Positions 1 through 64,000 of a stretch of DNA of 64,000 nt are shown here, in pieces (positions within the stretch are counted from its first letter, which is position 1; every line of letters begins with the position of its first letter). The stretch is from Thalia democratica (taxonomy: Eukaryota), in NCBI GenBank assembly GCA_965202585.1, contig OZ241830.1, positions 26,350,001 to 26,414,000 of the forward strand, in the 5' to 3' direction. A model generated the notes under the pieces. The model had not been told where the DNA came from and searched no databases. It saw only the letters and a program-made list of their open reading frames with translations. The translations under genes were made by a program, and so were the position numbers.

Positions 1-561
1 AACAGCTAGATAATAATTTATATAAAAGTTTTAAACAAATTATATTTTACTAGGCAAGTTAAAGCTTAACTTAAAATCTACTAACATTAGATTTCTATCA
101 TAACGCTGATTAAAAAACACTAAAGACTGAAAAAATATTTCTGTATTAATCTTTATGTTTTGTCAACACTTCAAGACATAGGAGTAACTTAATTTAATTA
201 TTAAATCAGATTATAGTTTACAAAAAGTTTGTTATAACTATTCAGCTTGTTAGTTTAACATAAATAAATTAAATAGTTTTTAGGAAAAAACTAGAACAAG
301 TTGAAACTTGGTTTAACTAATTCGCTTTAAATTGTGAACGCTAGTACTTACATCTATTTCAGAGTATAATTTAATTCTAAAATTATTGTACCGATAAGTT
401 CATTTAGTAATTAAAATAAACGATTTTTTTTATCTCCTATCACTATAGCTGTATTTATGTTTATGACCTTATTTGTTATTTTAGCAGTTCTTTTTTTTAT
501 ACACTGCTTATTACTTAGGTACCTACTTTTTTAGTTTGTTTTTAATTATTTCTTTGTACTA

Positions 562-3500
562 ATGATGGCAACAACGAACTGCTTTGACCCACTTCTAGCA
601 GCAGGAAACAGTTTTATGACCAACCAACCGTTAACTTCCGGAATAAGTCAACCGTGTAAGATATATGACGTCACAAATCAACAAAACTTTTCAGCTACAA
701 ATGGTCATTACATTAATGGTAACACATTGAATTTTTCGAACGGTATAATAGATTATTCGTTGTTAAATTCGGATTTCAATGACAATCAGGTTTGATTTGG
801 TATAAAAAACTTATAAACAGCTACTAAATTAAATAGAATTTATTGAAATTTATTTTATTGAATATATTTTTCTCTTCGGATTTAGGGTGTAGCCTTAAAA
901 AAACAATAGTGACCTCATATAAATATATTAAAAAAGGCTTCTTATAAAATTGTAATAAAAATAACGAACTGTTTTATAAACTTTATCAAGTTTTATAATG
1001 AAAATTTCGTTAATCTTTCTAGGTAGCTGTACAAACTGCTATCAACGCAGGCAAAATTCATCAAAATCTGCAGCTGCAAAGCTTCCAGCAATACCTACCT
1101 GCAATAGGGAACCCAGAAAGTAGAGCAAACTACCAGCAAATTACTTTAGCCAACACTCACAAGTCAGTGCAAAATGACTATCAAACACAACAAAAGAACA
1201 ATCTTGCTGTTGTTAACCAACAACAAATGCAGATGTTCCAGCAAAATGTTAATGACAAGTGTTACAACACAAGTTCTGTACAAAATCAAAATGTCAACCT
1301 AGGACTTGGGCAACATCAGTTTGCACAACAACCACAAATACAACAAGGTCAGCAGCATATTCCGTTGGTTCAAAATAACCAAACAAATACATTTTTGTTG
1401 AGTTTTATTCTTGAAAAACTAAAAAGTGTAACCTTATTTATTCTAACAGATCAAAAAAAAAGATATCCTCAGCAATACTTAATGCCACGAACTCACTCAC
1501 TTCATCAAACCAACGTGCAGAATAATGCTGGTATGAGCTTACACTTGAATTTTAAATTAGTATCTAAAAATTATTTATTTGCTTTTGTTAACAGACCTGA
1601 TAGCTGTACAACATAGTGGTGACCCTTTGCTAGTAAACAACAGACGAAAGGTAATAAAACAGACAGTTTTGTATTTAACTGGGAAATCGATCATTTTTAT
1701 GTACAAACTTTTTTTTTAGATTAGTGAAGCTGTGCTTTCAAGCTCAAACATTAAGAATTTTAATTTTGAATCATCTGACGGTGAAAGACCAGGACAGTAA
1801 GGATGTTTTATTTCTTAGAGCATTTACGACTTCTAGTAAATATACTCATTAACTCTAATATATAAAACTTTTATTTTTTATTAGAACAAAAATAAAGAGA
1901 GTAAAAAGTTTTGTATTATTTTTTTACAAACATGCGCATCAAATTTGAAATATGTTATAACTCCTTTTAGGACTCGTGTGAAATTTACAAGACTGCAGTT
2001 TGAAATTTTGGAGGCGTCTTTCAAGAAAAGTCAAAATCTTAAAAATGGCAGAAAACTTTTCATTTCCGAGATGACTGGACTTACTGAAAATCAAGTTGTG
2101 GTAAGTAAAAAACGAGTTTGTTTATTTAATTTAATCAAAATATAATTTATTACACTTAGTTGTAATATAAACATCGTCGAAAGATATTGACAGTACGAAA
2201 TTATAAAGAAAAAGTAGATGTATAAAAACTAGATGTAATAAATAAAAATTTGTTCTAGAACTGGTTTAACAACAAACGGTCAAAACTTATTAGAATTGGC
2301 AAAAGGCTGCCAGCTAGGAGGTTCATAAAAATGAAAGGTTAGTTTGACTTTATTGAAGTAAAGTAGTCAGTAGTGTATTGAAATATAATTTAGCAATACA
2401 TAAATATATAAAATACAATTTCTTTTAACAGACGGAGTAGTTGGAATAAACAATGTTGTAACAATGGTAGATGTAAGTTAACTATTAAAAAATAGAAACC
2501 AAATAAAAAGCTTTTTTTTTTTTGACCTTAATTTAATTTTTTTGTATAGATACTACTTTTAAAAATTATTTTAGAAATACAGTACAATACGAATATATAT
2601 ACAATTAAATTAACTTTATATCTTAAAAGTAATGGAAACATGTTTAAAATTATAATTTCATAGCAAGTACTACCATAAAAAAGTAAAAATTTAAACTTAA
2701 AAACTTCTAAATTAAAAAAGTTAAAGATACGCTGTAAAAAAATGACTAAAAATTTTAGCACCCAAAAGACAGTGCGAGTGAAAAAATAGTAGATCAGAAC
2801 TTATATGAAAACCATAAGGATTACAGTAGAGAAGGGCAATCTTCAAAAGATAGCTCTAACAAGATGAGAAAGTAAGTTTTGGGAAAATTTAACTTTAAAA
2901 GAAATGTAAACAAATAAATATATATTATTAATGAAGTGCAATCACATATTTAAAAAACTTTTGAATACTAAGTTACACGCAACTATGAGCTTAACAGCGC
3001 CGACGCGTAACAGAGAAGATACGTAAGTGACGAAAAATGTTCTCATTCTGTTTTATTTTTATATAATTAGTTTTCTGTGTTTTAAACACTACCGCATATT
3101 TTAATATAATAAACAACAATATTTGAAGTATTTTAAATACAGTCGTACCCGCTATGACGTCATTAAGCGTTACATCTGATCATTTTGTAGTAACAAAAAA
3201 AAAACAAGATAAAATTTTATCACTTAAACTAATTTAAATGATAGGCTACGCATATGTACAGCTTTAACATACTCTGAAACTAAAAAATTTTATAATATTA
3301 CTAAACTGTTAGGCAGAGGATAACGCTCAATTTCGACCAGTTGGAGATTTTGGAAGATTTTTATAATTTCACCAGCTGGTATCCTATGGTTGATCAGATT
3401 GAAAAACTTGCAAAAAGGAGTAAATTGTCTTGTTATGAAGTGAAGGTAAATTATTAACTATTATCTGTCAGCTATATAATAAAGATACTATAAAATAAAA

Positions 3501-4472
3501 TTAGATTATATCAGATATAAATTTAAGAAAAGTATTAAACTGTATTAACCAATCCAGCTATGACGGTCAGTTTTTATTTTGTGTTAAGACAGTTTTTTCA
3601 GATAATTTCATTTCTCGGTTCATAATATGAAAATACTTTTTCTACTTTAATGAACAATAAAAATGAGTTTAACAATTGGAACTTAAGTTTCTGTAGAAAT
3701 GTTACAACTTTAATTTTAGATAAAAATAGGTTAAAGAAACAGATAAAGCTGAAAGTTTATTTCTAATACAAAATACTTTTTTTTACGTAAATTTAACTAC
3801 TTTTTTTAATAAATTTTTGCATGAAATGTGTTAGTAACATTAATTACATAATCGCAGATTGACAGTCCGTTCAACGGTGAAACTTATTAATTGTATCAAT
3901 TTGTTATAAATAGTTTTCAATATAAGAATTTTCAATATGAATATGTTCTTTTGCTTAATGTAATTTAATTAAATAATAAAATTAGTTATAGTAAGATATT
4001 CGGTGCAAATTTATTAAGATATAAAAATCCTATAATCTTAAAATTTTTATATACAAAACATTAGTGATCGTTCATTTATAAATTCATAATAGTTATTCTG
4101 AAATGATATTTAAATTATTAAAACCTACACAATCATAACTAACCATCACTTTATAATGTTTACCAAAGTTATTTAAACTTTTATACAAAAATCTCTGATA
4201 AAAAGTATTGATCGCTGCTTCAATCTTTCTTTTTAATATATTTGAAAAACTTAAAAAGAGCCTAAAAAAAATAATTAAAAATACTTGTTCAACCTTGTTT
4301 GAATGACGTATATGTTTCTGTTCTGCAGAAATCTAATATTATACATTATTTAAGTACTTACAAAGTTTTTCAACAGAATTGGTTTCAAAACCGACGCAGA
4401 AAAAACAGAAAATGTGGAATTGAAATTAACAAATTAGTTGATAGGAAAAGAAAACTTCCGTTTGATATGTGA
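562..4472 (+). CDS. Double-homeodomain transcription factor, paralog 1 (452 aa, 11 coding exons)
   Basis: Exons 562-789, 1023-1347, 1450-1530, 1595-1650, 1720-1796, 1971-2100, 2259-2337, 2432-2472, 2759-2871, 3313-3445, 4377-4472. All introns are GT..AG with compatible phases, total 1359 nt and no internal stop. HD1 = PGQTRVKFTRLQFEILEASFKKSQNLKNGRKLFISEMTGLTENQVV|NWFNNKRSKLIRIG. HD2 = MRKQRITLNFDQLEILEDFYNFTSWYPMVDQIEKLAKRSKLSCYEVK|NWFQNRRRKNRKCG. Every junction has a counterpart in the paralog at 35399-39122. N-terminal exon boundaries are less certain than the HD exons. Confidence 0.9.
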
Positions 4473-6321
4473 TAAAACACGAAAAAGTTTATATACGTTT
4501 CGTTTATATCACTAGACAGTATACTTTAGCACTAACTTTCTCTTCTGAATTATACAAGTTAAACGAAACTTTACAAAAAATTTTGTTAACAAGTTTTCTA
4601 TAACTTTATCAAAATTAGGTCAATGGTTGACGTTAAGAAAAAAAATTAACAATGATTATATATTGTTCTACATATTTTTCACGGTTATAGAGTAATTATA
4701 AAAAAGTATATTAATTATTAATATTTAATAAGTAATAATTAATTATTAATAATAATTTAAATTTTAGTGGGTAAAGTTAATCTTTGAATATATTTTTTTG
4801 AGCTAAAAAATCTAATATAGCTGAAATAACAAAACTTATATAACTATTTATACCCAATATATAATGATTAAAGCTTTCTTGTTAAACAATACTTTTTTAA
4901 CTTTGAATCGTTAGTTAATTAAATTAAATTTATCATCGTTAGTTATTAAATTAAATTTATCTTATTTTTCAGTTCTAAATCTAAGCTGTTTAAAGTTATT
5001 GCAACTGTTGAATATGCATTTACTGCTTTGTCTTATTTTTCTTGAGTTATTATATATACAAAAAAGTAATAAATTCTCCACGTAAAAATTGTTAAAAAAA
5101 TTTATTAATAAAATTTTCTGTATTATGATAAAAGTTTACAGCTGTAGTTTTTATTTTTAATGGTTTCGACTAAGAATGAGTTTTAACAAAGTTTTAATAT
5201 AATTAGTATTAAACTTCAAATAATTTTTTTTTAAGTCATTGCATCGCGCATTTAACTACAAATCGTTGTTGAACAAAATATAGTTTGTTGAAGTATGCTT
5301 TATGAAACAAGTATAAAGAGTTTTATAGAAAAGTATAAAATAATAAATAAAATTTATAAATATTTGTAATATTTTAAATGCTAAAGATTTAGTACTAAAC
5401 AATGTAAACTAAAAAGATATAAGTATTGCCTAAAATTTATAAATTAAATTAACTTGTATAACATGTTATTGGTTTTAAAACTAAAAACAATAACAAAACT
5501 ATACACAGAAGAAAGCAACACTAAAATTTTTATGATTAGTTTTTGTTGTCTAGGAAGCCTACAAAAACTTAACTGAACAGTTAAAAAGTTTTTAAAGATA
5601 TTTAATTCGTTAAAGAACGAGGGAGGTTGCTGTGCATTATATTTTTCAAAGTTATTTTAACTTGGTTGCATCTGATCTGTTTTATACTATTATCTGTATA
5701 CCGTTTTTTGGTAGTAAGGCGGTATCAAGAAGCAAAAACTGTTTTGATGGTGTTTATAGTTATAAAGTAATAAAAATAAATAGTTACTTAAAAACAAAAA
5801 AAAAAAAATTTTTTTTAATTTTAAACGTATGTTTTATCACGCTGTGGCACAATAGCTAATTTAAGCGTAAGCGTTTCAAATATATTTTAAAAGAAAAACT
5901 TTATTTATTTATTTAATTATTAATACATTTATTTAACGACAAAAAAAAAGACACTAAAAATATCTGGTCCTAGGACCTAGGTGCACAAACAACATTCGGT
6001 AATCTCGATAAACTTTTAACGTCTTGTCCGGGACAAACTTTTTAAAAACTTGTAAATGTTAGCATATATTATATTTATCTTAGGTATCTTTAATTTAAGA
6101 TTTAAAAACAAGTTTAAAACCAGCAAGAGTTCTATTTTATTTTAAAAACTCGCTTTTAAAAAACACTGTTTTCTTTAAAAAAATAAAGACTTAGTATCAT
6201 CTATTGAAAAAAAATATACCCTAAAAGATTCACAGAGTTTAAAAGTATAAACAGTTTTCATTAAAAGTTCTTTAAAAAAATTCGTTTAAGTCCAAAAGAA
6301 AAAGTAGACTACAATATAAGT

Positions 6322-6707
6322 TTATAATTGAAAAACTACAACGAAGTACTTGGAACAAGATAAAGTGCAAAATAAACAAATATTTGTCTTGCTTATACTT
6401 TGCACAGATTTTTAACACTACATAAGTCCGAATCACAGCAGTTATATTCATATAGTAAGTGATGAAGACGACATATTCCTAGTTTTTACAGTATAAAATA
6501 TTAGTACAACTCATCATTTTGATATTCTCCTGCTCGGTCCATTTTAAACATAGTAATTGCACAAAAACCTGAAGTATTTTCATTATATATGATGCAATTG
6601 ATTCAGAAATGTTCTCATAACTTGCATTAATTATGTATAGAACTCTTGTCTAGCAGAGCTACTAAAAACCAACATAGAACAATTAGAAATGTAATTAAAG
6701 ATCCCAT
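6322..6707 (-). pseudogene. Ly6/uPAR-like three-finger pseudogene (type C, copy 1)
   Basis: ATG at 6707 gives signal peptide MGSLITFLIVLCWFLVALLDKSS. Remnants GFCAI, SCTNILYCKN, CCDSDLCS and GPI-like tail SVQSISKTNICLFCTLSCSKYFVVVFQL* are spread over several frames with stops. The 386-bp length matches the intact genes. Confidence 0.75.
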
Positions 6708-8963
6708 AAAGTGCTTAGTTTTAGAAAAATATAAAACATGCGGCGCATATAAATTGTTAGATATTTTTTTATCAATTTACTTTGTACGAAAATTATATTA
6801 ATAATCTTACAAACTGGAAAGCAACTGGTTTTTATAACATTCTTTTTGAAAAAGTATTTATTTAAGATTTTTTCAGTTCAGAGACTTTAAGCAACGGCCT
6901 TAAAAATGTATGCTTATAATCTTTATATATAAGGCCAACTTGTTTGTTTCTAAAACAAGGCTGCTTATTGAAGTAATAAAAAGTTGCATTAGTTCCTTAA
7001 CAAATTTTATTTGCATACAAAATGTTTTATTATGTACTACTCAAATATTATTTGTAAATAAAATTTAAAAAGCCTGAATTTAAGTTAAATTGGCTTCTAG
7101 TTGTATGTAGTAGGCTTACACTGATCATTATATAAGTTTGATGCAGGCATTATTTTGGTTAAAAGTATCAAGTCAGTTTGTTAAAAGTTTAATGTAAACA
7201 AATAATACGACTTAGCTAAAAAATTAGTTTTTAACACAAAAACAATAGTTTTAAAATCAAAAGTACTAACATAAAATAAACTTTTGACCATAAATTGATA
7301 AAATCTTTTATACAATTAATATTGTTAATATGAAAATTATCGTTTAAAAACTTTAGCTATACGTTTTACCATTTCTCGCTTATATGTTTATACACAACTT
7401 TGAATTAATTTATTGTTTATCGGAAATAACAAATAAATTGAGCACAGTAAAATGTAATGCTAAATATTTAAAATATAACCTAATTATTTAAACAGTTAAG
7501 TGTCTGTAAAATACAGTTAATTGTTAAAGACGATAACAGCAGTAGTGTATTCCTAAATAAAACTCTATATCAAGAAAATTGTTTTGTTAAAACAGCAAGC
7601 ATTGCAAGAAAATTATATTTCAACAGATATTAATGAATCCAAGGATGTGATATTATCAATTTAGGTAGTTTACTAATAAGATCGATTACTTATACGGTAG
7701 ATTTTTGATTTTTTAAGAAATAAATGCTGTCACTTATAATAGTTAAGAAAAGTTATAATAAGACTTGGAACATTTAAATCAACTACGTATCTTCCTTATT
7801 TAAAAAAGTGAGCTACTATGACATAGATATTTTCAAAACATTATATTTCCTCTTATTTAGTTTAAAGATTGTTTTTAATTATTGATTTCTAAAAAAAATT
7901 GTTATTATACTTCAATCATAAGTGATGCTATTGACTACATTGTTCGTTTTTTTTTGTTATATTTAACTTTTTGTAAGGATTTTTAGAACTTTTTCTATTC
8001 GTACTTTAATCATGCGACTTGTAAAACTTATGTCTTTAAGTTGTTTTTTTTGGAATCTAAAATAAGCATGGTTGTTTAGGAGTACTTATTTTTACTTATT
8101 GTTTATGTTTAAATTTGTTATTTATAGTAAAATTTACGTTAAATATTAAAAAAGTATGTCTTATAACTCAATTATGCAGAGTAAAAGGTGTACTAAACGA
8201 GAAATACATAATTAAAAAAAAGATACTTTAGAGTAAAAATTGTTATAATTGATAACAATTTAAACATTCTTTTAATTTATAAAAACTTTAGTTGTTTAAA
8301 ATATTTATATTACAATTTAAGCGTTTACCTCCTTTATGCTTAGCTCCCTGTTGTTAGAAAAAATTATTTATTGCATGAACGTAAGTTGATTGAATCTACT
8401 TGCTAGAAGTTTAACAATTAAGCTTATACACTATAGCTAATTACGGTAAAAGTAATTAATTCTATTCAATATAATTTACAAAACTCTTGACACAAAAGAA
8501 CTACAGACTATACTGTAATAATAAAAGTTAAGTTAAACTAATATTTATAACCTTGAAAGCAGCTTGTTAAACTACTAAACTTTTTTTTAATATACCTAAT
8601 TACGTTTTTCCTTGTTAAACTTCTTTGATTGCAAATCTATTTACTTATTTATTTAAGTCTAAGTCAAAAAGTAAACAAACAAAATAAATAATTTACAAAC
8701 TTGCAAAAACTAATATATTTTAATCTTTTTTTTTTCATCACAAAAGTTTAAATATTTTCTTAACAAGAATTTAATTTTATAACCAACTTCGTTTACTAAA
8801 AGACTTTGTTGTAGTTGAACTAAATACTTTATTACTAAAATTCGTGTGCTTATATTTGATAGTGTTACAATATTAGAATTTTTAAAAGTTACACAGATTT
8901 AAAAATATAAAAGTTGACAGTTAGTTAAGCTGAAAAAAACATTAAAATAATAAAAGTTGACAG

Positions 8964-9356
8964 TTAATTGAGGTGAAAAAATATTAAAATAATAAAAGCT
9001 GAAATATATAGTAAAAAACAAAAGTTTGTTTTGTTTATACTTTGTGCAGAACTTTCAAGATTGCATAAGTCTTTCTCACAGCAATTTATCTCAAATTTCA
9101 TGCCGTATAACTCATGTTTAGAAACTCCTGGCTCCTTACAAAACTCAGTATCAGTGCAACCCAGATCTGTACAAATATCTTCTCCACACTTGTCAAACGT
9201 GCCGCTTTTAAACTTGTAGATTGCACAAAAGTCTGAACTATATCCTGGACAAGTGTATTTTGTTAAATCAGAATGATTCCCAAAGTAGCACTGTAGACTG
9301 AAAGATCCGTTAAATAAACAACTAAAAATAACTAAACTTAATGTCAAAGTCTTCAT
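8964..9356 (-). CDS. Intronless GPI-anchored Ly6/uPAR-like three-finger protein A1 (130 aa)
   Basis: Signal peptide MKTLTLSLVIFSCLFNGSFS, then LQC, 10 mature Cys ending CCEKDLCN, small-residue omega region (ESSA), spacer and C-terminal hydrophobic tail FCFLLYISAFIILIFF. Confidence 0.88.
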   Translation of the reverse strand: MKTLTLSLVIFSCLFNGSFSLQCYFGNHSDLTKYTCPGYSSDFCAIYKFKSGTFDKCGEDICTDLGCTDTEFCKEPGVSKHELYGMKFEINCCEKDLCNLESSAQSINKTNFCFLLYISAFIILIFFHLN

Positions 9357-9457
9357 GATGTGTTAAGTTTTAAAGAATATCAAAGAATACTGTATTTTAA
9401 AACTGTTTATTTTTCTTATTATGTACTCAATATATTTGCGTATAAGAGGCAATAGAA

Positions 9458-9479
9458 ATGTAATTGGTATGTATTACAT
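9458..9479 (-). promoter_or_regulatory. Conserved upstream inverted-repeat motif of Ly6 A1 (ATGTAAT-tggtatgt-ATTACAT)
   Basis: About 100 bp upstream of the ATG. The same motif lies at a similar distance from the other cluster members. Function is inferred from conservation only. Confidence 0.55.
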
Positions 9480-10262
9480 CCTGGCTTAGTAAGGTTTATT
9501 TTCGGAATTTAAAGATTTAAGATTAAAAACGAAGACTATTCAAAATCGTAATTTGCGTATAAATTAATTTAGAATTTTAGGTATACTGATTGTGCTTGAA
9601 ATTTGATTGACAAAGAAAATTGTTTTGTGTTTTTTATTTAACTAGACCAGAGTTGTTCATATAATTTTTTTGTTTTTTAATTCTATTTTTGTACTACAAC
9701 ATGTGTTAGACCTATAAAAACTTAATATCTTAACTTTAAGTTAAATTGTTTTTAAAACGAACTAGCATTTAATATTTCTTTATTAATTTTTCTAAACGGT
9801 TTTATCGCATACAGGACCAATAAACAAACGACAAAACGTTTAAAACCTCTTTTTTTCGTTAAATAAACATTTTATTACAACATTTTATTTTAAGCGAACA
9901 TTTTTTTTGCGTAATAATTATCCTTAACAAAACTCCTACAACTTTAATAACTTAACTTGTTTGAAAAGAGTCAATAAATCTAAAAACAAATTGTGCTTAA
10001 GAAAATGTTAAACAATATATAGTTCTGAATAAAACTTCTGTCTTTAACGTAGTTTATACTATTTATTACTCAGATACTAATAAAACATACATCTTTGTTT
10101 AATAATTTTAAATATTGTTTAAGTATTAATACTGATAGCTTTTGAAAATATTAAACAAAAAAGAGCAAAAGAATGAAAAAAATTGAATAGTTTCAGCTTT
10201 TATTGTTTATAATTTTATTATACTTTACACATAATTACTATTGTACTATTATTTACTATAAC

Positions 10263-10410
10263 GCTTTTATTGTTATTATGCATTGCATAATATACAGCAG
10301 TTATGTTATTTCATGAAAAAAAAAGTACTTGTTAGAAAAAAAATGCTTATCCTGATGTGTTTACCTAAAAAAACTTACCCAAAATGTCCGGATAAGTGAA
10401 TAAGCACTGT
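10263..10410 (+). repeat. Dispersed ~150-bp repeat (probable degenerate MITE fragment)
   Basis: gcattgcataatatacagcagttat...tgcttatcc...tgtccggataagtgaataag recurs in reverse orientation at ~49860-50015 and ~53460-53615. Confidence 0.65.
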
Positions 10411-12230
10411 ATCATTTAATCAGATTAAAGAGAATTAAGAAAGTAAAAAACCATCAAAAAATACATAATTTACTATTTCTTTTAGAAAAAAGCTCCTTTT
10501 ATTTTAATTAATATTGGTATTTGTAATCGTTAGTTATTTTAACAAAGATTATTACTTAATACTAATAATTTTTTTTTCTAGAAGTAAAATATATTATAAA
10601 ATAAGATAAGCTGTTTTTATTAATTATTTTCTAAGAACAATTATCATTAGTTATTATTTAAAAAACTTAAAAAACATCTTCCATATGGTAAACATTTTTA
10701 GTTTGAATTTGTAACTCATCGCAAAGTTAACAAAACTTAAGTTACAAATTAGATTACTTAACTCAAACTATACTTTACATTAATAAAGTTAGCAAAAAAG
10801 TCTAGTTTAAGTAAAACTAATTAAAAATTTAAAAAAAAACTATTTTATATGTTTTAATTTATCACTACATCAGGTTTGTTAAATAATTTTTTGTTATGTA
10901 TTAGTTTTCAAAGTATCCTAGCAATGTATTATTTATTTCTTTTACAATTTTAGTGCAAACAAAACAGTATAGAAAAGTTAATAAGTTTCCATTGTAATAC
11001 TTTCTAGACTATTTTAATTACACAGATAAACGAAGTAAAACCAAAACAACGTTTTTCAACTAGTTTTGCTCATGTAAATAATTCTTTCACTGATTGTATT
11101 TGTTTGTAAAAATGTTCACGATATCTAATATTAAAAAACGTAATAGATAGTGAAAAAATTAAAGATTTTTAAGATATTAAGAAAAATAAGTTAAAGTAAT
11201 GTTTATTCGGTTTGATGCCAATAAAATTATAGCCTCTACTTAAATAAGAAAATCATATAAAGCTGGGGCATGTATAGATTTTTTTTAGTGGGTTTGCACA
11301 TTTTTAAAAAAATAATAGAGTATTTTGTGTACAAGCTTTTAATGATACGCATTCGAATATAATATAGCTCATTACTAACTTATTGTCTAAAATTTCTCAG
11401 GTACATAAAAATGTTTAAAACTCAAACAGTTAGAAAATACCAGTAAACATAATACAACATCTTAATATGTGATTAAGATCATAAATTTTTAGTAAACAAA
11501 AACTTAAATATAGACCTTACTCCTGCTTTTATTGGAATTTTGAAAATTTTACCTTACATTGTGTAGCTTACATGAACAACAAAACATTCTATTCATAAGA
11601 AACTTAAAACAAAGTACTAATCAAAATTAGTAATTAATTTGTCTTAATAAATAAAAAACATACTTAATGATGTTTTAAAAATTCTCAGTTAAACATCTCC
11701 AGTTAAAATGGTACTTAATACTCTATTTAAATTAAAAACAAATTGTATATTTGAAAACAACAGACGTTAACCATTATTTTACAACTTGAAAAAAAATAAA
11801 TATATATAAAACTACGATTTTTCAATGTTCTAAAAGTGAAATCATTATGTGATTTCGTCAAAATTTTCTAAAGTTAAAAATGAAACCCTTCGAGTTAAAA
11901 AAACATTCAAAATACTTTTTAAAAGCTTTTGATCGGCCAAACTTTACTAAAAAGTTTACTTTTCAAATTGTTAAACTTTTGTAGTTATAAAATTTTGTAT
12001 AGTATATACATTTTTTCCGACAAAAAGTTTATAAAACTACTTTATTTTGACGTACTTCTTCAACACTATGAATCAAACTTTACTTATTATTAAAAATCAA
12101 CTATATCGATATATTTTTTAGTAAAATATTTTAGAAGAAAACCATTTTTAGTTGCTTTTTTGTAAAGCTTTTTTTTTAAATTTTATAGGGAGTGCACAGG
12201 AAACAGGAAACCAGTCATAAAACGCCACTG

Positions 12231-12570
12231 CTATGAAGTGTAAAACAAAAACATAATTATAAAATAAATAACAACAGTTTTTCTTGTTCAAACTTTGAGC
12301 TATGTTTTTTTACAGCAACTTAAAGTAAATTTCATGCCATGTTTTTCTTAATTGGAAAATTCTGGTTGTTTACTAAAGCCTTTTTAAGCACAACCCAAAA
12401 CCTTGCAAACTTGTTGATTTACATGACTTCAAACTTCATTGTTTTTAAAGTTTTCAAACGCACGTAACCCATCTTTTTTTAACTTTTATATTTTCCGTCA
12501 CTATCGTATTTGATGCAATCTAAACTTAAAGAACTGTAGTATACTAACAATAATTGAATTTTTTATGTTG
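12231..12570 (-). pseudogene. Ly6-like pseudogene (type B, copy 1)
   Basis: Remnants SLDC, QQVCKVLGCA*, KQPEFSN*EKHGMKFTLSCCKKT* and a hydrophobic tail, with multiple stops. Flanks are homologous to those of 21397-21787. Confidence 0.7.
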
Positions 12571-13118
12571 TTATATATCAACTATTAAAAAACTATAAAG
12601 CACACAGCTAATATTAAGTTATTTTTCTCCTTACTTAACTTATACGAAAGCTGTTCACATACTCCTACTAAATAAAAAACAATCGGTTTATATAACCCTT
12701 GTTAGGTTAAATTTGTTTTCCAGATTTTTACAGTTTGAGACCACAAATAAGGTCTATTTACATCTTAATTTGCGTATAACTTTTCACACTTATATAAACT
12801 ATTTGAGTTTAAACAAAAAGTTGTCATGTCCATTGTGAAGTAAAATTATTTCTGTTACTGCCTTAAATAGAACTATGTGCTTATAACATTTCTTATTTCT
12901 GTTATTTTTGTTTAAACAACACTACTTTTTGCGTAAAATTTGCTCCTAAACTAATCCATCTACTTTCGGAAAAAATTAGGAACTTGTTTTTTTTCGTCAT
13001 AAAAAGTATATCATAAAATTTGTATACATTTCATAAATACAAACCGTCTTCTTTTAAAGTTTTTAGATAGCTTTATTTAAGTACTCAAGAACTACAAGAG
13101 TACAATTGTAACTGACAG

Positions 13119-13495
13119 TTAAATTGAAAAACACATAGGAATAACATAAAGTGCAAAAAATAAACAAATATTTGTGATGCTTATATTCTTCACAGACTTT
13201 TAACATAACATAAGTCCGAATCACTGCAGTTATATTCATACAGTTAATAATGAATATGACATTTTCCTGGTTTTTACAGTAAAAACTATTAGTACAACTT
13301 ATCATCGTGCTATTCTCATGTTACTTTCAATTTGACCACTTTTCAACATAGAAATTGCACAAAAACCTGAAGTATATTCATTATATATGATGCAATTGAT
13401 TCAGGAATGTTCTCATAGCTTGCATTAATTATGTATAGAACTCTTATCTAGAAGAGCTGCTAAAAACCAAATTGAAATGTAATTGTAGATTTCAT
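13119..13495 (-). pseudogene. Ly6-like pseudogene (type C, copy 2)
   Basis: Homologous to 6322-6707: MKSTITF.., GFCAISMLKSG, SCTNSFYCKN, CSDSDLC and tail SVKNISITNICLFFALYVIPMCFSI*, with frameshifts and stops. ORF 13063-13305 is an out-of-frame read-through of it. Confidence 0.72.
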
Positions 13496-16063
13496 AACGT
13501 GCTTAGTTTTAGAAAATCATAAAGTATACGGCGCATATAAATTGTTAGATATTTTTTTATCAATTTACTTTGTACGAAAACTATATGAACAATATTACAA
13601 ACAGGAAAGCAACTGGTTTCTATAATATCCTTGTTGAAAAAGGAATTATTTAAGATTTTTTTTAGTTTAAAGACTTTAAGCAACGGCTTCAAAAAAAATG
13701 TATGCTTATAATCTTTATTTTTTAGGCCAACTTGCTTGATTTTAAAACAATGGTGGTAATTGAATTAATAAAAAATTGCATTACTTCTTTAATAAGTTAT
13801 ATGTTTACAAAATTCTCATTATCCATTTTTTTAAAATACTACTAAAGTATTATTTGCAAATAAAATTTAAAAACCTGAATTAATTTATTAATTTTCTTCT
13901 ACTTATATGTGGCTTATACTGTGTATTTTGATTATTTTCAAGCATACATTTATATTGGTTAAGAGAAGCAGGTATCAAACAAGTCCGTTTGTGTTTTTTT
14001 TAAAACAGTACGATTAAGCTGAAAACTAATTTTTAACAAATAAACAATACTTTTTGAATCTTGAGTATTAACAAAAAAAACTTTCGACCACAAATAAATA
14101 AAGTATTTGAATAAAAACTATTTTTGTAAATATAAGTATTTTTGTTTAAGAATTTTAGCTATAAATTTTACCGTTCATAGCGTACAAGTTTATACACAAC
14201 TCTGAACTAACTAATTGTTTATAAAAAAAATATATTTATTAAAATACAAAAGAAAGACCTAATAATAAAGCTAAGAAAAGCTGTCTAATAGTTTCAATAT
14301 ACATTGCATTAATTATGTATAGAACTCTTATCTAGAAGAGCTGCTAAAAACCAAATTGAAATGTAATTGTAGATTTCATAACGTGCTTAGTTTTAGAAAA
14401 TCATAAAGTATACGGCGCATATAAATTGTTAGATATTTTTTTATCAATTTACTTTGTACGAAAACTATATGAACAATATTACAAACAGGAAAGCAACTGG
14501 TTTCTATAATATCCTTGTTGAAAAAGGAATTATTTAAGATTTTTTTTAGTTTAAAGACTTTAAGCAACGGCTTCAAAAAAAATGTATGCTTATAATCTTT
14601 ATTTTTTAGGCCAACTTGCTTGATTTTAAAACAATGGTGGTAATTGAATTAATAAAAAATTGCATTACTTCTTTAATAAGTTATATGTTTACAAAATTCT
14701 CATTATCCATTTTTTTAAAATACTACTAAAGTATTATTTGCAAATAAAATTTAAAAACCTGAATTAATTTATTAATTTTCTTCTACTTATATGTGGCTTA
14801 TACTGTGTATTTTGATTATTTTCAAGCATACATTTATATTGGTTAAGAGAAGCAGGTATCAAACAAGTCCGTTTGTGTTTTTTTTAAAACAGTACGATTA
14901 AGCTGAAAACTAATTTTTAACAAATAAACAATACTTTTTGAATCTTGAGTATTAACAAAAAAAACTTTCGACCACAAATAAATAAAGTATTTGAATAAAA
15001 ACTATTTTTGTAAATATAAGTATTTTTGTTTAAGAATTTTAGCTATAAATTTTACCGTTCATAGCGTACAAGTTTATACACAACTCTGAACTAACTAATT
15101 GTTTATAAAAAAAATATATTTATTAAAATACAAAAGAAAGACCTAATAATAAAGCTAAGAAAAGCTGTCTAATAGTTTCAATATACATTGCATTAATTAT
15201 GTATAGAACTCTTATCTAGAAGAGCTGCTAAAAACCAAATTGAAATGTAATTGTAGATTTCATAACGTGCTTAGTTTTAGAAAATCATAAAGTATACGGC
15301 GCATATAAATTGTTAGATATTTTTTTATCAATTTACTTTGTACGAAAACTATATGAACAATATTACAAACAGGAAAGCAACTGGTTTCTATAATATCCTT
15401 GTTGAAAAAGGAATTATTTAAGATTTTTTTTTAGTTTAAAGACTTTAAGCAACGGCTTCAAAAAAAATGTATGCTTATAATCTTTATTTTTTAGGCCAAC
15501 TTGCTTGATTTTAAAACAATGGTGGTAATTGAATTAATAAAAAATTGCATTACTTCTTTAATAAGTTATATGTTTACAAAATTCTCATTATCCATTTTTT
15601 TAAAATACTACTAAAGTATTATTTGCAAATAAAATTTAAAAACCTGAATTAATTTATTAATTTTCTTCTACTTATATGTGGCTTATACTGTGTATTTTGA
15701 TTATTTTCAAGCATACATTTATATTGGTTAAGAGAAGCAGGTATCAAACAAGTCCGTTTGTGTTTTTTTTAAAACAGTACGATTAAGCTGAAAACTAATT
15801 TTTAACAAATAAACAATACTTTTTGAATCTTGAGTATTAACAAAAAAAACTTTCGACCACAAATAAATAAAGTATTTGAATAAAAACTATTTTTGTAAAT
15901 ATAAGTATTTTTGTTTAAGAATTTTAGCTATAAATTTTACCGTTCATAGCGTACAAGTTTATACACAACTCTGAACTAACTAATTGTTTATAAAAAAAAT
16001 ATATTTATTAAAATACAAAAGAAAGACCTAATAATAAAGCTAAGAAAAGCTGTCTAATAGTTT
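13420..16063. repeat. Tandem triplication of an 884-bp unit, essentially identical copies
   Basis: Units start at 13420, 14304 and 15188 (ttgcattaattatgtatagaac). Both junctions carry the same 9-nt filler caatataca. The only difference noticed is an 8-T versus 9-T run in copy 3. Confidence 0.95.
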
Positions 16064-17623
16064 AAACATGTAATAATCGGCATAACTAAAAAGTTGTTAC
16101 ATACAATGGCAGCAGTAGTGATAATGACAGCCGTAGTTGAAAATAAAATTCAAGATCATGCAAATTGTTTTTCAGAACAACATGCATTGCAAAATGAATA
16201 TATTTAAACAGAGGGTAATGAATCATTGGATGTGATATTATCTTTATTGGTTTATCTAATAGTATTCTAGGTGACTTATACACTAAGTTATTGGTTTTTT
16301 AAGGTAAATTGTATACGACAGAAGTAAAAGCTGTCTTTAATTTTAATTTTGAAAAGTTATAATCATAAAGTTAATTTTATTTTTATTCAAAACAGCAAAA
16401 CCACGTAAGGAGAAATCTACTATTACGTATATATGTTTTTGAAACATTTTGTTGCATAGTTTACTGATTGTATTTAAGTATTGCATTCTAGACAATTTTT
16501 TGTAACAACTCATCAAATTTAAAAATTACTATTTTTTATATTAATCACAATTGATACTTCAACAATTAGTGATGCCACTTTGAACACATTCTTCGTTTTT
16601 ATAAAGTTTAAGGTTTATATACAAACTTTATAATCATTAATTTTTCATACTATAATCATGCGCTTAGTAAAATTTATGTGTATGAGTAATTGTTTAGGAA
16701 TCTACATTACTCATACTTTTTTTTTTGTTTTTTGTGTATTGGTATCTTTATGTTTTATTTTTTAAATATAGTAAATGTATGTGAAAAGAATATACATTTG
16801 TCTTTTTACTCAAGGTTGTAGGGTAACGAGTGAATACTCAACGAGAATTACATAGTTGAAATAGTATACATGACAGAAAAATTTAATTCATATTTTTTTT
16901 CTTTTGACATTGTTACACAATTATAAAAAGTTGTAGTTGTTAAAGTAGTTTGAACTATCATTAAAGCGTTTTCCTATTTCTGAATTACAAATACTTCCTA
17001 TACTTCCTGATTTATGTAAACCTCATTGTTATTGTTATTACTCTATTTTTTGCGTAAACGTTTGTTGATTGAAACTATATGCTAGAAATTTAAGAATTAA
17101 GCTTTTACGTCACATGTAGTTATGACAAAAATTACTTATTCTACCTAATTACAAAACTCTTAACACAAAAGCTACAGACTATACTGTAATAACAAGCAAT
17201 TAGGTTAAGGTAATTAAAAAAATAAAAACTAAATGCAACTTAAAAAACTACTAAACTTCTATTTTGCACTATACAATATATTTTTTTTTTTAATTTAACT
17301 AATTAATTATTTCAAGTCTGTTTATTCATTTAGTTTAGTTTAATAATAAATTATTATAAAGTTTAATTAATAAAATAAAATATAAAAAAACAAGTAAACA
17401 ACAAGTAATCAAATTTAAACACTCACGTTTTTTATATAAGCCACAAAACTTTAAATATTTTGTTTAATAATAAACTGCTTTATTGAACATTCTTTTTACT
17501 AAACTTAAATAAAGACTTTGTTGTAATTTAACTATTTTTTTTTTCTCAAATATATTTTTCAATGTTTAAGAGTGTTATAAAAATTACAATTTAAAAAATT
17601 CAACATAATTAAAAAAAGATTAA

Positions 17624-18668
17624 TTAACAGTCAATTAAATAAACTAAAATAAAAAGAAAAAAACATAAATTATTATTGTTCGTACTTTGTGCCGAGCTTT
17701 CAAATCTTTCAAGATTGCATAAGTCTTTCTCACAGCAACTTATCTCATATTTCTGGCCATATACTTCATCTTGATAAGAAATTCCAGGTTACAAATAGTA
17801 TTATCGGTGCAGTCCAGGGACGTAGCTTGGTACTTTTCTGTAAATCTGCAGAAACGTATACTTGTGTGAGAAAAAACTTGTTTTTATATCAGCTTGAAAA
17901 GACTCTTTATGCACTCCTGAGAGATAATTTTGACATATATGTACTCTTTAACATTTTTTGTTTCGTAAAATACATTCAAATTGTAACATTTAGCGCGTTA
18001 ACGCTTAGTTTGTCAAACAGCTGCATTGCAAAACTGATTCTAATGGAAGCTGTAGCTTCCAAAATCAAAATCATACAGTTTTATATTACAAAAATTTGCA
18101 TAATTGTTGTTATTATTGACTACGTTAAATGTTTGATTTTTAAAACAATATAAATGTTTTTTAGATAAATTGTGATTTTTTTATACCTATTTTTAATGAA
18201 TGTTTTCTGGGTTATATAAGTGGCATGACATAAAGAGTCATAGGGGGTGTGGAGCAAAATAAATTGCTTTGTATACAGTTATCACTCGTACTTCAACATT
18301 CCATTTTTGTTGTATTAACATAACTGCATATTTTCAGACTAAATTCAATAGCATTAGAGGTAGTTTAAATTGCTGTGTTCCCGCTAGAACGTGTTATTTC
18401 AGATGATTAATTTTTGCAGATTAGTAACTTTTTTGAGCTAGCTACGTCCCTGGTGCAGTCCATTTCAGTGCATATCTTTTCATTGCAATTGTCAAATGTG
18501 CCGCTTTTATATTTGTAGATCGGACAAAAATTTGAACTGTATTCTGAACAACTTATATTATATAAATTATTTAAATTTCTTTTGTAGCACTGTAGACTGG
18601 AAGAATCGCTATATAATAAACAAAAAAGGATATCAAAGTCTTATCAAAAATGTTATCAAAGTCTTCAT
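17624..18668 (-). pseudogene. Ly6-like pseudogene A2, interrupted by a hAT MITE
   Basis: Removing 17815-18452 and one TSD restores SSLQCYKRNLNNLYNISCSEYSSNFCPIYKYKSGTFDNCNEKICTEMDCTDNTIC..PGISYQDEVYGQKYEISCCEKDLCNLERFESSAQ..*. It also has a frameshifting duplication in the signal-peptide region and a ~4-bp deletion. Confidence 0.9.
17815..18452. mobile_element. Non-autonomous hAT-type DNA transposon (MITE), 638 bp
   Basis: Perfect 13-bp TIRs CAGGGACGTAGCT (17815-17827) and AGCTACGTCCCTG (18440-18452). 8-bp target-site duplication GTGCAGTC (17807-17814 and 18453-18460). An 8-bp TSD with short CAG-starting TIRs is characteristic of hAT. No transposase ORF. Confidence 0.9.
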
Positions 18669-18783
18669 GCTGTAATAAATTTTAAAGAAAAATAAAGCGC
18701 AAGCGTTATAATAATTTAAAACTGTTTTTATTTCGTTTATCTTAATTTATGCCTTGTATATTTGCGTATAAAAACCAATTAAA

Positions 18784-18805
18784 ATGTAATCGGTTTGTAT
18801 TACAT
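18784..18805 (-). promoter_or_regulatory. Upstream motif of Ly6 A2 (ATGTAAT-cggtttgt-ATTACAT)
   Basis: Same motif, about 115 bp upstream of the ATG at 18668. Confidence 0.5.
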
Positions 18806-19258
18806 CCCTGTTCAGTAACATTGTTTTTAGAATTGAAAAGTTTTACACCTACACAAAGGCTATTCAAAATCGTAATTTGCGTATAAATTAGTTCAGAAGT
18901 TTAAGTAAACTAATTGAACTTAAAAACTAAATGTCATATATTTTTTTTGTGTTTCTGATTCCACTAGAACTATTTGCTTATAGTATTAGTTTTTATTTCA
19001 AAAATTGTACAAAAACATAGGTTAGATTTATAAAGGTGTAATATCTAAACTTAAATCTTAACCATTTTTGAAATAAATTTACATATAATGCTTAGTTATT
19101 AACTAAATAAATTGCTTTATCGTATACCAGGGCCTCAGACAAAACATTTTAAACGTTATATTTATTCGTTCAATTAACAATGTATTAAAATAATAACTGT
19201 AGTTTATTACATTTTAAAATAACATTAAAAAATAGAATAAAAAGTTGATTTTTTTATT

Positions 19259-19342
19259 GTCATGCCACTTATATAACCCAGAAAAAATTCATTAAAAATA
19301 AGTATTAAAAAAGCACAATTTATCTTAAAAACATTTATATTT
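19259..19342 (-). repeat. Inverted copy of an internal segment (18147-18230) of the hAT MITE
   Basis: tgtcatgccacttatataacccagaaaa... is the reverse complement of ...ttttctgggttatataagtggcatgaca, about 90% identical by eye over ~84 bp. Not seen in the homologous region of unit 1. Confidence 0.8.
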
Positions 19343-21396
19343 TTTTCAAAATTTGTATTAAACAAATAAAATTTTATAATTGTATAACTACCGCCTATTT
19401 GTTTAAAGTAACTAAGCTTTTGTAAGTCTTTTTAGATACAGTAACCTATAGTACTAATTTGTAAAATAGTTAAATTGACAAGCTGGTGCGAAAACAATAA
19501 AAAAAAACTGGTATTTAATAAGTAAATATAAGTTTTTTAAATTTTTAGTAGGTATCAATTTATTTTAGACTTTACTCATATTCATATTTAATTTTACCGT
19601 ATTATAACTAGTATTTTGTACTTATGTAAAATCGTCTTTTTGTTTAATTAATTTAAAATAATATACATTTATGGGAGAATAGATTACAAATATAATATCA
19701 AGACTTAATTCTCTTTGTATCTGATTTTTTATATTTTTATTTATAAAACTTTTTTTTGAAAGTTATTAACTTAAACAAAAGGTTTTAAACAGATAGTGTT
19801 GCATAAAATTATAAACGCAATCGAAAATTCAATCTTAGGAATTATTACCTTAGCTGGCAAATTGATGTTCTAACTAAGTAGGCAAAATAATAAATTCATT
19901 ATTTTTTCATACTTAACGCCTAAAGCTGTTCATACTATTGATAACAATATTTTTTTTTGTTTTAGTACTTCAAATTTTATTTTAAGCAGAATTATCAAAA
20001 TATTTATTTAAAATACATATAACTAAGCTTATAAAGTTTTGTAAAGCTATAAAAGTAATAAAAATAAAAGTTCTTATTTTGTATAAAAACACTTTTATAC
20101 GTTATTGATAAAATTGTTTATTCATACATTTTTGTTCAAACAAATTTTTGTAATTTAAATATTTTTACTTTATAACATACAGAGTTAATATTTTTAAGTA
20201 GATGACAACAGCTACCAATAAAAAAATTATTTTAAAACTTTTAATGCTAAACACTTTTTGATTAGATTAATTGTTACATTACATTATAAATAATGTTTTA
20301 ATTCGTTGATTTTTTAAACTTTAACTATTTTATTTTATTTACAGTTAAGTTTTAAAACACTTTTGTAAGGCGTTGTAAAATAACTGCTAATAAAAAATGT
20401 ATACATCTGAACTAACTTAAGCACTATAAACTGTGATTACAACAAGAAATAGAAAAAATGTTATAAATTTTCTATAGAAAGAAAAACCAGACGAACTAGT
20501 AAGTAGTAATATTTTATTAAAAAGAAGGAAAATTAAACAAGTCGACAATCTAAGTTTTTGTACAGTGACGTACTATACTACTTTTAGTATTGTTTTATTA
20601 GCTTACAGAGAATAAATAAAGTCAAATCCACTAAAAATGAAAAAAAATATATAATTGTTTTAGGTGTAATAACCTTAAAAACTTTCTATTTAAAAAAAAA
20701 AGATTAACACTTGTAATTGTTAGTAATTTTAACAAAAAATTTTATTTAACACTAGTAAATTTTATCTAATATAAAATTAATTATAAAATAAGATAAGTTA
20801 AACTTGTTAACTTATTTCTCAGAAGAAACATCAATATTTATAATCTCAAAACTTAAAACACATCTTTCATATGGTATACATTTTTAGTTTTAAATCGTAA
20901 CTCATCGCAAAACTAAACAGTTTAAGTTCATAACCTTTTTACTTAATTAAAACCATGTTTTATGATAATGAAGTAGGCAGCAAAGTTAAGTTTTAAGAAA
21001 ACCGACTCAATTAAATTTTTTTTTTATAAGTTATAAATATTTACTTCATCTGCTTTGAAGATTAATTTCTTGTTATGTATTAGTTTTCTAAAGTTTCTTA
21101 GCAATGTATTATTTAATGCTTCTATATAGTGCAAACAAACAATATAGAAAGGTAACTTTTTTTTTGGTTTTATTACACTTTGAAATATCTTAATTACACA
21201 GGTGTACAACACTTTTCGACTAGTTTTGCTCATTTATATCATAAAAATACTAGTTATAAATGTTTGTAAAATTTTTAACAATAACTAATTTTAGAATGTA
21301 TAATAACTAATTAAAAGGATAGTTTTAAAGAATACTAGGAAAAATAATTAAGTTAATGTTAGTTCAATTTGATACTAATTAAAGAATAACCTTTAT

Positions 21397-21787
21397 TTAA
21401 ATTAAAAAATACCATAAAGTACCAAAACAAAAACAAAAGTTTATCTTGTCTAAATTTTGCGCTGAAATTTCAACACTGAGTAAGTCTTTCTCACAACAAC
21501 TTATTACAACTTAATAAGTCATGCCATATTTGCTTGTTCTGAAACTCATGGCTGTTTACAAAAATTTTCATCAGTTCAGCCCATTACCTTGCAAACTTCT
21601 TGATCTCCGCATCTTCGAATGTCATTACTTTTATAGGTTGCAATCCTACAAAGGCGTCAAGATGTTCTGGACAAATTTCAATTATTGGCTGAGAAAATGA
21701 TCTGTAATTTTGTAATTGTAGCACTCTAAACTAGGAGAACTGCAAAAGAAGTAACTAAATCATTGAAAACTCTATAAAAATATTCAT
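21397..21787 (-). pseudogene. Ly6-like pseudogene (type B, copy 2)
   Basis: SLECYNYK, ICPEHLD, CRIATYKSNDIRRCGDQEVCKVMG*TDENFCKQP*, ISCCEKDL and SAQNLDKINFCF tail, with several stops and frameshifts. Confidence 0.82.
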
Positions 21788-22989
21788 TGTATATTAACTA
21801 TTAGAAAACTATAAAGCACACCATTATATCAAGTCACGTTTTTTAATCTCTAATTTAATTTATACTAAAACTATCCACATACTACGACTGATTAAAAAGC
21901 AATTGGTTGGTATTGCAACCTTGTTAGGTAAATTTGAATCAATTTTTTTTACAGTTCAAGACCACAAACAAAGTCTAATAACATCATAATTTGCGTAAAT
22001 TTTTACTTTTTTTTTAAACTATTTGATCTAGAAAGAAAACGTTAGTACAATCTCATTTAGTTTTAATTGTAAAGCTTTTTTTACGTAATTATAGTTTTGA
22101 TTTAAGCTGTTGTGTGCAACTCGATGAATTTAATTTACCCAGGTCATGGGACTTATACTTTGTTGATCATTTTAACTATTTGCTTTAGTTTAAAAAATTA
22201 TTACAATTCTATAATAAGCTGAAGTATACTTTATGTTAATATTTAAATACTTGTATTCTAAATAATTTACATTTTTAGTATGTAGTAACATATAAGTTTT
22301 ATAGCTTTGAGTTTATATTAAATTTTATGCTCGCTTTGTATGCTTTGTAAAAACGCATTGTATTAAAATAAAAATTTTGACTAGTCAAAGTATTAAAAGT
22401 TAAAAATTCGATAGTTAAAGTTATAACTGTTAATAGTACTGAAAAAAATTGTTTAAAAAACCAGATTTTTTCGTTGTTTGTAAGATATTACTGCTCGAAT
22501 GACTTACAACCAAGTTTGGGTAATCTAAACAAATATCATAACTTAATTTTTAAGGTAAGGGAAAAATAAAGGTCTAGATGAACACTTATGAAAATATATT
22601 ATAATTTTTAGATGTATTTTACTGTGATTTAAAGTCACTTCTCACGAATCTATGCTCTCGTTTGGCTACGCATTTCAGATAATAAAATAAGTTAAAAAGT
22701 TTTGAAATTTTTCTAGGTTTTTACAGGATTTTAGGTGTTTTGATAACAACAACGAAAGGAAAATATCAAAAAAAGCTTAAAGTATATAATTGTTTTTATT
22801 TGCTCGTTATATTTTAAGTGTCTTAGCTCCCCTATAACTTTAAATAAAACAAGATACAATGTTCAATTCTTCACAATAGTTATGTCATAAAGAGTTGTTT
22901 TATCTCAATAAACTTCTTATATTTAGCTAACTTAGTTTAGCTATATAAATTCTAAAGCTAGTTATTAAATTATCTAACTGCTATAAAAG

Positions 22990-23310
22990 TATAGAAGAAA
23001 ACTGTCAAACACTTAATATTACCTTGTCTGTAAAATTAGTTTTGAATTTTAAAATTTACATTACTTTTAAGATGTTGTAGTTTTTCTTATTACACATCTT
23101 CAACACAACCTAAAACCATTTGTTCACCGGATAGTCCGTACTCAAGTTTTTCTGGTAAAATGCAATTACAAATAGTTCAATAAGTTTACTGTCACTTTAA
23201 AGTTCTTTTTGTACAGTATAACGTTGGTTTTTGAGCACTGCAATGAAAACCACGACTTAAAAAAAAAATTACAATTTTTTCAAAGATTTTGTTAATTTTT
23301 GTTATACTAA
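22990..23310 (-). pseudogene. Possible highly decayed Ly6 relic
   Basis: VIFFLSRGFSLQC (SLQC at 23246-23235) and EQMVLGCVED (~23119-23102) resemble A1 GSFSLQC and B-type CKVLGC. No clear CCxxxxCN remains. Confidence 0.3.
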
Positions 23311-24658
23311 ATCTTCTAAATTAGTATATTCTATGTATTTAAGCTTAAGAAACACAAAAAAAAGATTAAAAAAGTTCTGAAAAATTACTTTACAAGGAGA
23401 GGATTATAAAGGCAGAGTTGAAAAAAAAATTGATAGCCATAAATCTAAGAGAAAATATTAAACTAATTAAACGTATAATATCGGTAGATAATAAAATAAT
23501 CTGTAAAATTATATACATAGTCTTAATTTGTTTATTAGAGATGATGATATATAAATATATTTTCGGATTATCAATGAAAGTTTATCTATTAGTATTCTTG
23601 ATGACGTAAACACAAAGTTTTTTTACCAGGAAGTTTACTGTATTCGGCAGAAATAAGCCTGTATTAAAACCTTAACAAATATATTTTTTTTGATTATTAC
23701 AATAGTTTAGGAATTTTTATTTAATATTGCAAGGTTTTAAAGTTTTTGTATTTTTATTTTTATAAGAACTGGTGCTAATGTGAATATATTTTTCGTTTTG
23801 TTATAAAACATTTTAGTTTAAACAAGGAATTTTTTGATTTTTTATTGTTCATATTTGCTTGTTCATAGTAGTTTTTTTTTTATTTTTTTTTTTAGTTTTA
23901 TTAAATTTAATAAAACGTACATAAATCTTAAAATGTATAAATCTATCTTTTTTACTTAAAGTTATGTGATAAAAAGTTAGTACTTGACGGAAGTTGGTAG
24001 CTAAAAGTAGCGTACTTATAAGAATACTGTAATTTATTAACGCAACCTTTTGAAATAATTTAAAATTATCACAACTGTATATACTTAAATAACCTGAATT
24101 GTTACTTAAGCGTTTACGTAATACTGAACTACAGTTAATTCTTTCCTGCTTTATGCTAACTTTGCCGTTACTTTCTAAAATTATTTTTGTTATCAAACAA
24201 AAATTCAATGAATCTTCACTCTAAAATTTTAAAACTTTAAGCTACTATAATACATTTAGTTGAGACAAAACTTATTTATGTTTTATAAATTATTTAACAA
24301 AATCATTAAACAAACGCAAAACTGACTTAAATATAGTGTTTAACAGACAATTTAGTATGATAAATATATATTTTTTTATAGTACATATTATTTTTTATTT
24401 ATTTGAAAACTATAAACTTGAAAATTTATTAGACAATTATGTTTCTATATATTTACAAAAAAAAATTAAAAAAATTGTTTTAGTTTTACAAAAATGTAAT
24501 TTTAAAACATCTTGTTTATCTAAAGCAATAGAAAATTTTTTTGGGTCCTTATGTTATACTTATTGCTCAAATGTGTTGTTTTAAATCTTTAATTTTACGT
24601 AAAATTTAAATTTGAAAAAAGATTAACAGAAGTAGAATAAAAATAATTTAACTGTTGA

Positions 24659-25051
24659 TTAAGCTAAAAAATAGTACAAAATATAACAAACTAAAACAAA
24701 AATAAAAAAACAAAAGTTTATCTTGTTCAAATTTTCAGCTGCTGAACTTTCGAGATTGCATAAATCTTCGTCACAGCAATCTACAGTTAGTTCCATGCCG
24801 TAAAATTCTTGTTCTGCAGTTCCTGGCTCTTTACAAATATCTTTATTAGTGCAACCCCATTCAGTACAAACATCTTCTCCGCATTCAAAAAATGTGCCGT
24901 TTTTATATTTGTAAATCACACAAAAATCCGTACTATGGTATGGACAAGTTTTGCCAGTTATATAAGAAGAATTCCCAATGTAGCACTGTAGACTGGAAGA
25001 ATCTCTAACCAAACAACATAAAACAACGAAAGTTGTAATCAAAGTTTTCAT
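24659..25051 (-). CDS. Intronless GPI-anchored Ly6/uPAR-like three-finger protein A3 (130 aa)
   Basis: Signal peptide MKTLITTFVVLCCLVRDSSS, 10 mature Cys with the same spacing as A1, CCDEDLCN, ESSAA and a hydrophobic tail. Confidence 0.88.
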   Translation of the reverse strand: MKTLITTFVVLCCLVRDSSSLQCYIGNSSYITGKTCPYHSTDFCVIYKYKNGTFFECGEDVCTEWGCTNKDICKEPGTAEQEFYGMELTVDCCDEDLCNLESSAAENLNKINFCFFIFVLVCYILYYFLA

Positions 25052-25149
25052 GATTGTTTTGTTGTACCAACTAATAGAGCAAATTTGAAACTGCTTCGAT
25101 ATTTTTCCAATCTCAAATTTAGTTTGTTTGCGTACTGAGACTTATTAAA

Positions 25150-25171
25150 ATGCAATTGGTTTGTATTACAT
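25150..25171 (-). promoter_or_regulatory. Upstream motif of Ly6 A3 (ATGCAAT-tggtttgt-ATTACAT)
   Basis: About 100 bp upstream of the ATG. On the gene strand it contains a CCAAT. Confidence 0.55.
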
Positions 25172-28100
25172 CCTTTTTAGTTAAACTTTTATGTAAAATT
25201 AAAAAGTTCTGGTTTGATAAAACGATTATTTAAAATTTTATTTTGTATAGAAATTAATCTATATTTTGAGTATACTAATTGGTTTTAAACATAAGTTGTC
25301 AAAAAAAAAAAAAAACTTTTATTAATTTTTTTCATTAGAGTTAACTTATAATACTTTTTTTAACTTTTAATCAAAATTTTAACTATAAAAACATTAAAAC
25401 AATGAAGAGTATATCTATTTTAAGGTTAAAACAATTTTAAAGTATAATTTAAATCATTATTTTTTTAATTTATTTATAATTTATTATTAGGTACCTGAAT
25501 GTTTTACTTACATATCACGTTATTGGATATAACATTTTAGCGCTTATTTTGTCGTTAAACCTTACAATAATAAGACACGAACCTTTATGTGTCTGTTTTT
25601 ATATATATTTTTTATCTAACATTTTATTTGAGAAAAAAAATCAAGGTTGCAAATGTTTAAAAGATGACGTTGTATATGAGCAAAAACCTAGCTATGCATT
25701 TAATCTAATGACTAACAACCTTAGCTGAAATATTAGCGTACTAATTAAGTGTTTGAAAAAATAAATTCACTATATTTTTGGGCTTTGAACCTTTAGTTGT
25801 TAATACTTTATCTAAAACACAATCATAAAAAAAGTGTAGCTAAAATATATGTAACTATACTTATCAAGGTCTGAAATACTATTCAGTTATATAGAACAAA
25901 AGTTCTTTATTTCTCTGAAACTAGTTATATAACTTACTTTTAAGTTTAATTATTAGTATATTTGTGTTCAAAACAGTTTAGAATTTACCAAATCCTTAAA
26001 AGTTTATAGAATAATGAAAAAATAAAGTTTAATTTTAAGGAAGAAAACTAAATCTTATAATGCAAAAATAAAAATCTCGTTATAAGTATTTACGCTAAAA
26101 TTATTCATCTAGTTTAGAACTTTTACGTTTATTTAACTTTATATGGTTTAATTATCCTAAAAAACACGATTAGTTTTGTTAAATCAAAGTTTAAAAACAT
26201 TTAAGCACAAGATCTTGTATATTACACAAAACATTACTGACTAGAAATGCAAACTTACTACACTGACAAATAACTATAATAGCTTAGTAGTTTTTAAATA
26301 AACTGTATCTTATAACTGTTTGTAAATTATATTTTAAGTTTTCTTCGAACAATTTATTTAAATCTGAATTCTTTTCATATTCAAAAATACTAAAGTTTCA
26401 TACTTAGTTATTTATACTTCGAAGAATTTTAAAGCATCAATAACTTGCACTACATATTCATACATTTATTCTATAGTTTTTGTATGGTTTTAATCAAACT
26501 TTGTATTTCGCTTAAGCAATGAATATTTTTTAGCAAATGACAACAGCTATCAATGAAATACATTATGTTTAGACTTTTAATGCTAAAAACTTTAGAAAAG
26601 TTTAAGTATTGCATTACAATGAAAATAGTTTTTATATCCGTTTAGTGTTACACTTTTATTTATTAACAATAAAATTTCAAAACTTTATTTAAAGTTCTGT
26701 ACAATAACTGCAAAGAAAATTGAAACACCTGAACTAACTCGAGCCCTATAAACTGTGATTACAAAACGAAATATAAAAACGTCATAATATAAAAAAATAA
26801 TAATAAAACCAAAAACCTGAGACAAACTAGTAATCTTTTTCATTAAAAATGGGATATTGAACAAGTTGATTTTCTAAAATTTGTACAGTGACGTATTAAA
26901 ATTAATTTAATACTATTTTATTAGCCTAAAGTGAATTAAAAAAGCTAAAACCGATTAAACATGTATATAACTAATTAAAGCTTCTAAGTAAAATAACTTT
27001 AAAAATATTTTTTTAAGAAAATATTGGCTCTTGTAATTGTTAGTTATTTAAACTAAAATTATAATATGTTAGTAATAAATTCTATTTAGTAGTGAAATGG
27101 ATTATAAAACAAGATAAGCTATTTTCATTGAGTATTTTAAAGAACAAGCTATCACTAGTTAGTATATCAAAACTTAAAAAAATATCTTTCAAATGGTAAA
27201 CATTTTGAGTTTGAATTTGTAACTCATCGCAAAATTAAAAAAACTTTAAGTTTATCACTTTTTATAATTAGATCAAACCATATTTTATATTAGTAAGGTA
27301 AGCAGAAAAGTCTAGCTTTAAGAAAGTTTACTTAATTATAAAATAATTAAAATTTATGAGCTTTAAATATTTACTTAATCTTCTTTGTAAATTAATTTAT
27401 TATTATGTATTAGTTTTTTAAAGTTTTCTAACAATATATTAATTAATGCTTTCACATTTTTGTTTTCGTTTAAGTTTATTAAAGTTTGTAAACTTACACT
27501 ACATGAAGAATTATAAAATTTAGAATTTTTCTATTTTACTTAACATCTTTTGGTTAAAAGAAGGTATCAAACAATAAGTGCACAGCTAAAATAACGTACT
27601 TTAAAGAAAAAACAATGTATTTGATATAACAGCTTCGTTTATATTGTTTAAAACTAAAAGTTATTAAAACAACCTAAACTATAATTTAAGCGTTTATCTT
27701 TTACTGAACAACAGTAAATTTTTTTCTGTTTAATTTTAACCACTCTGTATTTTAATAAATTTGTTTTTTGACTAAGCGTATGTTAAATAAACTAAATGAT
27801 TAAAATTTAAACTTAAAGTTTCACACAACGTGTATTTATTAATCTTTGTATATCATATAAAAGTCATAACACAAAAACACTTCAGTCTATACTACAATAA
27901 TGATCAAATTAATTAAACAAATAAAATTAAAAGCAATTTTTTCTGTAACTACTATACTAATATTTAATATTAGTAAATACACTTGATAAAATTATTTAAT
28001 TGATATAGATTTTTACAACAGTTGTTACTTTTTTAGTTTTTATTTATATATGATTATTTGTTGATAATTATCAAAAGAGTAAAAAAAAGGTTTACTACAT

Positions 28101-28352
28101 TTAATAAAACTATAAAACATACAAAACTAAAACTACTAATAAGAATTTTATAAATTTTGTTAAACATTCGGTTATTTTTTATTTAGCAAAGACTTAACTA
28201 TGTTTTTTCTACTTTTTGTTTTTTAAACTCAAAAAAAAGTTTTTGTTGCTTTTTATAAAACAGTTTATTGCTAAAATGAGTTATTTCAAAGTCAAAATTT
28301 GTAAAAAAAGTATATTTTTGAAAAAAATTAAAATAATTTTACATATGATTTA

Positions 28353-28742
28353 TCATATCATTAAGTAGTAAAATACAAAAACAAAAACTACAAAACAAAA
28401 TTTTGTCTTGTTCATACTCTGTGCAGAATTTTCAAAACTTTCAAGATTGCATAAGTCTTTGTCACAACAACTTATTGTGAATTTCATGTCGTGAAATACA
28501 TGTTTAAAAGTTCCTGGCTCTTTACAATAAAAACTATCAGTGCAACCCATTTCAGTGCATATCTTTTCATCGCAATCATCAAATGTTCCGCTTTTATACT
28601 TGTAGATCGCACAGAAGTTTAAATCGTAGTCTGAACAACTTATATCAGATAATTCAGTTAAATTTCCGTTGTAGCACTGTAGACTGGAAGTATCGCTAAA
28701 CAAACAACATAAAAAAACTAAAGTTGTAATCAAAGTTTTCAT
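28353..28742 (-). CDS. Intronless GPI-anchored Ly6/uPAR-like three-finger protein A4 (129 aa)
   Basis: Signal peptide MKTLITTLVFLCCLFSDTSS, 10 mature Cys, CCDKDLCN, NSAQ and hydrophobic tail FCFVVFVFVFYYLMI. Confidence 0.88.
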   Translation of the reverse strand: MKTLITTLVFLCCLFSDTSSLQCYNGNLTELSDISCSDYDLNFCAIYKYKSGTFDDCDEKICTEMGCTDSFYCKEPGTFKHVFHDMKFTISCCDKDLCNLESFENSAQSMNKTKFCFVVFVFVFYYLMI

Positions 28743-28848
28743 GATTGTTTAGTTGTAACAACTAATAAAGCAAACGGCACTTTGAAACTGTTTCGATCAT
28801 ATTTTCTTATCTCATGATTAGTTTGTTTGCGAACTTAAAGTGATTAGA

Positions 28849-28870
28849 ATGCAATTGATTTGTATTACAT
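28849..28870 (-). promoter_or_regulatory. Upstream motif of Ly6 A4 (ATGCAAT-tgatttgt-ATTACAT)
   Basis: About 107 bp upstream of the ATG. Confidence 0.55.
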
Positions 28871-29145
28871 CCTTGTTCAGTTAAGTTTTTCTTAAAATTA
28901 AACAGTTTGAGATTAAAAACAAAACTATTTAAAATTTTAAATTGCCTATCAAATAATTTATTTTTTAAGCATACTGATTGATCTTCAAGATAAATTGCCA
29001 AATAAAAAAATGTTTTTTTTTAAACAAGCAGGAACAATAAAAGTTTAGACAAAAAAAAAATGTTTGTTTATGTTTTTAAAAGGTTGAAATAAATAGGGTT
29101 AATTTATATCTAGTAAGTATTTTTACATTTTAATTAGAAAAAAAA

Positions 29146-29370
29146 TTAAAATATTAAAACAAGCATAATGAATGAAAACATTTTTTTTTTTATAAATTCT
29201 TGAGCTGAGTTTCTTATTAGAAAATTACTTGTCATAGATATTAAATTCTTATTATTGTTGTTTTTAAAAAGTATTACAAATATAGCTAATTATGTATTCG
29301 AACTACAATAAACTTGAATAGTTGCAAAATAAACAACATAAAAAATTAGTAACGTAAATATCTTTGTAAC
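29146..29370 (-). pseudogene. Internally deleted Ly6 relic with retained upstream motif (29456-29477)
   Basis: FLCCLFCNYSSLL* matches A4 FLCCLFSDTSSLQC, and NSAQEFIKKKMFSFIMLVLIF* matches the GPI tail. Most of the Cys domain is missing. ACGCAAT-cggtttgt-ATTACAT lies ~90 bp upstream. Confidence 0.65.
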
Positions 29371-29605
29371 GAATTAAGATTTAGATACTATATGGCATAA
29401 AACACTTTTTTCTTTACGTTATACTTAACTTATCAACGTTTTAAAATAGTTTTAAACGCAATCGGTTTGTATTACATCCTTATAAGGTAAATTTCGTTTT
29501 TAGAATTTAAATAGTTTAAGCTTAAAAAACAATGGTTATTCAAACAATAGTATGATTATTAAGTAAAAACTCTTAAAACATTGAGTTTCTCCAAATGATT
29601 ACAAA

Positions 29606-29725
29606 TTATCAGGGTTAGAAATAATTAAAGTATATATGATCGGTTTAGATATGAACGGGTTAGAAGTGATCGGACTAAAAATGATTTGGTTATTTATGAT
29701 CGGGTTACAATCAATCGGGTTAGAA
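29606..29725 (+). repeat. Degenerate 15-bp minisatellite, consensus ATGATCGGGTTAGAA
   Basis: Six clear units at 29636-29725 plus two weaker in-phase units upstream. It produces the MIGLx pentapeptide in ORF 29636-29899. Confidence 0.8.
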
Positions 29726-31713
29726 ATGAAAGTAAACCGCTACATAAATTTAAACAAAAAGAGCTCGCCTATGACTTTTTATGAATATATAAGGTTTTTA
29801 GTTCTTTTTGGTTTTTATCAGTTTCTTCATGTTCTCCAGTTCAGCAACAATCAAGTACAGTTATATTTTGAACCAAGGATCTTTATTCATTTAAAATAAC
29901 ATTCTTGCACTTGTTTCCTATCAAAATTTTTAATATTGTTTTTATAAATGTTTAAATTGTTTTTTATTTTTATAGCAGATAAAACAAACTTATGTGCATT
30001 TAATTATTTAAATTTAAAAATAATTTTATTAATTAACAGGTATAGTAGATCGTATTAAACATAAAGTCGAAAAAAAACCTTTTTTTCCAATATAAATTTT
30101 AGTTAAACCATTAATTACAAAAAAAAATAAAATATAAAAATGTATATTTAAAATATTTACTAAAACGTTTTTAAATTATATTTTGCTATTTAGAGGCAAC
30201 TATATATCGGTTACAAAACAATTCAAGTTTCGAAAATTAAAATTCTTAAAAACAAGTTTAAAGAGCCACATCTCATGAAGCAGTATATTTACTTTTTTCA
30301 AATGCTCGTATAGGTATAACTAATATTATTGTATAAGTGTAAAGAAAGTTCAATAAGTGTATATATAAAAACAGATTTTTTAAAAGTTATTAGAATCAGC
30401 ATTATTTTAAACCTCTTATTTCCATATTGAAATAATGTTTAAAACTTACCAAATTAGAAAATGCTTTATTAGGTAAATAATAGTGGTTTTACAAAAAGTT
30501 GAAAAAAATAAATTATTAATTTATAATTAGAGATATAAATGAAATAAATAAAAACAACTAAAGTTAACAAAGTTATTGTCGGAACTTAAATTGTCAGAAT
30601 TTGAACAGTTGTGCACCTTGTGTATGAAATATACTTTATACATTGTAGTCTGAACTGTAAAGTATATAAATAAAAATAAGAATTTTCAGTTTTAATTATA
30701 TTACAACAACTTTATTCTTCCCTTACGTTTTATAAGTACCAGTATGTTATTAAAAAGAATTTAATTAGTCTTTTACCAGGGTAAAACATAAATAAGACAT
30801 GTTGTCACTAAATAGATTTTATTTAATAATTATAAGTATACTAGTTTAACATCAGAATACATCAACCTTTACGAGAAAAAACTTTAAAACTAAGCACATA
30901 ACTTTTGTAAACGTGTTATAAAATGTGAATTGTGATAATCGTTTGTAAAAAAATCAGTTACTTTTTTTAATAAATCGCAATTAGAATATTTTTTATTTTA
31001 GATTTAAACATTATTATTTCAATTTTTAGAAATCTTTAAACACATATAAAACATAATACAGAATTAAAAAAGCTACTAATAGGTTTACTTTTTAATAATA
31101 TGAAGATCAATTTACAGACACAATATGATAAACTTACATTGACCTTTGAAATTAGAAATAATATCATTAAACTTGACATTGAACTTTAGCAACCTGTTTT
31201 GTTGTTGTTAAGACTGATGCTGACTACATAGTTATAATGTAACTTTTACTGACAAATAATCTGAACCACTTTATAAGTTTTAGTTTAAAAATGTTTTTTT
31301 ATTAAATTTTACCACTAAAATTTTTTTTGTCAATATACCTTTTAAATTAGTTTAAAATTGTGAAGTTAAAGCTAACTTCATAACAAAACAAATTTTTAGT
31401 ATTTAGTTCTTTATGTTCATTTTATATATCATTTTGAATTTAGTCTTGTTTATTTTTTATTCATAAATACTAATTTATAACAAATCTTTGCTTAAACTTT
31501 GTTAAACAAAAAAAAACTTTTTACACAAACTATATTTAAGTTTACAATAGTATATGTTATATTTATCTAAAGTTTGTATTAAATATTTTGTAAATTCATA
31601 CTTAAATCACATTGTATCTTTAACTTATTTATTAGCAAAGTTAAAACTGTATTAAAAGTGTTTAATTGTTCTTACAGAAACTTTTATCACTTTTAAGATC
31701 TTTTTGATGACTA

Positions 31714-33330
31714 ATAAATAAAAACAAATTATACAGTAATCTTCCTTTATTCTACCAACATATGTTTCTATGTGTCAACGAATCAACACACTTCAACTGG
31801 GTTCTGTAGAAAAATAATTACTGTAATGAGAGATTAGAAGCATAGAATAAAGTAGGTGTATACATGTTTTCATTAAAATAAGATATTTTCTACAGATAAT
31901 AGTTATTAATAGTTGAAATACTTAATATTAAATCCGACTGTTATAAAACTATATAATATTTGTGATTAATAAGTCTAATGTAATTGAAGTAAGCTAAATT
32001 ACATAACAAAACATAATATAAACAAACAACTTACGTTAATGGGAAAGATAACTAATTCAAATTTTATTGTTGTTAACTAATGAGAAATACATTCGTTACA
32101 ACTAATAATTACGTCACAAGGTAAATAAGGTTATTTAAACTATTTAATTTGTATTGCAAAGAACATTGATTTATTTTTTATGTAGTCTATTTTGAACAAA
32201 AATAAAATATTAACCATTAGTTAGTGAATCAATAAAATTTAATGTAACGACGCTGAAGGCAATACAAGTCACAAAAACTCGATGTAACATGTATATTATA
32301 TATTGAATGTTTGTAATGATTGAATCAAAGTTATATAGAATTAGGAAGCAGATTTAATTCAAATGTAAAAGTCAAAAATAAAAAAAATTAAACTTTAAGA
32401 AAAAACAAAACACAAAAAACAAAATTGTTATTAGGCTTAAAATGTACTGACCGATAATTAATTTACAGCAACATACATAAAATCATAATGACCTAAATTA
32501 AATATATATTGCATTTTATAATTAATAAAATAATTAATTGGTAAAGTAGGGGTCGGCTGTTTAATTTAAATATCCCATACATATATTTTAATATATATTG
32601 ATATTATTGCCCAATAACAATTTTGTTTTTTGTGTTTTGTTTTTTCTTAAAGTTTAATTTTTTCATTTTTGATTTTAACATTTGAACTAAATCTGCCTCC
32701 TAAATCTATATAACTTTGATTCAATCATTACTAACATTCAATATATAATATACATGTTACATCGAGTTTCTGTGTCTTTTATTGCCTTCAGCGTCGTTAC
32801 ATTAAATTTTATTGATTCACTAACTAATGGTTAATATTTTATTTTTGTTCAAAATAGACTACATAAAAAATAAATCAATGTTCTTTGCAATACAAATTAA
32901 ATAGTTTAAATAACCTTATTTACATTGTGATGTAATTATTAGTTGTAATGAACATATTTTTCATTAGTTAAGAACAATAAAATTTGAATTAGTTATCTTT
33001 CCCATTAACGTGAGTTGTTTGTTTATATTATGTTTTGTTGTGTAATTTAGCTTACTTCAATTATTTTAGACTTAATAATCACAAATATTATATAGTTTTA
33101 TAACAGTCGGATTTAATATTAAGTATTTCAACTATTAATAACTATTATCTGTAGAAAATATCTTATTTTAATGAAAACATGTATACACCTACTTTATTCT
33201 ATGCTTCTAATCTCTCATTACAGTAATTATTTTTCTACAGAACCAAGTTGAAGTGTGTTGATTCGTTGACACACAGAAACATATGTTGGTAGAATAAAGG
33301 AAGATTACTGTATCATTTGTTTTTATTTAT
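31714..33330. repeat. Long inverted repeat (fold-back-like palindrome): arms ~720 bp, spacer ~172 bp
   Basis: Arm 31714-32436 is the reverse complement of 32609-33330, about 95% identical by eye (e.g. ttctaccaacatatgtttc versus gaaacatatgttggtagaa). No TSD or ORF recognised. Confidence 0.95.
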
Positions 33331-33611
33331 ATTCCAGTGAAGTTACTTCACTAGGATCTTCTGTTAGCAAACAATTAAAACTATATTTTGAACAGTTTTA
33401 ATGATTAATAACTTTTAATAGTCGTTGTTGTTAATTATTAGTCTTTAAAATACTAAAAACAATGTTACTGAACAAGAATGTACAAAGGATACAAACCGGT
33501 TACATTTTAATTAGTTTTTATACGCAAATATACTAAGTATAAATTTCGGAAAAAAATAAAGACAGTTTGAAAGTATTGTGCACTTTATTGGTCTTTAAAT
33601 TTTAACACAAA

Positions 33612-33988
33612 ATGAAACCTTTAATATTTTTTTTAGTTTTTTATGCTGTTTATTTATGGATTGTTGCAGTCGACGGTGCTACGACGGGAATTCAACTTAT
33701 CTAACTGGTCAGAATTGTCTAAAACACAATTCAGATTTTTGTGCAATCTACAAATATAAAAGCGGCACACCCGATTTTTGTGAAGAAAAAATTTAAATAA
33801 AAAGAAGTTGCACTAACAATCATTTTTGTAAAGAATCTGGAATTTCAGAACAAGAGTTATATGGCATGAAATTTACAATAAATTGCTGTAAAAAAGACTT
33901 ATGCAATCTTTAAAATTCAGCGCGAAGTTTAAAGAAGATAAAATTTTGTTACGTACTTTTTATTTTTATTTGTTATATATTGTTCTAA
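33612..33988 (+). pseudogene. Ly6-like pseudogene A5 (opposite orientation to the left-hand cluster)
   Basis: MKPLIFFLVF, a frameshift in a T-run, then LCCLFMDCCSRRCYDGNSTYLTGQNCLKHNSDFCAIYKYKSGTPDFCEEKI*IKRSCTNNHFCKESGISEQELYGMKFTINCCKKDLCNL*NSARSLKKIKFCYVLFIFICYILF*. The upstream motif at ~33489-33507 has lost one half-site. Confidence 0.9.
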
Positions 33989-34169
33989 CGTTTACTTTAA
34001 CAGCAGTTAGTTTTTTTTTTTCAGCTGACTTTAAAAAGTTTTACTTTATATATAATCTTTAAGTGTTAATAAAACAAATTTTTAAAACTAAAACATTTTA
34101 TGAAAAGCTATAGAGAAGATTCTGTTCGCTTTAAGTACACAAAATGTTTTTATAACATCTTATTGTAAA

Positions 34170-34480
34170 AAATATATATTCCAAGTTTTTATGCTAAAAT
34201 TAATAAATTAAGTTTAAATAATTATTTATTTCATCCTATTTTAGCAGTTATTATTACTTTCAGATTTTTATTTAAACAAGGTTTTAAACAAAATTCGATC
34301 TTTTATTAAGTTAATTAAAAATTAGTATTTCACTAATTTTATCTCACAAAACTGGGATTTTACAACATTAGTTTTATCGGTTTGAAAGTTTTAATTTTAC
34401 AATAAACTGTTGTGAAACGGATCTCTGAACTTACAAAACTTATAAAACAACAATTATTTTATGCAATTTTTATAACATTC
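34170..34480 (+). pseudogene. Decayed Ly6 relic on the + strand
   Basis: A single frame at 34348-34428 reads KTGILQH*FYRFESFNFTINCCETDL*, matching (E)PG...H...MKFTINCC.KDLC of the family. The upstream part is only weakly recognisable and boundaries are approximate. Confidence 0.55.
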
Positions 34481-35398
34481 AAAAGCAAAAATTTGCTAAA
34501 AGACACAACTAAGTGAGCATCGCACCACTTCTAAATAAAATATGGTCATATTTTTTTATCAAAAAAAAAAGTTAATCTATTTTTTAATACTATAAATAAG
34601 TCTTACAAAAAAACTTTATAAAATTTTGGTAAATTTACCAGCTTTAAAGTAATAAAGTTTTTACTTTATTAACGCATGAACGACATTTGAAATAACTTTG
34701 AATGTAATTTTACGTTCAGAAAAAAGCTAAGAATGATAGATAAGTACTATATCAATTATTTCAATAAGCATTTACTAGTTGCGGCGAATAAAACAACAAG
34801 GCTTTAACTAAATTAGATAGAAAGCAATACAAAGACGAGAAATATTAGATGTTGCTTTTAGTTTTTGCCGTTGTCTTAAATTGTTAACACAATAGTACAA
34901 AACAAACCTTTGAAAAAAATGTTTCTAAGAGCAAGATGTTTATTAATTTTTTATTTAGATTTTATGAAACTTTAAGTTTATTTAAGCTCGATAATTCTTC
35001 TAGGAAAAAGAGTAAACAAGTAAACTAAAGTTAAGTTTAATAAAAAACTAACAATAAATTTATAAAATTATATTATTAAAAAGTTGATTTAAAGATTATG
35101 CTTAAAAAATTTAAGGTTTAGTTAACAACTAAAAATTATTTAAATTAACTATACCAACTAAAGTTTAGAATACTTACAAATAGTAGTTTATACGGTAACA
35201 AAATTAATCGAAAAGAAAAACTTAGTATGCTTTTTGTCATCTATGTGGACATGTTCTTTTAAAGTTATAAAACATTTATTATCATTACTTTTGTGCAAAG
35301 TTATAATAACTTCTATAGTGTAAATGTATATATTGTCTATGATATTGAAATATACTGTTTAGTAATAAGAATAAAGCGTATGTACACTTTTATATACT

Positions 35399-38300
35399 TT
35401 AACACATATCGAACGGAAGTTTTCTTTTTCTATTTACAAGTTTGTTGATTTCAATTCCACACTTTCTATTTTTTCTTCGTCGGTTTTGAAACCAATTCTG
35501 TAAAGTGATCAATATTTAAAAAATAAATATTTTTAAGTAGATTAATTTCCTAAGTTTAATTTTTTACTTTAACAGCAACTTATATTCTGTTTAAAATAGA
35601 TTACATAAGTAGCTAAAAAGTTCTTTAAGGCCTTACTTAAAATTGTAAATATGTTTATATGAAAAAATTGAAAGTGAAACCTTCAGGTTTAAATACATAC
35701 ATTTATTACCTTAGAATAAATAGTTTTAAAAATTATACTAAAATACTGCTAAACTAAACTTTGTAGGTTGTAAATACAGAACATATTTTTCTACACTTAA
35801 GAATGAAACAGTATAAATTTATTTACAAGCTCAACCTCATATTAACTTTTATATATATGCTGATACATATACTATTAAAAACAAAATAAAACTTATATCT
35901 TTTTGATAAATAAAAGTTTTAGATTTATGTACTTTTTTACCTAAATTTAAAAATCAAGACATGAAATGAGTTCTAAGAAACTAAAGTACAAACATTTGTT
36001 AAAGTAGTAGTTATAAAAATTTAAGTTTTAAAAAGTTAACATTCAATGAAATAAGGAAAATTTTTAAAGGTGCATTACGTATCTTAAAACATATTTTCTG
36101 GCGAGTCTGGTTTGTTTTGCTCTATATTGTTGTTAATTTTTAATTAACCGTGATATAAACAAGTTTTGTTTTTTATAGTATCGTTATAGTAGTTTGAAGC
36201 TACGGATAAAAGTTCATATATTACCTTCACTTCATAACAAGTCAATTTACTCCTTTTTGCAATTTTCTCAATCTGATCAACCATAGGATACCAGCTGGTG
36301 AAATTATAAAAATCTTCCAAAATATCCAGCTGGTCGAAATTGAGCGTTATCCTTTGCCTAACAGATAAAAGTATATGAAAATATATTAGTTTGTACAGAT
36401 GCGTAAGTGTAAAATTAGTTAAAGTTATGAAATATAACATATTTTTTTTTTTAGTTTTAGGCTCAATGAGCGACGTGTGATGACGCCATAGGGGGTGTAG
36501 TTTAAGTTACCTCTAATGCTGTTGTATTTTACAACAAAATAGCAATTATGTTAGGTATTGCAAAAATAAGTTTAACATGAATATTTAAATAGATTTTAAA
36601 GGTATTTGTATTTACAGTAATTTCCTAACATTATTGTGCATCACCACTACTTAACTCATAACGGCAAGTACATTAGTTCTTAATATAATGTTTGTGTGTT
36701 TTAAAAGGACAATCTTTATAAATGTGTTACCAAATTCATTTTTTAATAATATAAACTAACTTTCTAAGTTTTTTTAAACTATCTTCGGCTGGTTGTTCTT
36801 CAGTATTGTAATCTTCATGATCATCATAATCAGCATGGTCTTCTAACTTTTCAACCGTAATATCTTCGTTATGCTGAATTTTCATTAACAGTTTACAATG
36901 CTTTTACAAAACATTTTTATCATTTTTTTAGTAAAAAAACGTTATATTTTAAAAGTTGCTAAAAACTAATAAAAATGGTTTTTTAATAATTTTTGTTTAC
37001 TTACACTAATTCTTATTTACTTTTAGTACACAAAAATAGAAAAATCATAATACTTCACGTACTTTTACTACAGTAACAGCATCCGTTTTTTGAAATACTT
37101 GGTCTGTTGGAAATATTATTTAAAAATTAATTGTAGTTATATAATTTTGTTTAATAATTAAAAGAAAACAATTATTGTTTTATTTTAAAGATTAGACTAA
37201 TTATATAAACAATTTATTAACAAACAAGAAATTTAAAACAAACTTTGCTTCTTTATACATTTACCAGCAGGTAATCCTTTGCTCATTCTAATAAGCTTTG
37301 ACCGTTTATTGTTAAACCAGTTCTGTAAAGAACTTTAAAATTTTTAATACTCTAAAAAAACTTTATTTAGTTTTTTAAATGGCTATTTAAATATTTTCAG
37401 ATATACTTTTAAATAAAAAAACTCGTTTAATTGTTAAAAAACTCGTTTATTGTTAAACCAGTTCTATAAAGAATTTAAAAATTTAATATAGTCTACAAAT
37501 ATATGTTTATTTAAACACCTCTAACTTGTTTTTTACAGTGCAAGATTTTTTCATATATACTTACGAAACAAACAAACTCGATTTTTTCTTACCACAACTT
37601 GATTTTCAGTGAGTCCAGTCATCTCGGAAATGTCAATTTTTCTGCCATTTTTAAGGTACTGACTTTTTTTAAAAGATGCCTCCAAAATTTCAAACTGCAG
37701 TCTTGTAAATTTCACACGAATCCTATAAATTTTGTTACATTTTAAAACTAGTACGTTTATAAAATTTCATTTTTAAAACGTGCATAATTGTTTAAAATGC
37801 AAGAAAGTAATCTCTTACTGTCTCTTTTTATTACCAATGGATGTCTCGGAATAAAGTTTCTTGTCTTTTGAGCTTGAAGGCGCGTCTTCACTGATCTAAA
37901 AAATAAACCTGTATTTGGAGCTTACTAGCTTACAAATAAAATACGAAATAGTTGATTTAGTTACCTTTCGTGTGTTGCTTACTAGAATAGGATTACCACT
38001 TTGTTGTACAGCTATCAGATCTGTAAACAAAAACAACTCATGACTTAAGATATTAATTAAAAACTAAGTTTAAGCTTATACCAGTATTATATTGCATGTT
38101 TTTACAATGAAGTGAGTGGTTCTGTTGCATAACATTCTGCTGTGGATATCTTTGATTTTGACCTGTTAAAAAAAAAAAGATGCACTTTTGAGTTTTTAAA
38201 TCATGAAACTTAACCCATTTGTATTTAGCTACATATTATGTGCTACTTGATAATGCTGCTGACCTTGTTGTATTTGTGGTTGTTGTGCAAACTGCTGTTG

Positions 38301-39122
38301 CCCAAGTGCTAGGTTAACATTTTGATTTTGATATTGTACAGCGTTTGTGTTGTAATAATGGTCAACATCATTTCGCTTAAACATATGAGCTTGTTGTTGA
38401 TTATTAACAATAGAAGTGTTGTTTTGTTGTGTTTGATAGTCATTTAGCACCGTATTGTAAGTATTGGTTAGATTCATTTGCTGATGAGTTGTTTTCTTTA
38501 CTGGGTTCACAATTACAGGTTGGTTTTGCTGGTAAATTTGCAACTGTAGATTAAAATTATCTATTATTGCTATTTCAACAGTGTTAACATATACCTATGC
38601 AAAATAACAAAGTCTTTATATAAATAAATAAAACAAAAGTTCTATTGAGTTTATTGCTTTACAGTTGTTTCTCGCTTACATCGTGTAGAAACAATTGTAA
38701 AGTAATAAACTCAATAGAACTTTTATTTTTTTAACTGTATAAAGGCTCCTTAAGTTTGAAACTTTCTTGAATTTTTTTGTTTAAATCTCAAAATTTCAAC
38801 AAAGTCTTTTGTAAAAAACTTTGCTAAAGTTTATAAAGCAAATAGTAAATGTTTAAAAACTTTTATGAATGTTTGTTGTGAAAAGTGTATATCAAAAAAA
38901 AACCTGATTGTTATTGAAATCGGAATTTAACAGAGAATAATTCATTTTACCAATAGAAAACTTCAAACTGTTACTATTAGTGCTGTGAAGATTTGGAGCG
39001 AAAAAGTTTTGTTGTTTAGTTACGTCGTATATTTTTTGACTTATTCCGGAAATTAACGGTTGGTTGGTCATAAAACTTTTTCCTGCTGCTAGAAGCGGAT
39101 CATAATAATTTGATGTTGCCAT
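35399..39122 (-). CDS. Double-homeodomain transcription factor, paralog 2 (452 aa, 11 coding exons)
   Basis: Exons 39122-38904, 38594-38264, 38162-38082, 38020-37965, 37895-37819, 37722-37593, 37322-37244, 37103-37063, 36873-36761, 36357-36225, 35497-35399. All GT..AG, total 1359 nt, open frame. HD1 = KRQIRVKFTRLQFEILEASFKKSQYLKNGRKIDISEMTGLTENQVV|NWFNNKRSKLIRMS. HD2 differs from paralog 1 at three conservative positions. Ends RKRKLPFDMC*. Confidence 0.9.
37443..37463 (-). other. Candidate 21-nt micro-exon (duplicated acceptor plus NWFNNKR codons) in intron 6 of paralog 2
   Basis: tttatAG|aactggtttaacaataaacga|GTtttt is a copy of the exon 7 acceptor region, in frame (phase 0/0). Use as an exon is not demonstrated. 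Confidence 0.4.
38635..38724 (+). other. 90-nt hairpin (38-bp stem, 14-nt loop) in intron 1 of paralog 2
   Basis: AAAAGTTCTATTGAGTTTATTGCTTTACAGTTGTTTCT / AGAAACAATTGTAAAGTAATAAACTCAATAGAACTTTT. The only two non-Watson-Crick pairs are G-U on the + strand. Confidence 0.85.
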
Positions 39123-42100
39123 TTTTAAAAACAACAAGAAATTAAAAAAACCTAAAACATGTAAATATTGAGTTATAAGTAAGTATCGATACCAAAACTG
39201 CTAAAACAGCTACTAAGGTAACAAACAAAAGTATACCTAAATTAATACAACGTAAAAAAGATTTTAAAACTTAACTTATTAAACGAAGTTATAGCTACTA
39301 AATGCTTAAGTAAGAGCTAATATTGCTATAAGCTTTAGGTTTCACTGTTTAATTCGAAATAATAAAACAAAGTTCCAACATATTGAGCTTTTTAAAGTAA
39401 GTTCAAAATTATTACAAGTTTTGCTATTAAAGTGTACGTTAATAAGCTTTATAGTTATACCATATGTAAACTACACTCTCATTAAATGTTTTAACAATGT
39501 GCTTATTTAGTGAAAAAGACCTATTTTATAAAAATCCATCAACTAATAAATACAGTTTTTAATTTATTCTTTTAGTTTTTTTTGTATTAATCAATTATAC
39601 TAACAGTTACGATTTCAATTTTATGCATATTGATAATTTAGTAAAACTAACTAATCTAGCTAGATTTTTTTTAATTCACTTATCGGCTGCTCTGTGACTA
39701 CTAAAATTATATCTAGAATTTTGTCCGTATAGTAACTAAAACAAAAACCTTGGTTTATTCATTTGAAATATAATTAACACACTCCAAAAAACATTTTTAG
39801 ATAAAAAAATCAAAAGATATAATTTAGATTTATAAACTCTGCACAAAAAATACCTTTGTTAAACAAATGTTGCATGTAAATTAAAAAAATAGTTACTCTA
39901 AAATATCAATAATTTTTGTGAAATATGTATGTAAGAACTTAGAAAGTTATAAAAATCTTACCTGAACAATTTTTATTCAAAAAGGTTTGTTTAGATTGAA
40001 ATGTTACATTATTAATTGTTTTTAGTTTGCTGTGATAGCTTTTGCTTTTTAAATATAAACTGCAATGAAATTTAAGCATTGAATAGGTTGTCTACGTAAC
40101 AAGTTTTGTATTATATTTAGTTAATAAATAATTTATTTATATGAGAAGTTAGTAGTGCATATGGAAGTTACTAACCCCTACTACATACAAAAGTGTATAC
40201 AAATTGACTTGCTTAGAAGCGAGAATTGTACTATTATGTTTGCTCTTATTTTTGCTTAACGTGATAATAAAAATTAGCTAAACGATGCTAAATAAAACAA
40301 CGAAATTTTCACCTTATACGGGTAATTTAACTACTTTCATGGTATGAAATTGATTATTCCTATTGTTCAGTAACTTTGATAAATAAAAGTTCATTAAAAT
40401 TTTTTTGTTCTATCTTAAAAGTTAATTAATGTTTGAGTTTTTTTAAAACTTTTAGGATAAAAATAAATTTATTCATAAAACTAAAAAGCTATAAATAATA
40501 ATCATAAATCAAAATACGTTCATTAAAAACATAAATCATACCATGTGTTTTAAAATCAAAATAAATTACAAATTTTATTTATTTTTACATATAAGTTTTT
40601 CAAATAAGAGAACTTTTCCTTAGTTCACTTCTGTTTTAAATAATATAAAAAAAATTAAAATAAAATAAAGTTGTATGTAGATCAAATTCTATATTTATTT
40701 ATTAAACTTTTCTAAATTTATACAATGTAAAGACAACTTACGTTTTTATAAGGTTCATAAAACTGTTCTAATCGGTATAGCTCAAAAAATTTTTGTTAAG
40801 ATACGTTTTTTTAAGTTAACTAAACTCCATGGATTTCATCAAAAATATGTTACTTTGTAGGTTTGTTTTTTTTTACTGACAGCTAACTTAAAAACTATGT
40901 TTAATAAAAATAGAGTATATATTTATCAAAATCTAATGTTTTGTTTCAATATCGGAGAGATTTTAATGAAATTTACGTTTACAACTTTAAATATTATTTA
41001 TTTGTGATATCTTAAAATAGTTTAAATAAGCTAATATATAAAATGTTTTTGTTTTTAGTCGATTTTTAACTTCTACTATATATAACGTTTTTGTTGTCAT
41101 TTACTTACAAATACATGTTTGTAGTAGATATATCTAATAAGTGAACAAATATATTTTATGTTTGTTTATTTATGCGTTAATCTTTTAAACACTTTATTTT
41201 ATGAGCAACAAGACGTATGTTGTCAATAAAGTACTTGCGTACAAAAACACTTGCTCTTAAAATAATTAAACTGAATTAACAAGTTTTTAGTTTCAGATAA
41301 TATTAGGATAATGATTTTAGTTTTTGAGTATTCCCAGAAGTTAGCAAAAACAATGTATATATATATGTACTAGAGCATGTCAACTGTTTAATTTGTACAT
41401 TAACAAGTCAAAGAAAACATCGGCGAAAATCCATAGAGTCTAAGCCTGCACTTCCGAATGCCGTGAGACAAACTCAATAACACTATGAAGTAAATTGATT
41501 GGTTGACAAAAAAGTCTTTTATTCAATAAAAATATACTTCAACAAATTTACATCAGTTTCATTCATTTTAAACAAAAAAAAAATTAAGCTTTTTCAGCCC
41601 TGTATTTACATCAGAAATTAGTTAATGAAGCAAAAAAAAGTAATTTAAATTATAAACAAACATAACTGAATACAAAATGAGAAAACTAATTAACTAAGCA
41701 AGGTAAATGAATAATTAAAAGCTTTCTGCTCACATAACTTTAGTTTATTTAATGAATCTAAATGGTTTAAACTTTGATTAAATCAAAAACATCGTATACA
41801 TTCTTAAAATTTTGAGTTTCGCACCGTTATAACTTTCTTCACAAACTTTATTGTTAACTTAATGTTCCGATATTAAAGATCTATCCATGGAATTTGAAGT
41901 TGTGATACTAATTGTACCACACTAATGAAAACTTGTTCTATGTTTGTGTTAAATAAAAAACTTTCTTTATTTTTAGTTAAGTTTAGTAGCAGACTATAGT
42001 TCTAAATCGATTAAATTCAAAATAAACCTGTTTTGAAAACAAATCACCAAAATAATTAGCTACCTATAACTTAAAATAAACGCTGTTTTTGCTAATTCTA

Positions 42101-45100
42101 CTTCAAAAGCTTAAAATTTTGTAAAATACTTTTTCTTAAATTCAAAACCAACGTTTGCCTAACCGTGTATTATACTTGACTAAGACTTAAAGTTTAAGAA
42201 GATTTCAGAACAGTCCTACACCAGAGAGTCCTACACCAGTAAGTGTAATATAATTCAATTAGATAATTAGCACTGTGTATATACCTTTTTTTATTAATCT
42301 TTACTAGGCACTATGATAAAGCATTTTTAAGTAGTTAAAAAATGGAATCTGTATTATAAAGGTGTTGCAATTAAAGAGTACACTGAATAATAAATTAAAA
42401 TTAATTACTGATCTCTTACCTGCAAATACCTTATATGGTAAAAAACTTGTTTCACATTTCTAAAGTTTTGAAAATTTGTAACTTTAAAGGATTGACTTAT
42501 AAAATCCAACACAAAAATTTTGATAGTTTTCAAAAAAATTTAAATCTAAGTTTTAGGTTTTTTAGTCATCAAAACATCTGCTTTCTTAAGTAAAATATCG
42601 TTATTGGTGCTTTTTGATCTTATTAAAATAAAAAAGCTTATTATTACTTATAAAAGTACAGCTACAAAATATTATTTACGAAATCATCACGATCTTGAAC
42701 CTAGTAAGTAATTATGTTAATATAACATATATTTTAGGAGTTTTTTCCTATAAAACTTATACATAAAACATCAGTATTGCATTTAAAAAGTATCTTACTT
42801 ATAATTTTTCAAGTAAAAATTAAAAAAAACGTGTTTTATTAAATAAACAATGTTAATTGTCGTTTTTGCAAACAATTTACAAAAATTAATGAGTTTTAAA
42901 ACTACCGACTGCAAACATAAGTTAGTGGATGTGTAGAGTAAGTAACTCACAGTTGGTAGTCATAACTTTCGATTCAAGCCGATTTTATTTATTTAAGAAA
43001 TTTATCTTATAAGTTTTAAAACATTTATATCGTTTCTTAATAAATAAAGCAAACTATTAGTCTGTAACATGGAATCCTGAGCACTTACTTAGTTTTTTAT
43101 TTTATTTCATTTTTTTTTTAATACATTCATAGCGCGTAGAATAATTTCATAATTTAGTTATCGTTTTTATTTAAGTAATTTTTCTTCTATCACTTATAGT
43201 TCAATTTTTCTTTCTTATTTTGTTGACTAAAAAGGAAAAAAAAAACTGTCAACTAAATTGTCTAAATTAATGTTTTTTATAAAATTCAGACGAAAATCGT
43301 TAAGTATATATTTCAATCGTTATAAAAATAACAAACATCTATTATTTCTTATAGTTTTTTTTTTTAAAAACAAGTTTTAATAATCATCTAAATAGTAAAC
43401 TTGAAAAAAAACAAAAACCTATCTATTAATGAAAGCAAATATTATAAAACTACAGTTCTAACTCTGAGATGTATACATTAAAAAAGTATACTCTAACAAA
43501 TGCTTAATTTTTTTTGTGAAAAATACAACGTCATCACTACACCTTACCAATCTCAAATGAACTAGCTAGTTGTGGGTCAAAATATTGATCTACTTTAAAA
43601 ATCACCTAAGGTCTATACAAATTAAACTAATTAATGTGAAATTAATGAAACAATATAATTTTAGATAAAGTACTACTGTATTCACACCTTGCAAATTAAA
43701 TTTGATTAGCAGTTTCCGTTTGTTACACTAAAGTGCCCGAGATAGAGTCTCATCTTACACTTTGTATTTTTCTAAACTACTTTAACAATTTTTTAACAAC
43801 TACTGAATTTATTAGAAAAACAGTTTTCAATTAAAATAGTAATTAAAGATAAAACTTTTCTTACTTTATAAAATTCTAACAAATTTATATAACAATTACT
43901 TCACGGTTTGAATCAGATTAAATTTTTAGAAAAAATCATGTTAAATAATACTTTCTTGAAGTTTTGATTCTCAAACCATATTTAACTTTATTATACACTT
44001 TAACATAAGTATGCTACCCTTGAAAAATTTTTACTTGAAAAGTTTATCCCGTTTAATATAAAATCTTCCGAATTTAATGAAGAATATTAAGTTTAAACTG
44101 ATGTAAACTTTACTGTTTTAAAATTGTTTTATAATTATAACGTGCTATAACATGAATTTATTCAACAACATATAAAGAAAAGCGCTTAAAAAAGTTGGTT
44201 TAAGCAATAGTGTACAAAAATATTTTTAAAATTTTGCTTTTTTTAGCGTTATAATTCAACTATTATTCAACTTTCTTTTTTTAAGTTTTAATAAGTTTCT
44301 AAAATGAGATATTTATTTATTACGTTTATATTTAAAGCAAAACTTCCGTTTTTAAGAGTAACAAGTTATTTGTTATTTTTGATTAAAAAATAACACTACA
44401 AGAGTGTTTTAGTTTTACTCAATAATTAAGAAAGTTATAAACAATAAGGAGAATAAAAATTATAATGAATTGTAAGTTAGTCGTGAAACAAAATTAAATG
44501 AAAAAATATAGTAGATTTAAGTTTAAGTATTAAGTGTTTTATATTTTCCTTTAAGTGAATAAAAAAAAATATTTTACATTAATTCAATTCCAACTTCTTT
44601 TTATTTCTATTATATGAAATAATTGTTTTCGACTATGTATTTGGCTTGAACTATTAGTTTTTGCATTTAGTAAGGTTCAAGACGTAAAAGTTATATTGAG
44701 CTATTAGAAAGTTTATAAATAAATTTATTAATTAAAAAGCGAAGAGCTTAATTTTTTTAAGTATATATGTTGTCCAATTGACTTTCATTACAAATTAAAG
44801 TACTGTACCGACTACCGATTTACAATAATCGAATTTAATTTTAAATTCTCTATTTATAACATAAATTTAATGCTCATAAAATTTTAAATAAGTTGTTTAA
44901 AAAAAATTAACTGTTTAAACTTAACCATAAAAAAAAACTAAAAGAAAAAACTTGGGTAAAACCAATTTCTGAGGATGTTAAAAAAGACTCACCAACCTGT
45001 TATATTAACAGTAATATTTTTTTGCAGTAGTGTTAAAGAAACATAAAAAATATGGTTTTATTAATATACTAACTGTAAGACGTTGAAAAGTAGTTTAATT

Positions 45101-48100
45101 TTAATATATTTTACTTTTTTAATAAAATAAGAATTTTTGATGTATTGATAAAAATATTTATGTTCTGCACATCTTATGAAGTCAAGATAGGTCAACTTTG
45201 CTTTAATAAAAAAATGTTCAAAACTAAGCAAAATTAATTATTCTGTAAATGTTAATTTTTTTAGTTTTATCAAAATTATATTGTAAACGTTTAAAACTAT
45301 GACTACTTAAGATTTTTTTTACATTATAAATAAAACTAGTGCTAAAAAATCCTCATAAAAATTATCTAATAAATACACCTTGAAATTGTATATTTTTATG
45401 AATAAAAGACATCAAAACTTTTGTAGTTGTTTTCGATTTATTATTTTTTACTTTAAAACATTATTAAACATTTTATGTAAATTTTCTATATTTTTTTTAT
45501 GAATCATGAACATCATATCAATTTTGTTTAAAAGGTAAAAGAGTTCTTTATGAGTAATAAAGGAATTTAAACAAAGTTTGTTTGAACTAAACAAAGTTCC
45601 ACTAAACTTTTAGATTTTCCTCTAAAAATTTGTGCACAAATTCGTGTGACAACAGGTCACTTCACCTCACGTTCCTCAGTCCTGGATCATCGTGTTGATA
45701 AGCTTCCGTTGAAATAAAAGTCACTCGACAACCTATCTCCGTGCTCATCATTAATTTTTAATATAAGTCTACAAGTGTAACATGATAAAATATGTTGTCC
45801 TAACAAATAAAAACAATCATATAAACTAACGAATTCCGAAAAATTTAAATAATCATTAACTGCTTCAGTATTACAAATACTAGGACTTAAATATAAACAG
45901 GAATTTTGCAGTCTGAAAGTTATACTTTATGTTTTGTTCCTAGGTGATGTTCGTTAAAACCACTGTATTATTTTAATATAAAACGTTTTTTTTGTAAGAC
46001 TAAGTTCAACCTTATAACAAGAATAATAGTGATTTAGTTTTAGGTGCTTTTTATAATTTTTTCCGGTAAAAATTTCTTTTTATATTAGAGTTAAATCAGT
46101 TTAAATTTTAACACGAAGTTTTTAGATCGGAAAAGCGAAATAAACGATACTATACACAAATAATTAAATTATTGAGGCTGAAAAGTATGAAGGAGTACTA
46201 GCTTCATTTATGAATTTTAAATTTGACGTTTTTAAAGAAAGAAGTATAGTATGTTAAAAACACTTTGATTTCATAACTTACATAATGTGAATTAATTTAC
46301 TAGTATAAATATAAACTAGCGCTATTTAACATGGATTAAAAACGAGAAAAAAAGTTTTGCTCTAAATAAAATTGTAAGCTGTCTTCCGGAAAATTAGCGA
46401 ACATAAAATATTTTTTTATGTGTTATCTTACTAGTTTGTCAGCTTAACTTTATGAAAAGTTCAAGGTTAGCTCTTAATCCTATTATACAAACACTTTAAT
46501 AAACACAAAAAGCATTTTATTTACTAATAAAGTAGATAGAACTTTGGTATGAAAATAAACATTTTTGGCTTATCATAGGTACCTCTGGTTTAAAAGAATG
46601 TTGTGCTTAATTTGACAATAAATATTTGAATCATACAAAGTTTTCAGTTTTTCAACAAATTAAGTGTAAGTAAATATTTTGTTACTTTATTTTTATTACA
46701 TTTTAAGTTAGGTAGTTTGACTTTATCACAGTTCAGATAAATATACAATTATAATGATAGTATCAAATTAGCTCATACATATGGCTACAATTTGTTTTAT
46801 ATCTTATTGTAAATTATTACACGACTATGAAAATTTGAATTTTATAAATAATACATAAGGAGTGTAAAGTTTTTATTATTCGTTTTAACATAACTTATCA
46901 TTTTTTAGATCTGCTATAACTTATTTTTCTTTTTTTACTGCAACGTTAAAAAATAGGTTAGTTTATCTTATCACAAGCTAAGCATGTAAGTGTCAGTGTG
47001 TCTGGTTCATTATAAGTCTATAACGTTTTTTTAACTTAAAAAAATATTTTTTGCAAAAAAATGAAAGTTTTATAGTCATTTGAATAAACCATATCAGAAA
47101 AACTACTAGTAGGTCTATTTCTTTTATAAAATGGTTATTGCATAACTTTGCACAATATCGTATATTATGTAATGCATAATTTAAAAATTATAAAGCAGAT
47201 TACAGAACATAAAATTTGCCTAAATTTGTTTAATTACTATCAAATTGCTTTTTTACTAGACTAAACAAGTAGTACTTGAACGTAGTTTGAACTTTTCTAG
47301 CACAAAGTATTACGGACTTTTAGGACAAGAACCTTTTATAAAATTTTAAACGTTTTTATTGAAATCGCTTCTTAAAATTTAAAGCGTGATTTCTAGTTTA
47401 TGGTTTTAAAATCGTCATAGGTACGTAGTTCTAATAAAGTTTTATAGACACAACTTACTTTAAAAGTTTACCAATATATATTAAAAGTAGATTTCTATTA
47501 GTTTTTTAAGACTAAATTACGTTGAATATATAGCTGGGTCAATGAGTTGTTAGCGTATAAAGCTTTAAGCTAATTAACTTAAAATATATGTTTTTTATTT
47601 GTAAAATAAAAATAGTTGGTATATCGTTTTTCAGTTTGTAAAATCAATTGTTATAGTTATTAAATAGTTTGCAAATTAGTAAAGTCAATTTTAGTGTTTA
47701 CTTATATTTAAACTTAAAGCACTAAATTCCATCCATAGTTAACCTAACACAGATATCTCAATAAACTACAATGTAGATAATACAAAATTTTCTCTGAATT
47801 ATTCTGAGTCATTTTTGTAATTAAAATACGATACGTTACGCTGATTAGTTTTATTTGTAATTAAACTTGACTTACTATATTTTAAAACCACCTTTTATAT
47901 ACTGTACTGTACATCTACATGTACCTAGAGTACAATGTTGTAAGAATTCCTGTAAATCCTTTAAGGTTTAGTTTTTTATGTGTACATGACTGTCGCTGTT
48001 CACTATAAGAAACAAAAGTATTTTGACTTATTTATGTGTAACATTCTTGTTATATTTTTAAATTCTAAAATTAAAGATTAAAACAATAAATGTGGTGTGT

Positions 48101-48989
48101 TGACGATATTCTTTGCTTTCACTATTGTTAACAACACTACAAAAGTATTGATAACTTTAAAGAGTAAGAAAAATAAGTTGGATTTTAAATATTTTTTTTT
48201 ATTTTTTTTATTAGATTTTGTCTTTATTTTCTAATTTTATTATTTTGAAGTTATTGTGTTATACGTTTAAGACGTAATTAAATGTTAAAATGTATATGCT
48301 TTTATCCTTATTTACGTAGCTGATATTTTTATAAAACTTAATAAAGTAGTATTGTATTAAAATTTTGTTCATGATTTGTAAAGTATAATTTTATGTCTTT
48401 ATAAAGAACGATTTAAACAGATTATATAGAACAACTTCTGCAAATAAAAACTAAAACTTCAGGCAGTAACAACAATTTTAATTAAGTATAAAAAAAGATC
48501 TATAAATATAAAAAGCTGTTTAATTATCTCAATCTGGCTTAATAAGACAATTAATGTTCCCAAACTACTTAGTTAACAAAAACATCATCGAAAGTCTGCA
48601 GAGCAGAAGTCCGGACTTTCGTATGCCGTGAGAAAAGTCCTAATAATCACGAAACCGGTCTCAGTCTACCAAAGGCTTGTGGTCTGATGCTCGATTGGTA
48701 TGATCAATTTTTTAAAATCTACTTAGTGGTAGAAAAAACTAATTTAGGCATTGACAACGCAAAATATTTTATGGTGATACTTGAGTCTTTACATATCTAT
48801 ACAATGTGGAACACCTCTAAATGATATTTAACATTTATAAGCGTTGAAAGAGTATTTAAAACTATGTTCTTAAAAATGTTACATATTCAATGAAACTTAA
48901 TAAAAAGCTTACACTTTAAGTACCCTTTTATAAATCTAAAAAAAAAAATTAAATGTCGTATAAAGGTGTGCCATGTTGTAAACACATGT

Positions 48990-51900
48990 AAAGACTCAAG
49001 TATCATCGTAAAACATTTGCTTTTCCAAAGATTAAATTTCTTTCTTTTACATTAATAAAAAAAAAGTTAATGTTAAAATAAAGTCAGTTTTGCATGATAA
49101 AAGGTATCTCAAAGTTTTTTACATTTGTTTTAAACTTTAAACAATAAATAGTAATAATAAAACGAAATAAAAATTGAATTCACAATTTTACTTTATTTAT
49201 CATTTTTATGCCATAAGCTAAGCATTAAAGACTTGCATTTATACTAAAAAACAAATCAAAGTGGTCTAATAAATAGAAACGTTTCTTTTAGAAATAAAGT
49301 TATAACTTTTAAATTTATAGTTTGTAAGACTATTATTTTTTTTAATTTTTAAGTCTCATGTTATTGAAAATATTTCAAATACTTAGTTTATAAATTGTGT
49401 AGAGAAGTGTTTAATTATGAAAACATGTATTACAATTTAAATTGGTCAGTGATAAATATAAAACGTACTAAACTGTTTACGTACGTATGAAAAATAAAGT
49501 TTTATTAATTTTTCTTCTTTAAATATAATATTTTACTTTTATACAAATTAATAACAGGTTATCTCTTCCCATTTCTTAATTTTAATTTATAAACCTTGTA
49601 ACGTAGAAACTGCATTTAACGAAAATAAAACTAGAAACTGTGTATTTTAATAAACTTGGTTATAAAATTTTTAAAGCTTATCTTTTAAAAAGTAATTTTT
49701 TTAATTTCTTTTTTATTTTCAGCTACTACATATAAGTAATATACAGCAGGTTGGGTAATTATTTTAAAAAAGATAAGTAAGTATAAAAGCCCGACATGTA
49801 AGGATTTTGTCAATCAGTTTGTGGTTATTATCGGAAAAAAACATAATCTAATTTACTCATTTATAAATCATAACACAGTTCTTATTCACTAACCCGGATT
49901 TGGCAAGATTTTAGTGTAGACATGTCCGGATAAGCACACTCCTGGAAAACTACAAAAATTTCATAAAATAATATAACTGCTGTATATTATGCAATGCGTA
50001 ATAAATAATAAAAGCTCAGCTCACTTTTTTCTGGTGTAAACTTTTCCTTACTTTTAAAAATTTCGTACAAAGTCAACTGACCTGTCTATGCTAATCAGCT
50101 CGATAATAAAAGACTCTGGCACATTGTTTTTTTACCATTTTACAAACTTCTAGCTTCTTTTAAATTTATGTGAAACTCGTTTTATTTATTTTTTGATACC
50201 TTGTCGGTTTCTACCTGGTATGTTAAGTGCGTCAAACTTATATAACTTATAAATAAAATCAAGCAAAAAAATGTCATGCACCTCATCTTAAACAAAAATT
50301 GTTTGAATAAACAACTTTTATAATATATTTAAATTAAATTAATAAAACATAAAAGAAATATTTTACATTAACTGTTTTACATTAACATATCTAAAACAGC
50401 TTATAGTTCAATCAAATCTCAGAAAAACTTTAAAAGTTTAAATAACAAACTTCGAGTCTTATTTTTAGGCCCTTGTTTTATAAAAGTTTTCAAAACTGAC
50501 TTACTTTACATTCAAAGATTTTTGATAACTAAACTAGTTTTAAACAAAGTTTGAGGTAAGCTTTAGTAGCGTTAACACGTGATTATGATGAACTAAATTG
50601 CAGAATTTATGAAATCACTTAAAATTTTCTTACAGCATGAAAGCTTAAATATTTGCATCTCACAAAATTTATTGTGTTTAATACTGAAATTTGTTAGATT
50701 TTCTTCGTGACTGAAACTGTCTAGATAAGTGAAAACCGGATAAATGAACAAACACTGTACTATTAAAAAGCGTGTTTTATTCGAAAACAATTGGATAACG
50801 AACAAAAATGTGGTTTTTTAATTTACATTTAATTTGATTTGATGTTAGCCATCATCCATAATTATATCAAAATTAGTATTGTGTTATGAAAACGAATAAA
50901 TATTGAAATAAAAATATCTTATAAAGCGAAAATGAGAAAACTTTGAAATGCCAATATGTTGCGCAATGACGTTTTTAATAATCAAATTTTACAAATAGCA
51001 CATAAAGTCTAACCTTCGATAGATTACCATAAAACATATGATTGGTTATACAAATCGTTAACTGAACATAAAGTAAAAATTTTAAGTTGACGTTTAAAGT
51101 CTAGTTGTTTAGGTTTTATATATTCTAAATATAGTAATAATAGAAAAAAAATGTTTTACTACACTAAAAAGTATTAAATATCAGATGTATACAACTCAAA
51201 AATTAACAATAGTTAATAAAAAAATCATAAGCTTTGATTATCAAAATCATATCAATTCAAAACTTGAAAGGTAAGATAATTAAAAACGGTAATTTTTGTT
51301 TCGTGGTTAAACTACAATCTTCTTATTATTTTTTAGTTAAATTAAAACTTAATTACAACATAAAAACATGACACACCCTAAAACATGTTAAGTTTTGTGT
51401 ATTGATTTATTTCAAATAATTTAAAAGTTTTTTTATTTTTTAGTTTATAACTCAAGTTTAATATATTTTATTTGTTCATATAACATAACTTGTGTTTTAT
51501 AGACGTTTTGGTAAAAGTTAAAAACAATTATCAGCATTTGTTATACAAATACGATAAATGTGTTCAAACCAAAAGTTAAACCGAGTTCACATTTTAATAC
51601 TTTAATGTTGCTTCAAGCGTCACAGTTCTAGTTTTATCATTTAATATATTGTATAGTTTAGAAGTAATGTTATACATTATATATGGCAAAAATTTGGTCA
51701 TATTATGAACTTAATATAAGTTATTGTATTTATATAAGAAAAAATAATGTTATTGACCAAAGCTATGGTCAATAAATTTATATGCAGAAAGATTTTAGAG
51801 AAGATTAATGAGAAGATAAAGATTTTTTGTTTTTAATTTAATAATCCTCCAAAGCTACTTATTATTTAATGTAAAATAAAACCGCGTATGTTCTTCATTA

Positions 51901-52048
51901 GGTTATTCGTTTATTAGGTATTTCTTGTAGTTTTTACACAGCTTGGCCAAAATATTTTAGATTTTATTTGTGGATTAGAAAAAAGTTAAAGATCTGATAA
52001 ATTTTTGTCTGTTTGTTATCTAGTTTTGAATACATATGTGTTGTATAT
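48990..52048 (+). repeat. ~3-kb non-coding direct duplication, copy 1
   Basis: Collinear with 52580-55424 (offset about 3.6 kb at the start), roughly 85-90% identical by eye. Confidence 0.92.
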
Positions 52049-52579
52049 ACGAATATAAAGTTAATTTTATAGGCAAATATATTAATTTTTCAAAAAACAT
52101 TACACTTTAATGTCAATTATTTTCCTGATCTTAAAAGCTATCTAAAAAAAAGTTATTATTATTTTAGAGAACGCACCTTTGTCTTTAATTAGAAAAAAAA
52201 ATTGGTTTGGGCTTTGAATTATTTCATGGGGTCGCTCCAAAAATAAAGGTTTTTTTTTTTCATTATTATTGCCTTAAAACCAAAAATAAATATTTTTTTT
52301 TAATTTTTTTTTGATTTTCCTTAGTTTTCATGTTATTTAAATTGTTAAATAGTTATTTTATAAATAATTTTAATATCTTTCACGATTTGGCCCAAAGCAA
52401 AATGATGTATATTACACTATCATTTGCCTTGGCCATTTCCTAGATAAAAAATTAATAAAATGAAAAAAAAAAATAATAAGAATGTGAATTACAACAAATT
52501 CATTTAAATTATTTTAGTTTAACTAAATTTATTGTAATTCGCAGGCTTATTAGTTTATTTTTCATTTTATTATTTTTTT

Positions 52580-55424
52580 ATGTAAAGCCTTAAGTATCAA
52601 TGTAAAACATTTGCTTTACCAATGATTAAATTCCTTTCTTTTACATTAACAACTAAAACAAAATTTAATGTTAAAATAAAGTCAGTTTTGCATGAAAAAA
52701 GGTATTTCGAAGATTTTAAACATATGTTTTAAACTTTAAATAATAAATTGTAATAATAAAACAAAATAAAAATTAAATACACAAATACACTTTATCTATC
52801 ATTTTTATGCCATAAGCTAAGCATTAAAGAATTGCATTTATACTAAAAAACAAATCAAAGTGGTCTGTTAAATACAAACTTTTCTCTTAGAATAAAGTTA
52901 TAACTTTCAAATTTTTTGTTTGTAAGACTATAATTTTTATTTTATTTTTAAGTCTCATGTTATTAAAAATATTTCAAATACTTAGTTTATAAACTGTGTA
53001 GAGAAGTGTTTAATAATAAAATATGTATTACAAGTTAAATTGGTTAGTGATAAATATAAAACGTACTAAACTGTTTACGTACGTATGAAAATAAAATTGT
53101 ATTCATTTTTTTTTCTGTAAATATAGTATTTAACTTTTATACAAATTACCAACAGGTTATCTCTTCCCATTTGTTAATTTTAATTTTTAAACTTTGTAAT
53201 GTAGAAACTGCATTTAACGAATATAAAACAAGAAACTGTGTATTTTAATAAACTTGTTTATAAAGTTTTTAAAGCTTATCTTTTGAAAAGTAATTAATTT
53301 TTTTTTTTTTAAATGTCTGCTACTGCATATAAGTAATATACAACGGGTAATTATTTTTGAAGAGATATGTAAGTATAAAAGCCCGACATATAAGGATTTT
53401 GCCAATCAGTTTGTGGTTATTATCTGAAAAAAACATAATCTAACTTACTCATTTATAAATCATAACACAGTTCTTATTCGCTAATCCGGACATGTTTGGC
53501 AAGATTTTACTGTAGACATGTCCGGATAAGCATACTCCTGGAAAAGTACAACAACTTCATAAAATGTCATAACTGCTGTATATTATGCAATGCGTAATAA
53601 ATAATAAAAGCTCAGCTCACTTTTTTCTGGTGTAAACTTTTCCTTACTTTTAAAAATGTCGTACAAAGTCAACTGACCTGCCTATGTTAATCTGCTCCAT
53701 AATAAAAGACTCTGGTACATTTTTTTTTACCATTTTACAAACTTCTAGCTTATTTTCAAATTTTTTGCAACTCGTTTTATTTATTTTTTGATACCTTGTC
53801 GGTTTCTACAACCTGGTATGTTAAGTGTGTGTAACTTATATAACTTATAAATAGTCAAAAAAAAATGTCATGCCACTCATCTTAAACAAAAGTTGTTTAA
53901 ATTAACAAAAACTATAATATAGTTAGAATAAAATTTATAACACATGAAAGAATTATTTACACAAACTTTCTAAAACAGTTTATAGTTTAATCAAATCTCA
54001 AAAAAAATTTAAAAGTTTAAATAACAAACTTTAAATCTTATTTTAAACCTTTTGTTTTATACTGTACTATGAAAAAGCGTGTTTTATTCGAAAACAAAAG
54101 GATAATGAACAAAAATGTGGTATTTAATTTACATTTAATTTGACGTGATGTTATCTATCATCCATAACTACATCAAAATTAATATTGTATTATAAAAACA
54201 AGAAGCTATTGAAATAAAAAAATCTTAAAAACCGAAACCGAGTAAACTTTGAAATGTCAATATGTTGCGCAATGACGTTTTTAGTAATCAAATTATACAA
54301 AAGCATATGAATTCTAACCCTCGATAGATTACAAAAAAACATATGATTGTTTATACAAATCGTTAACTTAACATAAAGTAAAATTTTTAAGTTAACGTAT
54401 AAAGTTTAGTTGTTTAGGTGTTACATATTCTAAATACAGTAATAATAAAAATAAAAATTGTTTTACTACATCAAAAAGTATTATTTACTAGATGTATTTA
54501 ATTCAAAAATTAACAATAACTATTAAATAAATCATAAGCTTGGATTATCAAAACCTTACGTAACACTGCTTATAATATTAAGTGTTTCTAATGAATTAAC
54601 GTCGCTTAGAATTATAAATTAAAAGTTTATTGTAAAAATCATATCAACTAAAAACTTGAAAGGTTAGATAATGAAAAACGGTAATTTTTGTTTAGTGGTC
54701 AAACTTCAACCTTCTTATTATTTTTTTAGTTAAATTAAAACTTAATTACAACACAAAAAGCATAACACACCCTAAAACATGTTTAGTTTTGTGTATGGAT
54801 TTATTTCAAATAATCTAAAAGTTTTTTTTGTTATATTTGATAATTTAAATACAATATTATAACATAAATTAAGTTTGAAACACGTTTCGGTAAAAGTTAA
54901 AAACAATTATCAGCATTTGTTATACAAATACGATAAATGTGTTCAAACCAAATCTTAAACCAAGTTCACATTTTAATACTTTAATGTTGCTTCAAGCGTC
55001 ACAGTTCTAGTTTTATCATTTAAATATATTGTATAGTTTTGAAGTAATGTTATACATTATATATGACAAATATCTGGTTCTATTATGAACTTAATATAAG
55101 TTATTGTATTTATATTAGAAAGAAAAATGTTATTGACCACAGCTATGGTCAATGAATTTATATGCAGAAAGATTTTAGAGAAGATTAATGAGAAGATGAA
55201 GATTTTTTGTTTTTGATTTAATAATCCTTCAAAGCTACTTATTATTTAAGGTAAAATAAAACCGCGTATGTTCTTCATTAGATGGGTTTATTAGGTATTT
55301 CTTGTAGTTTTTACACAGCTTAGCGAAAATATTTTAGATTTTATTTGTGGAATACAAAAAAATTAAAGATTTGATAAAGTTTTGTCTGTTTGTTATCTAG
55401 TTTTTAATACATCTGTGTCGTATA
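52580..55424 (+). repeat. ~3-kb non-coding direct duplication, copy 2
   Basis: Lacks ~270 bp present at ~50480-50750 in copy 1, and retains ~85 bp (~54553-54638) that copy 1 lacks. Confidence 0.92.
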
Positions 55425-56054
55425 AACTTCACGTAAAAATATAAATTAGCTTGAAATATATTCAAGAACATAATAAATATCTATCTCTAAAACTTTGTTT
55501 GGATCGTAGGAAAAAAAAAGTTATAAGGCAATGAAATTTTTTTAAACTTAAATGTATGTTAGCAATAAAAATTCACCTGTATTGATTTTTAATGCCAAAC
55601 TCTTTTCTTTTGAGAATCTTTTCTTTTTTTAATTTTTCTAAAGTTTAAAATTAATAAATTTTAATTTAGATTTCAATATTAAATTTATTTAAAATAGTAA
55701 ATTTTGAACAGCAAAATTTTAAATTAATTTATTTAAAAGTACGGAAATTAAAATTAAAGTACAAAAAAAAAATTATATTTTAGCTAATAAAAAGCTAAAA
55801 GTAAAGGTTTCGTTTGTTTCGTTTAGTTTCCTGTTTAAGTTATTTTTCTAAAAATATCTCATGATTTCCTTACTAGTTGTTGGTAAATATTTAACTTGTG
55901 TTCTCGATTTCACAAAAGACAATTTAAATATTTAAATTTAAATAGAAAAAAAATTCTAAAAAAAGAATTGTTTTAAAACCCAAAATTTTTCATATATGAT
56001 TGTAATCAATTTAAAAAAAAACAATAATTAACAAACTACAATAACTTTAACAAA

Positions 56055-56550
56055 AAAATCAAAACTTTACGTAACACTGCTTATTATATTAAGTATTTCT
56101 GAAGAATTAATTTCGCTTAGAATTATTAACTAAGAGACAATTGCAAAAATCATGTTAATTTAAACTTGAATCGTAAGATAATTAAAAAGGTAATTATTGT
56201 TTAGTTGTTTAAGTTCAATCTTTTTATTAACTCTTTAATTAAATTATAACTTAATTACAACAAAAAATACATGACACACCCTACTACATGTTTAGTTTTG
56301 TGTATTGGTTTATTTAAAATAATCTAAAAGTTTTTATTTTGTTTCTCAGTTTAAAATTTTATTTTAAGATATTTTGTAAACTCTTACAACATTATTTGTG
56401 TTTTAAAGACGATTCGGTAAAAGTAAAAAAGTATTATCAAAATATTTTATACAAATACACAAAGTGTGTTCAAACCAATGTTAAACCGAGTTTATATTTA
56501 AGTTTTTTATTGTTTCTTCAAAAATCACAATTCTTTTTATTTTTTTAATT
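56055..56550 (+). repeat. Third, more diverged partial copy of the duplication
   Basis: ttacgtaacactgctta...catgacacaccct...gtgttcaaacca matches ~54550-55020, including the segment missing from copy 1. Confidence 0.8.
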
Positions 56551-59500
56551 AATAGTGAAGTTTTTAAGTGATGTTGTTTATTATTTAAGACACAAATCTG
56601 TATCTTGTTTTGTCAATAAAACTATAAAATTTCCAGTAACTGATTGTCTGAGTGTTTGATATAATTGAGCTTTTAACTATTTAGTTATGATTACGATTAA
56701 ATTTTTAACAAAAAATGGCTATAATAGAACTAAACAAAGGTTTCATTTTTAGTATCTTAAGTTAAAAATACATAAATATAATGTAAGTTACTACGGTTGT
56801 ACTGTGATAAATAAACATTGATCAAAGTTTAATAGTTTTGAAATCGCTGTTCTTAGACTAAGTTTAAGATAACTGTGCTTTAAGTAATCCGATCAGCTTA
56901 AATATTAAAATATTTATGGTAAAGTTGGATTATATTTAAATATACTATGTTAAACTAATCCAATTAAAACTGTTATGAACATTTCTAAGAACTAAAAGCA
57001 TATTAGTCATACTCTGTATATGTATTTAATTAGAAAAAGTCAGCGAAAACCACAAATATCTGTAAATTTTCTATTTTAGACGAAACGTTTTGGTATCTAA
57101 GTTCAAAACACATTTTGTTTCATAACATTACACTAACTCGAGTTTATATTTGCAATAAGCAGTTATATATATACAATAAAGTTTTGACAAAAAAGTAATC
57201 CACTTACTCATTTAAGTGGTCAAAAATAATACAAAGTATTATACAAACTTTTAAAATGCTTAATCTATATATTTCGTAAAAACTTGTTAATATATTCTTG
57301 TAAAAAGAAAAAGTGTTTACTTAAACTATTAAAATATTTTAATTGTAAAGTTATGATATTTTATTTTTAATTTTCTAATGTTAATTAGTTGCTAATATAT
57401 TACATAGTTTTTTTTATACTTGTTTAGTAAAAGAATGATAAATAATTTATTTATACCAGGAATTTGTTATGCAATTTCAAAGTGTATGCTAGTAGTTAAA
57501 GTTTAGTTTACGAAAAATTGTTGTCTTTTTGAAATGTTCCACTTTACTTTGTGCATAGGGTTTTCCAAACACCTGAAACTTTATTTCCATTTATTTTTGT
57601 TATACCATAATAAACACTAACGCTAAAAAAACTGAAATTAAGGTAACATCGAGCGAAAATGAAACTTGCATGACTTATTTATTTCTTTAATATTAAATGC
57701 AAATTTATCCTTGTTATAGAAAATGAAGATTGCTTTCTAAATAATAAATAAAACGGTTTGCTCTAAGTTTGTTTCTGTAATTAACATATATTATAAAGTT
57801 TTGCAAATTTAAGATTAAAATAAATACATAGAGAAAAGAACGCGAAAGTACAGATTACTACTGAAAAAAATAAAGGTTTTAATTAAATGACAGTAATATG
57901 TTTTATACAGGAGTAAATTAAATTTTAGATTAAAATTATTTATGATAACGTGCATCTATCTTAAAATTAACTTGAAAAGTTAATTAATTTTGATGTTAAT
58001 TTAAATATTAAGTGTATAAAAAAACGTTTTTCTTGTTAATGTCATAAATATCAGATTATAATTTATATACTAAAGATTGTTCAATAAAAGTAATTTCAGT
58101 TTTAACATTACATATCTTATATAAACATTAAGTCATGTTTACAGTTAATAATAAGAAAAACACATATTTTGTATTCTACAAGTATAGTTTAGATTTTGCA
58201 ATCTGGTAAATTAAATTTTTACAATACTCTAATTAAATATTTGTAGTAAATTTCATTGTTTAGCAAGTTTAAGATGAAACTAAACTAACAATAAAGTCGT
58301 TGTTTCACTCAATGCTTTAAAGAATTGTATTAGTTCTGACTTTTGCTAAAGTACATTATACTTTCGTAACCACATTAACTTAGTAGACACGTAATAAAAA
58401 CAATTCTAATTATCAGCAGCTAACTGAAACACTTAAACTTTATCTTGTCGTAAAAAGATAATAAACATGACATCCTAAAGTTTCTTTTTTTTTACTGTCA
58501 GTTTATTTTTAGCTAACTATATTTATTTTAAACACTAAACAGAGACAATTGTTAATGTAACACAACTTATACGGAGTTAAAAACTGTTAATGTTTGACTG
58601 AGGTACATAAAAAAAAACCTAAAAAATAATACTTTAACCTATTAATATATAGATAATAATTTTTATGTTGAAGTTTTATAAAATATAAAATTTTATGCAA
58701 GCTTAAACACTATAAAATCAGTTTTGTTAATAAAATTTTAAAATATATCAAAACTTCAAATGAAACAGCAAACTCTTTGTCACAACTTTTAGATTTTTAA
58801 TTAACTATAAAAATAGTTTTCAAAAGATTTATTTTAAGTGTCTGATATGTGAAAAAACCTAATATCAACAGTCATAATATATAAGCATAAAAGTTATAAA
58901 TAATGGTAAAAATCCTTCATTAACTAATATGCTCTATACTTTATTTGCTTCTTTTTATTTTTGTATAAATAACAAGTCTAAATATTTAGGTAATCAGTTG
59001 TTTTGATTCAAAGTGTTAAAAAAACTGTTTAGACTTGAATGTGTTTCCAATTTTAATCGAAATTATTTTAAGCAAAAATTTCAATTGTTAAATTAAATAC
59101 AGGTTTTTGAAATAGCTTAAGCTTTTTACTTATTTACTTATTTATTTAAAAAACCCTATAAGTGTTTTTGCATGCTACTTATTATCAAGATTACTAAGTT
59201 AAGATATCAACAGCAATTATAGATAATAAAAGTTTTTATTTTAAAACAGCTGTAAATATTAATTTTGTATGTATATATATTTTTTAAAGTAAACTTAACA
59301 ATTACTAATAATCTTGTATTAAAGTAAGTTTTTTTAAAAATTATTCACACTTGTTCATGACTACAGATATGAGGTAAAAAAAACGATCATAGATAATTGG
59401 ATATGAAAATATCCGCCTTTCTAGTTTTTTGTTTCGTGAGCATCTTCTAGTCTAGAATTAGAATTTAGTGTATTACAATATATAAAAATGAAACTAAATA

Positions 59501-62500
59501 TTTTTTACTTCTATGTAAAGCTCCTAAAATTTATTAAAAGTTTTCACAAATCACAATCAGGCTTTTTTTTTTACTATTTTTACTTTTAGTTACTCTCTTA
59601 GCAATAACTAAGTATTTGATGAAAGTTTGTAGAAACTAATAGTCATAACTATCCTAATCAATCAAAATCTATCAATTTCAAATTAGAAAAGACACATCAA
59701 AAAAGTTAAAATTACTTCTACAAAAGTGATTGATGAGATAAAGCAATTTGATTACGATGAGTATTTTGTAGACACCAAACAGTAAACATGTTTAGAAATT
59801 AGGTGATTTATTAACATTACGTAAAGAGGAAATCAATGTGTATTACAAAAAATTGTATAATTTAAATAGATTTTAAGTTCAGACATATTTATGAATTACG
59901 ATAAGTTACTTTTAAAACAACTTAATATGCATTTAATGTAAAATGGTTCATTTAAGAGCAAATGTTGAAGTTTCTAAAAAAACTCAAGAAGGTTAAAACA
60001 AATTTAATATTCCAATAAATTTATCCAAAACCATTTCTTGCCCTCACAGCTCTTTAGTAGATAATTAACATATTAAAAAAAAAAAAGTTAAATTACGAAA
60101 TATGTCATTTTAGTTTCATTTTTGCTCGTCGTTACCTTAATTACGTTTTTTTAGCTTCAGTGGTTACTATGGTAAATTAAAAAATTTAACAGAAATACAT
60201 TTTAAGGTGTCTGAAATACTCTTTGCACGAAATAAAGTGGAATATTTTAAAAGTAACTATTAGTGGTTGTAAAATATGTTTTAACTACTAGCGTACAAAA
60301 TTATATGAAAAAGCAACTTGAATTTGTAAATACAGTTTAGATCATTCTTTTACTAAACAAGAGTAACAAGGTAATTAGTTTAGAAGCTATAATTATCATT
60401 ATAATTTAAAAGAAAAACTTAACAACAAAAATAGTTAACAACTTTATACCAAAGTAACAAGATTAAGCAGTTTTAAAGTTTTATTAGTACCTTAGGCTCT
60501 TTCTGATCAACTAAACATGTATATTAAATAAAATTTTTGTAAAATACTTTATCATGAATATAAAATTGTTTGTTGCAAACATGAACTCAAGTTTATGCAA
60601 TGTTATAAAACAAATTATATTTTTAACTTAATTAGCATCATCTTTCGTCTAAAAAAAAACTATAGACTATTGTGGTTTTTGCTGACTCTTTCTTACTTAA
60701 TACATACATATGTGTGTTTTAGTGTATGAGTGTATATCATGATTAATATGCTTCGAATACTGAAAAACTTACATAACGACTTAATTCGATTAGTTCGAAT
60801 TGTATATATCTAAATGTAATCTAACTTAACCATAAAAATGTAAACATTCTAAATTGATCGGTCTACTTTAAAACACAGTTGTGTTAAAAAATTAAAAACG
60901 ATAACTTATCGTTTAAGTTTTTTTCTATAAAAAATATAGTATAAATATACAACAACTAAAAAAAATTCAAAACTTATTAATTTTTATTAGAGTAAATATA
61001 TCACCATACAACTGTAGTAATTTATATTTCATCTAAGCATTTTTAACTTATGAAACTAAAAAAAAAGATCTTTGTGAGAAAATTCATTTTAAAATAGATG
61101 AGTTTTGTTAAAACTTAATCGCAATCATAATCAAATAGCTAAAAGCTTAATATATAAAAAACTCAAACAGTTAGCAATTATGTCGTTTTTAGTTTTATTT
61201 ATAAAAAGAGAACAGATTTATACATTAAATAATATATAAAATTGCTTAAAAATTACAAGTTAAACTTAAAAAATAAACTAGAATGATTATCGAAACAGCA
61301 TTAAGAAACTGACAATATAGAGCTTGATTAAAAATTTGGTATGAAAAAGCTAATAAAATTTGGTAAATACTACTAGACGTGTTCCAAACAATACTCATTC
61401 TAAGTTCTTCAACAGCATATCTTTATTTTATTTCAGTTATTTAACAAACAAAATAAACCTTTTTTATTTTAAGAAATAAATCAATTTTAAAACTAAGCAT
61501 GTATTAGAATGTAACATGTTTTGTATGTTGTAAATTAGTTGTAATATATATAATAAGAAATGATTGAAGTTTAACAACTAAAATAAAAATAACCGTTATC
61601 ATTTATTCCTTCTAGCAAGAATTTAAGTGGTATGATTATTTCATTTTACATTTAGCTTAAAATTACAAATTACATCAACTTTTACCCAACGTTGTAAACA
61701 AAATTTATGTAGATTTTTAATAGTTAAAGCTTATAAATGTTAGTTAATTTTGATACTATTGTATTATGTCAACTAATATTAGAATAGATCTTATATATAA
61801 AATTATCTAGTGCTTTAAAACAAATTTGTTTTAGATTCTGTTTTAAATAGTTTATTTTTTGCGTCTTAAATAATTGAACGATTTTTTTTCAAATTTAGAA
61901 AACAAAAAAAATAATAACATTTGACTAATAAGTACATCATAAAATATATTGCTATAAAATATTTCAAACAGGAAACTACGTAAAAAGACTTTTGACTTGT
62001 ATGATAAAAAAAAAATGTTTTAAAAGTTTTATTTTAATTTTATACTTTTAATGAAATAACTCTAAAGCCACTGACTAAAACTTAAGATTTATTAGTAAAA
62101 CAAAAGTTACAATATGACAACAAATAAAACAGTTTAAATGTTATAATGTTTCTTAGCTTTTGTTAACTAAATAATCTAAACAGTTTTGTGATGTCAAAAA
62201 TACTAAGTAACTAAACTACATTAATTTTTGACTTTTTGCCTTCAAATTATAAAAACAAAGAAACAATAAGTACAAATTAAAAATCTATCTTAAAACAATT
62301 ACACAGCATAAGTATATGCTATTATACCTTTTATGTTATTATCCTTTAAAATTAAGTACTATTAAGTATAATGTCTTTACTTTCTTATTCATATGTGTAA
62401 AATTCCTTATAAAATTGTATAAATTTATAATATTTTGAAAGTATATTTATAAAACAAAATATAATGACATTACAACATTCCTTACATGCACACTGATAAA

Positions 62501-64000
62501 AAATTCCGTTTTTTAGTTTATATATAAATATAAAGTAAAACGTTTTGTGTTTAACATAGGTGCCTTTAGTTCTAAGGTGTGTTGCTTTAAGCTAAATTCA
62601 AACATTTTAATTTTTAAATTTTCTTTGTCTTACTAAATTACTATGGTTAATAATTTGTAAAAAAATATTTTTTTTTTATTACTTTTATAGTTATTTATTA
62701 GTATAAATGTTTTACTTTTAAAAGTGTTTCGATTCATTGATGATACGTTGTTATGATTTTTATTTATTTACTTATAATTTACTTAAGTTTATTTAATTAT
62801 AACGATAATTGAAAATTATGCCTGCACATTATGTTTCAATATTATCTACTTTTGTCTTATACCATTTTGTAAACTATTTACATAATTTTTAAACTATATA
62901 TTTTAAAAGTAAAATCTAATCGTGTTTAAAAATGTATATGAAGATTTAATTTAAATTAGTATATGTGTAATCTGATTTTCTTTCTTTATTCAAAACAACG
63001 ATTAATTTTAGTTGGATTAGTGTATTATGAGTTAAGCATTTAAATATCAGTGTGTCTAGTTTGTATAAATTTTGTAACTTATAAGTTAAATAATAAAATA
63101 TATTTATATCCCGAAAAATAAAAATCTTTTATAAGGCATACTAAAAAAAACATACTAAAAAAACTATTAGTAACCTTTGTTTTACTTTTATAGAAAGGAT
63201 CGTTGCATAAATATGCGCAACGTCGCGTCATATAATCAATAAAAACGTTTTTAACTTTTAAAGAATTTGCTTTTTTACAAGACTGAACATGCAGTGATCA
63301 AACTAAAATGTTTTCCGTTTAATAAGTAACTGTTTTTGTGTGTTTTCTAGTCTAATGTTTTTAAAGTATTATAGGTACAACTAAGTACATAAGATCTAAT
63401 GAAAAATTTATGAACAAAGCGTACTTTAAAGTTAATAAATATGTATGTAGGATCGATCCATATCTTTTTTTTTTTGTTGATTAATTACATTTAATAGAAC
63501 TAATTAAATAAAGTGTTAGCTAATAAAACTTAAGGTTGATATTCTTTTTAATTTAAAACATTTTTTATATTTAGAAAACATGTTTTTGGCTAGATATTTA
63601 TTAATATTTAAACATTTGGCATATCTTTAAAAAACTAAAAGATAACTTAAAATATTTAAACAAAAACCACAATCAACCTTAAAATATTATTCATTATTTT
63701 GTTCATTGTAAAATCAATTTGAAATATTTTAGAATTTTTCTAAACCGTTTATAAACCGTTTATAAGTTTGCGAAATCCATTAAAAGGTTTACTTATATTT
63801 AAATTTATAATACTTATGCCTTCCATGGTTAACCTAAAGAAGATATATTGGTAAGTTACAGTCTAGACTCTAGAAAATAAAAATCATCATGCATTCTTTA
63901 GGTTATTTTTACTAGAAATAATCCTAATATTTTTCGCTAGCTAGTTTTATTTATTCAAACTTGTCTTGCTACTTTTTAAAAACTAACTTAATTAGTTATC

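What the first reader, a model, noticed from the sequence alone, without database searches (positions are those of the whole stretch)
562..39122. Mirror-image locus: a convergent pair of double-homeobox genes brackets a fast-turnover GPI three-finger gene cluster, with a palindrome at the hinge
Seen: HD gene (+), then nine or ten Ly6-like loci (all -), the 1.6-kb palindrome, two Ly6 loci (+), then the HD gene (-). Each side reads, moving inward, HD gene, decayed Ly6, A-type Ly6, so an ancestral [HD-> <-Ly6] unit was duplicated in inverted orientation and the left arm then expanded tandemly. Both HD genes remain intact while most Ly6 copies died. Established knowledge: double-homeobox genes (mammalian DUX) act in cleavage-stage and germline programmes, and GPI Ly6/uPAR proteins (Bouncer, SPACA4, CD59) mediate gamete and immune recognition. 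Inference: this could be a co-regulated module of a transcription factor plus variable surface proteins, e.g. a gamete-recognition or allorecognition locus. I do not know of a described locus with this architecture.
Basis: partly seen in the sequence, partly recalled or inferred. Interest (0 to 1): 0.78.

Follow-up and report, generated by a model that had tools for sequence, protein, structure and literature searches.

The report
Inverted double-homeobox pair in Ly6 array
Two inverted copies of a double-homeobox gene specific to this lineage do flank a row of mostly dead Ly6 surface-protein genes in this AT-rich marine animal, but the "hinge" palindrome is a common jumping element and the linkage looks like a by-product of repeated segmental duplication, not a designed module.

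Summary
The sequence features are real. There are two convergent paralogous double-homeobox genes: L on the + strand (562-4472, 435 aa) and R on the - strand (39122-35399, 428 aa). Each has 10 GT-AG exons. They share about 69% protein identity, and their homeodomains are under purifying selection. Between them lie 3 intact and at least 7 decayed single-exon Ly6/CD59-like genes, and a palindrome with 710-nt arms.

The proposed architecture does not hold.
- **Palindrome:** it is one insertion of an interspersed repeat present in thousands of copies. It has a ~16-bp target duplication and an empty site in a paralogous locus.
- **Bracketing:** Ly6 genes continue outside the homeobox pair on both sides, over roughly 190 kb.
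- **Third copy:** window 24157 onward is one arm of an inverted segmental duplication of at least 103 kb, about 2.9 Mb away. That copy carries a third, frameshifted homeobox gene next to Ly6 copies, so all three adjacencies trace to one ancestral adjacency.
- **Other paralogs:** the six other double-homeobox loci found on other chromosomes have no detected Ly6 gene within about 1 Mb.
- **Selection:** Ly6 pairwise dN/dS is 0.27-0.57, so these pairwise averages show no diversifying selection.

No RNA data exist for this locus, so co-regulation is untested. The scan has already noted another Ly6 array in this genome. What remains of interest is an apparently undescribed, expressed double-homeobox family that resembles DUX in architecture only.

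The parts
562..4472 (+). Double-homeobox gene L, 435 aa. Exons: 562-789, 1023-1347, 1450-1530, 1595-1650, 1720-1796, 1971-2100 (HD1a), 2259-2337 (HD1b), 2769-2871 (acidic linker), 3313-3445 (HD2a), 4377-4472 (HD2b plus stop).
   Evidence: Model built by hand from paralog conservation and GT-AG sites. It is open end to end. It is colinear with intronless metatranscriptome proteins P0011, P0021 and P0022. The homeodomain exons pass Pfam's gathering score. The E7/E8 junction is the least certain part.
35399..39122 (-). Double-homeobox gene R, 428 aa. Exons on the minus strand: 39122-38904, 38594-38264, 38162-38082, 38020-37965, 37895-37819, 37722-37593, 37322-37265, 36863-36761, 36357-36225, 35497-35399.
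   Evidence: Protein identity to L is 68-70%. dN/dS is 0.375 overall, 0.19 in HD1 and 0.09 in HD2.
8964..9356 (-). Intact single-exon Ly6/CD59-like gene A1, 130 aa. It has a signal peptide, a 10-cysteine LU domain ending in CCEKDLCN, and a hydrophobic C-terminal tail.
   Evidence: Orthologs at 65-72% aa identity occur in ENA marine metagenome contigs, including TARA Oceans.
24659..25051 (-). Intact Ly6-like gene A3, 130 aa.
   Evidence: It is 96% identical in nt to its copy in paralogous locus T.
28353..28742 (-). Intact Ly6-like gene A4, 129 aa.
   Evidence: It is 96% identical in nt to the copy at C6:23481738-23482124.
6327..6514 (-). Decayed Ly6 fragment.
   Evidence: tblastn.
12241..12428 (-). 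Decayed Ly6 fragment with stops.
13196..13382 (-). Decayed Ly6 fragment.
17612..18640 (-). Ly6 pseudogene split by about 660 bp, with no start codon.
21400..21758 (-). Decayed Ly6 with several stops.
33596..33985 (+). Ly6 pseudogene with 2 in-frame stops and no start codon.
   Evidence: It is absent from paralogous locus T.
34348..34470 (+). Decayed Ly6 fragment.
31718..33395 (.). The palindrome: one insertion made of two inverted copies of a ~885-950-bp interspersed repeat. It is flanked by an imperfect ~16-bp target-site duplication at 31702-31717 and 33396-33411.
24157..39993 (.). The in-window part of an inverted segmental duplication of at least 103 kb. C6:26374157-26477458 matches C6:23486274-23383492 at 83-94% identity, non-coding DNA included.
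13420..16069 (.). Three tandem copies of an 884-bp unit, 99.7-99.8% identical. This is either a very recent amplification or an assembly effect.

Best explanation
This is a stretch of a duplication-prone, Ly6-rich region of chromosome C6 in a very AT-rich planktonic tunicate. Earlier scan notes call it a salp. I did not verify that identification here.

Shown:
- A lineage-specific PRD-like double-homeobox gene sits inside this region in two old inverted copies, L and R. Both look functional.
- Between and around them, single-exon Ly6/CD59-like genes that look GPI-anchored are born by tandem duplication of multi-gene units, and most decay.
- The palindrome is one later insertion of a high-copy foldback-like repeat.
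- A recent inverted segmental duplication of at least 103 kb copied R and its Ly6 neighbours to a site about 2.9 Mb away, where the homeobox copy (T) has since been frameshifted.

Inferred:
- The homeobox-Ly6 adjacency is inherited linkage, propagated by segmental duplication. It is not a selected transcription-factor-plus-target module.
- L and R most likely act as sequence-specific transcription factors through two homeodomains. HD2 has Q50. HD1 has an unusual N50.
- The Ly6 proteins are probably cell-surface three-finger proteins.
- The biological roles of both gene sets are unknown.
For: Gene models:
- L and R are open reading frames with 10 GT-AG exons each.
- They are colinear with full-length intronless transcripts of the family from JGI metatranscriptome-like contigs.
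- L versus R gives dN/dS of 0.375 overall, 0.19 in HD1 and 0.09 in HD2, with dS of 0.47.

Palindrome as a transposable element:
- More than 2700 first-look candidates genome-wide. The 40 candidates scored are 88-97% identical and lie on chromosomes C1-C10.
- Word depth of 40,000-776,000 against about 150-1,000 for the unique flanks.
- An empty site in locus T and a ~16-bp target duplication.

Segmental duplication:
- Colinear inverted homology at 83-94% identity.
- T carries frameshifts in exon 2 and in HD2a.

Linkage is not general:
- At least 9 double-homeobox loci were found: three on C6, one on C1450, two on C1 (98.03 and 92.44 Mb) and three on C2 (56.83, 77.46 and 78.31 Mb).
- 48 Ly6-profile hits were found genome-wide. 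Only the three C6 homeobox copies have a Ly6 gene nearby.
- Ly6 genes lie outside the pair at C6:26343014 and from 26428738 to 26531709.

Ly6 identity and selection:
- A 10-cysteine pattern with a CCxxDLCN motif.
- The family profile hits CD59 in the PDB at E=1.2e-4.
- Almost all of the top 50 Foldseek hits are three-finger proteins.
- Pairwise dN/dS is 0.27-0.57.
Against: - No RNA-seq exists for this species in the run index. Expression of L, R and the Ly6 genes is therefore unknown, and co-regulation cannot be excluded.
- Homeobox-Ly6 adjacency is also seen in a short contig from a related species (L012). The linkage is therefore old, which could also reflect constraint.
- The possibility that the (+) Ly6 pseudogene belongs to A1's lineage is only weakly disfavoured (AU p=0.07).
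- The exon 7/8 junction of the homeobox models is uncertain.
- The Ly6 structure model has low confidence (pLDDT 57.7), and the Pfam hits fall below the gathering score.
Confidence: 0.75

Rival explanations
1. An ancestral [homeobox-> <-Ly6] unit was duplicated in inverted orientation around a palindromic hinge. It is now kept as a co-regulated module of a transcription factor plus variable surface proteins, for example for gamete recognition or allorecognition.
For: - The inverted homeobox paralogs are real and intact.
- Moving inward from each homeobox gene, the order is a decayed Ly6 and then an A-type Ly6.
- Homeobox-Ly6 adjacency recurs in locus T and in a contig from a related species.
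Against: - The palindrome is a high-copy transposable-element insertion with a target duplication, and it is absent from T.
- Ly6 genes extend beyond both homeobox genes.
- All linked copies derive from one adjacency, and six other paralogs are unlinked.
- Homeobox copies decay while the neighbouring Ly6 genes stay intact, as in T and in the L012 relic.
- Ly6 dN/dS is below 1 in every pairwise comparison.
- The (+) pseudogene is not sister to A1.
Confidence: 0.07
2. The structural half of the reader's idea, with no functional claim. The old inverted duplication that produced L and R also carried a Ly6 gene, so the (+) pseudogenes next to R are the mirror counterparts of the left-hand Ly6 copies. 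The surrounding Ly6 genes and the palindrome are unrelated additions.
For: - The gene order on the two sides is similar.
- A clade of A1, its cross-species orthologs and the (+) pseudogene is not rejected (AU p=0.07).
- Among the in-window Ly6 copies, the (+) pseudogene region gives its highest-scoring blastn match to the A1 region, at 71% identity.
Against: - The best tree puts the (+) pseudogene with A3, A4 and the split pseudogene (support 82/85).
- No intergenic homology remains between the arms.
- The (+) pseudogene segment is missing from T.
Confidence: 0.15
3. Assembly artefact. The mirror arrangement or the palindrome comes from a mis-join or a collapsed haplotype.
For: - The 884-bp triple tandem repeat at 99.8% identity could be an assembly effect.
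- Only contigs from the same sample were available, and none spans the stretch that was laid.
Against: - L and R differ by about 30% at the protein level and have unalignable introns, so they are not haplotigs.
- The repeat's left junction with unique flank is reached by an independent short-read contig, although by only 21 nt.
- Locus T reproduces the R-side gene order.
Confidence: 0.03

Closest known systems
Mammalian DUX family (DUX4, DUXA, DUXB, DUXC) and mouse Crxos: double-homeodomain PRD-class proteins
   Same: - Two homeodomains sit in one polypeptide.
- The second homeodomain probably arose by internal duplication of a two-exon homeobox unit: both homeodomains have the intron at position 46/47 and the same exon phase.
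- The family is lineage-restricted, fast-evolving and expanded by duplication.
- PMC5787275 describes a double-homeodomain Crxos that arose independently in mouse.
   Different: - The sequences show no specific affinity to DUX. HD1's best solved matches are Engrailed and Dlx5, with DUX4 only at E about 1e-5. HD2's best matches are HESX1, PRRX2 and PAX3.
- HD1 has N50, and HD2 has a one-residue loop insertion.
- The N-terminus is long and rich in Q and N.
- From general knowledge, not tested here: DUX is restricted to placental mammals, so this family would be an independent origin.
- Expression stage and function are unknown.
Expanded, lineage-specific PRD-like homeobox families such as eutherian ETCHbox (ARGFX, LEUTX, TPRX, DPRX) and mouse Obox
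   Same: They are divergent PRD-like homeoboxes that multiply by tandem and segmental duplication, with frequent pseudogenes (PMC4904359, PMC8208926).
   Different: Those families are expressed in preimplantation embryos. No expression stage is known here. The salp family has a double homeodomain and at least 9 dispersed loci.
Ly6/uPAR (LU-domain) gene clusters, such as the mammalian LY6 complex and CD59
   Same: - Small proteins with a signal peptide, a 10-cysteine LU domain ending in CCxxxxCN, and a hydrophobic C-terminal tail that looks like a GPI signal.
- Tandem arrays with birth-and-death turnover.
- The family profile matches CD59.
   Different: - The genes are single-exon, whereas vertebrate LY6 genes usually have 3-4 exons.
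- Pfam scores fall below the gathering cut-off.
- No function or expression data are available.
Foldback-like or long-inverted-repeat interspersed repeats
   Same: - The structure is palindromic.
- The element is present in thousands of copies.
- The insertion is flanked by a target-site duplication, and a paralogous locus has an empty site.
   Different: - The ~16-bp target duplication is long for a DNA transposon.
- Most genomic copies are ~885-bp single units.
- No coding capacity was seen, and the element's class is undetermined.

Membership tests
Homeodomain, PRD / PRD-like class | A 60-aa homeodomain recognised by the family profile | tested here: met
   HD1a and HD2a exon peptides score 33.0 and 24.6 bits against a gathering cut-off of 22.9 for PF00046. 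W48, F49, N51 and R53 are present in both homeodomains.
Homeodomain, PRD / PRD-like class | An intron between homeodomain positions 46 and 47 | tested here: met
   Both HD1 (2100|2259) and HD2 (3445|4377) are split at 46/47 with GT-AG introns. The same holds in R.
Homeodomain, PRD / PRD-like class | Closest sequence similarity to PRD-class homeodomains | tested here: inconclusive
   HD2's top solved matches are HESX1, PRRX2, PAX3, ceh-37, GSC and ALX4. HD1's top matches are Engrailed, DLX5, DUX4 and MSX1. No class-wide phylogeny was built.
DUX (mammalian double homeobox) family | Two homeodomains in one protein | tested here: met
   Gene models L and R and transcripts P0011, P0021 and P0022.
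DUX (mammalian double homeobox) family | Specific sequence relationship (orthology) to DUX homeodomains | tested here: not met
   DUX4 is not the best match for either homeodomain. It scores E about 1e-5 for HD1, behind Engrailed and DLX5, and E=8e-4 for HD2.
Ly6/uPAR (LU domain, three-finger) | Ten cysteines with LU spacing and a C-terminal CCxxxxCN motif | tested here: met
   In the 11-sequence alignment, 8 of the 10 LU cysteine columns, including the CC and LC motif columns, are invariant.
Ly6/uPAR (LU domain, three-finger) | Profile match to curated family models | tested here: inconclusive
   Single sequences hit CD59, UPAR_LY6, UPAR_LY6_2 and Toxin_TOLIP only at E 0.002-0.3, below the gathering scores. 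The family profile hits CD59 chains at E=1.2e-4 over nearly the full length.
Ly6/uPAR (LU domain, three-finger) | Three-finger beta fold | tested here: inconclusive
   The AF2 model is poor (pLDDT 57.7). No Foldseek hit is better than E=0.03. Even so, almost all of the top 50 hits are three-finger proteins: TGF-beta RII and AMHR2 ectodomains, GPIHBP1, bungarotoxins, uPAR and C4.4A.
Ly6/uPAR (LU domain, three-finger) | Signal peptide and GPI-attachment signal | tested here: inconclusive
   A hydrophobic N-terminus (MKTL...) and a hydrophobic C-terminal tail after an 'ESSAQS' stretch can be seen by eye. No dedicated predictor was available.
   Pairwise NG86 dN/dS is 0.27-0.57 among paralogs and cross-species orthologs. 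Site-specific tests and population data are not available.
   No RNA runs hold this stretch.
Interspersed transposable element (for the palindrome) | High copy number dispersed across chromosomes | tested here: met
   More than 2700 first-look candidates. The 40 candidates scored are 88-97% identical and lie on C1-C10. Word depth is 100-2000 times that of the flanks.
Interspersed transposable element (for the palindrome) | Discrete insertion with a target-site duplication and an empty paralogous site | tested here: met
   Locus T runs straight through the site. The window carries TTTTTGATGACTAATAA on the left and TTTTAATGATTAATAA on the right of the insert.

The most novel reading that the evidence does not exclude
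The double-homeobox genes L and R directly regulate the neighbouring Ly6 genes, and the old homeobox-Ly6 linkage seen across species is maintained because the locus serves as a recognition system in salps, for example gamete recognition or colony/chain allorecognition. Separately, and more probably, this is an independently evolved DUX-like double-homeobox family of thaliacean tunicates that has not been described.
Probability: 0.06. Interest if true: 0.75.

Novelty: new member of a known kind. Interest (0 to 1): 0.33.

Why it matters
The proposed mirror-image module would have been a new kind of locus, but the evidence points to ordinary duplication dynamics plus a transposable-element insertion.

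What remains useful is a lineage-specific, expressed double-homeobox family in a planktonic tunicate, with at least 9 loci. It looks like an independent re-invention of the DUX/Crxos architecture. The family could be examined for early-embryo or germline roles in an animal group that has almost no functional genomics.

The locus also gives a dated series of duplications. Synonymous divergence is about 0.06-0.1 for the segmental duplication, about 0.35-0.5 for the cross-species and L/R comparisons, and about 0.6-0.7 for the A1/A3/A4 splits. That series is useful for studying gene turnover in a 23% GC genome.

Tried and rejected
- **RNA evidence.** The look-up of sequencing runs returned only two DNA contig sets from one sample, so expression could not be tested.
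- **Homeobox ORF search.** The search for homologous proteins with the R HD2a ORF found nothing. The exon-sized ORF is probably not called as a gene and falls outside the tool's length window.
- **Metagenome scan.** The search for related loci with the HD2a alignment in JGI metagenome contigs gave 318 pattern matches, none confirmed. Long-range synteny in other species therefore could not be tested. The ENA contigs are 3.1 kb or shorter.
- **Ly6 structure.** The AF2 model came out at low confidence (pLDDT 57.7). Foldseek against the PDB gave no match at E<=0.001. I use it only as a weak indication of a three-finger fold.
- **Upstream atypical homeobox.** tblastn of the homeobox proteins against the 22 kb upstream (L014, L005) found no further member of this family. 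I could not link the earlier-noted atypical homeobox gene at -17 kb to it.
- **Reads over the palindrome.** Read laying was swamped by repeat copies. It confirms high copy number but not the long-range assembly.
- **Literature.** Four paper searches found no description of double-homeobox genes in tunicates or of this locus type.
- **Binding-site motifs.** I rejected a search for homeodomain-binding motifs (TAAT) at the Ly6 promoters as uninformative in a 23% GC genome.

Full report
**Context**

The window is G000:C6:26350001-26414000. Its GC content is 21-29%, and its genes carry GT-AG introns. Earlier notes of this scan call the organism a very AT-rich planktonic tunicate, most likely a salp. 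I did not verify the species. Orthologous Ly6 contigs do occur in ENA marine metagenome assemblies, including TARA Oceans, which fits a marine planktonic animal.

**Observation**

Self-comparison confirms two inverted homologous gene-sized regions. Blocks at 285-4526 match 39393-35348 at 72-91% identity. The sequence between those blocks, the introns, does not align.

I built exon models by hand from conservation among five paralogs and from GT-AG sites.
- L has 10 exons between 562 and 4472 and encodes 435 aa.
- R has 10 exons between 39122 and 35399 on the minus strand and encodes 428 aa.
- Both models are open end to end.
- The junction between exon 7 and exon 8 is the least certain part.

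Each protein contains:
- a Q/N-rich N-terminal half;
- homeodomain 1 (exons 1971-2100 and 2259-2337 in L);
- an acidic linker exon;
- homeodomain 2 (exons 3313-3445 and 4377-4472).

Both homeodomains are split at position 46/47, which is the PRD-class intron position, and both start in the same exon phase. That pattern suggests the second homeodomain arose by internal duplication of a two-exon unit. This is an inference.

The homeodomain exon peptides pass Pfam's gathering score. HD2's nearest solved homeodomains belong to the PRD class: HESX1, PRRX2, PAX3, ALX4 and GSC. HD1 is ambiguous, matching Engrailed, DLX5, DUX4 and MSX1.

L and R share 68-70% protein identity. dN/dS is 0.375 overall, 0.19 in HD1 and 0.09 in HD2, and dS is 0.47. 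Both copies therefore look functional, and the duplication is old.

**The Ly6 genes**

Three intact single-exon ORFs lie on the minus strand at 8967-9356, 24662-25051 and 28356-28742. Each encodes 129-130 aa. Each has a hydrophobic N-terminus, ten cysteines ending in a CCxxDLCN motif, and a hydrophobic C-terminal tail.

tblastn finds seven further decayed copies. Five are on the minus strand. Two are on the plus strand, at 33614-33985 and 34348-34470.

Evidence for family membership is consistent but mostly weak:
- Single sequences hit CD59, UPAR_LY6 and Toxin_TOLIP only below Pfam's thresholds.
- A profile of 11 family members hits CD59 chains at E=1.2e-4 over nearly the full length.
- The AF2 model is poor, with pLDDT 57.7.
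- Its 50 best Foldseek matches are almost all three-finger proteins, although none is individually significant.

I accept these as Ly6/uPAR-type genes.

Relatives at 54-72% aa identity occur in ENA marine metagenome contigs. The two contig pairs I examined (P0002, P0003) carry intact ORFs and share flanking homology with A1's surroundings, so A1 at least is a conserved gene. Pairwise dN/dS is 0.27-0.57. That indicates relaxed purifying selection, not diversifying selection.

**The palindrome**

The arms at 31714-32423 and 32621-33330 are real, but they are not specific to this locus.
- A genome search with 31650-33400 gave more than 2700 first-look candidates. The 40 candidates that were scored are 88-97% identical and lie on chromosomes C1 to C10. 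Typical copies are ~885-bp single units, and several loci carry a partial second inverted arm.
- Contig word depth over 31700-33499 is 40,000-776,000. Unique flanks show about 150-1,000.
- In the paralogous locus T the site is empty. T reads straight through a sequence that is duplicated in the window on either side of the insert, at 31702-31717 and 33396-33411, with two mismatches between the copies.

The palindrome is therefore one transposable-element insertion that arrived after the T duplication. It is not the hinge of an inverted duplication.

**Wider context**

The homeobox pair does not bracket the Ly6 cluster. Related Ly6 genes were found at the following positions:
- C6:26343014, about 7 kb upstream of L;
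- C6:26428738, 26460201, 26466565, 26471201, 26525969 and 26531709, all beyond R;
- a second region at C6:23.39-23.49 Mb.

That second region is the other arm of an inverted segmental duplication.
- Window 24157-39993 matches C6:23486274-23471535 at 78-92% identity, non-coding DNA included.
- Colinearity continues to at least 26477458, matching 23383492, so the duplication is at least 103 kb long.
- It carries a third double-homeobox copy, T, with frameshifts in exon 2 and in HD2a.
- It also carries copies of A4 and A3 that are 96% identical in nt to the window genes, with dS of 0.06-0.10.

Relative to the window, T lacks two things: the transposable-element insertion and the 33418-34080 segment that holds the (+) Ly6 pseudogene.

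**Is the linkage general?**

Exon searches find at least 9 double-homeobox loci in the genome:
- three on C6;
- one on C1450;
- two on C1, at 98.03 and 92.44 Mb;
- three on C2, at 56.83, 77.46 and 78.31 Mb;
- many additional HD2a-like exons at C2:13.0-14.1 Mb.

None of the non-C6 loci lies within about 1 Mb of any of the 48 Ly6-profile hits. The three linked cases all descend from one adjacency, so they are not independent evidence for a module.

A metagenome contig from a related species (L012) places three anchors within 2.6 kb:
- the ortholog of the upstream Ly6 gene, at 77% identity;
- an HD2a-like exon;
- a unique segment orthologous to window 7715-7977.

No other homeobox exon is detectable on that contig. 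The linkage is therefore old, but in that species the homeobox copy looks like a relic. Homeobox copies die too.

**Mirror symmetry of the Ly6 copies**

In a maximum-likelihood tree, A1 groups with its cross-species orthologs. The (+) pseudogene groups with A3, A4 and the split pseudogene, with support of 82/85. An exclusive clade of A1 and the pseudogene is rejected (AU p=0.005). A clade that also contains A1's orthologs is not clearly rejected (p=0.07).

Tandem expansion on the left side is supported. Window 6209-12900 matches 13001-22026 at 64-77%.

**Expression**

No RNA runs hold this stretch. The family as a whole is transcribed. Three full-length proteins of 433-445 aa (P0011, P0021, P0022) sit on intronless JGI contigs of 1354-1544 nt. 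They are colinear with my L and R models from N-terminus to C-terminus. They belong to another subfamily, closest to the C1:92.44 Mb and C2:56.83 Mb loci. L and R themselves have no expression evidence.

**Comparison with known systems**

In architecture, the homeobox genes resemble mammalian DUX and mouse Crxos: a double PRD-type homeodomain, lineage restriction and expansion by duplication. They fail the test of specific sequence affinity to DUX. I therefore treat them as an independent double-homeobox family, not as DUX members.

The Ly6 array behaves like known LY6 clusters.

Four literature searches found no description of tunicate double-homeobox genes.

**Verdict**

The features are real. 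The mirror-image module with a hinge is not supported. The most interesting remainder is the apparently undescribed double-homeobox family.

Noticed in passing
window 24157-39993 and beyond (C6:26374157-26477458 vs C6:23486274-23383492): An inverted intrachromosomal segmental duplication of at least 103 kb, about 2.9 Mb apart, at 83-94% identity. Its boundary lies inside the window at about 24157.
   Followed up: yes
window 13420-16069: Three tandem copies of an 884-bp unit at 99.7-99.8% identity. Their homolog at 6622-7420 is single-copy. This is a very recent amplification or an assembly effect.
   Followed up: partly
window 31718-33395; copies on C1-C10: A high-copy interspersed repeat of ~885-950 bp that often occurs as inverted dimers. 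This copy has a ~16-bp target-site duplication. No coding capacity was seen, and the element's class is undetermined.
   Followed up: partly
window 29500-29899: Another high-copy repeat. Contig word depth is about 12,000-69,000, against a few hundred in the flanks.
   Followed up: no
G000 C2:13.0-14.1 Mb, C2:56.1-56.85 Mb, C2:77.46-78.31 Mb, C1:92.44 and 98.03 Mb, C7:13.97 Mb: A large genome-wide expansion of homeobox exons related to HD2 of this family. About 20 lie in a single 1-Mb stretch of C2. Several loci have HD1 and HD2 exons 1.2-1.4 kb apart, so they are also double-homeobox genes.
   Followed up: partly
L011 (JGI 3300018893 contig, 1354 nt); P0011, P0021, P0022: Full-length intronless contigs encoding double-homeobox proteins of 433-445 aa from environmental transcript data. 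They show that the family is expressed in the wild.
   Followed up: partly
L012:1-2624 and L013 (ENA marine metagenome contigs; L013 is from TARA Oceans project PRJEB4352): A contig from a related species with an intact 152-aa Ly6 gene about 1 kb from a lone, altered HD2a-like exon (RQRITL changed to WQTMAL, plus a 2-aa deletion). It also carries a segment orthologous to the unique window stretch 7715-7977.
   Followed up: partly
window 48986-52050 vs 52580-55427; 56180-57680 vs 61603-60098: Further local duplications outside the finding: a direct one at 87-89% identity and an inverted one at 65%. There is no ORF of 75 aa or more anywhere in 39200-64000.
   Followed up: no
window 1971-2337 vs 37722-37265 and 3313-3445 vs 36357-36225: The homeodomain exons of L and R are much more alike (dS 0.24-0.27) than the N-terminal exons (dS 0.44). 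This could reflect gene conversion between the inverted copies or constraint on synonymous sites.
   Followed up: no

Follow-up and report, generated by a model that had tools for sequence, protein, structure and literature searches.

The stretch of the Thalia democratica genome analysed here (the window, 64,000 nucleotides of contig OZ241830.1) raises the question of what kind of gene places two divergent homeodomains in one polypeptide, the first of them with an asparagine, a rare residue there, at position 50, the chief DNA-reading position. An initial annotation had described such an arrangement between positions 1789 and 4418, with N50 in the first domain (HD1) and a 61-aa second domain (HD2) with Q50, and had proposed a lineage-specific, unclassified family whose double layout arose independently of mammalian DUX. 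We conclude that the gene in question (gene A) and an inverted paralogue (gene B), both known from genomic DNA only, are likely to be functional genes of a double-homeodomain transcription factor family that appears to be restricted to pelagic tunicates.

Gene A and its inverted paralogue

The annotated span takes in no more than the 3′ half of gene A, whose first exon begins at position 562. The complete model (562-4472, + strand) has 11 exons encoding 452 aa with two Pfam-level homeodomains, and the splice sites are GT-AG throughout with a frame that is open across all 11 exons (Table 1). An alternative exon-2 donor at 1401 was dropped in favour of 1347 after comparison with gene B and the environmental contig L016. 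Short-read-derived contigs of two DNA runs from one sample show zero differences over 2086-2590, and the N50 codon of HD1 (AAC, 2268-2270) is thus not a base error. Gene B lies at 39122-35399 on the - strand, is intact, and encodes 452 aa in the same 11 exons as A with canonical splice sites. A decoy acceptor is present inside its HD1 intron at about 37463 (Table 1), use of which would truncate the protein.

Table 1. Exons of genes A and B and an associated partial duplication, in window coordinates
Feature	Positions	Strand	Remarks
Gene A exon 1	562..789	+	ATG, conserved N-terminal motif; ORF and GT donor; 75% aa identity to Tara orthologue L016
Gene A exon 2 (Q/N-rich)	1023..1347	+	AG acceptor; phase-1 donor G/GTCAGC, same place in copy B and L016; stop follows donor in L016
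Gene A exon 3	1450..1530	+	AG/GT sites; frame kept in B, C and L016
Gene A exon 4	1595..1650	+	AG/GT sites, conserved in paralogues and L016-L018
Gene A exon 5	1720..1796	+	Ends in HD1 codon 3, phase 2; donor CA/GTAAGG
Gene A HD1 exon a	1971..2100	+	HD positions 3-46: helices 1, 2 and start of helix 3; PF00046 32.4 bits, E 7.9e-8
Gene A HD1 exon b	2259..2337	+	Positions 47-60 and beyond, NWFNNKRSK; acceptor TTCTAG
Gene A exon 8 (linker)	2432..2472	+	AG/GT sites; 41 nt in A and B alike
Gene A exon 9 (linker)	2759..2871	+	Ends in HD2 codon 3, phase 2; AG/GT sites; homologous exon in L017
Gene A HD2 exon a	3313..3445	+	Positions 3-46, one extra loop-1 residue near 3371-3373; PF00046 24.6 bits, E 2.2e-5
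Gene A HD2 exon b	4377..4472	+	NWFQNRRRK, C-terminal tail, stop TGA; acceptor CAACAG; tail motif conserved family-wide
Gene B exon 1	38904..39122	-	Alignment to A, intact 452-aa model
Gene B exon 2	38264..38594	-	
Gene B exon 3	38082..38162	-	
Gene B exon 4	37965..38020	-	
Gene B exon 5	37819..37895	-	
Gene B HD1 exon a	37593..37722	-	93% identical to A; GT-AG sites
Gene B HD1 exon b	37244..37322	-	NWFNNKRSK, N50
Gene B exon 8	37063..37103	-	
Gene B exon 9	36761..36873	-	
Gene B HD2 exon a (61-aa type)	36225..36357	-	93% identical to A
Gene B HD2 exon b and stop	35399..35497	-	
Partial duplicate of HD1 exon-b acceptor and first 20 nt	37434..37473	-	Inside HD1 intron of B; reads NWFNNKRVF, then stop

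Reading of gene A bears out the divergent double homeodomain with N50 in HD1 and a 61-aa HD2 with Q50. HD1 (60 aa) carries R5, F8, Q12, L16, F20, N47, W48, F49, N50, N51, K52, R53 and S54, and HD2 carries R5, L8, Q12, L16, Y20, Y25, P26, N47, Q50, N51 and R53; L16, F/Y20, W48, F49, N51 and R53 are all present in both domains. HD1 of copy A has N25 in place of Y25, and its N-terminal arm (PGQTR) is weakly basic. In each homeodomain the PF00046 match corresponds to the first half-exon (exon a), and both matches score above the curated cut-off of 22.9 bits; the family member P0001 reaches 79.6 bits in two stretches. HMMER alignments of HD2 to Hesx1, Prrx2 and Pax3 leave a one-residue gap in the targets, corresponding to a loop 1 that is longer by exactly one residue and matching the insertion originally reported. 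An AF2 model of the paralogue P0001 (residues 250-435) predicts two three-helix domains (pLDDT 77-86) joined by a disordered linker, with loop 1 of five residues in one domain and six in the other. Both homeodomains of gene A are interrupted by a phase-2 intron in codon 3 and a phase-0 intron between codons 46 and 47, the latter 158 nt long in HD1 and 931 nt in HD2.

The double-homeobox family and the origin of N50

The double-homeobox family has about 12 loci in the genome with identical intron positions, including the 46/47 phase-0 GT-AG intron in both domains of all members, and the 61-aa HD2 is family-wide (13/13 members have the same exon length). The HD1s form one clade and the HD2s another (support 1.0 each), and the HD1-HD2 layout has a single origin that is older than the diversification of the family. 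Three full-length intronless ORFs (P0001, P0043 and P0044) are present on JGI contigs of 1.35-1.54 kb and represent a paralogue of gene A. The exons are joined in them precisely at the places predicted for their orthologue L005, and the exon junctions of the family are thereby confirmed.

N50 is not a trait of the family as a whole but the derived state of a subclade of five loci. HD1 of the other members reads NWFQNxRAK with Q50, indicating that N50 is derived, and the N50 clade is monophyletic with support of 1.0 from nucleotides and 0.96 from protein. HD1 exon a of gene A is 79-95% identical in the four other genomic loci, and the clade is distinguished by fixed differences in HD1 (positions 13, 44, 46, 50 and 54) and in HD2 (position 47). 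A single replacement of Q50, requiring two base changes, gave rise to N50 and was accompanied by Y46V and A54S in HD1 and by T47N in HD2; N50 has been retained in the five loci and in a second species. The latter is represented by Tara Oceans metagenome contigs L016-L018, which have 72-84% DNA identity to A, B and C, have the same exon order, and encode NWFNNKRSKLIRKS behind an AG acceptor; the peptide NWFNNKRSK is common to A, B, C, D, D′ and L016-L018. The N50 clade shows some decay, judging from a 1-nt frameshift in HD2 of copy C; as this copy has a T-run there, it may be either a pseudogene or a case of homopolymer error.

Several other sequences were noted. N50 is also present in other intact multi-homeodomain proteins (P0013, P0016 and P0020), and a degenerate HD2-like exon occurs in a related species (P0010, L014/L015) on contigs that do not overlap the Tara N50 orthologue. 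The N50 exon pattern also matches at two other places in the genome (L019 and L020), which are without homeobox exons nearby and were taken as chance.

Purifying selection acts on the homeodomains. Between A and B dN/dS is 0.245 in HD1, 0.127 in HD2 and 0.39 over the whole gene, and the apparent constraint among A, B and C may be inflated by gene conversion, as dS in the homeodomain exons is low and mosaic. Against D, at dS of ~0.8-1.3, A and B have values of 0.11-0.19 (HD1) and 0.09-0.14 (HD2), and comparison of A, B and C with the Tara orthologue gives 0.07-0.15 for the homeodomains at dS of 0.67-0.88. The linkers diverge while the homeodomains and tail stay conserved.

Proposed DNA recognition by the N50 clade

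The predicted protein begins with a conserved N-terminal motif and a Q/N-rich region of ~250 aa. HD1 follows, and a disordered stretch of ~61 aa links it to HD2, which bears a basic tail that is likewise conserved. The Q/N-rich region is likely to have an activation or condensate-forming role, and the basic tail would prolong the recognition helix of HD2. Both domains presumably still bind DNA, given that R5, W48, F49, N51 and R53 are kept, and they could jointly read a bipartite site in the manner of DUX4, in which two homeodomains with a short linker recognise such a site. HD2 (N47/Q50/R54) is predicted to prefer a TAAT-like half-site, and the preference of HD1 (N47/N50/S54) may be shifted on the 3′ side, since residues 47, 50 and 54 govern the 3′ bases (PMC3460184), at positions 4-6 of the site. 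The fixed changes that face the DNA (HD1 46, 50 and 54, and HD2 47) make a novel bipartite specificity more plausible. We propose, tentatively, that the N50 clade may be a retuned reader in which Y46V, Q50N and A54S in HD1 and T47N in HD2 would give a bipartite site recognised by no described homeodomain.

Alternatively, HD1 of the N50 clade may no longer read DNA sequence at all, acting instead in protein or RNA binding or as a non-specific DNA clamp and leaving HD2 alone to provide specificity. None of the Drosophila classes has N50 (PMC4901127, Table 1), in copy A positions 2-3 of HD1 are not basic and position 25 is N, and five fixed changes cluster in HD1, each of which would agree with such a loss. 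However, HD1 retains R5, W48, F49, N51, K52, R53 and K55 under strong purifying selection, and the changes at 46, 50 and 54 fall precisely on the face of helix 3 that is turned to the DNA, which fits retuning better than loss. The occurrence of N50 in the other intact multi-homeodomain proteins listed above also argues against loss, which we regard as unlikely.

Relationship to described homeodomain families

A search of 1.84e9 proteins with the HD2 profile matched only marine fragments of the same family and generic multi-homeodomain proteins, in agreement with the proposed lineage specificity, and the designation as unclassified is also supported, the best named matches reaching only about 30 bits. 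The family appears to be restricted to pelagic (planktonic) tunicates. Named matches of HD2 lean towards PRD-like proteins (Hesx1, Prrx2, Pax3, Otx, Gsc and Alx4; ~30 bits, E 5e-7 to 1e-5) with PBX1 close behind, and those of HD1 are mixed at about 20-33 bits (Engrailed, Dlx5, Msx1, HoxA13 and DUX4, with Pitx2 lower). A homologue search with the HD2 exon-a ORF gave no candidates, one with P0001 gave only two close paralogues, and the ESM Atlas yielded only sub-threshold DUX-like leads (0.84). TAL-effector matches of the HD1 profile are spurious and stem from a short TGLTxxxV motif. No family-specific flanking domain (PAIRED, OAR, SIX-SD, LIM, POU or other) is found by Pfam.

PRD-like proteins (Hesx1, Prrx2, Alx4, Gsc, Otx/ceh-37) share with the family the 46/47 phase-0 intron, which is seen in many PRD-class genes (PMC2211742), and resemble HD2 in Q50, Y25-P26 and WFQNRR. 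They differ in that position 47 of the tunicate family is N rather than V or I, HD2 has L8 and the extra loop residue, and there is no OAR or other class motif; moreover, HD1 matches ANTP-type domains (En, Dlx, Msx) equally or better. Position 50, which is S, Q or K in the PRD class, is Q in HD2 and in HD1 of the other family members, and N in HD1 of the N50 clade. The family falls outside the TALE superclass, having no extra loop-1 residue in HD1 and one in HD2, and matches to Pfam Homeobox_KN are faint overlaps of the PF00046 match. It is likewise separate from the SINE/SIX class, with no upstream SIX domain by Pfam and N or Q in place of K at position 50, only N47 being common to both.

Likeness to DUX (DUX4, DUXA, DUXB and DUXC) is in architecture only, with two tandem homeodomains in one polypeptide (in the models of A and B and in the contiguous ORF of P0001). 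Each homeobox is likewise interrupted by an intron in those DUX genes that have introns (PMC2211742), and DUX proteins are the top Foldseek matches for the two-domain model. In contrast, identity of DUX to the tunicate family is 23-27%, DUX4 scores no better in phmmer than En, Dlx or Msx do, and gene A has its N50 HD1 and 61-aa HD2, with a linker in the family that is ~61 aa and disordered. DUX genes occur in eutherians alone and evolved from the single-homeobox sDUX (PMC9882399, PMC3004920). The host is a tunicate, its mitochondrial COX1 reading AGR as Gly in the tunicate code, and we infer from this and the eutherian restriction of DUX that the double layout arose independently, by convergence, as the initial annotation had suggested; the 23-27% identity agrees with this.

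Caenorhabditis HOCHOB, the Dictyostelium double homeobox genes and mouse Crxos are clade-restricted two-homeodomain inventions, an expected mode of homeobox evolution (PMC4901127). The tunicate family resembles them as an independent invention of this kind, and Crxos is among the Foldseek matches, but there is no sequence relationship, Pfam HOCHOB gives no match, and the tunicate family keeps canonical DNA contacts and PRD-type introns. Closer similarities are seen in K50 genes with a single homeodomain, from the same genome (L012 cluster, C2 near 13 Mb) and from the environment (P0019), which have the exon boundaries of the family HD2 and a similar helix 3 (TWFKNRRSK); L012 also has the same one-residue loop insertion. 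They differ in having one homeodomain and K50 rather than Q50, with no HD1-type exon nearby in the 10-kb locus, and are probably the nearest relatives of the family HD2.

Gene A could also belong, as an orthologue that has evolved fast, to a bilaterian homeobox family that is already described, either PRD-like (e.g. Hesx/Prrx/Otx) or a true DUX relative, since tunicate genes evolve fast, both domains have the 46/47 intron as in many PRD-class genes and DUXA (PMC2211742), PRD-class proteins are the best named matches of HD2, and DUX proteins rank first in Foldseek. We consider this quite unlikely, as the best named scores do not exceed about 20-33 bits and, for HD1, come from several classes, no flanking domain points to a family, no orthologue-like score is seen outside marine fragments among the proteins searched, and DUX is eutherian-only (PMC9882399), its identity being at the level usual between unrelated homeodomains.

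A search of sequencing runs gave just the two DNA runs and no RNA run containing gene A. No spliced N50 transcript was found in metagenome and metatranscriptome collections, and metagenome contigs scanned with the family profile, or with a degenerate pattern over the spliced HD1 46/47 junction including N50, gave no matches. It is very unlikely that A and B are young pseudogenes, duplicates that decay or lack expression and whose open frames are just not yet broken: they are known from genomic DNA only, B has its decoy acceptor and sister copy C a frameshift, the degenerate exon P0010/L014/L015 is present in a related species, and homeobox gene births and deaths are numerous in the genome, but each of the two 452-aa frames stays open through its 11 exons, the splice sites are canonical, the homeodomains and tail are conserved despite diverging linkers, and homeodomain dN/dS is 0.07-0.25 against D and the Tara orthologue at dS of ~0.7-1.3, over which neutral decay would have broken the frame.

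Divergent, clade-private homeobox genes are common. As a probable set of functional genes, the tunicate family would be the third or fourth independent double-homeodomain invention, after DUX, HOCHOB and the Dictyostelium genes. The change from Q50 to N50 with neighbouring DNA-facing changes, kept across paralogues and species, forms a compact natural experiment on the evolution of homeodomain specificity, and the Q50 and N50 paralogues in one genome are directly comparable. If the proposed retuning is true, the N50 clade would be a natural example of a new transcription factor specificity arising after duplication.

Gene structure and the inverted pair

Gene A comprises 11 plus-strand exons, whose open stretches link via canonical GT-AG sites to encode 452 residues, within a very AT-rich window (21–29% GC). 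The initial annotation placed a double-homeodomain gene at 1789-4418; the gene is present, but starts ~1.2 kb upstream of that span. A 253-residue N-terminal region (29% Q+N) is followed by the first homeodomain (HD1; residues 254–313), a 61-residue linker with many charged residues, and the second homeodomain (HD2; residues 375–435), and the first half-exons of HD1 and HD2 both score above cut-off with Pfam PF00046. Each homeodomain is split by a phase 2 intron within codon 3 and by a phase 0 intron at the 46/47 codon boundary, the latter separating exons a and b. HD1 contains R5, F8, Q12, L16, F20, N47, W48, F49, N50, N51, K52, R53 and S54, and HD2 contains R5, L8, Q12, L16, Y20, Y25, P26, N47, Q50, N51 and R53, with one extra residue in loop 1 in an HMMER alignment with solved homeodomains. 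Contigs assembled from public DNA runs are identical to the window over 2086-2590, which rules out a base-calling error at the N50 codon. The two oddities first noted, N50 in HD1 and the one-residue HD2 insertion, are thus real by gene model, PF00046 matches, HMMER alignment and DNA-run contigs.

The A locus is an inverted gene pair, as the region recurs in opposite orientation with 72–91% DNA identity. Like A, copy B comprises 11 exons joined at canonical splice sites, and its 452-residue frame is unbroken; its homeodomains are nearly identical to those of A, and the linkers have diverged. The dN/dS values between A and B are 0.245 for HD1, 0.127 for HD2, and 0.39 overall. Within its HD1 intron B has a ~30-nt duplicate of the exon b acceptor and first 20 coding bases, 141 nt before the genuine exon b, which if spliced would give NWFNNKRVF followed by a stop, cutting the protein within HD1.

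Three single-exon ORFs (~130 residues) lie between A and B, two of them with weak, sub-threshold Pfam matches to CD59/Ly6 (E about 2e-3), and these may encode small three-finger-type secreted proteins. A ~1.1–1.2-kb repeat (74–77% identity) is present as one unit near A and about three in tandem 6 kb further; its period of more than 500 accounts for its absence from the TRF report.

Coordinates of features in the window and elsewhere
Feature	Position	Strand	Basis or remark
Gene A exons	562-789, 1023-1347, 1450-1530, 1595-1650, 1720-1796, 1971-2100, 2259-2337, 2432-2472, 2759-2871, 3313-3445, 4377-4472	+	ORFs and GT-AG sites
Region containing A	285-4526		Repeated inverted
Region containing B	39393-35348		Inverted copy
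Decoy acceptor in B	37434-37473	-	
Single-exon ORFs	8964-9356, 24659-25051, 28353-28742	-	
Repeat, one unit	6209-7717		
Repeat, tandem	13001-16303		
T6 run in copy C	L001 (G000:C6:23469001-23479000), about 8390-8400		HD2 exon a
HD2-type exon	L014/L015, 1540-1776		Tara metagenome contigs
Homeobox array	G000:C6:69.83-70.22 Mb		At least 11 copies
Homeobox array	G000:C4:36.18-36.71 Mb		At least 13 copies
Paired-homeobox clusters	C4:75.43-75.52 Mb, C7:50.9-51.8 Mb		
COX1	G000:C1833:8315-9631 (L021)		TGA=Trp, AGR=Gly
COX1 fragments	G000:C4:56.84-56.94 Mb		Chromosome-scale contig

The family and its N50 clade

Genome-wide half-exon searches and inspection of fetched loci identified five N50-type loci: A, B, copy C (2.9 Mb from A/B along one chromosome-scale contig), D, which lies on a different contig, and a close copy, D', on a scaffold of 19 kb. 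Roughly seven other, more distant loci have an HD1-type exon pair followed 1–1.4 kb on by an HD2-type pair. All family loci share both intron positions in both homeodomains, and every member has the HD2 loop insertion. The HD1 recognition helix of the distant members is NWFQNxRAK, and N47 is thus family-wide and N50 derived. Searching the genome with an N50-exon pattern gave eight matches versus none in the control; six correspond to A, B and its decoy, C, D and D'. In trees the N50 copies form one clade (support 1.0 nucleotide, 0.96 protein), and every HD1 falls in one clade and every HD2 in another (support 1.0), indicating that the two-domain layout arose once, before the family diversified. 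Two points refine the initial reading, which otherwise stands: the locus is an inverted pair, and N50, though real in A, is characteristic of a five-locus subclade rather than of the entire family of ~12 members.

Relative to the other members, this clade has the fixed differences M13F, E44Q, Y46V, Q50N and A54S in HD1, and T47N among others in HD2. All four of positions 46, 47, 50 and 54 point into the major groove, and three of them (47, 50 and 54) determine which bases occupy the 3′ part of the site (PMC3460184). Comparisons with D give dN/dS of 0.11–0.19 for HD1 and 0.09–0.14 for HD2, with synonymous sites near saturation (dS 0.8–1.3).

An exon-level ORF search found two 57-residue ORFs on Tara Oceans metagenome contigs. 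The contigs concerned, L016–L018 (25% GC), contain exons 1–9 of an orthologous gene, ordered as in A, with an HD1 second exon, NWFNNKRSKLIRKS, behind an AG acceptor. Their best matches in the T. democratica genome are only 72–84% identical, indicating another species, and N50 is therefore conserved between species; dN/dS against A, B and C is 0.07–0.15 at dS of 0.67–0.88. An HD2-type exon on other Tara contigs is 66% identical to that of A, with a two-codon deletion removing the loop insertion and loss of R5 and P26; it comes from another planktonic species and represents a relative that has degenerated or diverged strongly.

Copy C is a mosaic, with B-like N-terminal exons and an A-like HD2 exon, a pattern suggestive of gene conversion between the three copies A, B and C. 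The T5 run of A corresponds to T6 in copy C, which shifts the reading frame; C is either a young pseudogene or affected by a homopolymer error.

Putative spliced relatives and predicted fold

Three JGI contigs of 1.35–1.54 kb (P0001, P0043 and P0044) encode complete Q50-type double-homeodomain proteins without introns, have flanks of only 16–30 nt, and are 78–84% identical to family locus L005, with exon junctions exactly as predicted there; their form suggests environmental transcripts of a related species. No RNA run contains A or B, and two scans of sequence collections (metagenome contigs) yielded no spliced N50 forms.

For the family member P0001 (residues 250–435), AlphaFold2 with a small family alignment predicts two three-helix domains (pLDDT 77–86) joined by a disordered linker, with loop 1 of five residues in HD1 and six in HD2, and a long HD2 helix 3 that extends with falling confidence into the conserved tail. 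Foldseek ranks DUX, ZHX, DUXA and Crxos proteins highest for the two-domain model (17–27% identity), which we interpret as likeness of architecture only.

Relationship to known homeodomain families

Searched as a profile, the first HD2 exon had only 32 matches at E <= 1e-3 among 1.84 billion representative proteins, consisting of marine exon-sized ORFs, P0001-type transcripts, and unrelated multi-homeodomain proteins whose score is summed across several domains. Best matches among solved structures reach ~30 bits, for HD2 to Hesx1, Prrx2, Pax3, ceh-37 (an Otx homologue), Gsc and Alx4, all PRD or PRD-like, and for HD1 to Engrailed, Dlx5, Msx1, DUX4, BarH and HoxA13. The proposal of a lineage-specific, unclassified family is supported by these searches. 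The 46/47 intron, present in both homeodomains of A, is also found in many PRD-class genes; in DUXA, each homeobox contains an intron (PMC2211742). N50 is in no Drosophila homeodomain class, one-residue loop-1 insertions have arisen repeatedly, and clade-private double-homeodomain families are on record (HOCHOB; Dictyostelium) (PMC4901127). Three unrelated multi-homeodomain matches (P0013, P0016 and P0020) also have N50 (YYFNNKRTR, KWFNNQRRK), which is thus rare but recurrent in divergent proteins of this type.

DUX genes, which occur only in eutherians, originated from a gene with one homeobox (PMC9882399, PMC3004920), so the double layout of the tunicate family is convergent. AGA/AGG codons in the mitochondrial COX1 of the assembly align to invariant glycines of bovine COX1, showing the tunicate mitochondrial code, and independence from DUX, as proposed initially, is supported. 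Several stop-riddled COX1 fragments on a chromosome-scale contig resemble nuclear insertions of mitochondrial DNA.

Homeoboxes are massively amplified elsewhere in the genome (870 first-look candidates), including two single-exon arrays with identical Pfam scores (60.3 bits) and ~20–60 kb spacing, and further paired-homeobox clusters.

These genes are most aptly regarded as an undescribed double-homeobox family, apparently restricted to tunicates and with a possible PRD-like affinity. Gene A most likely encodes a sequence-specific transcription factor that would recognize a bipartite site and whose HD1 would have been retuned within the N50 clade.
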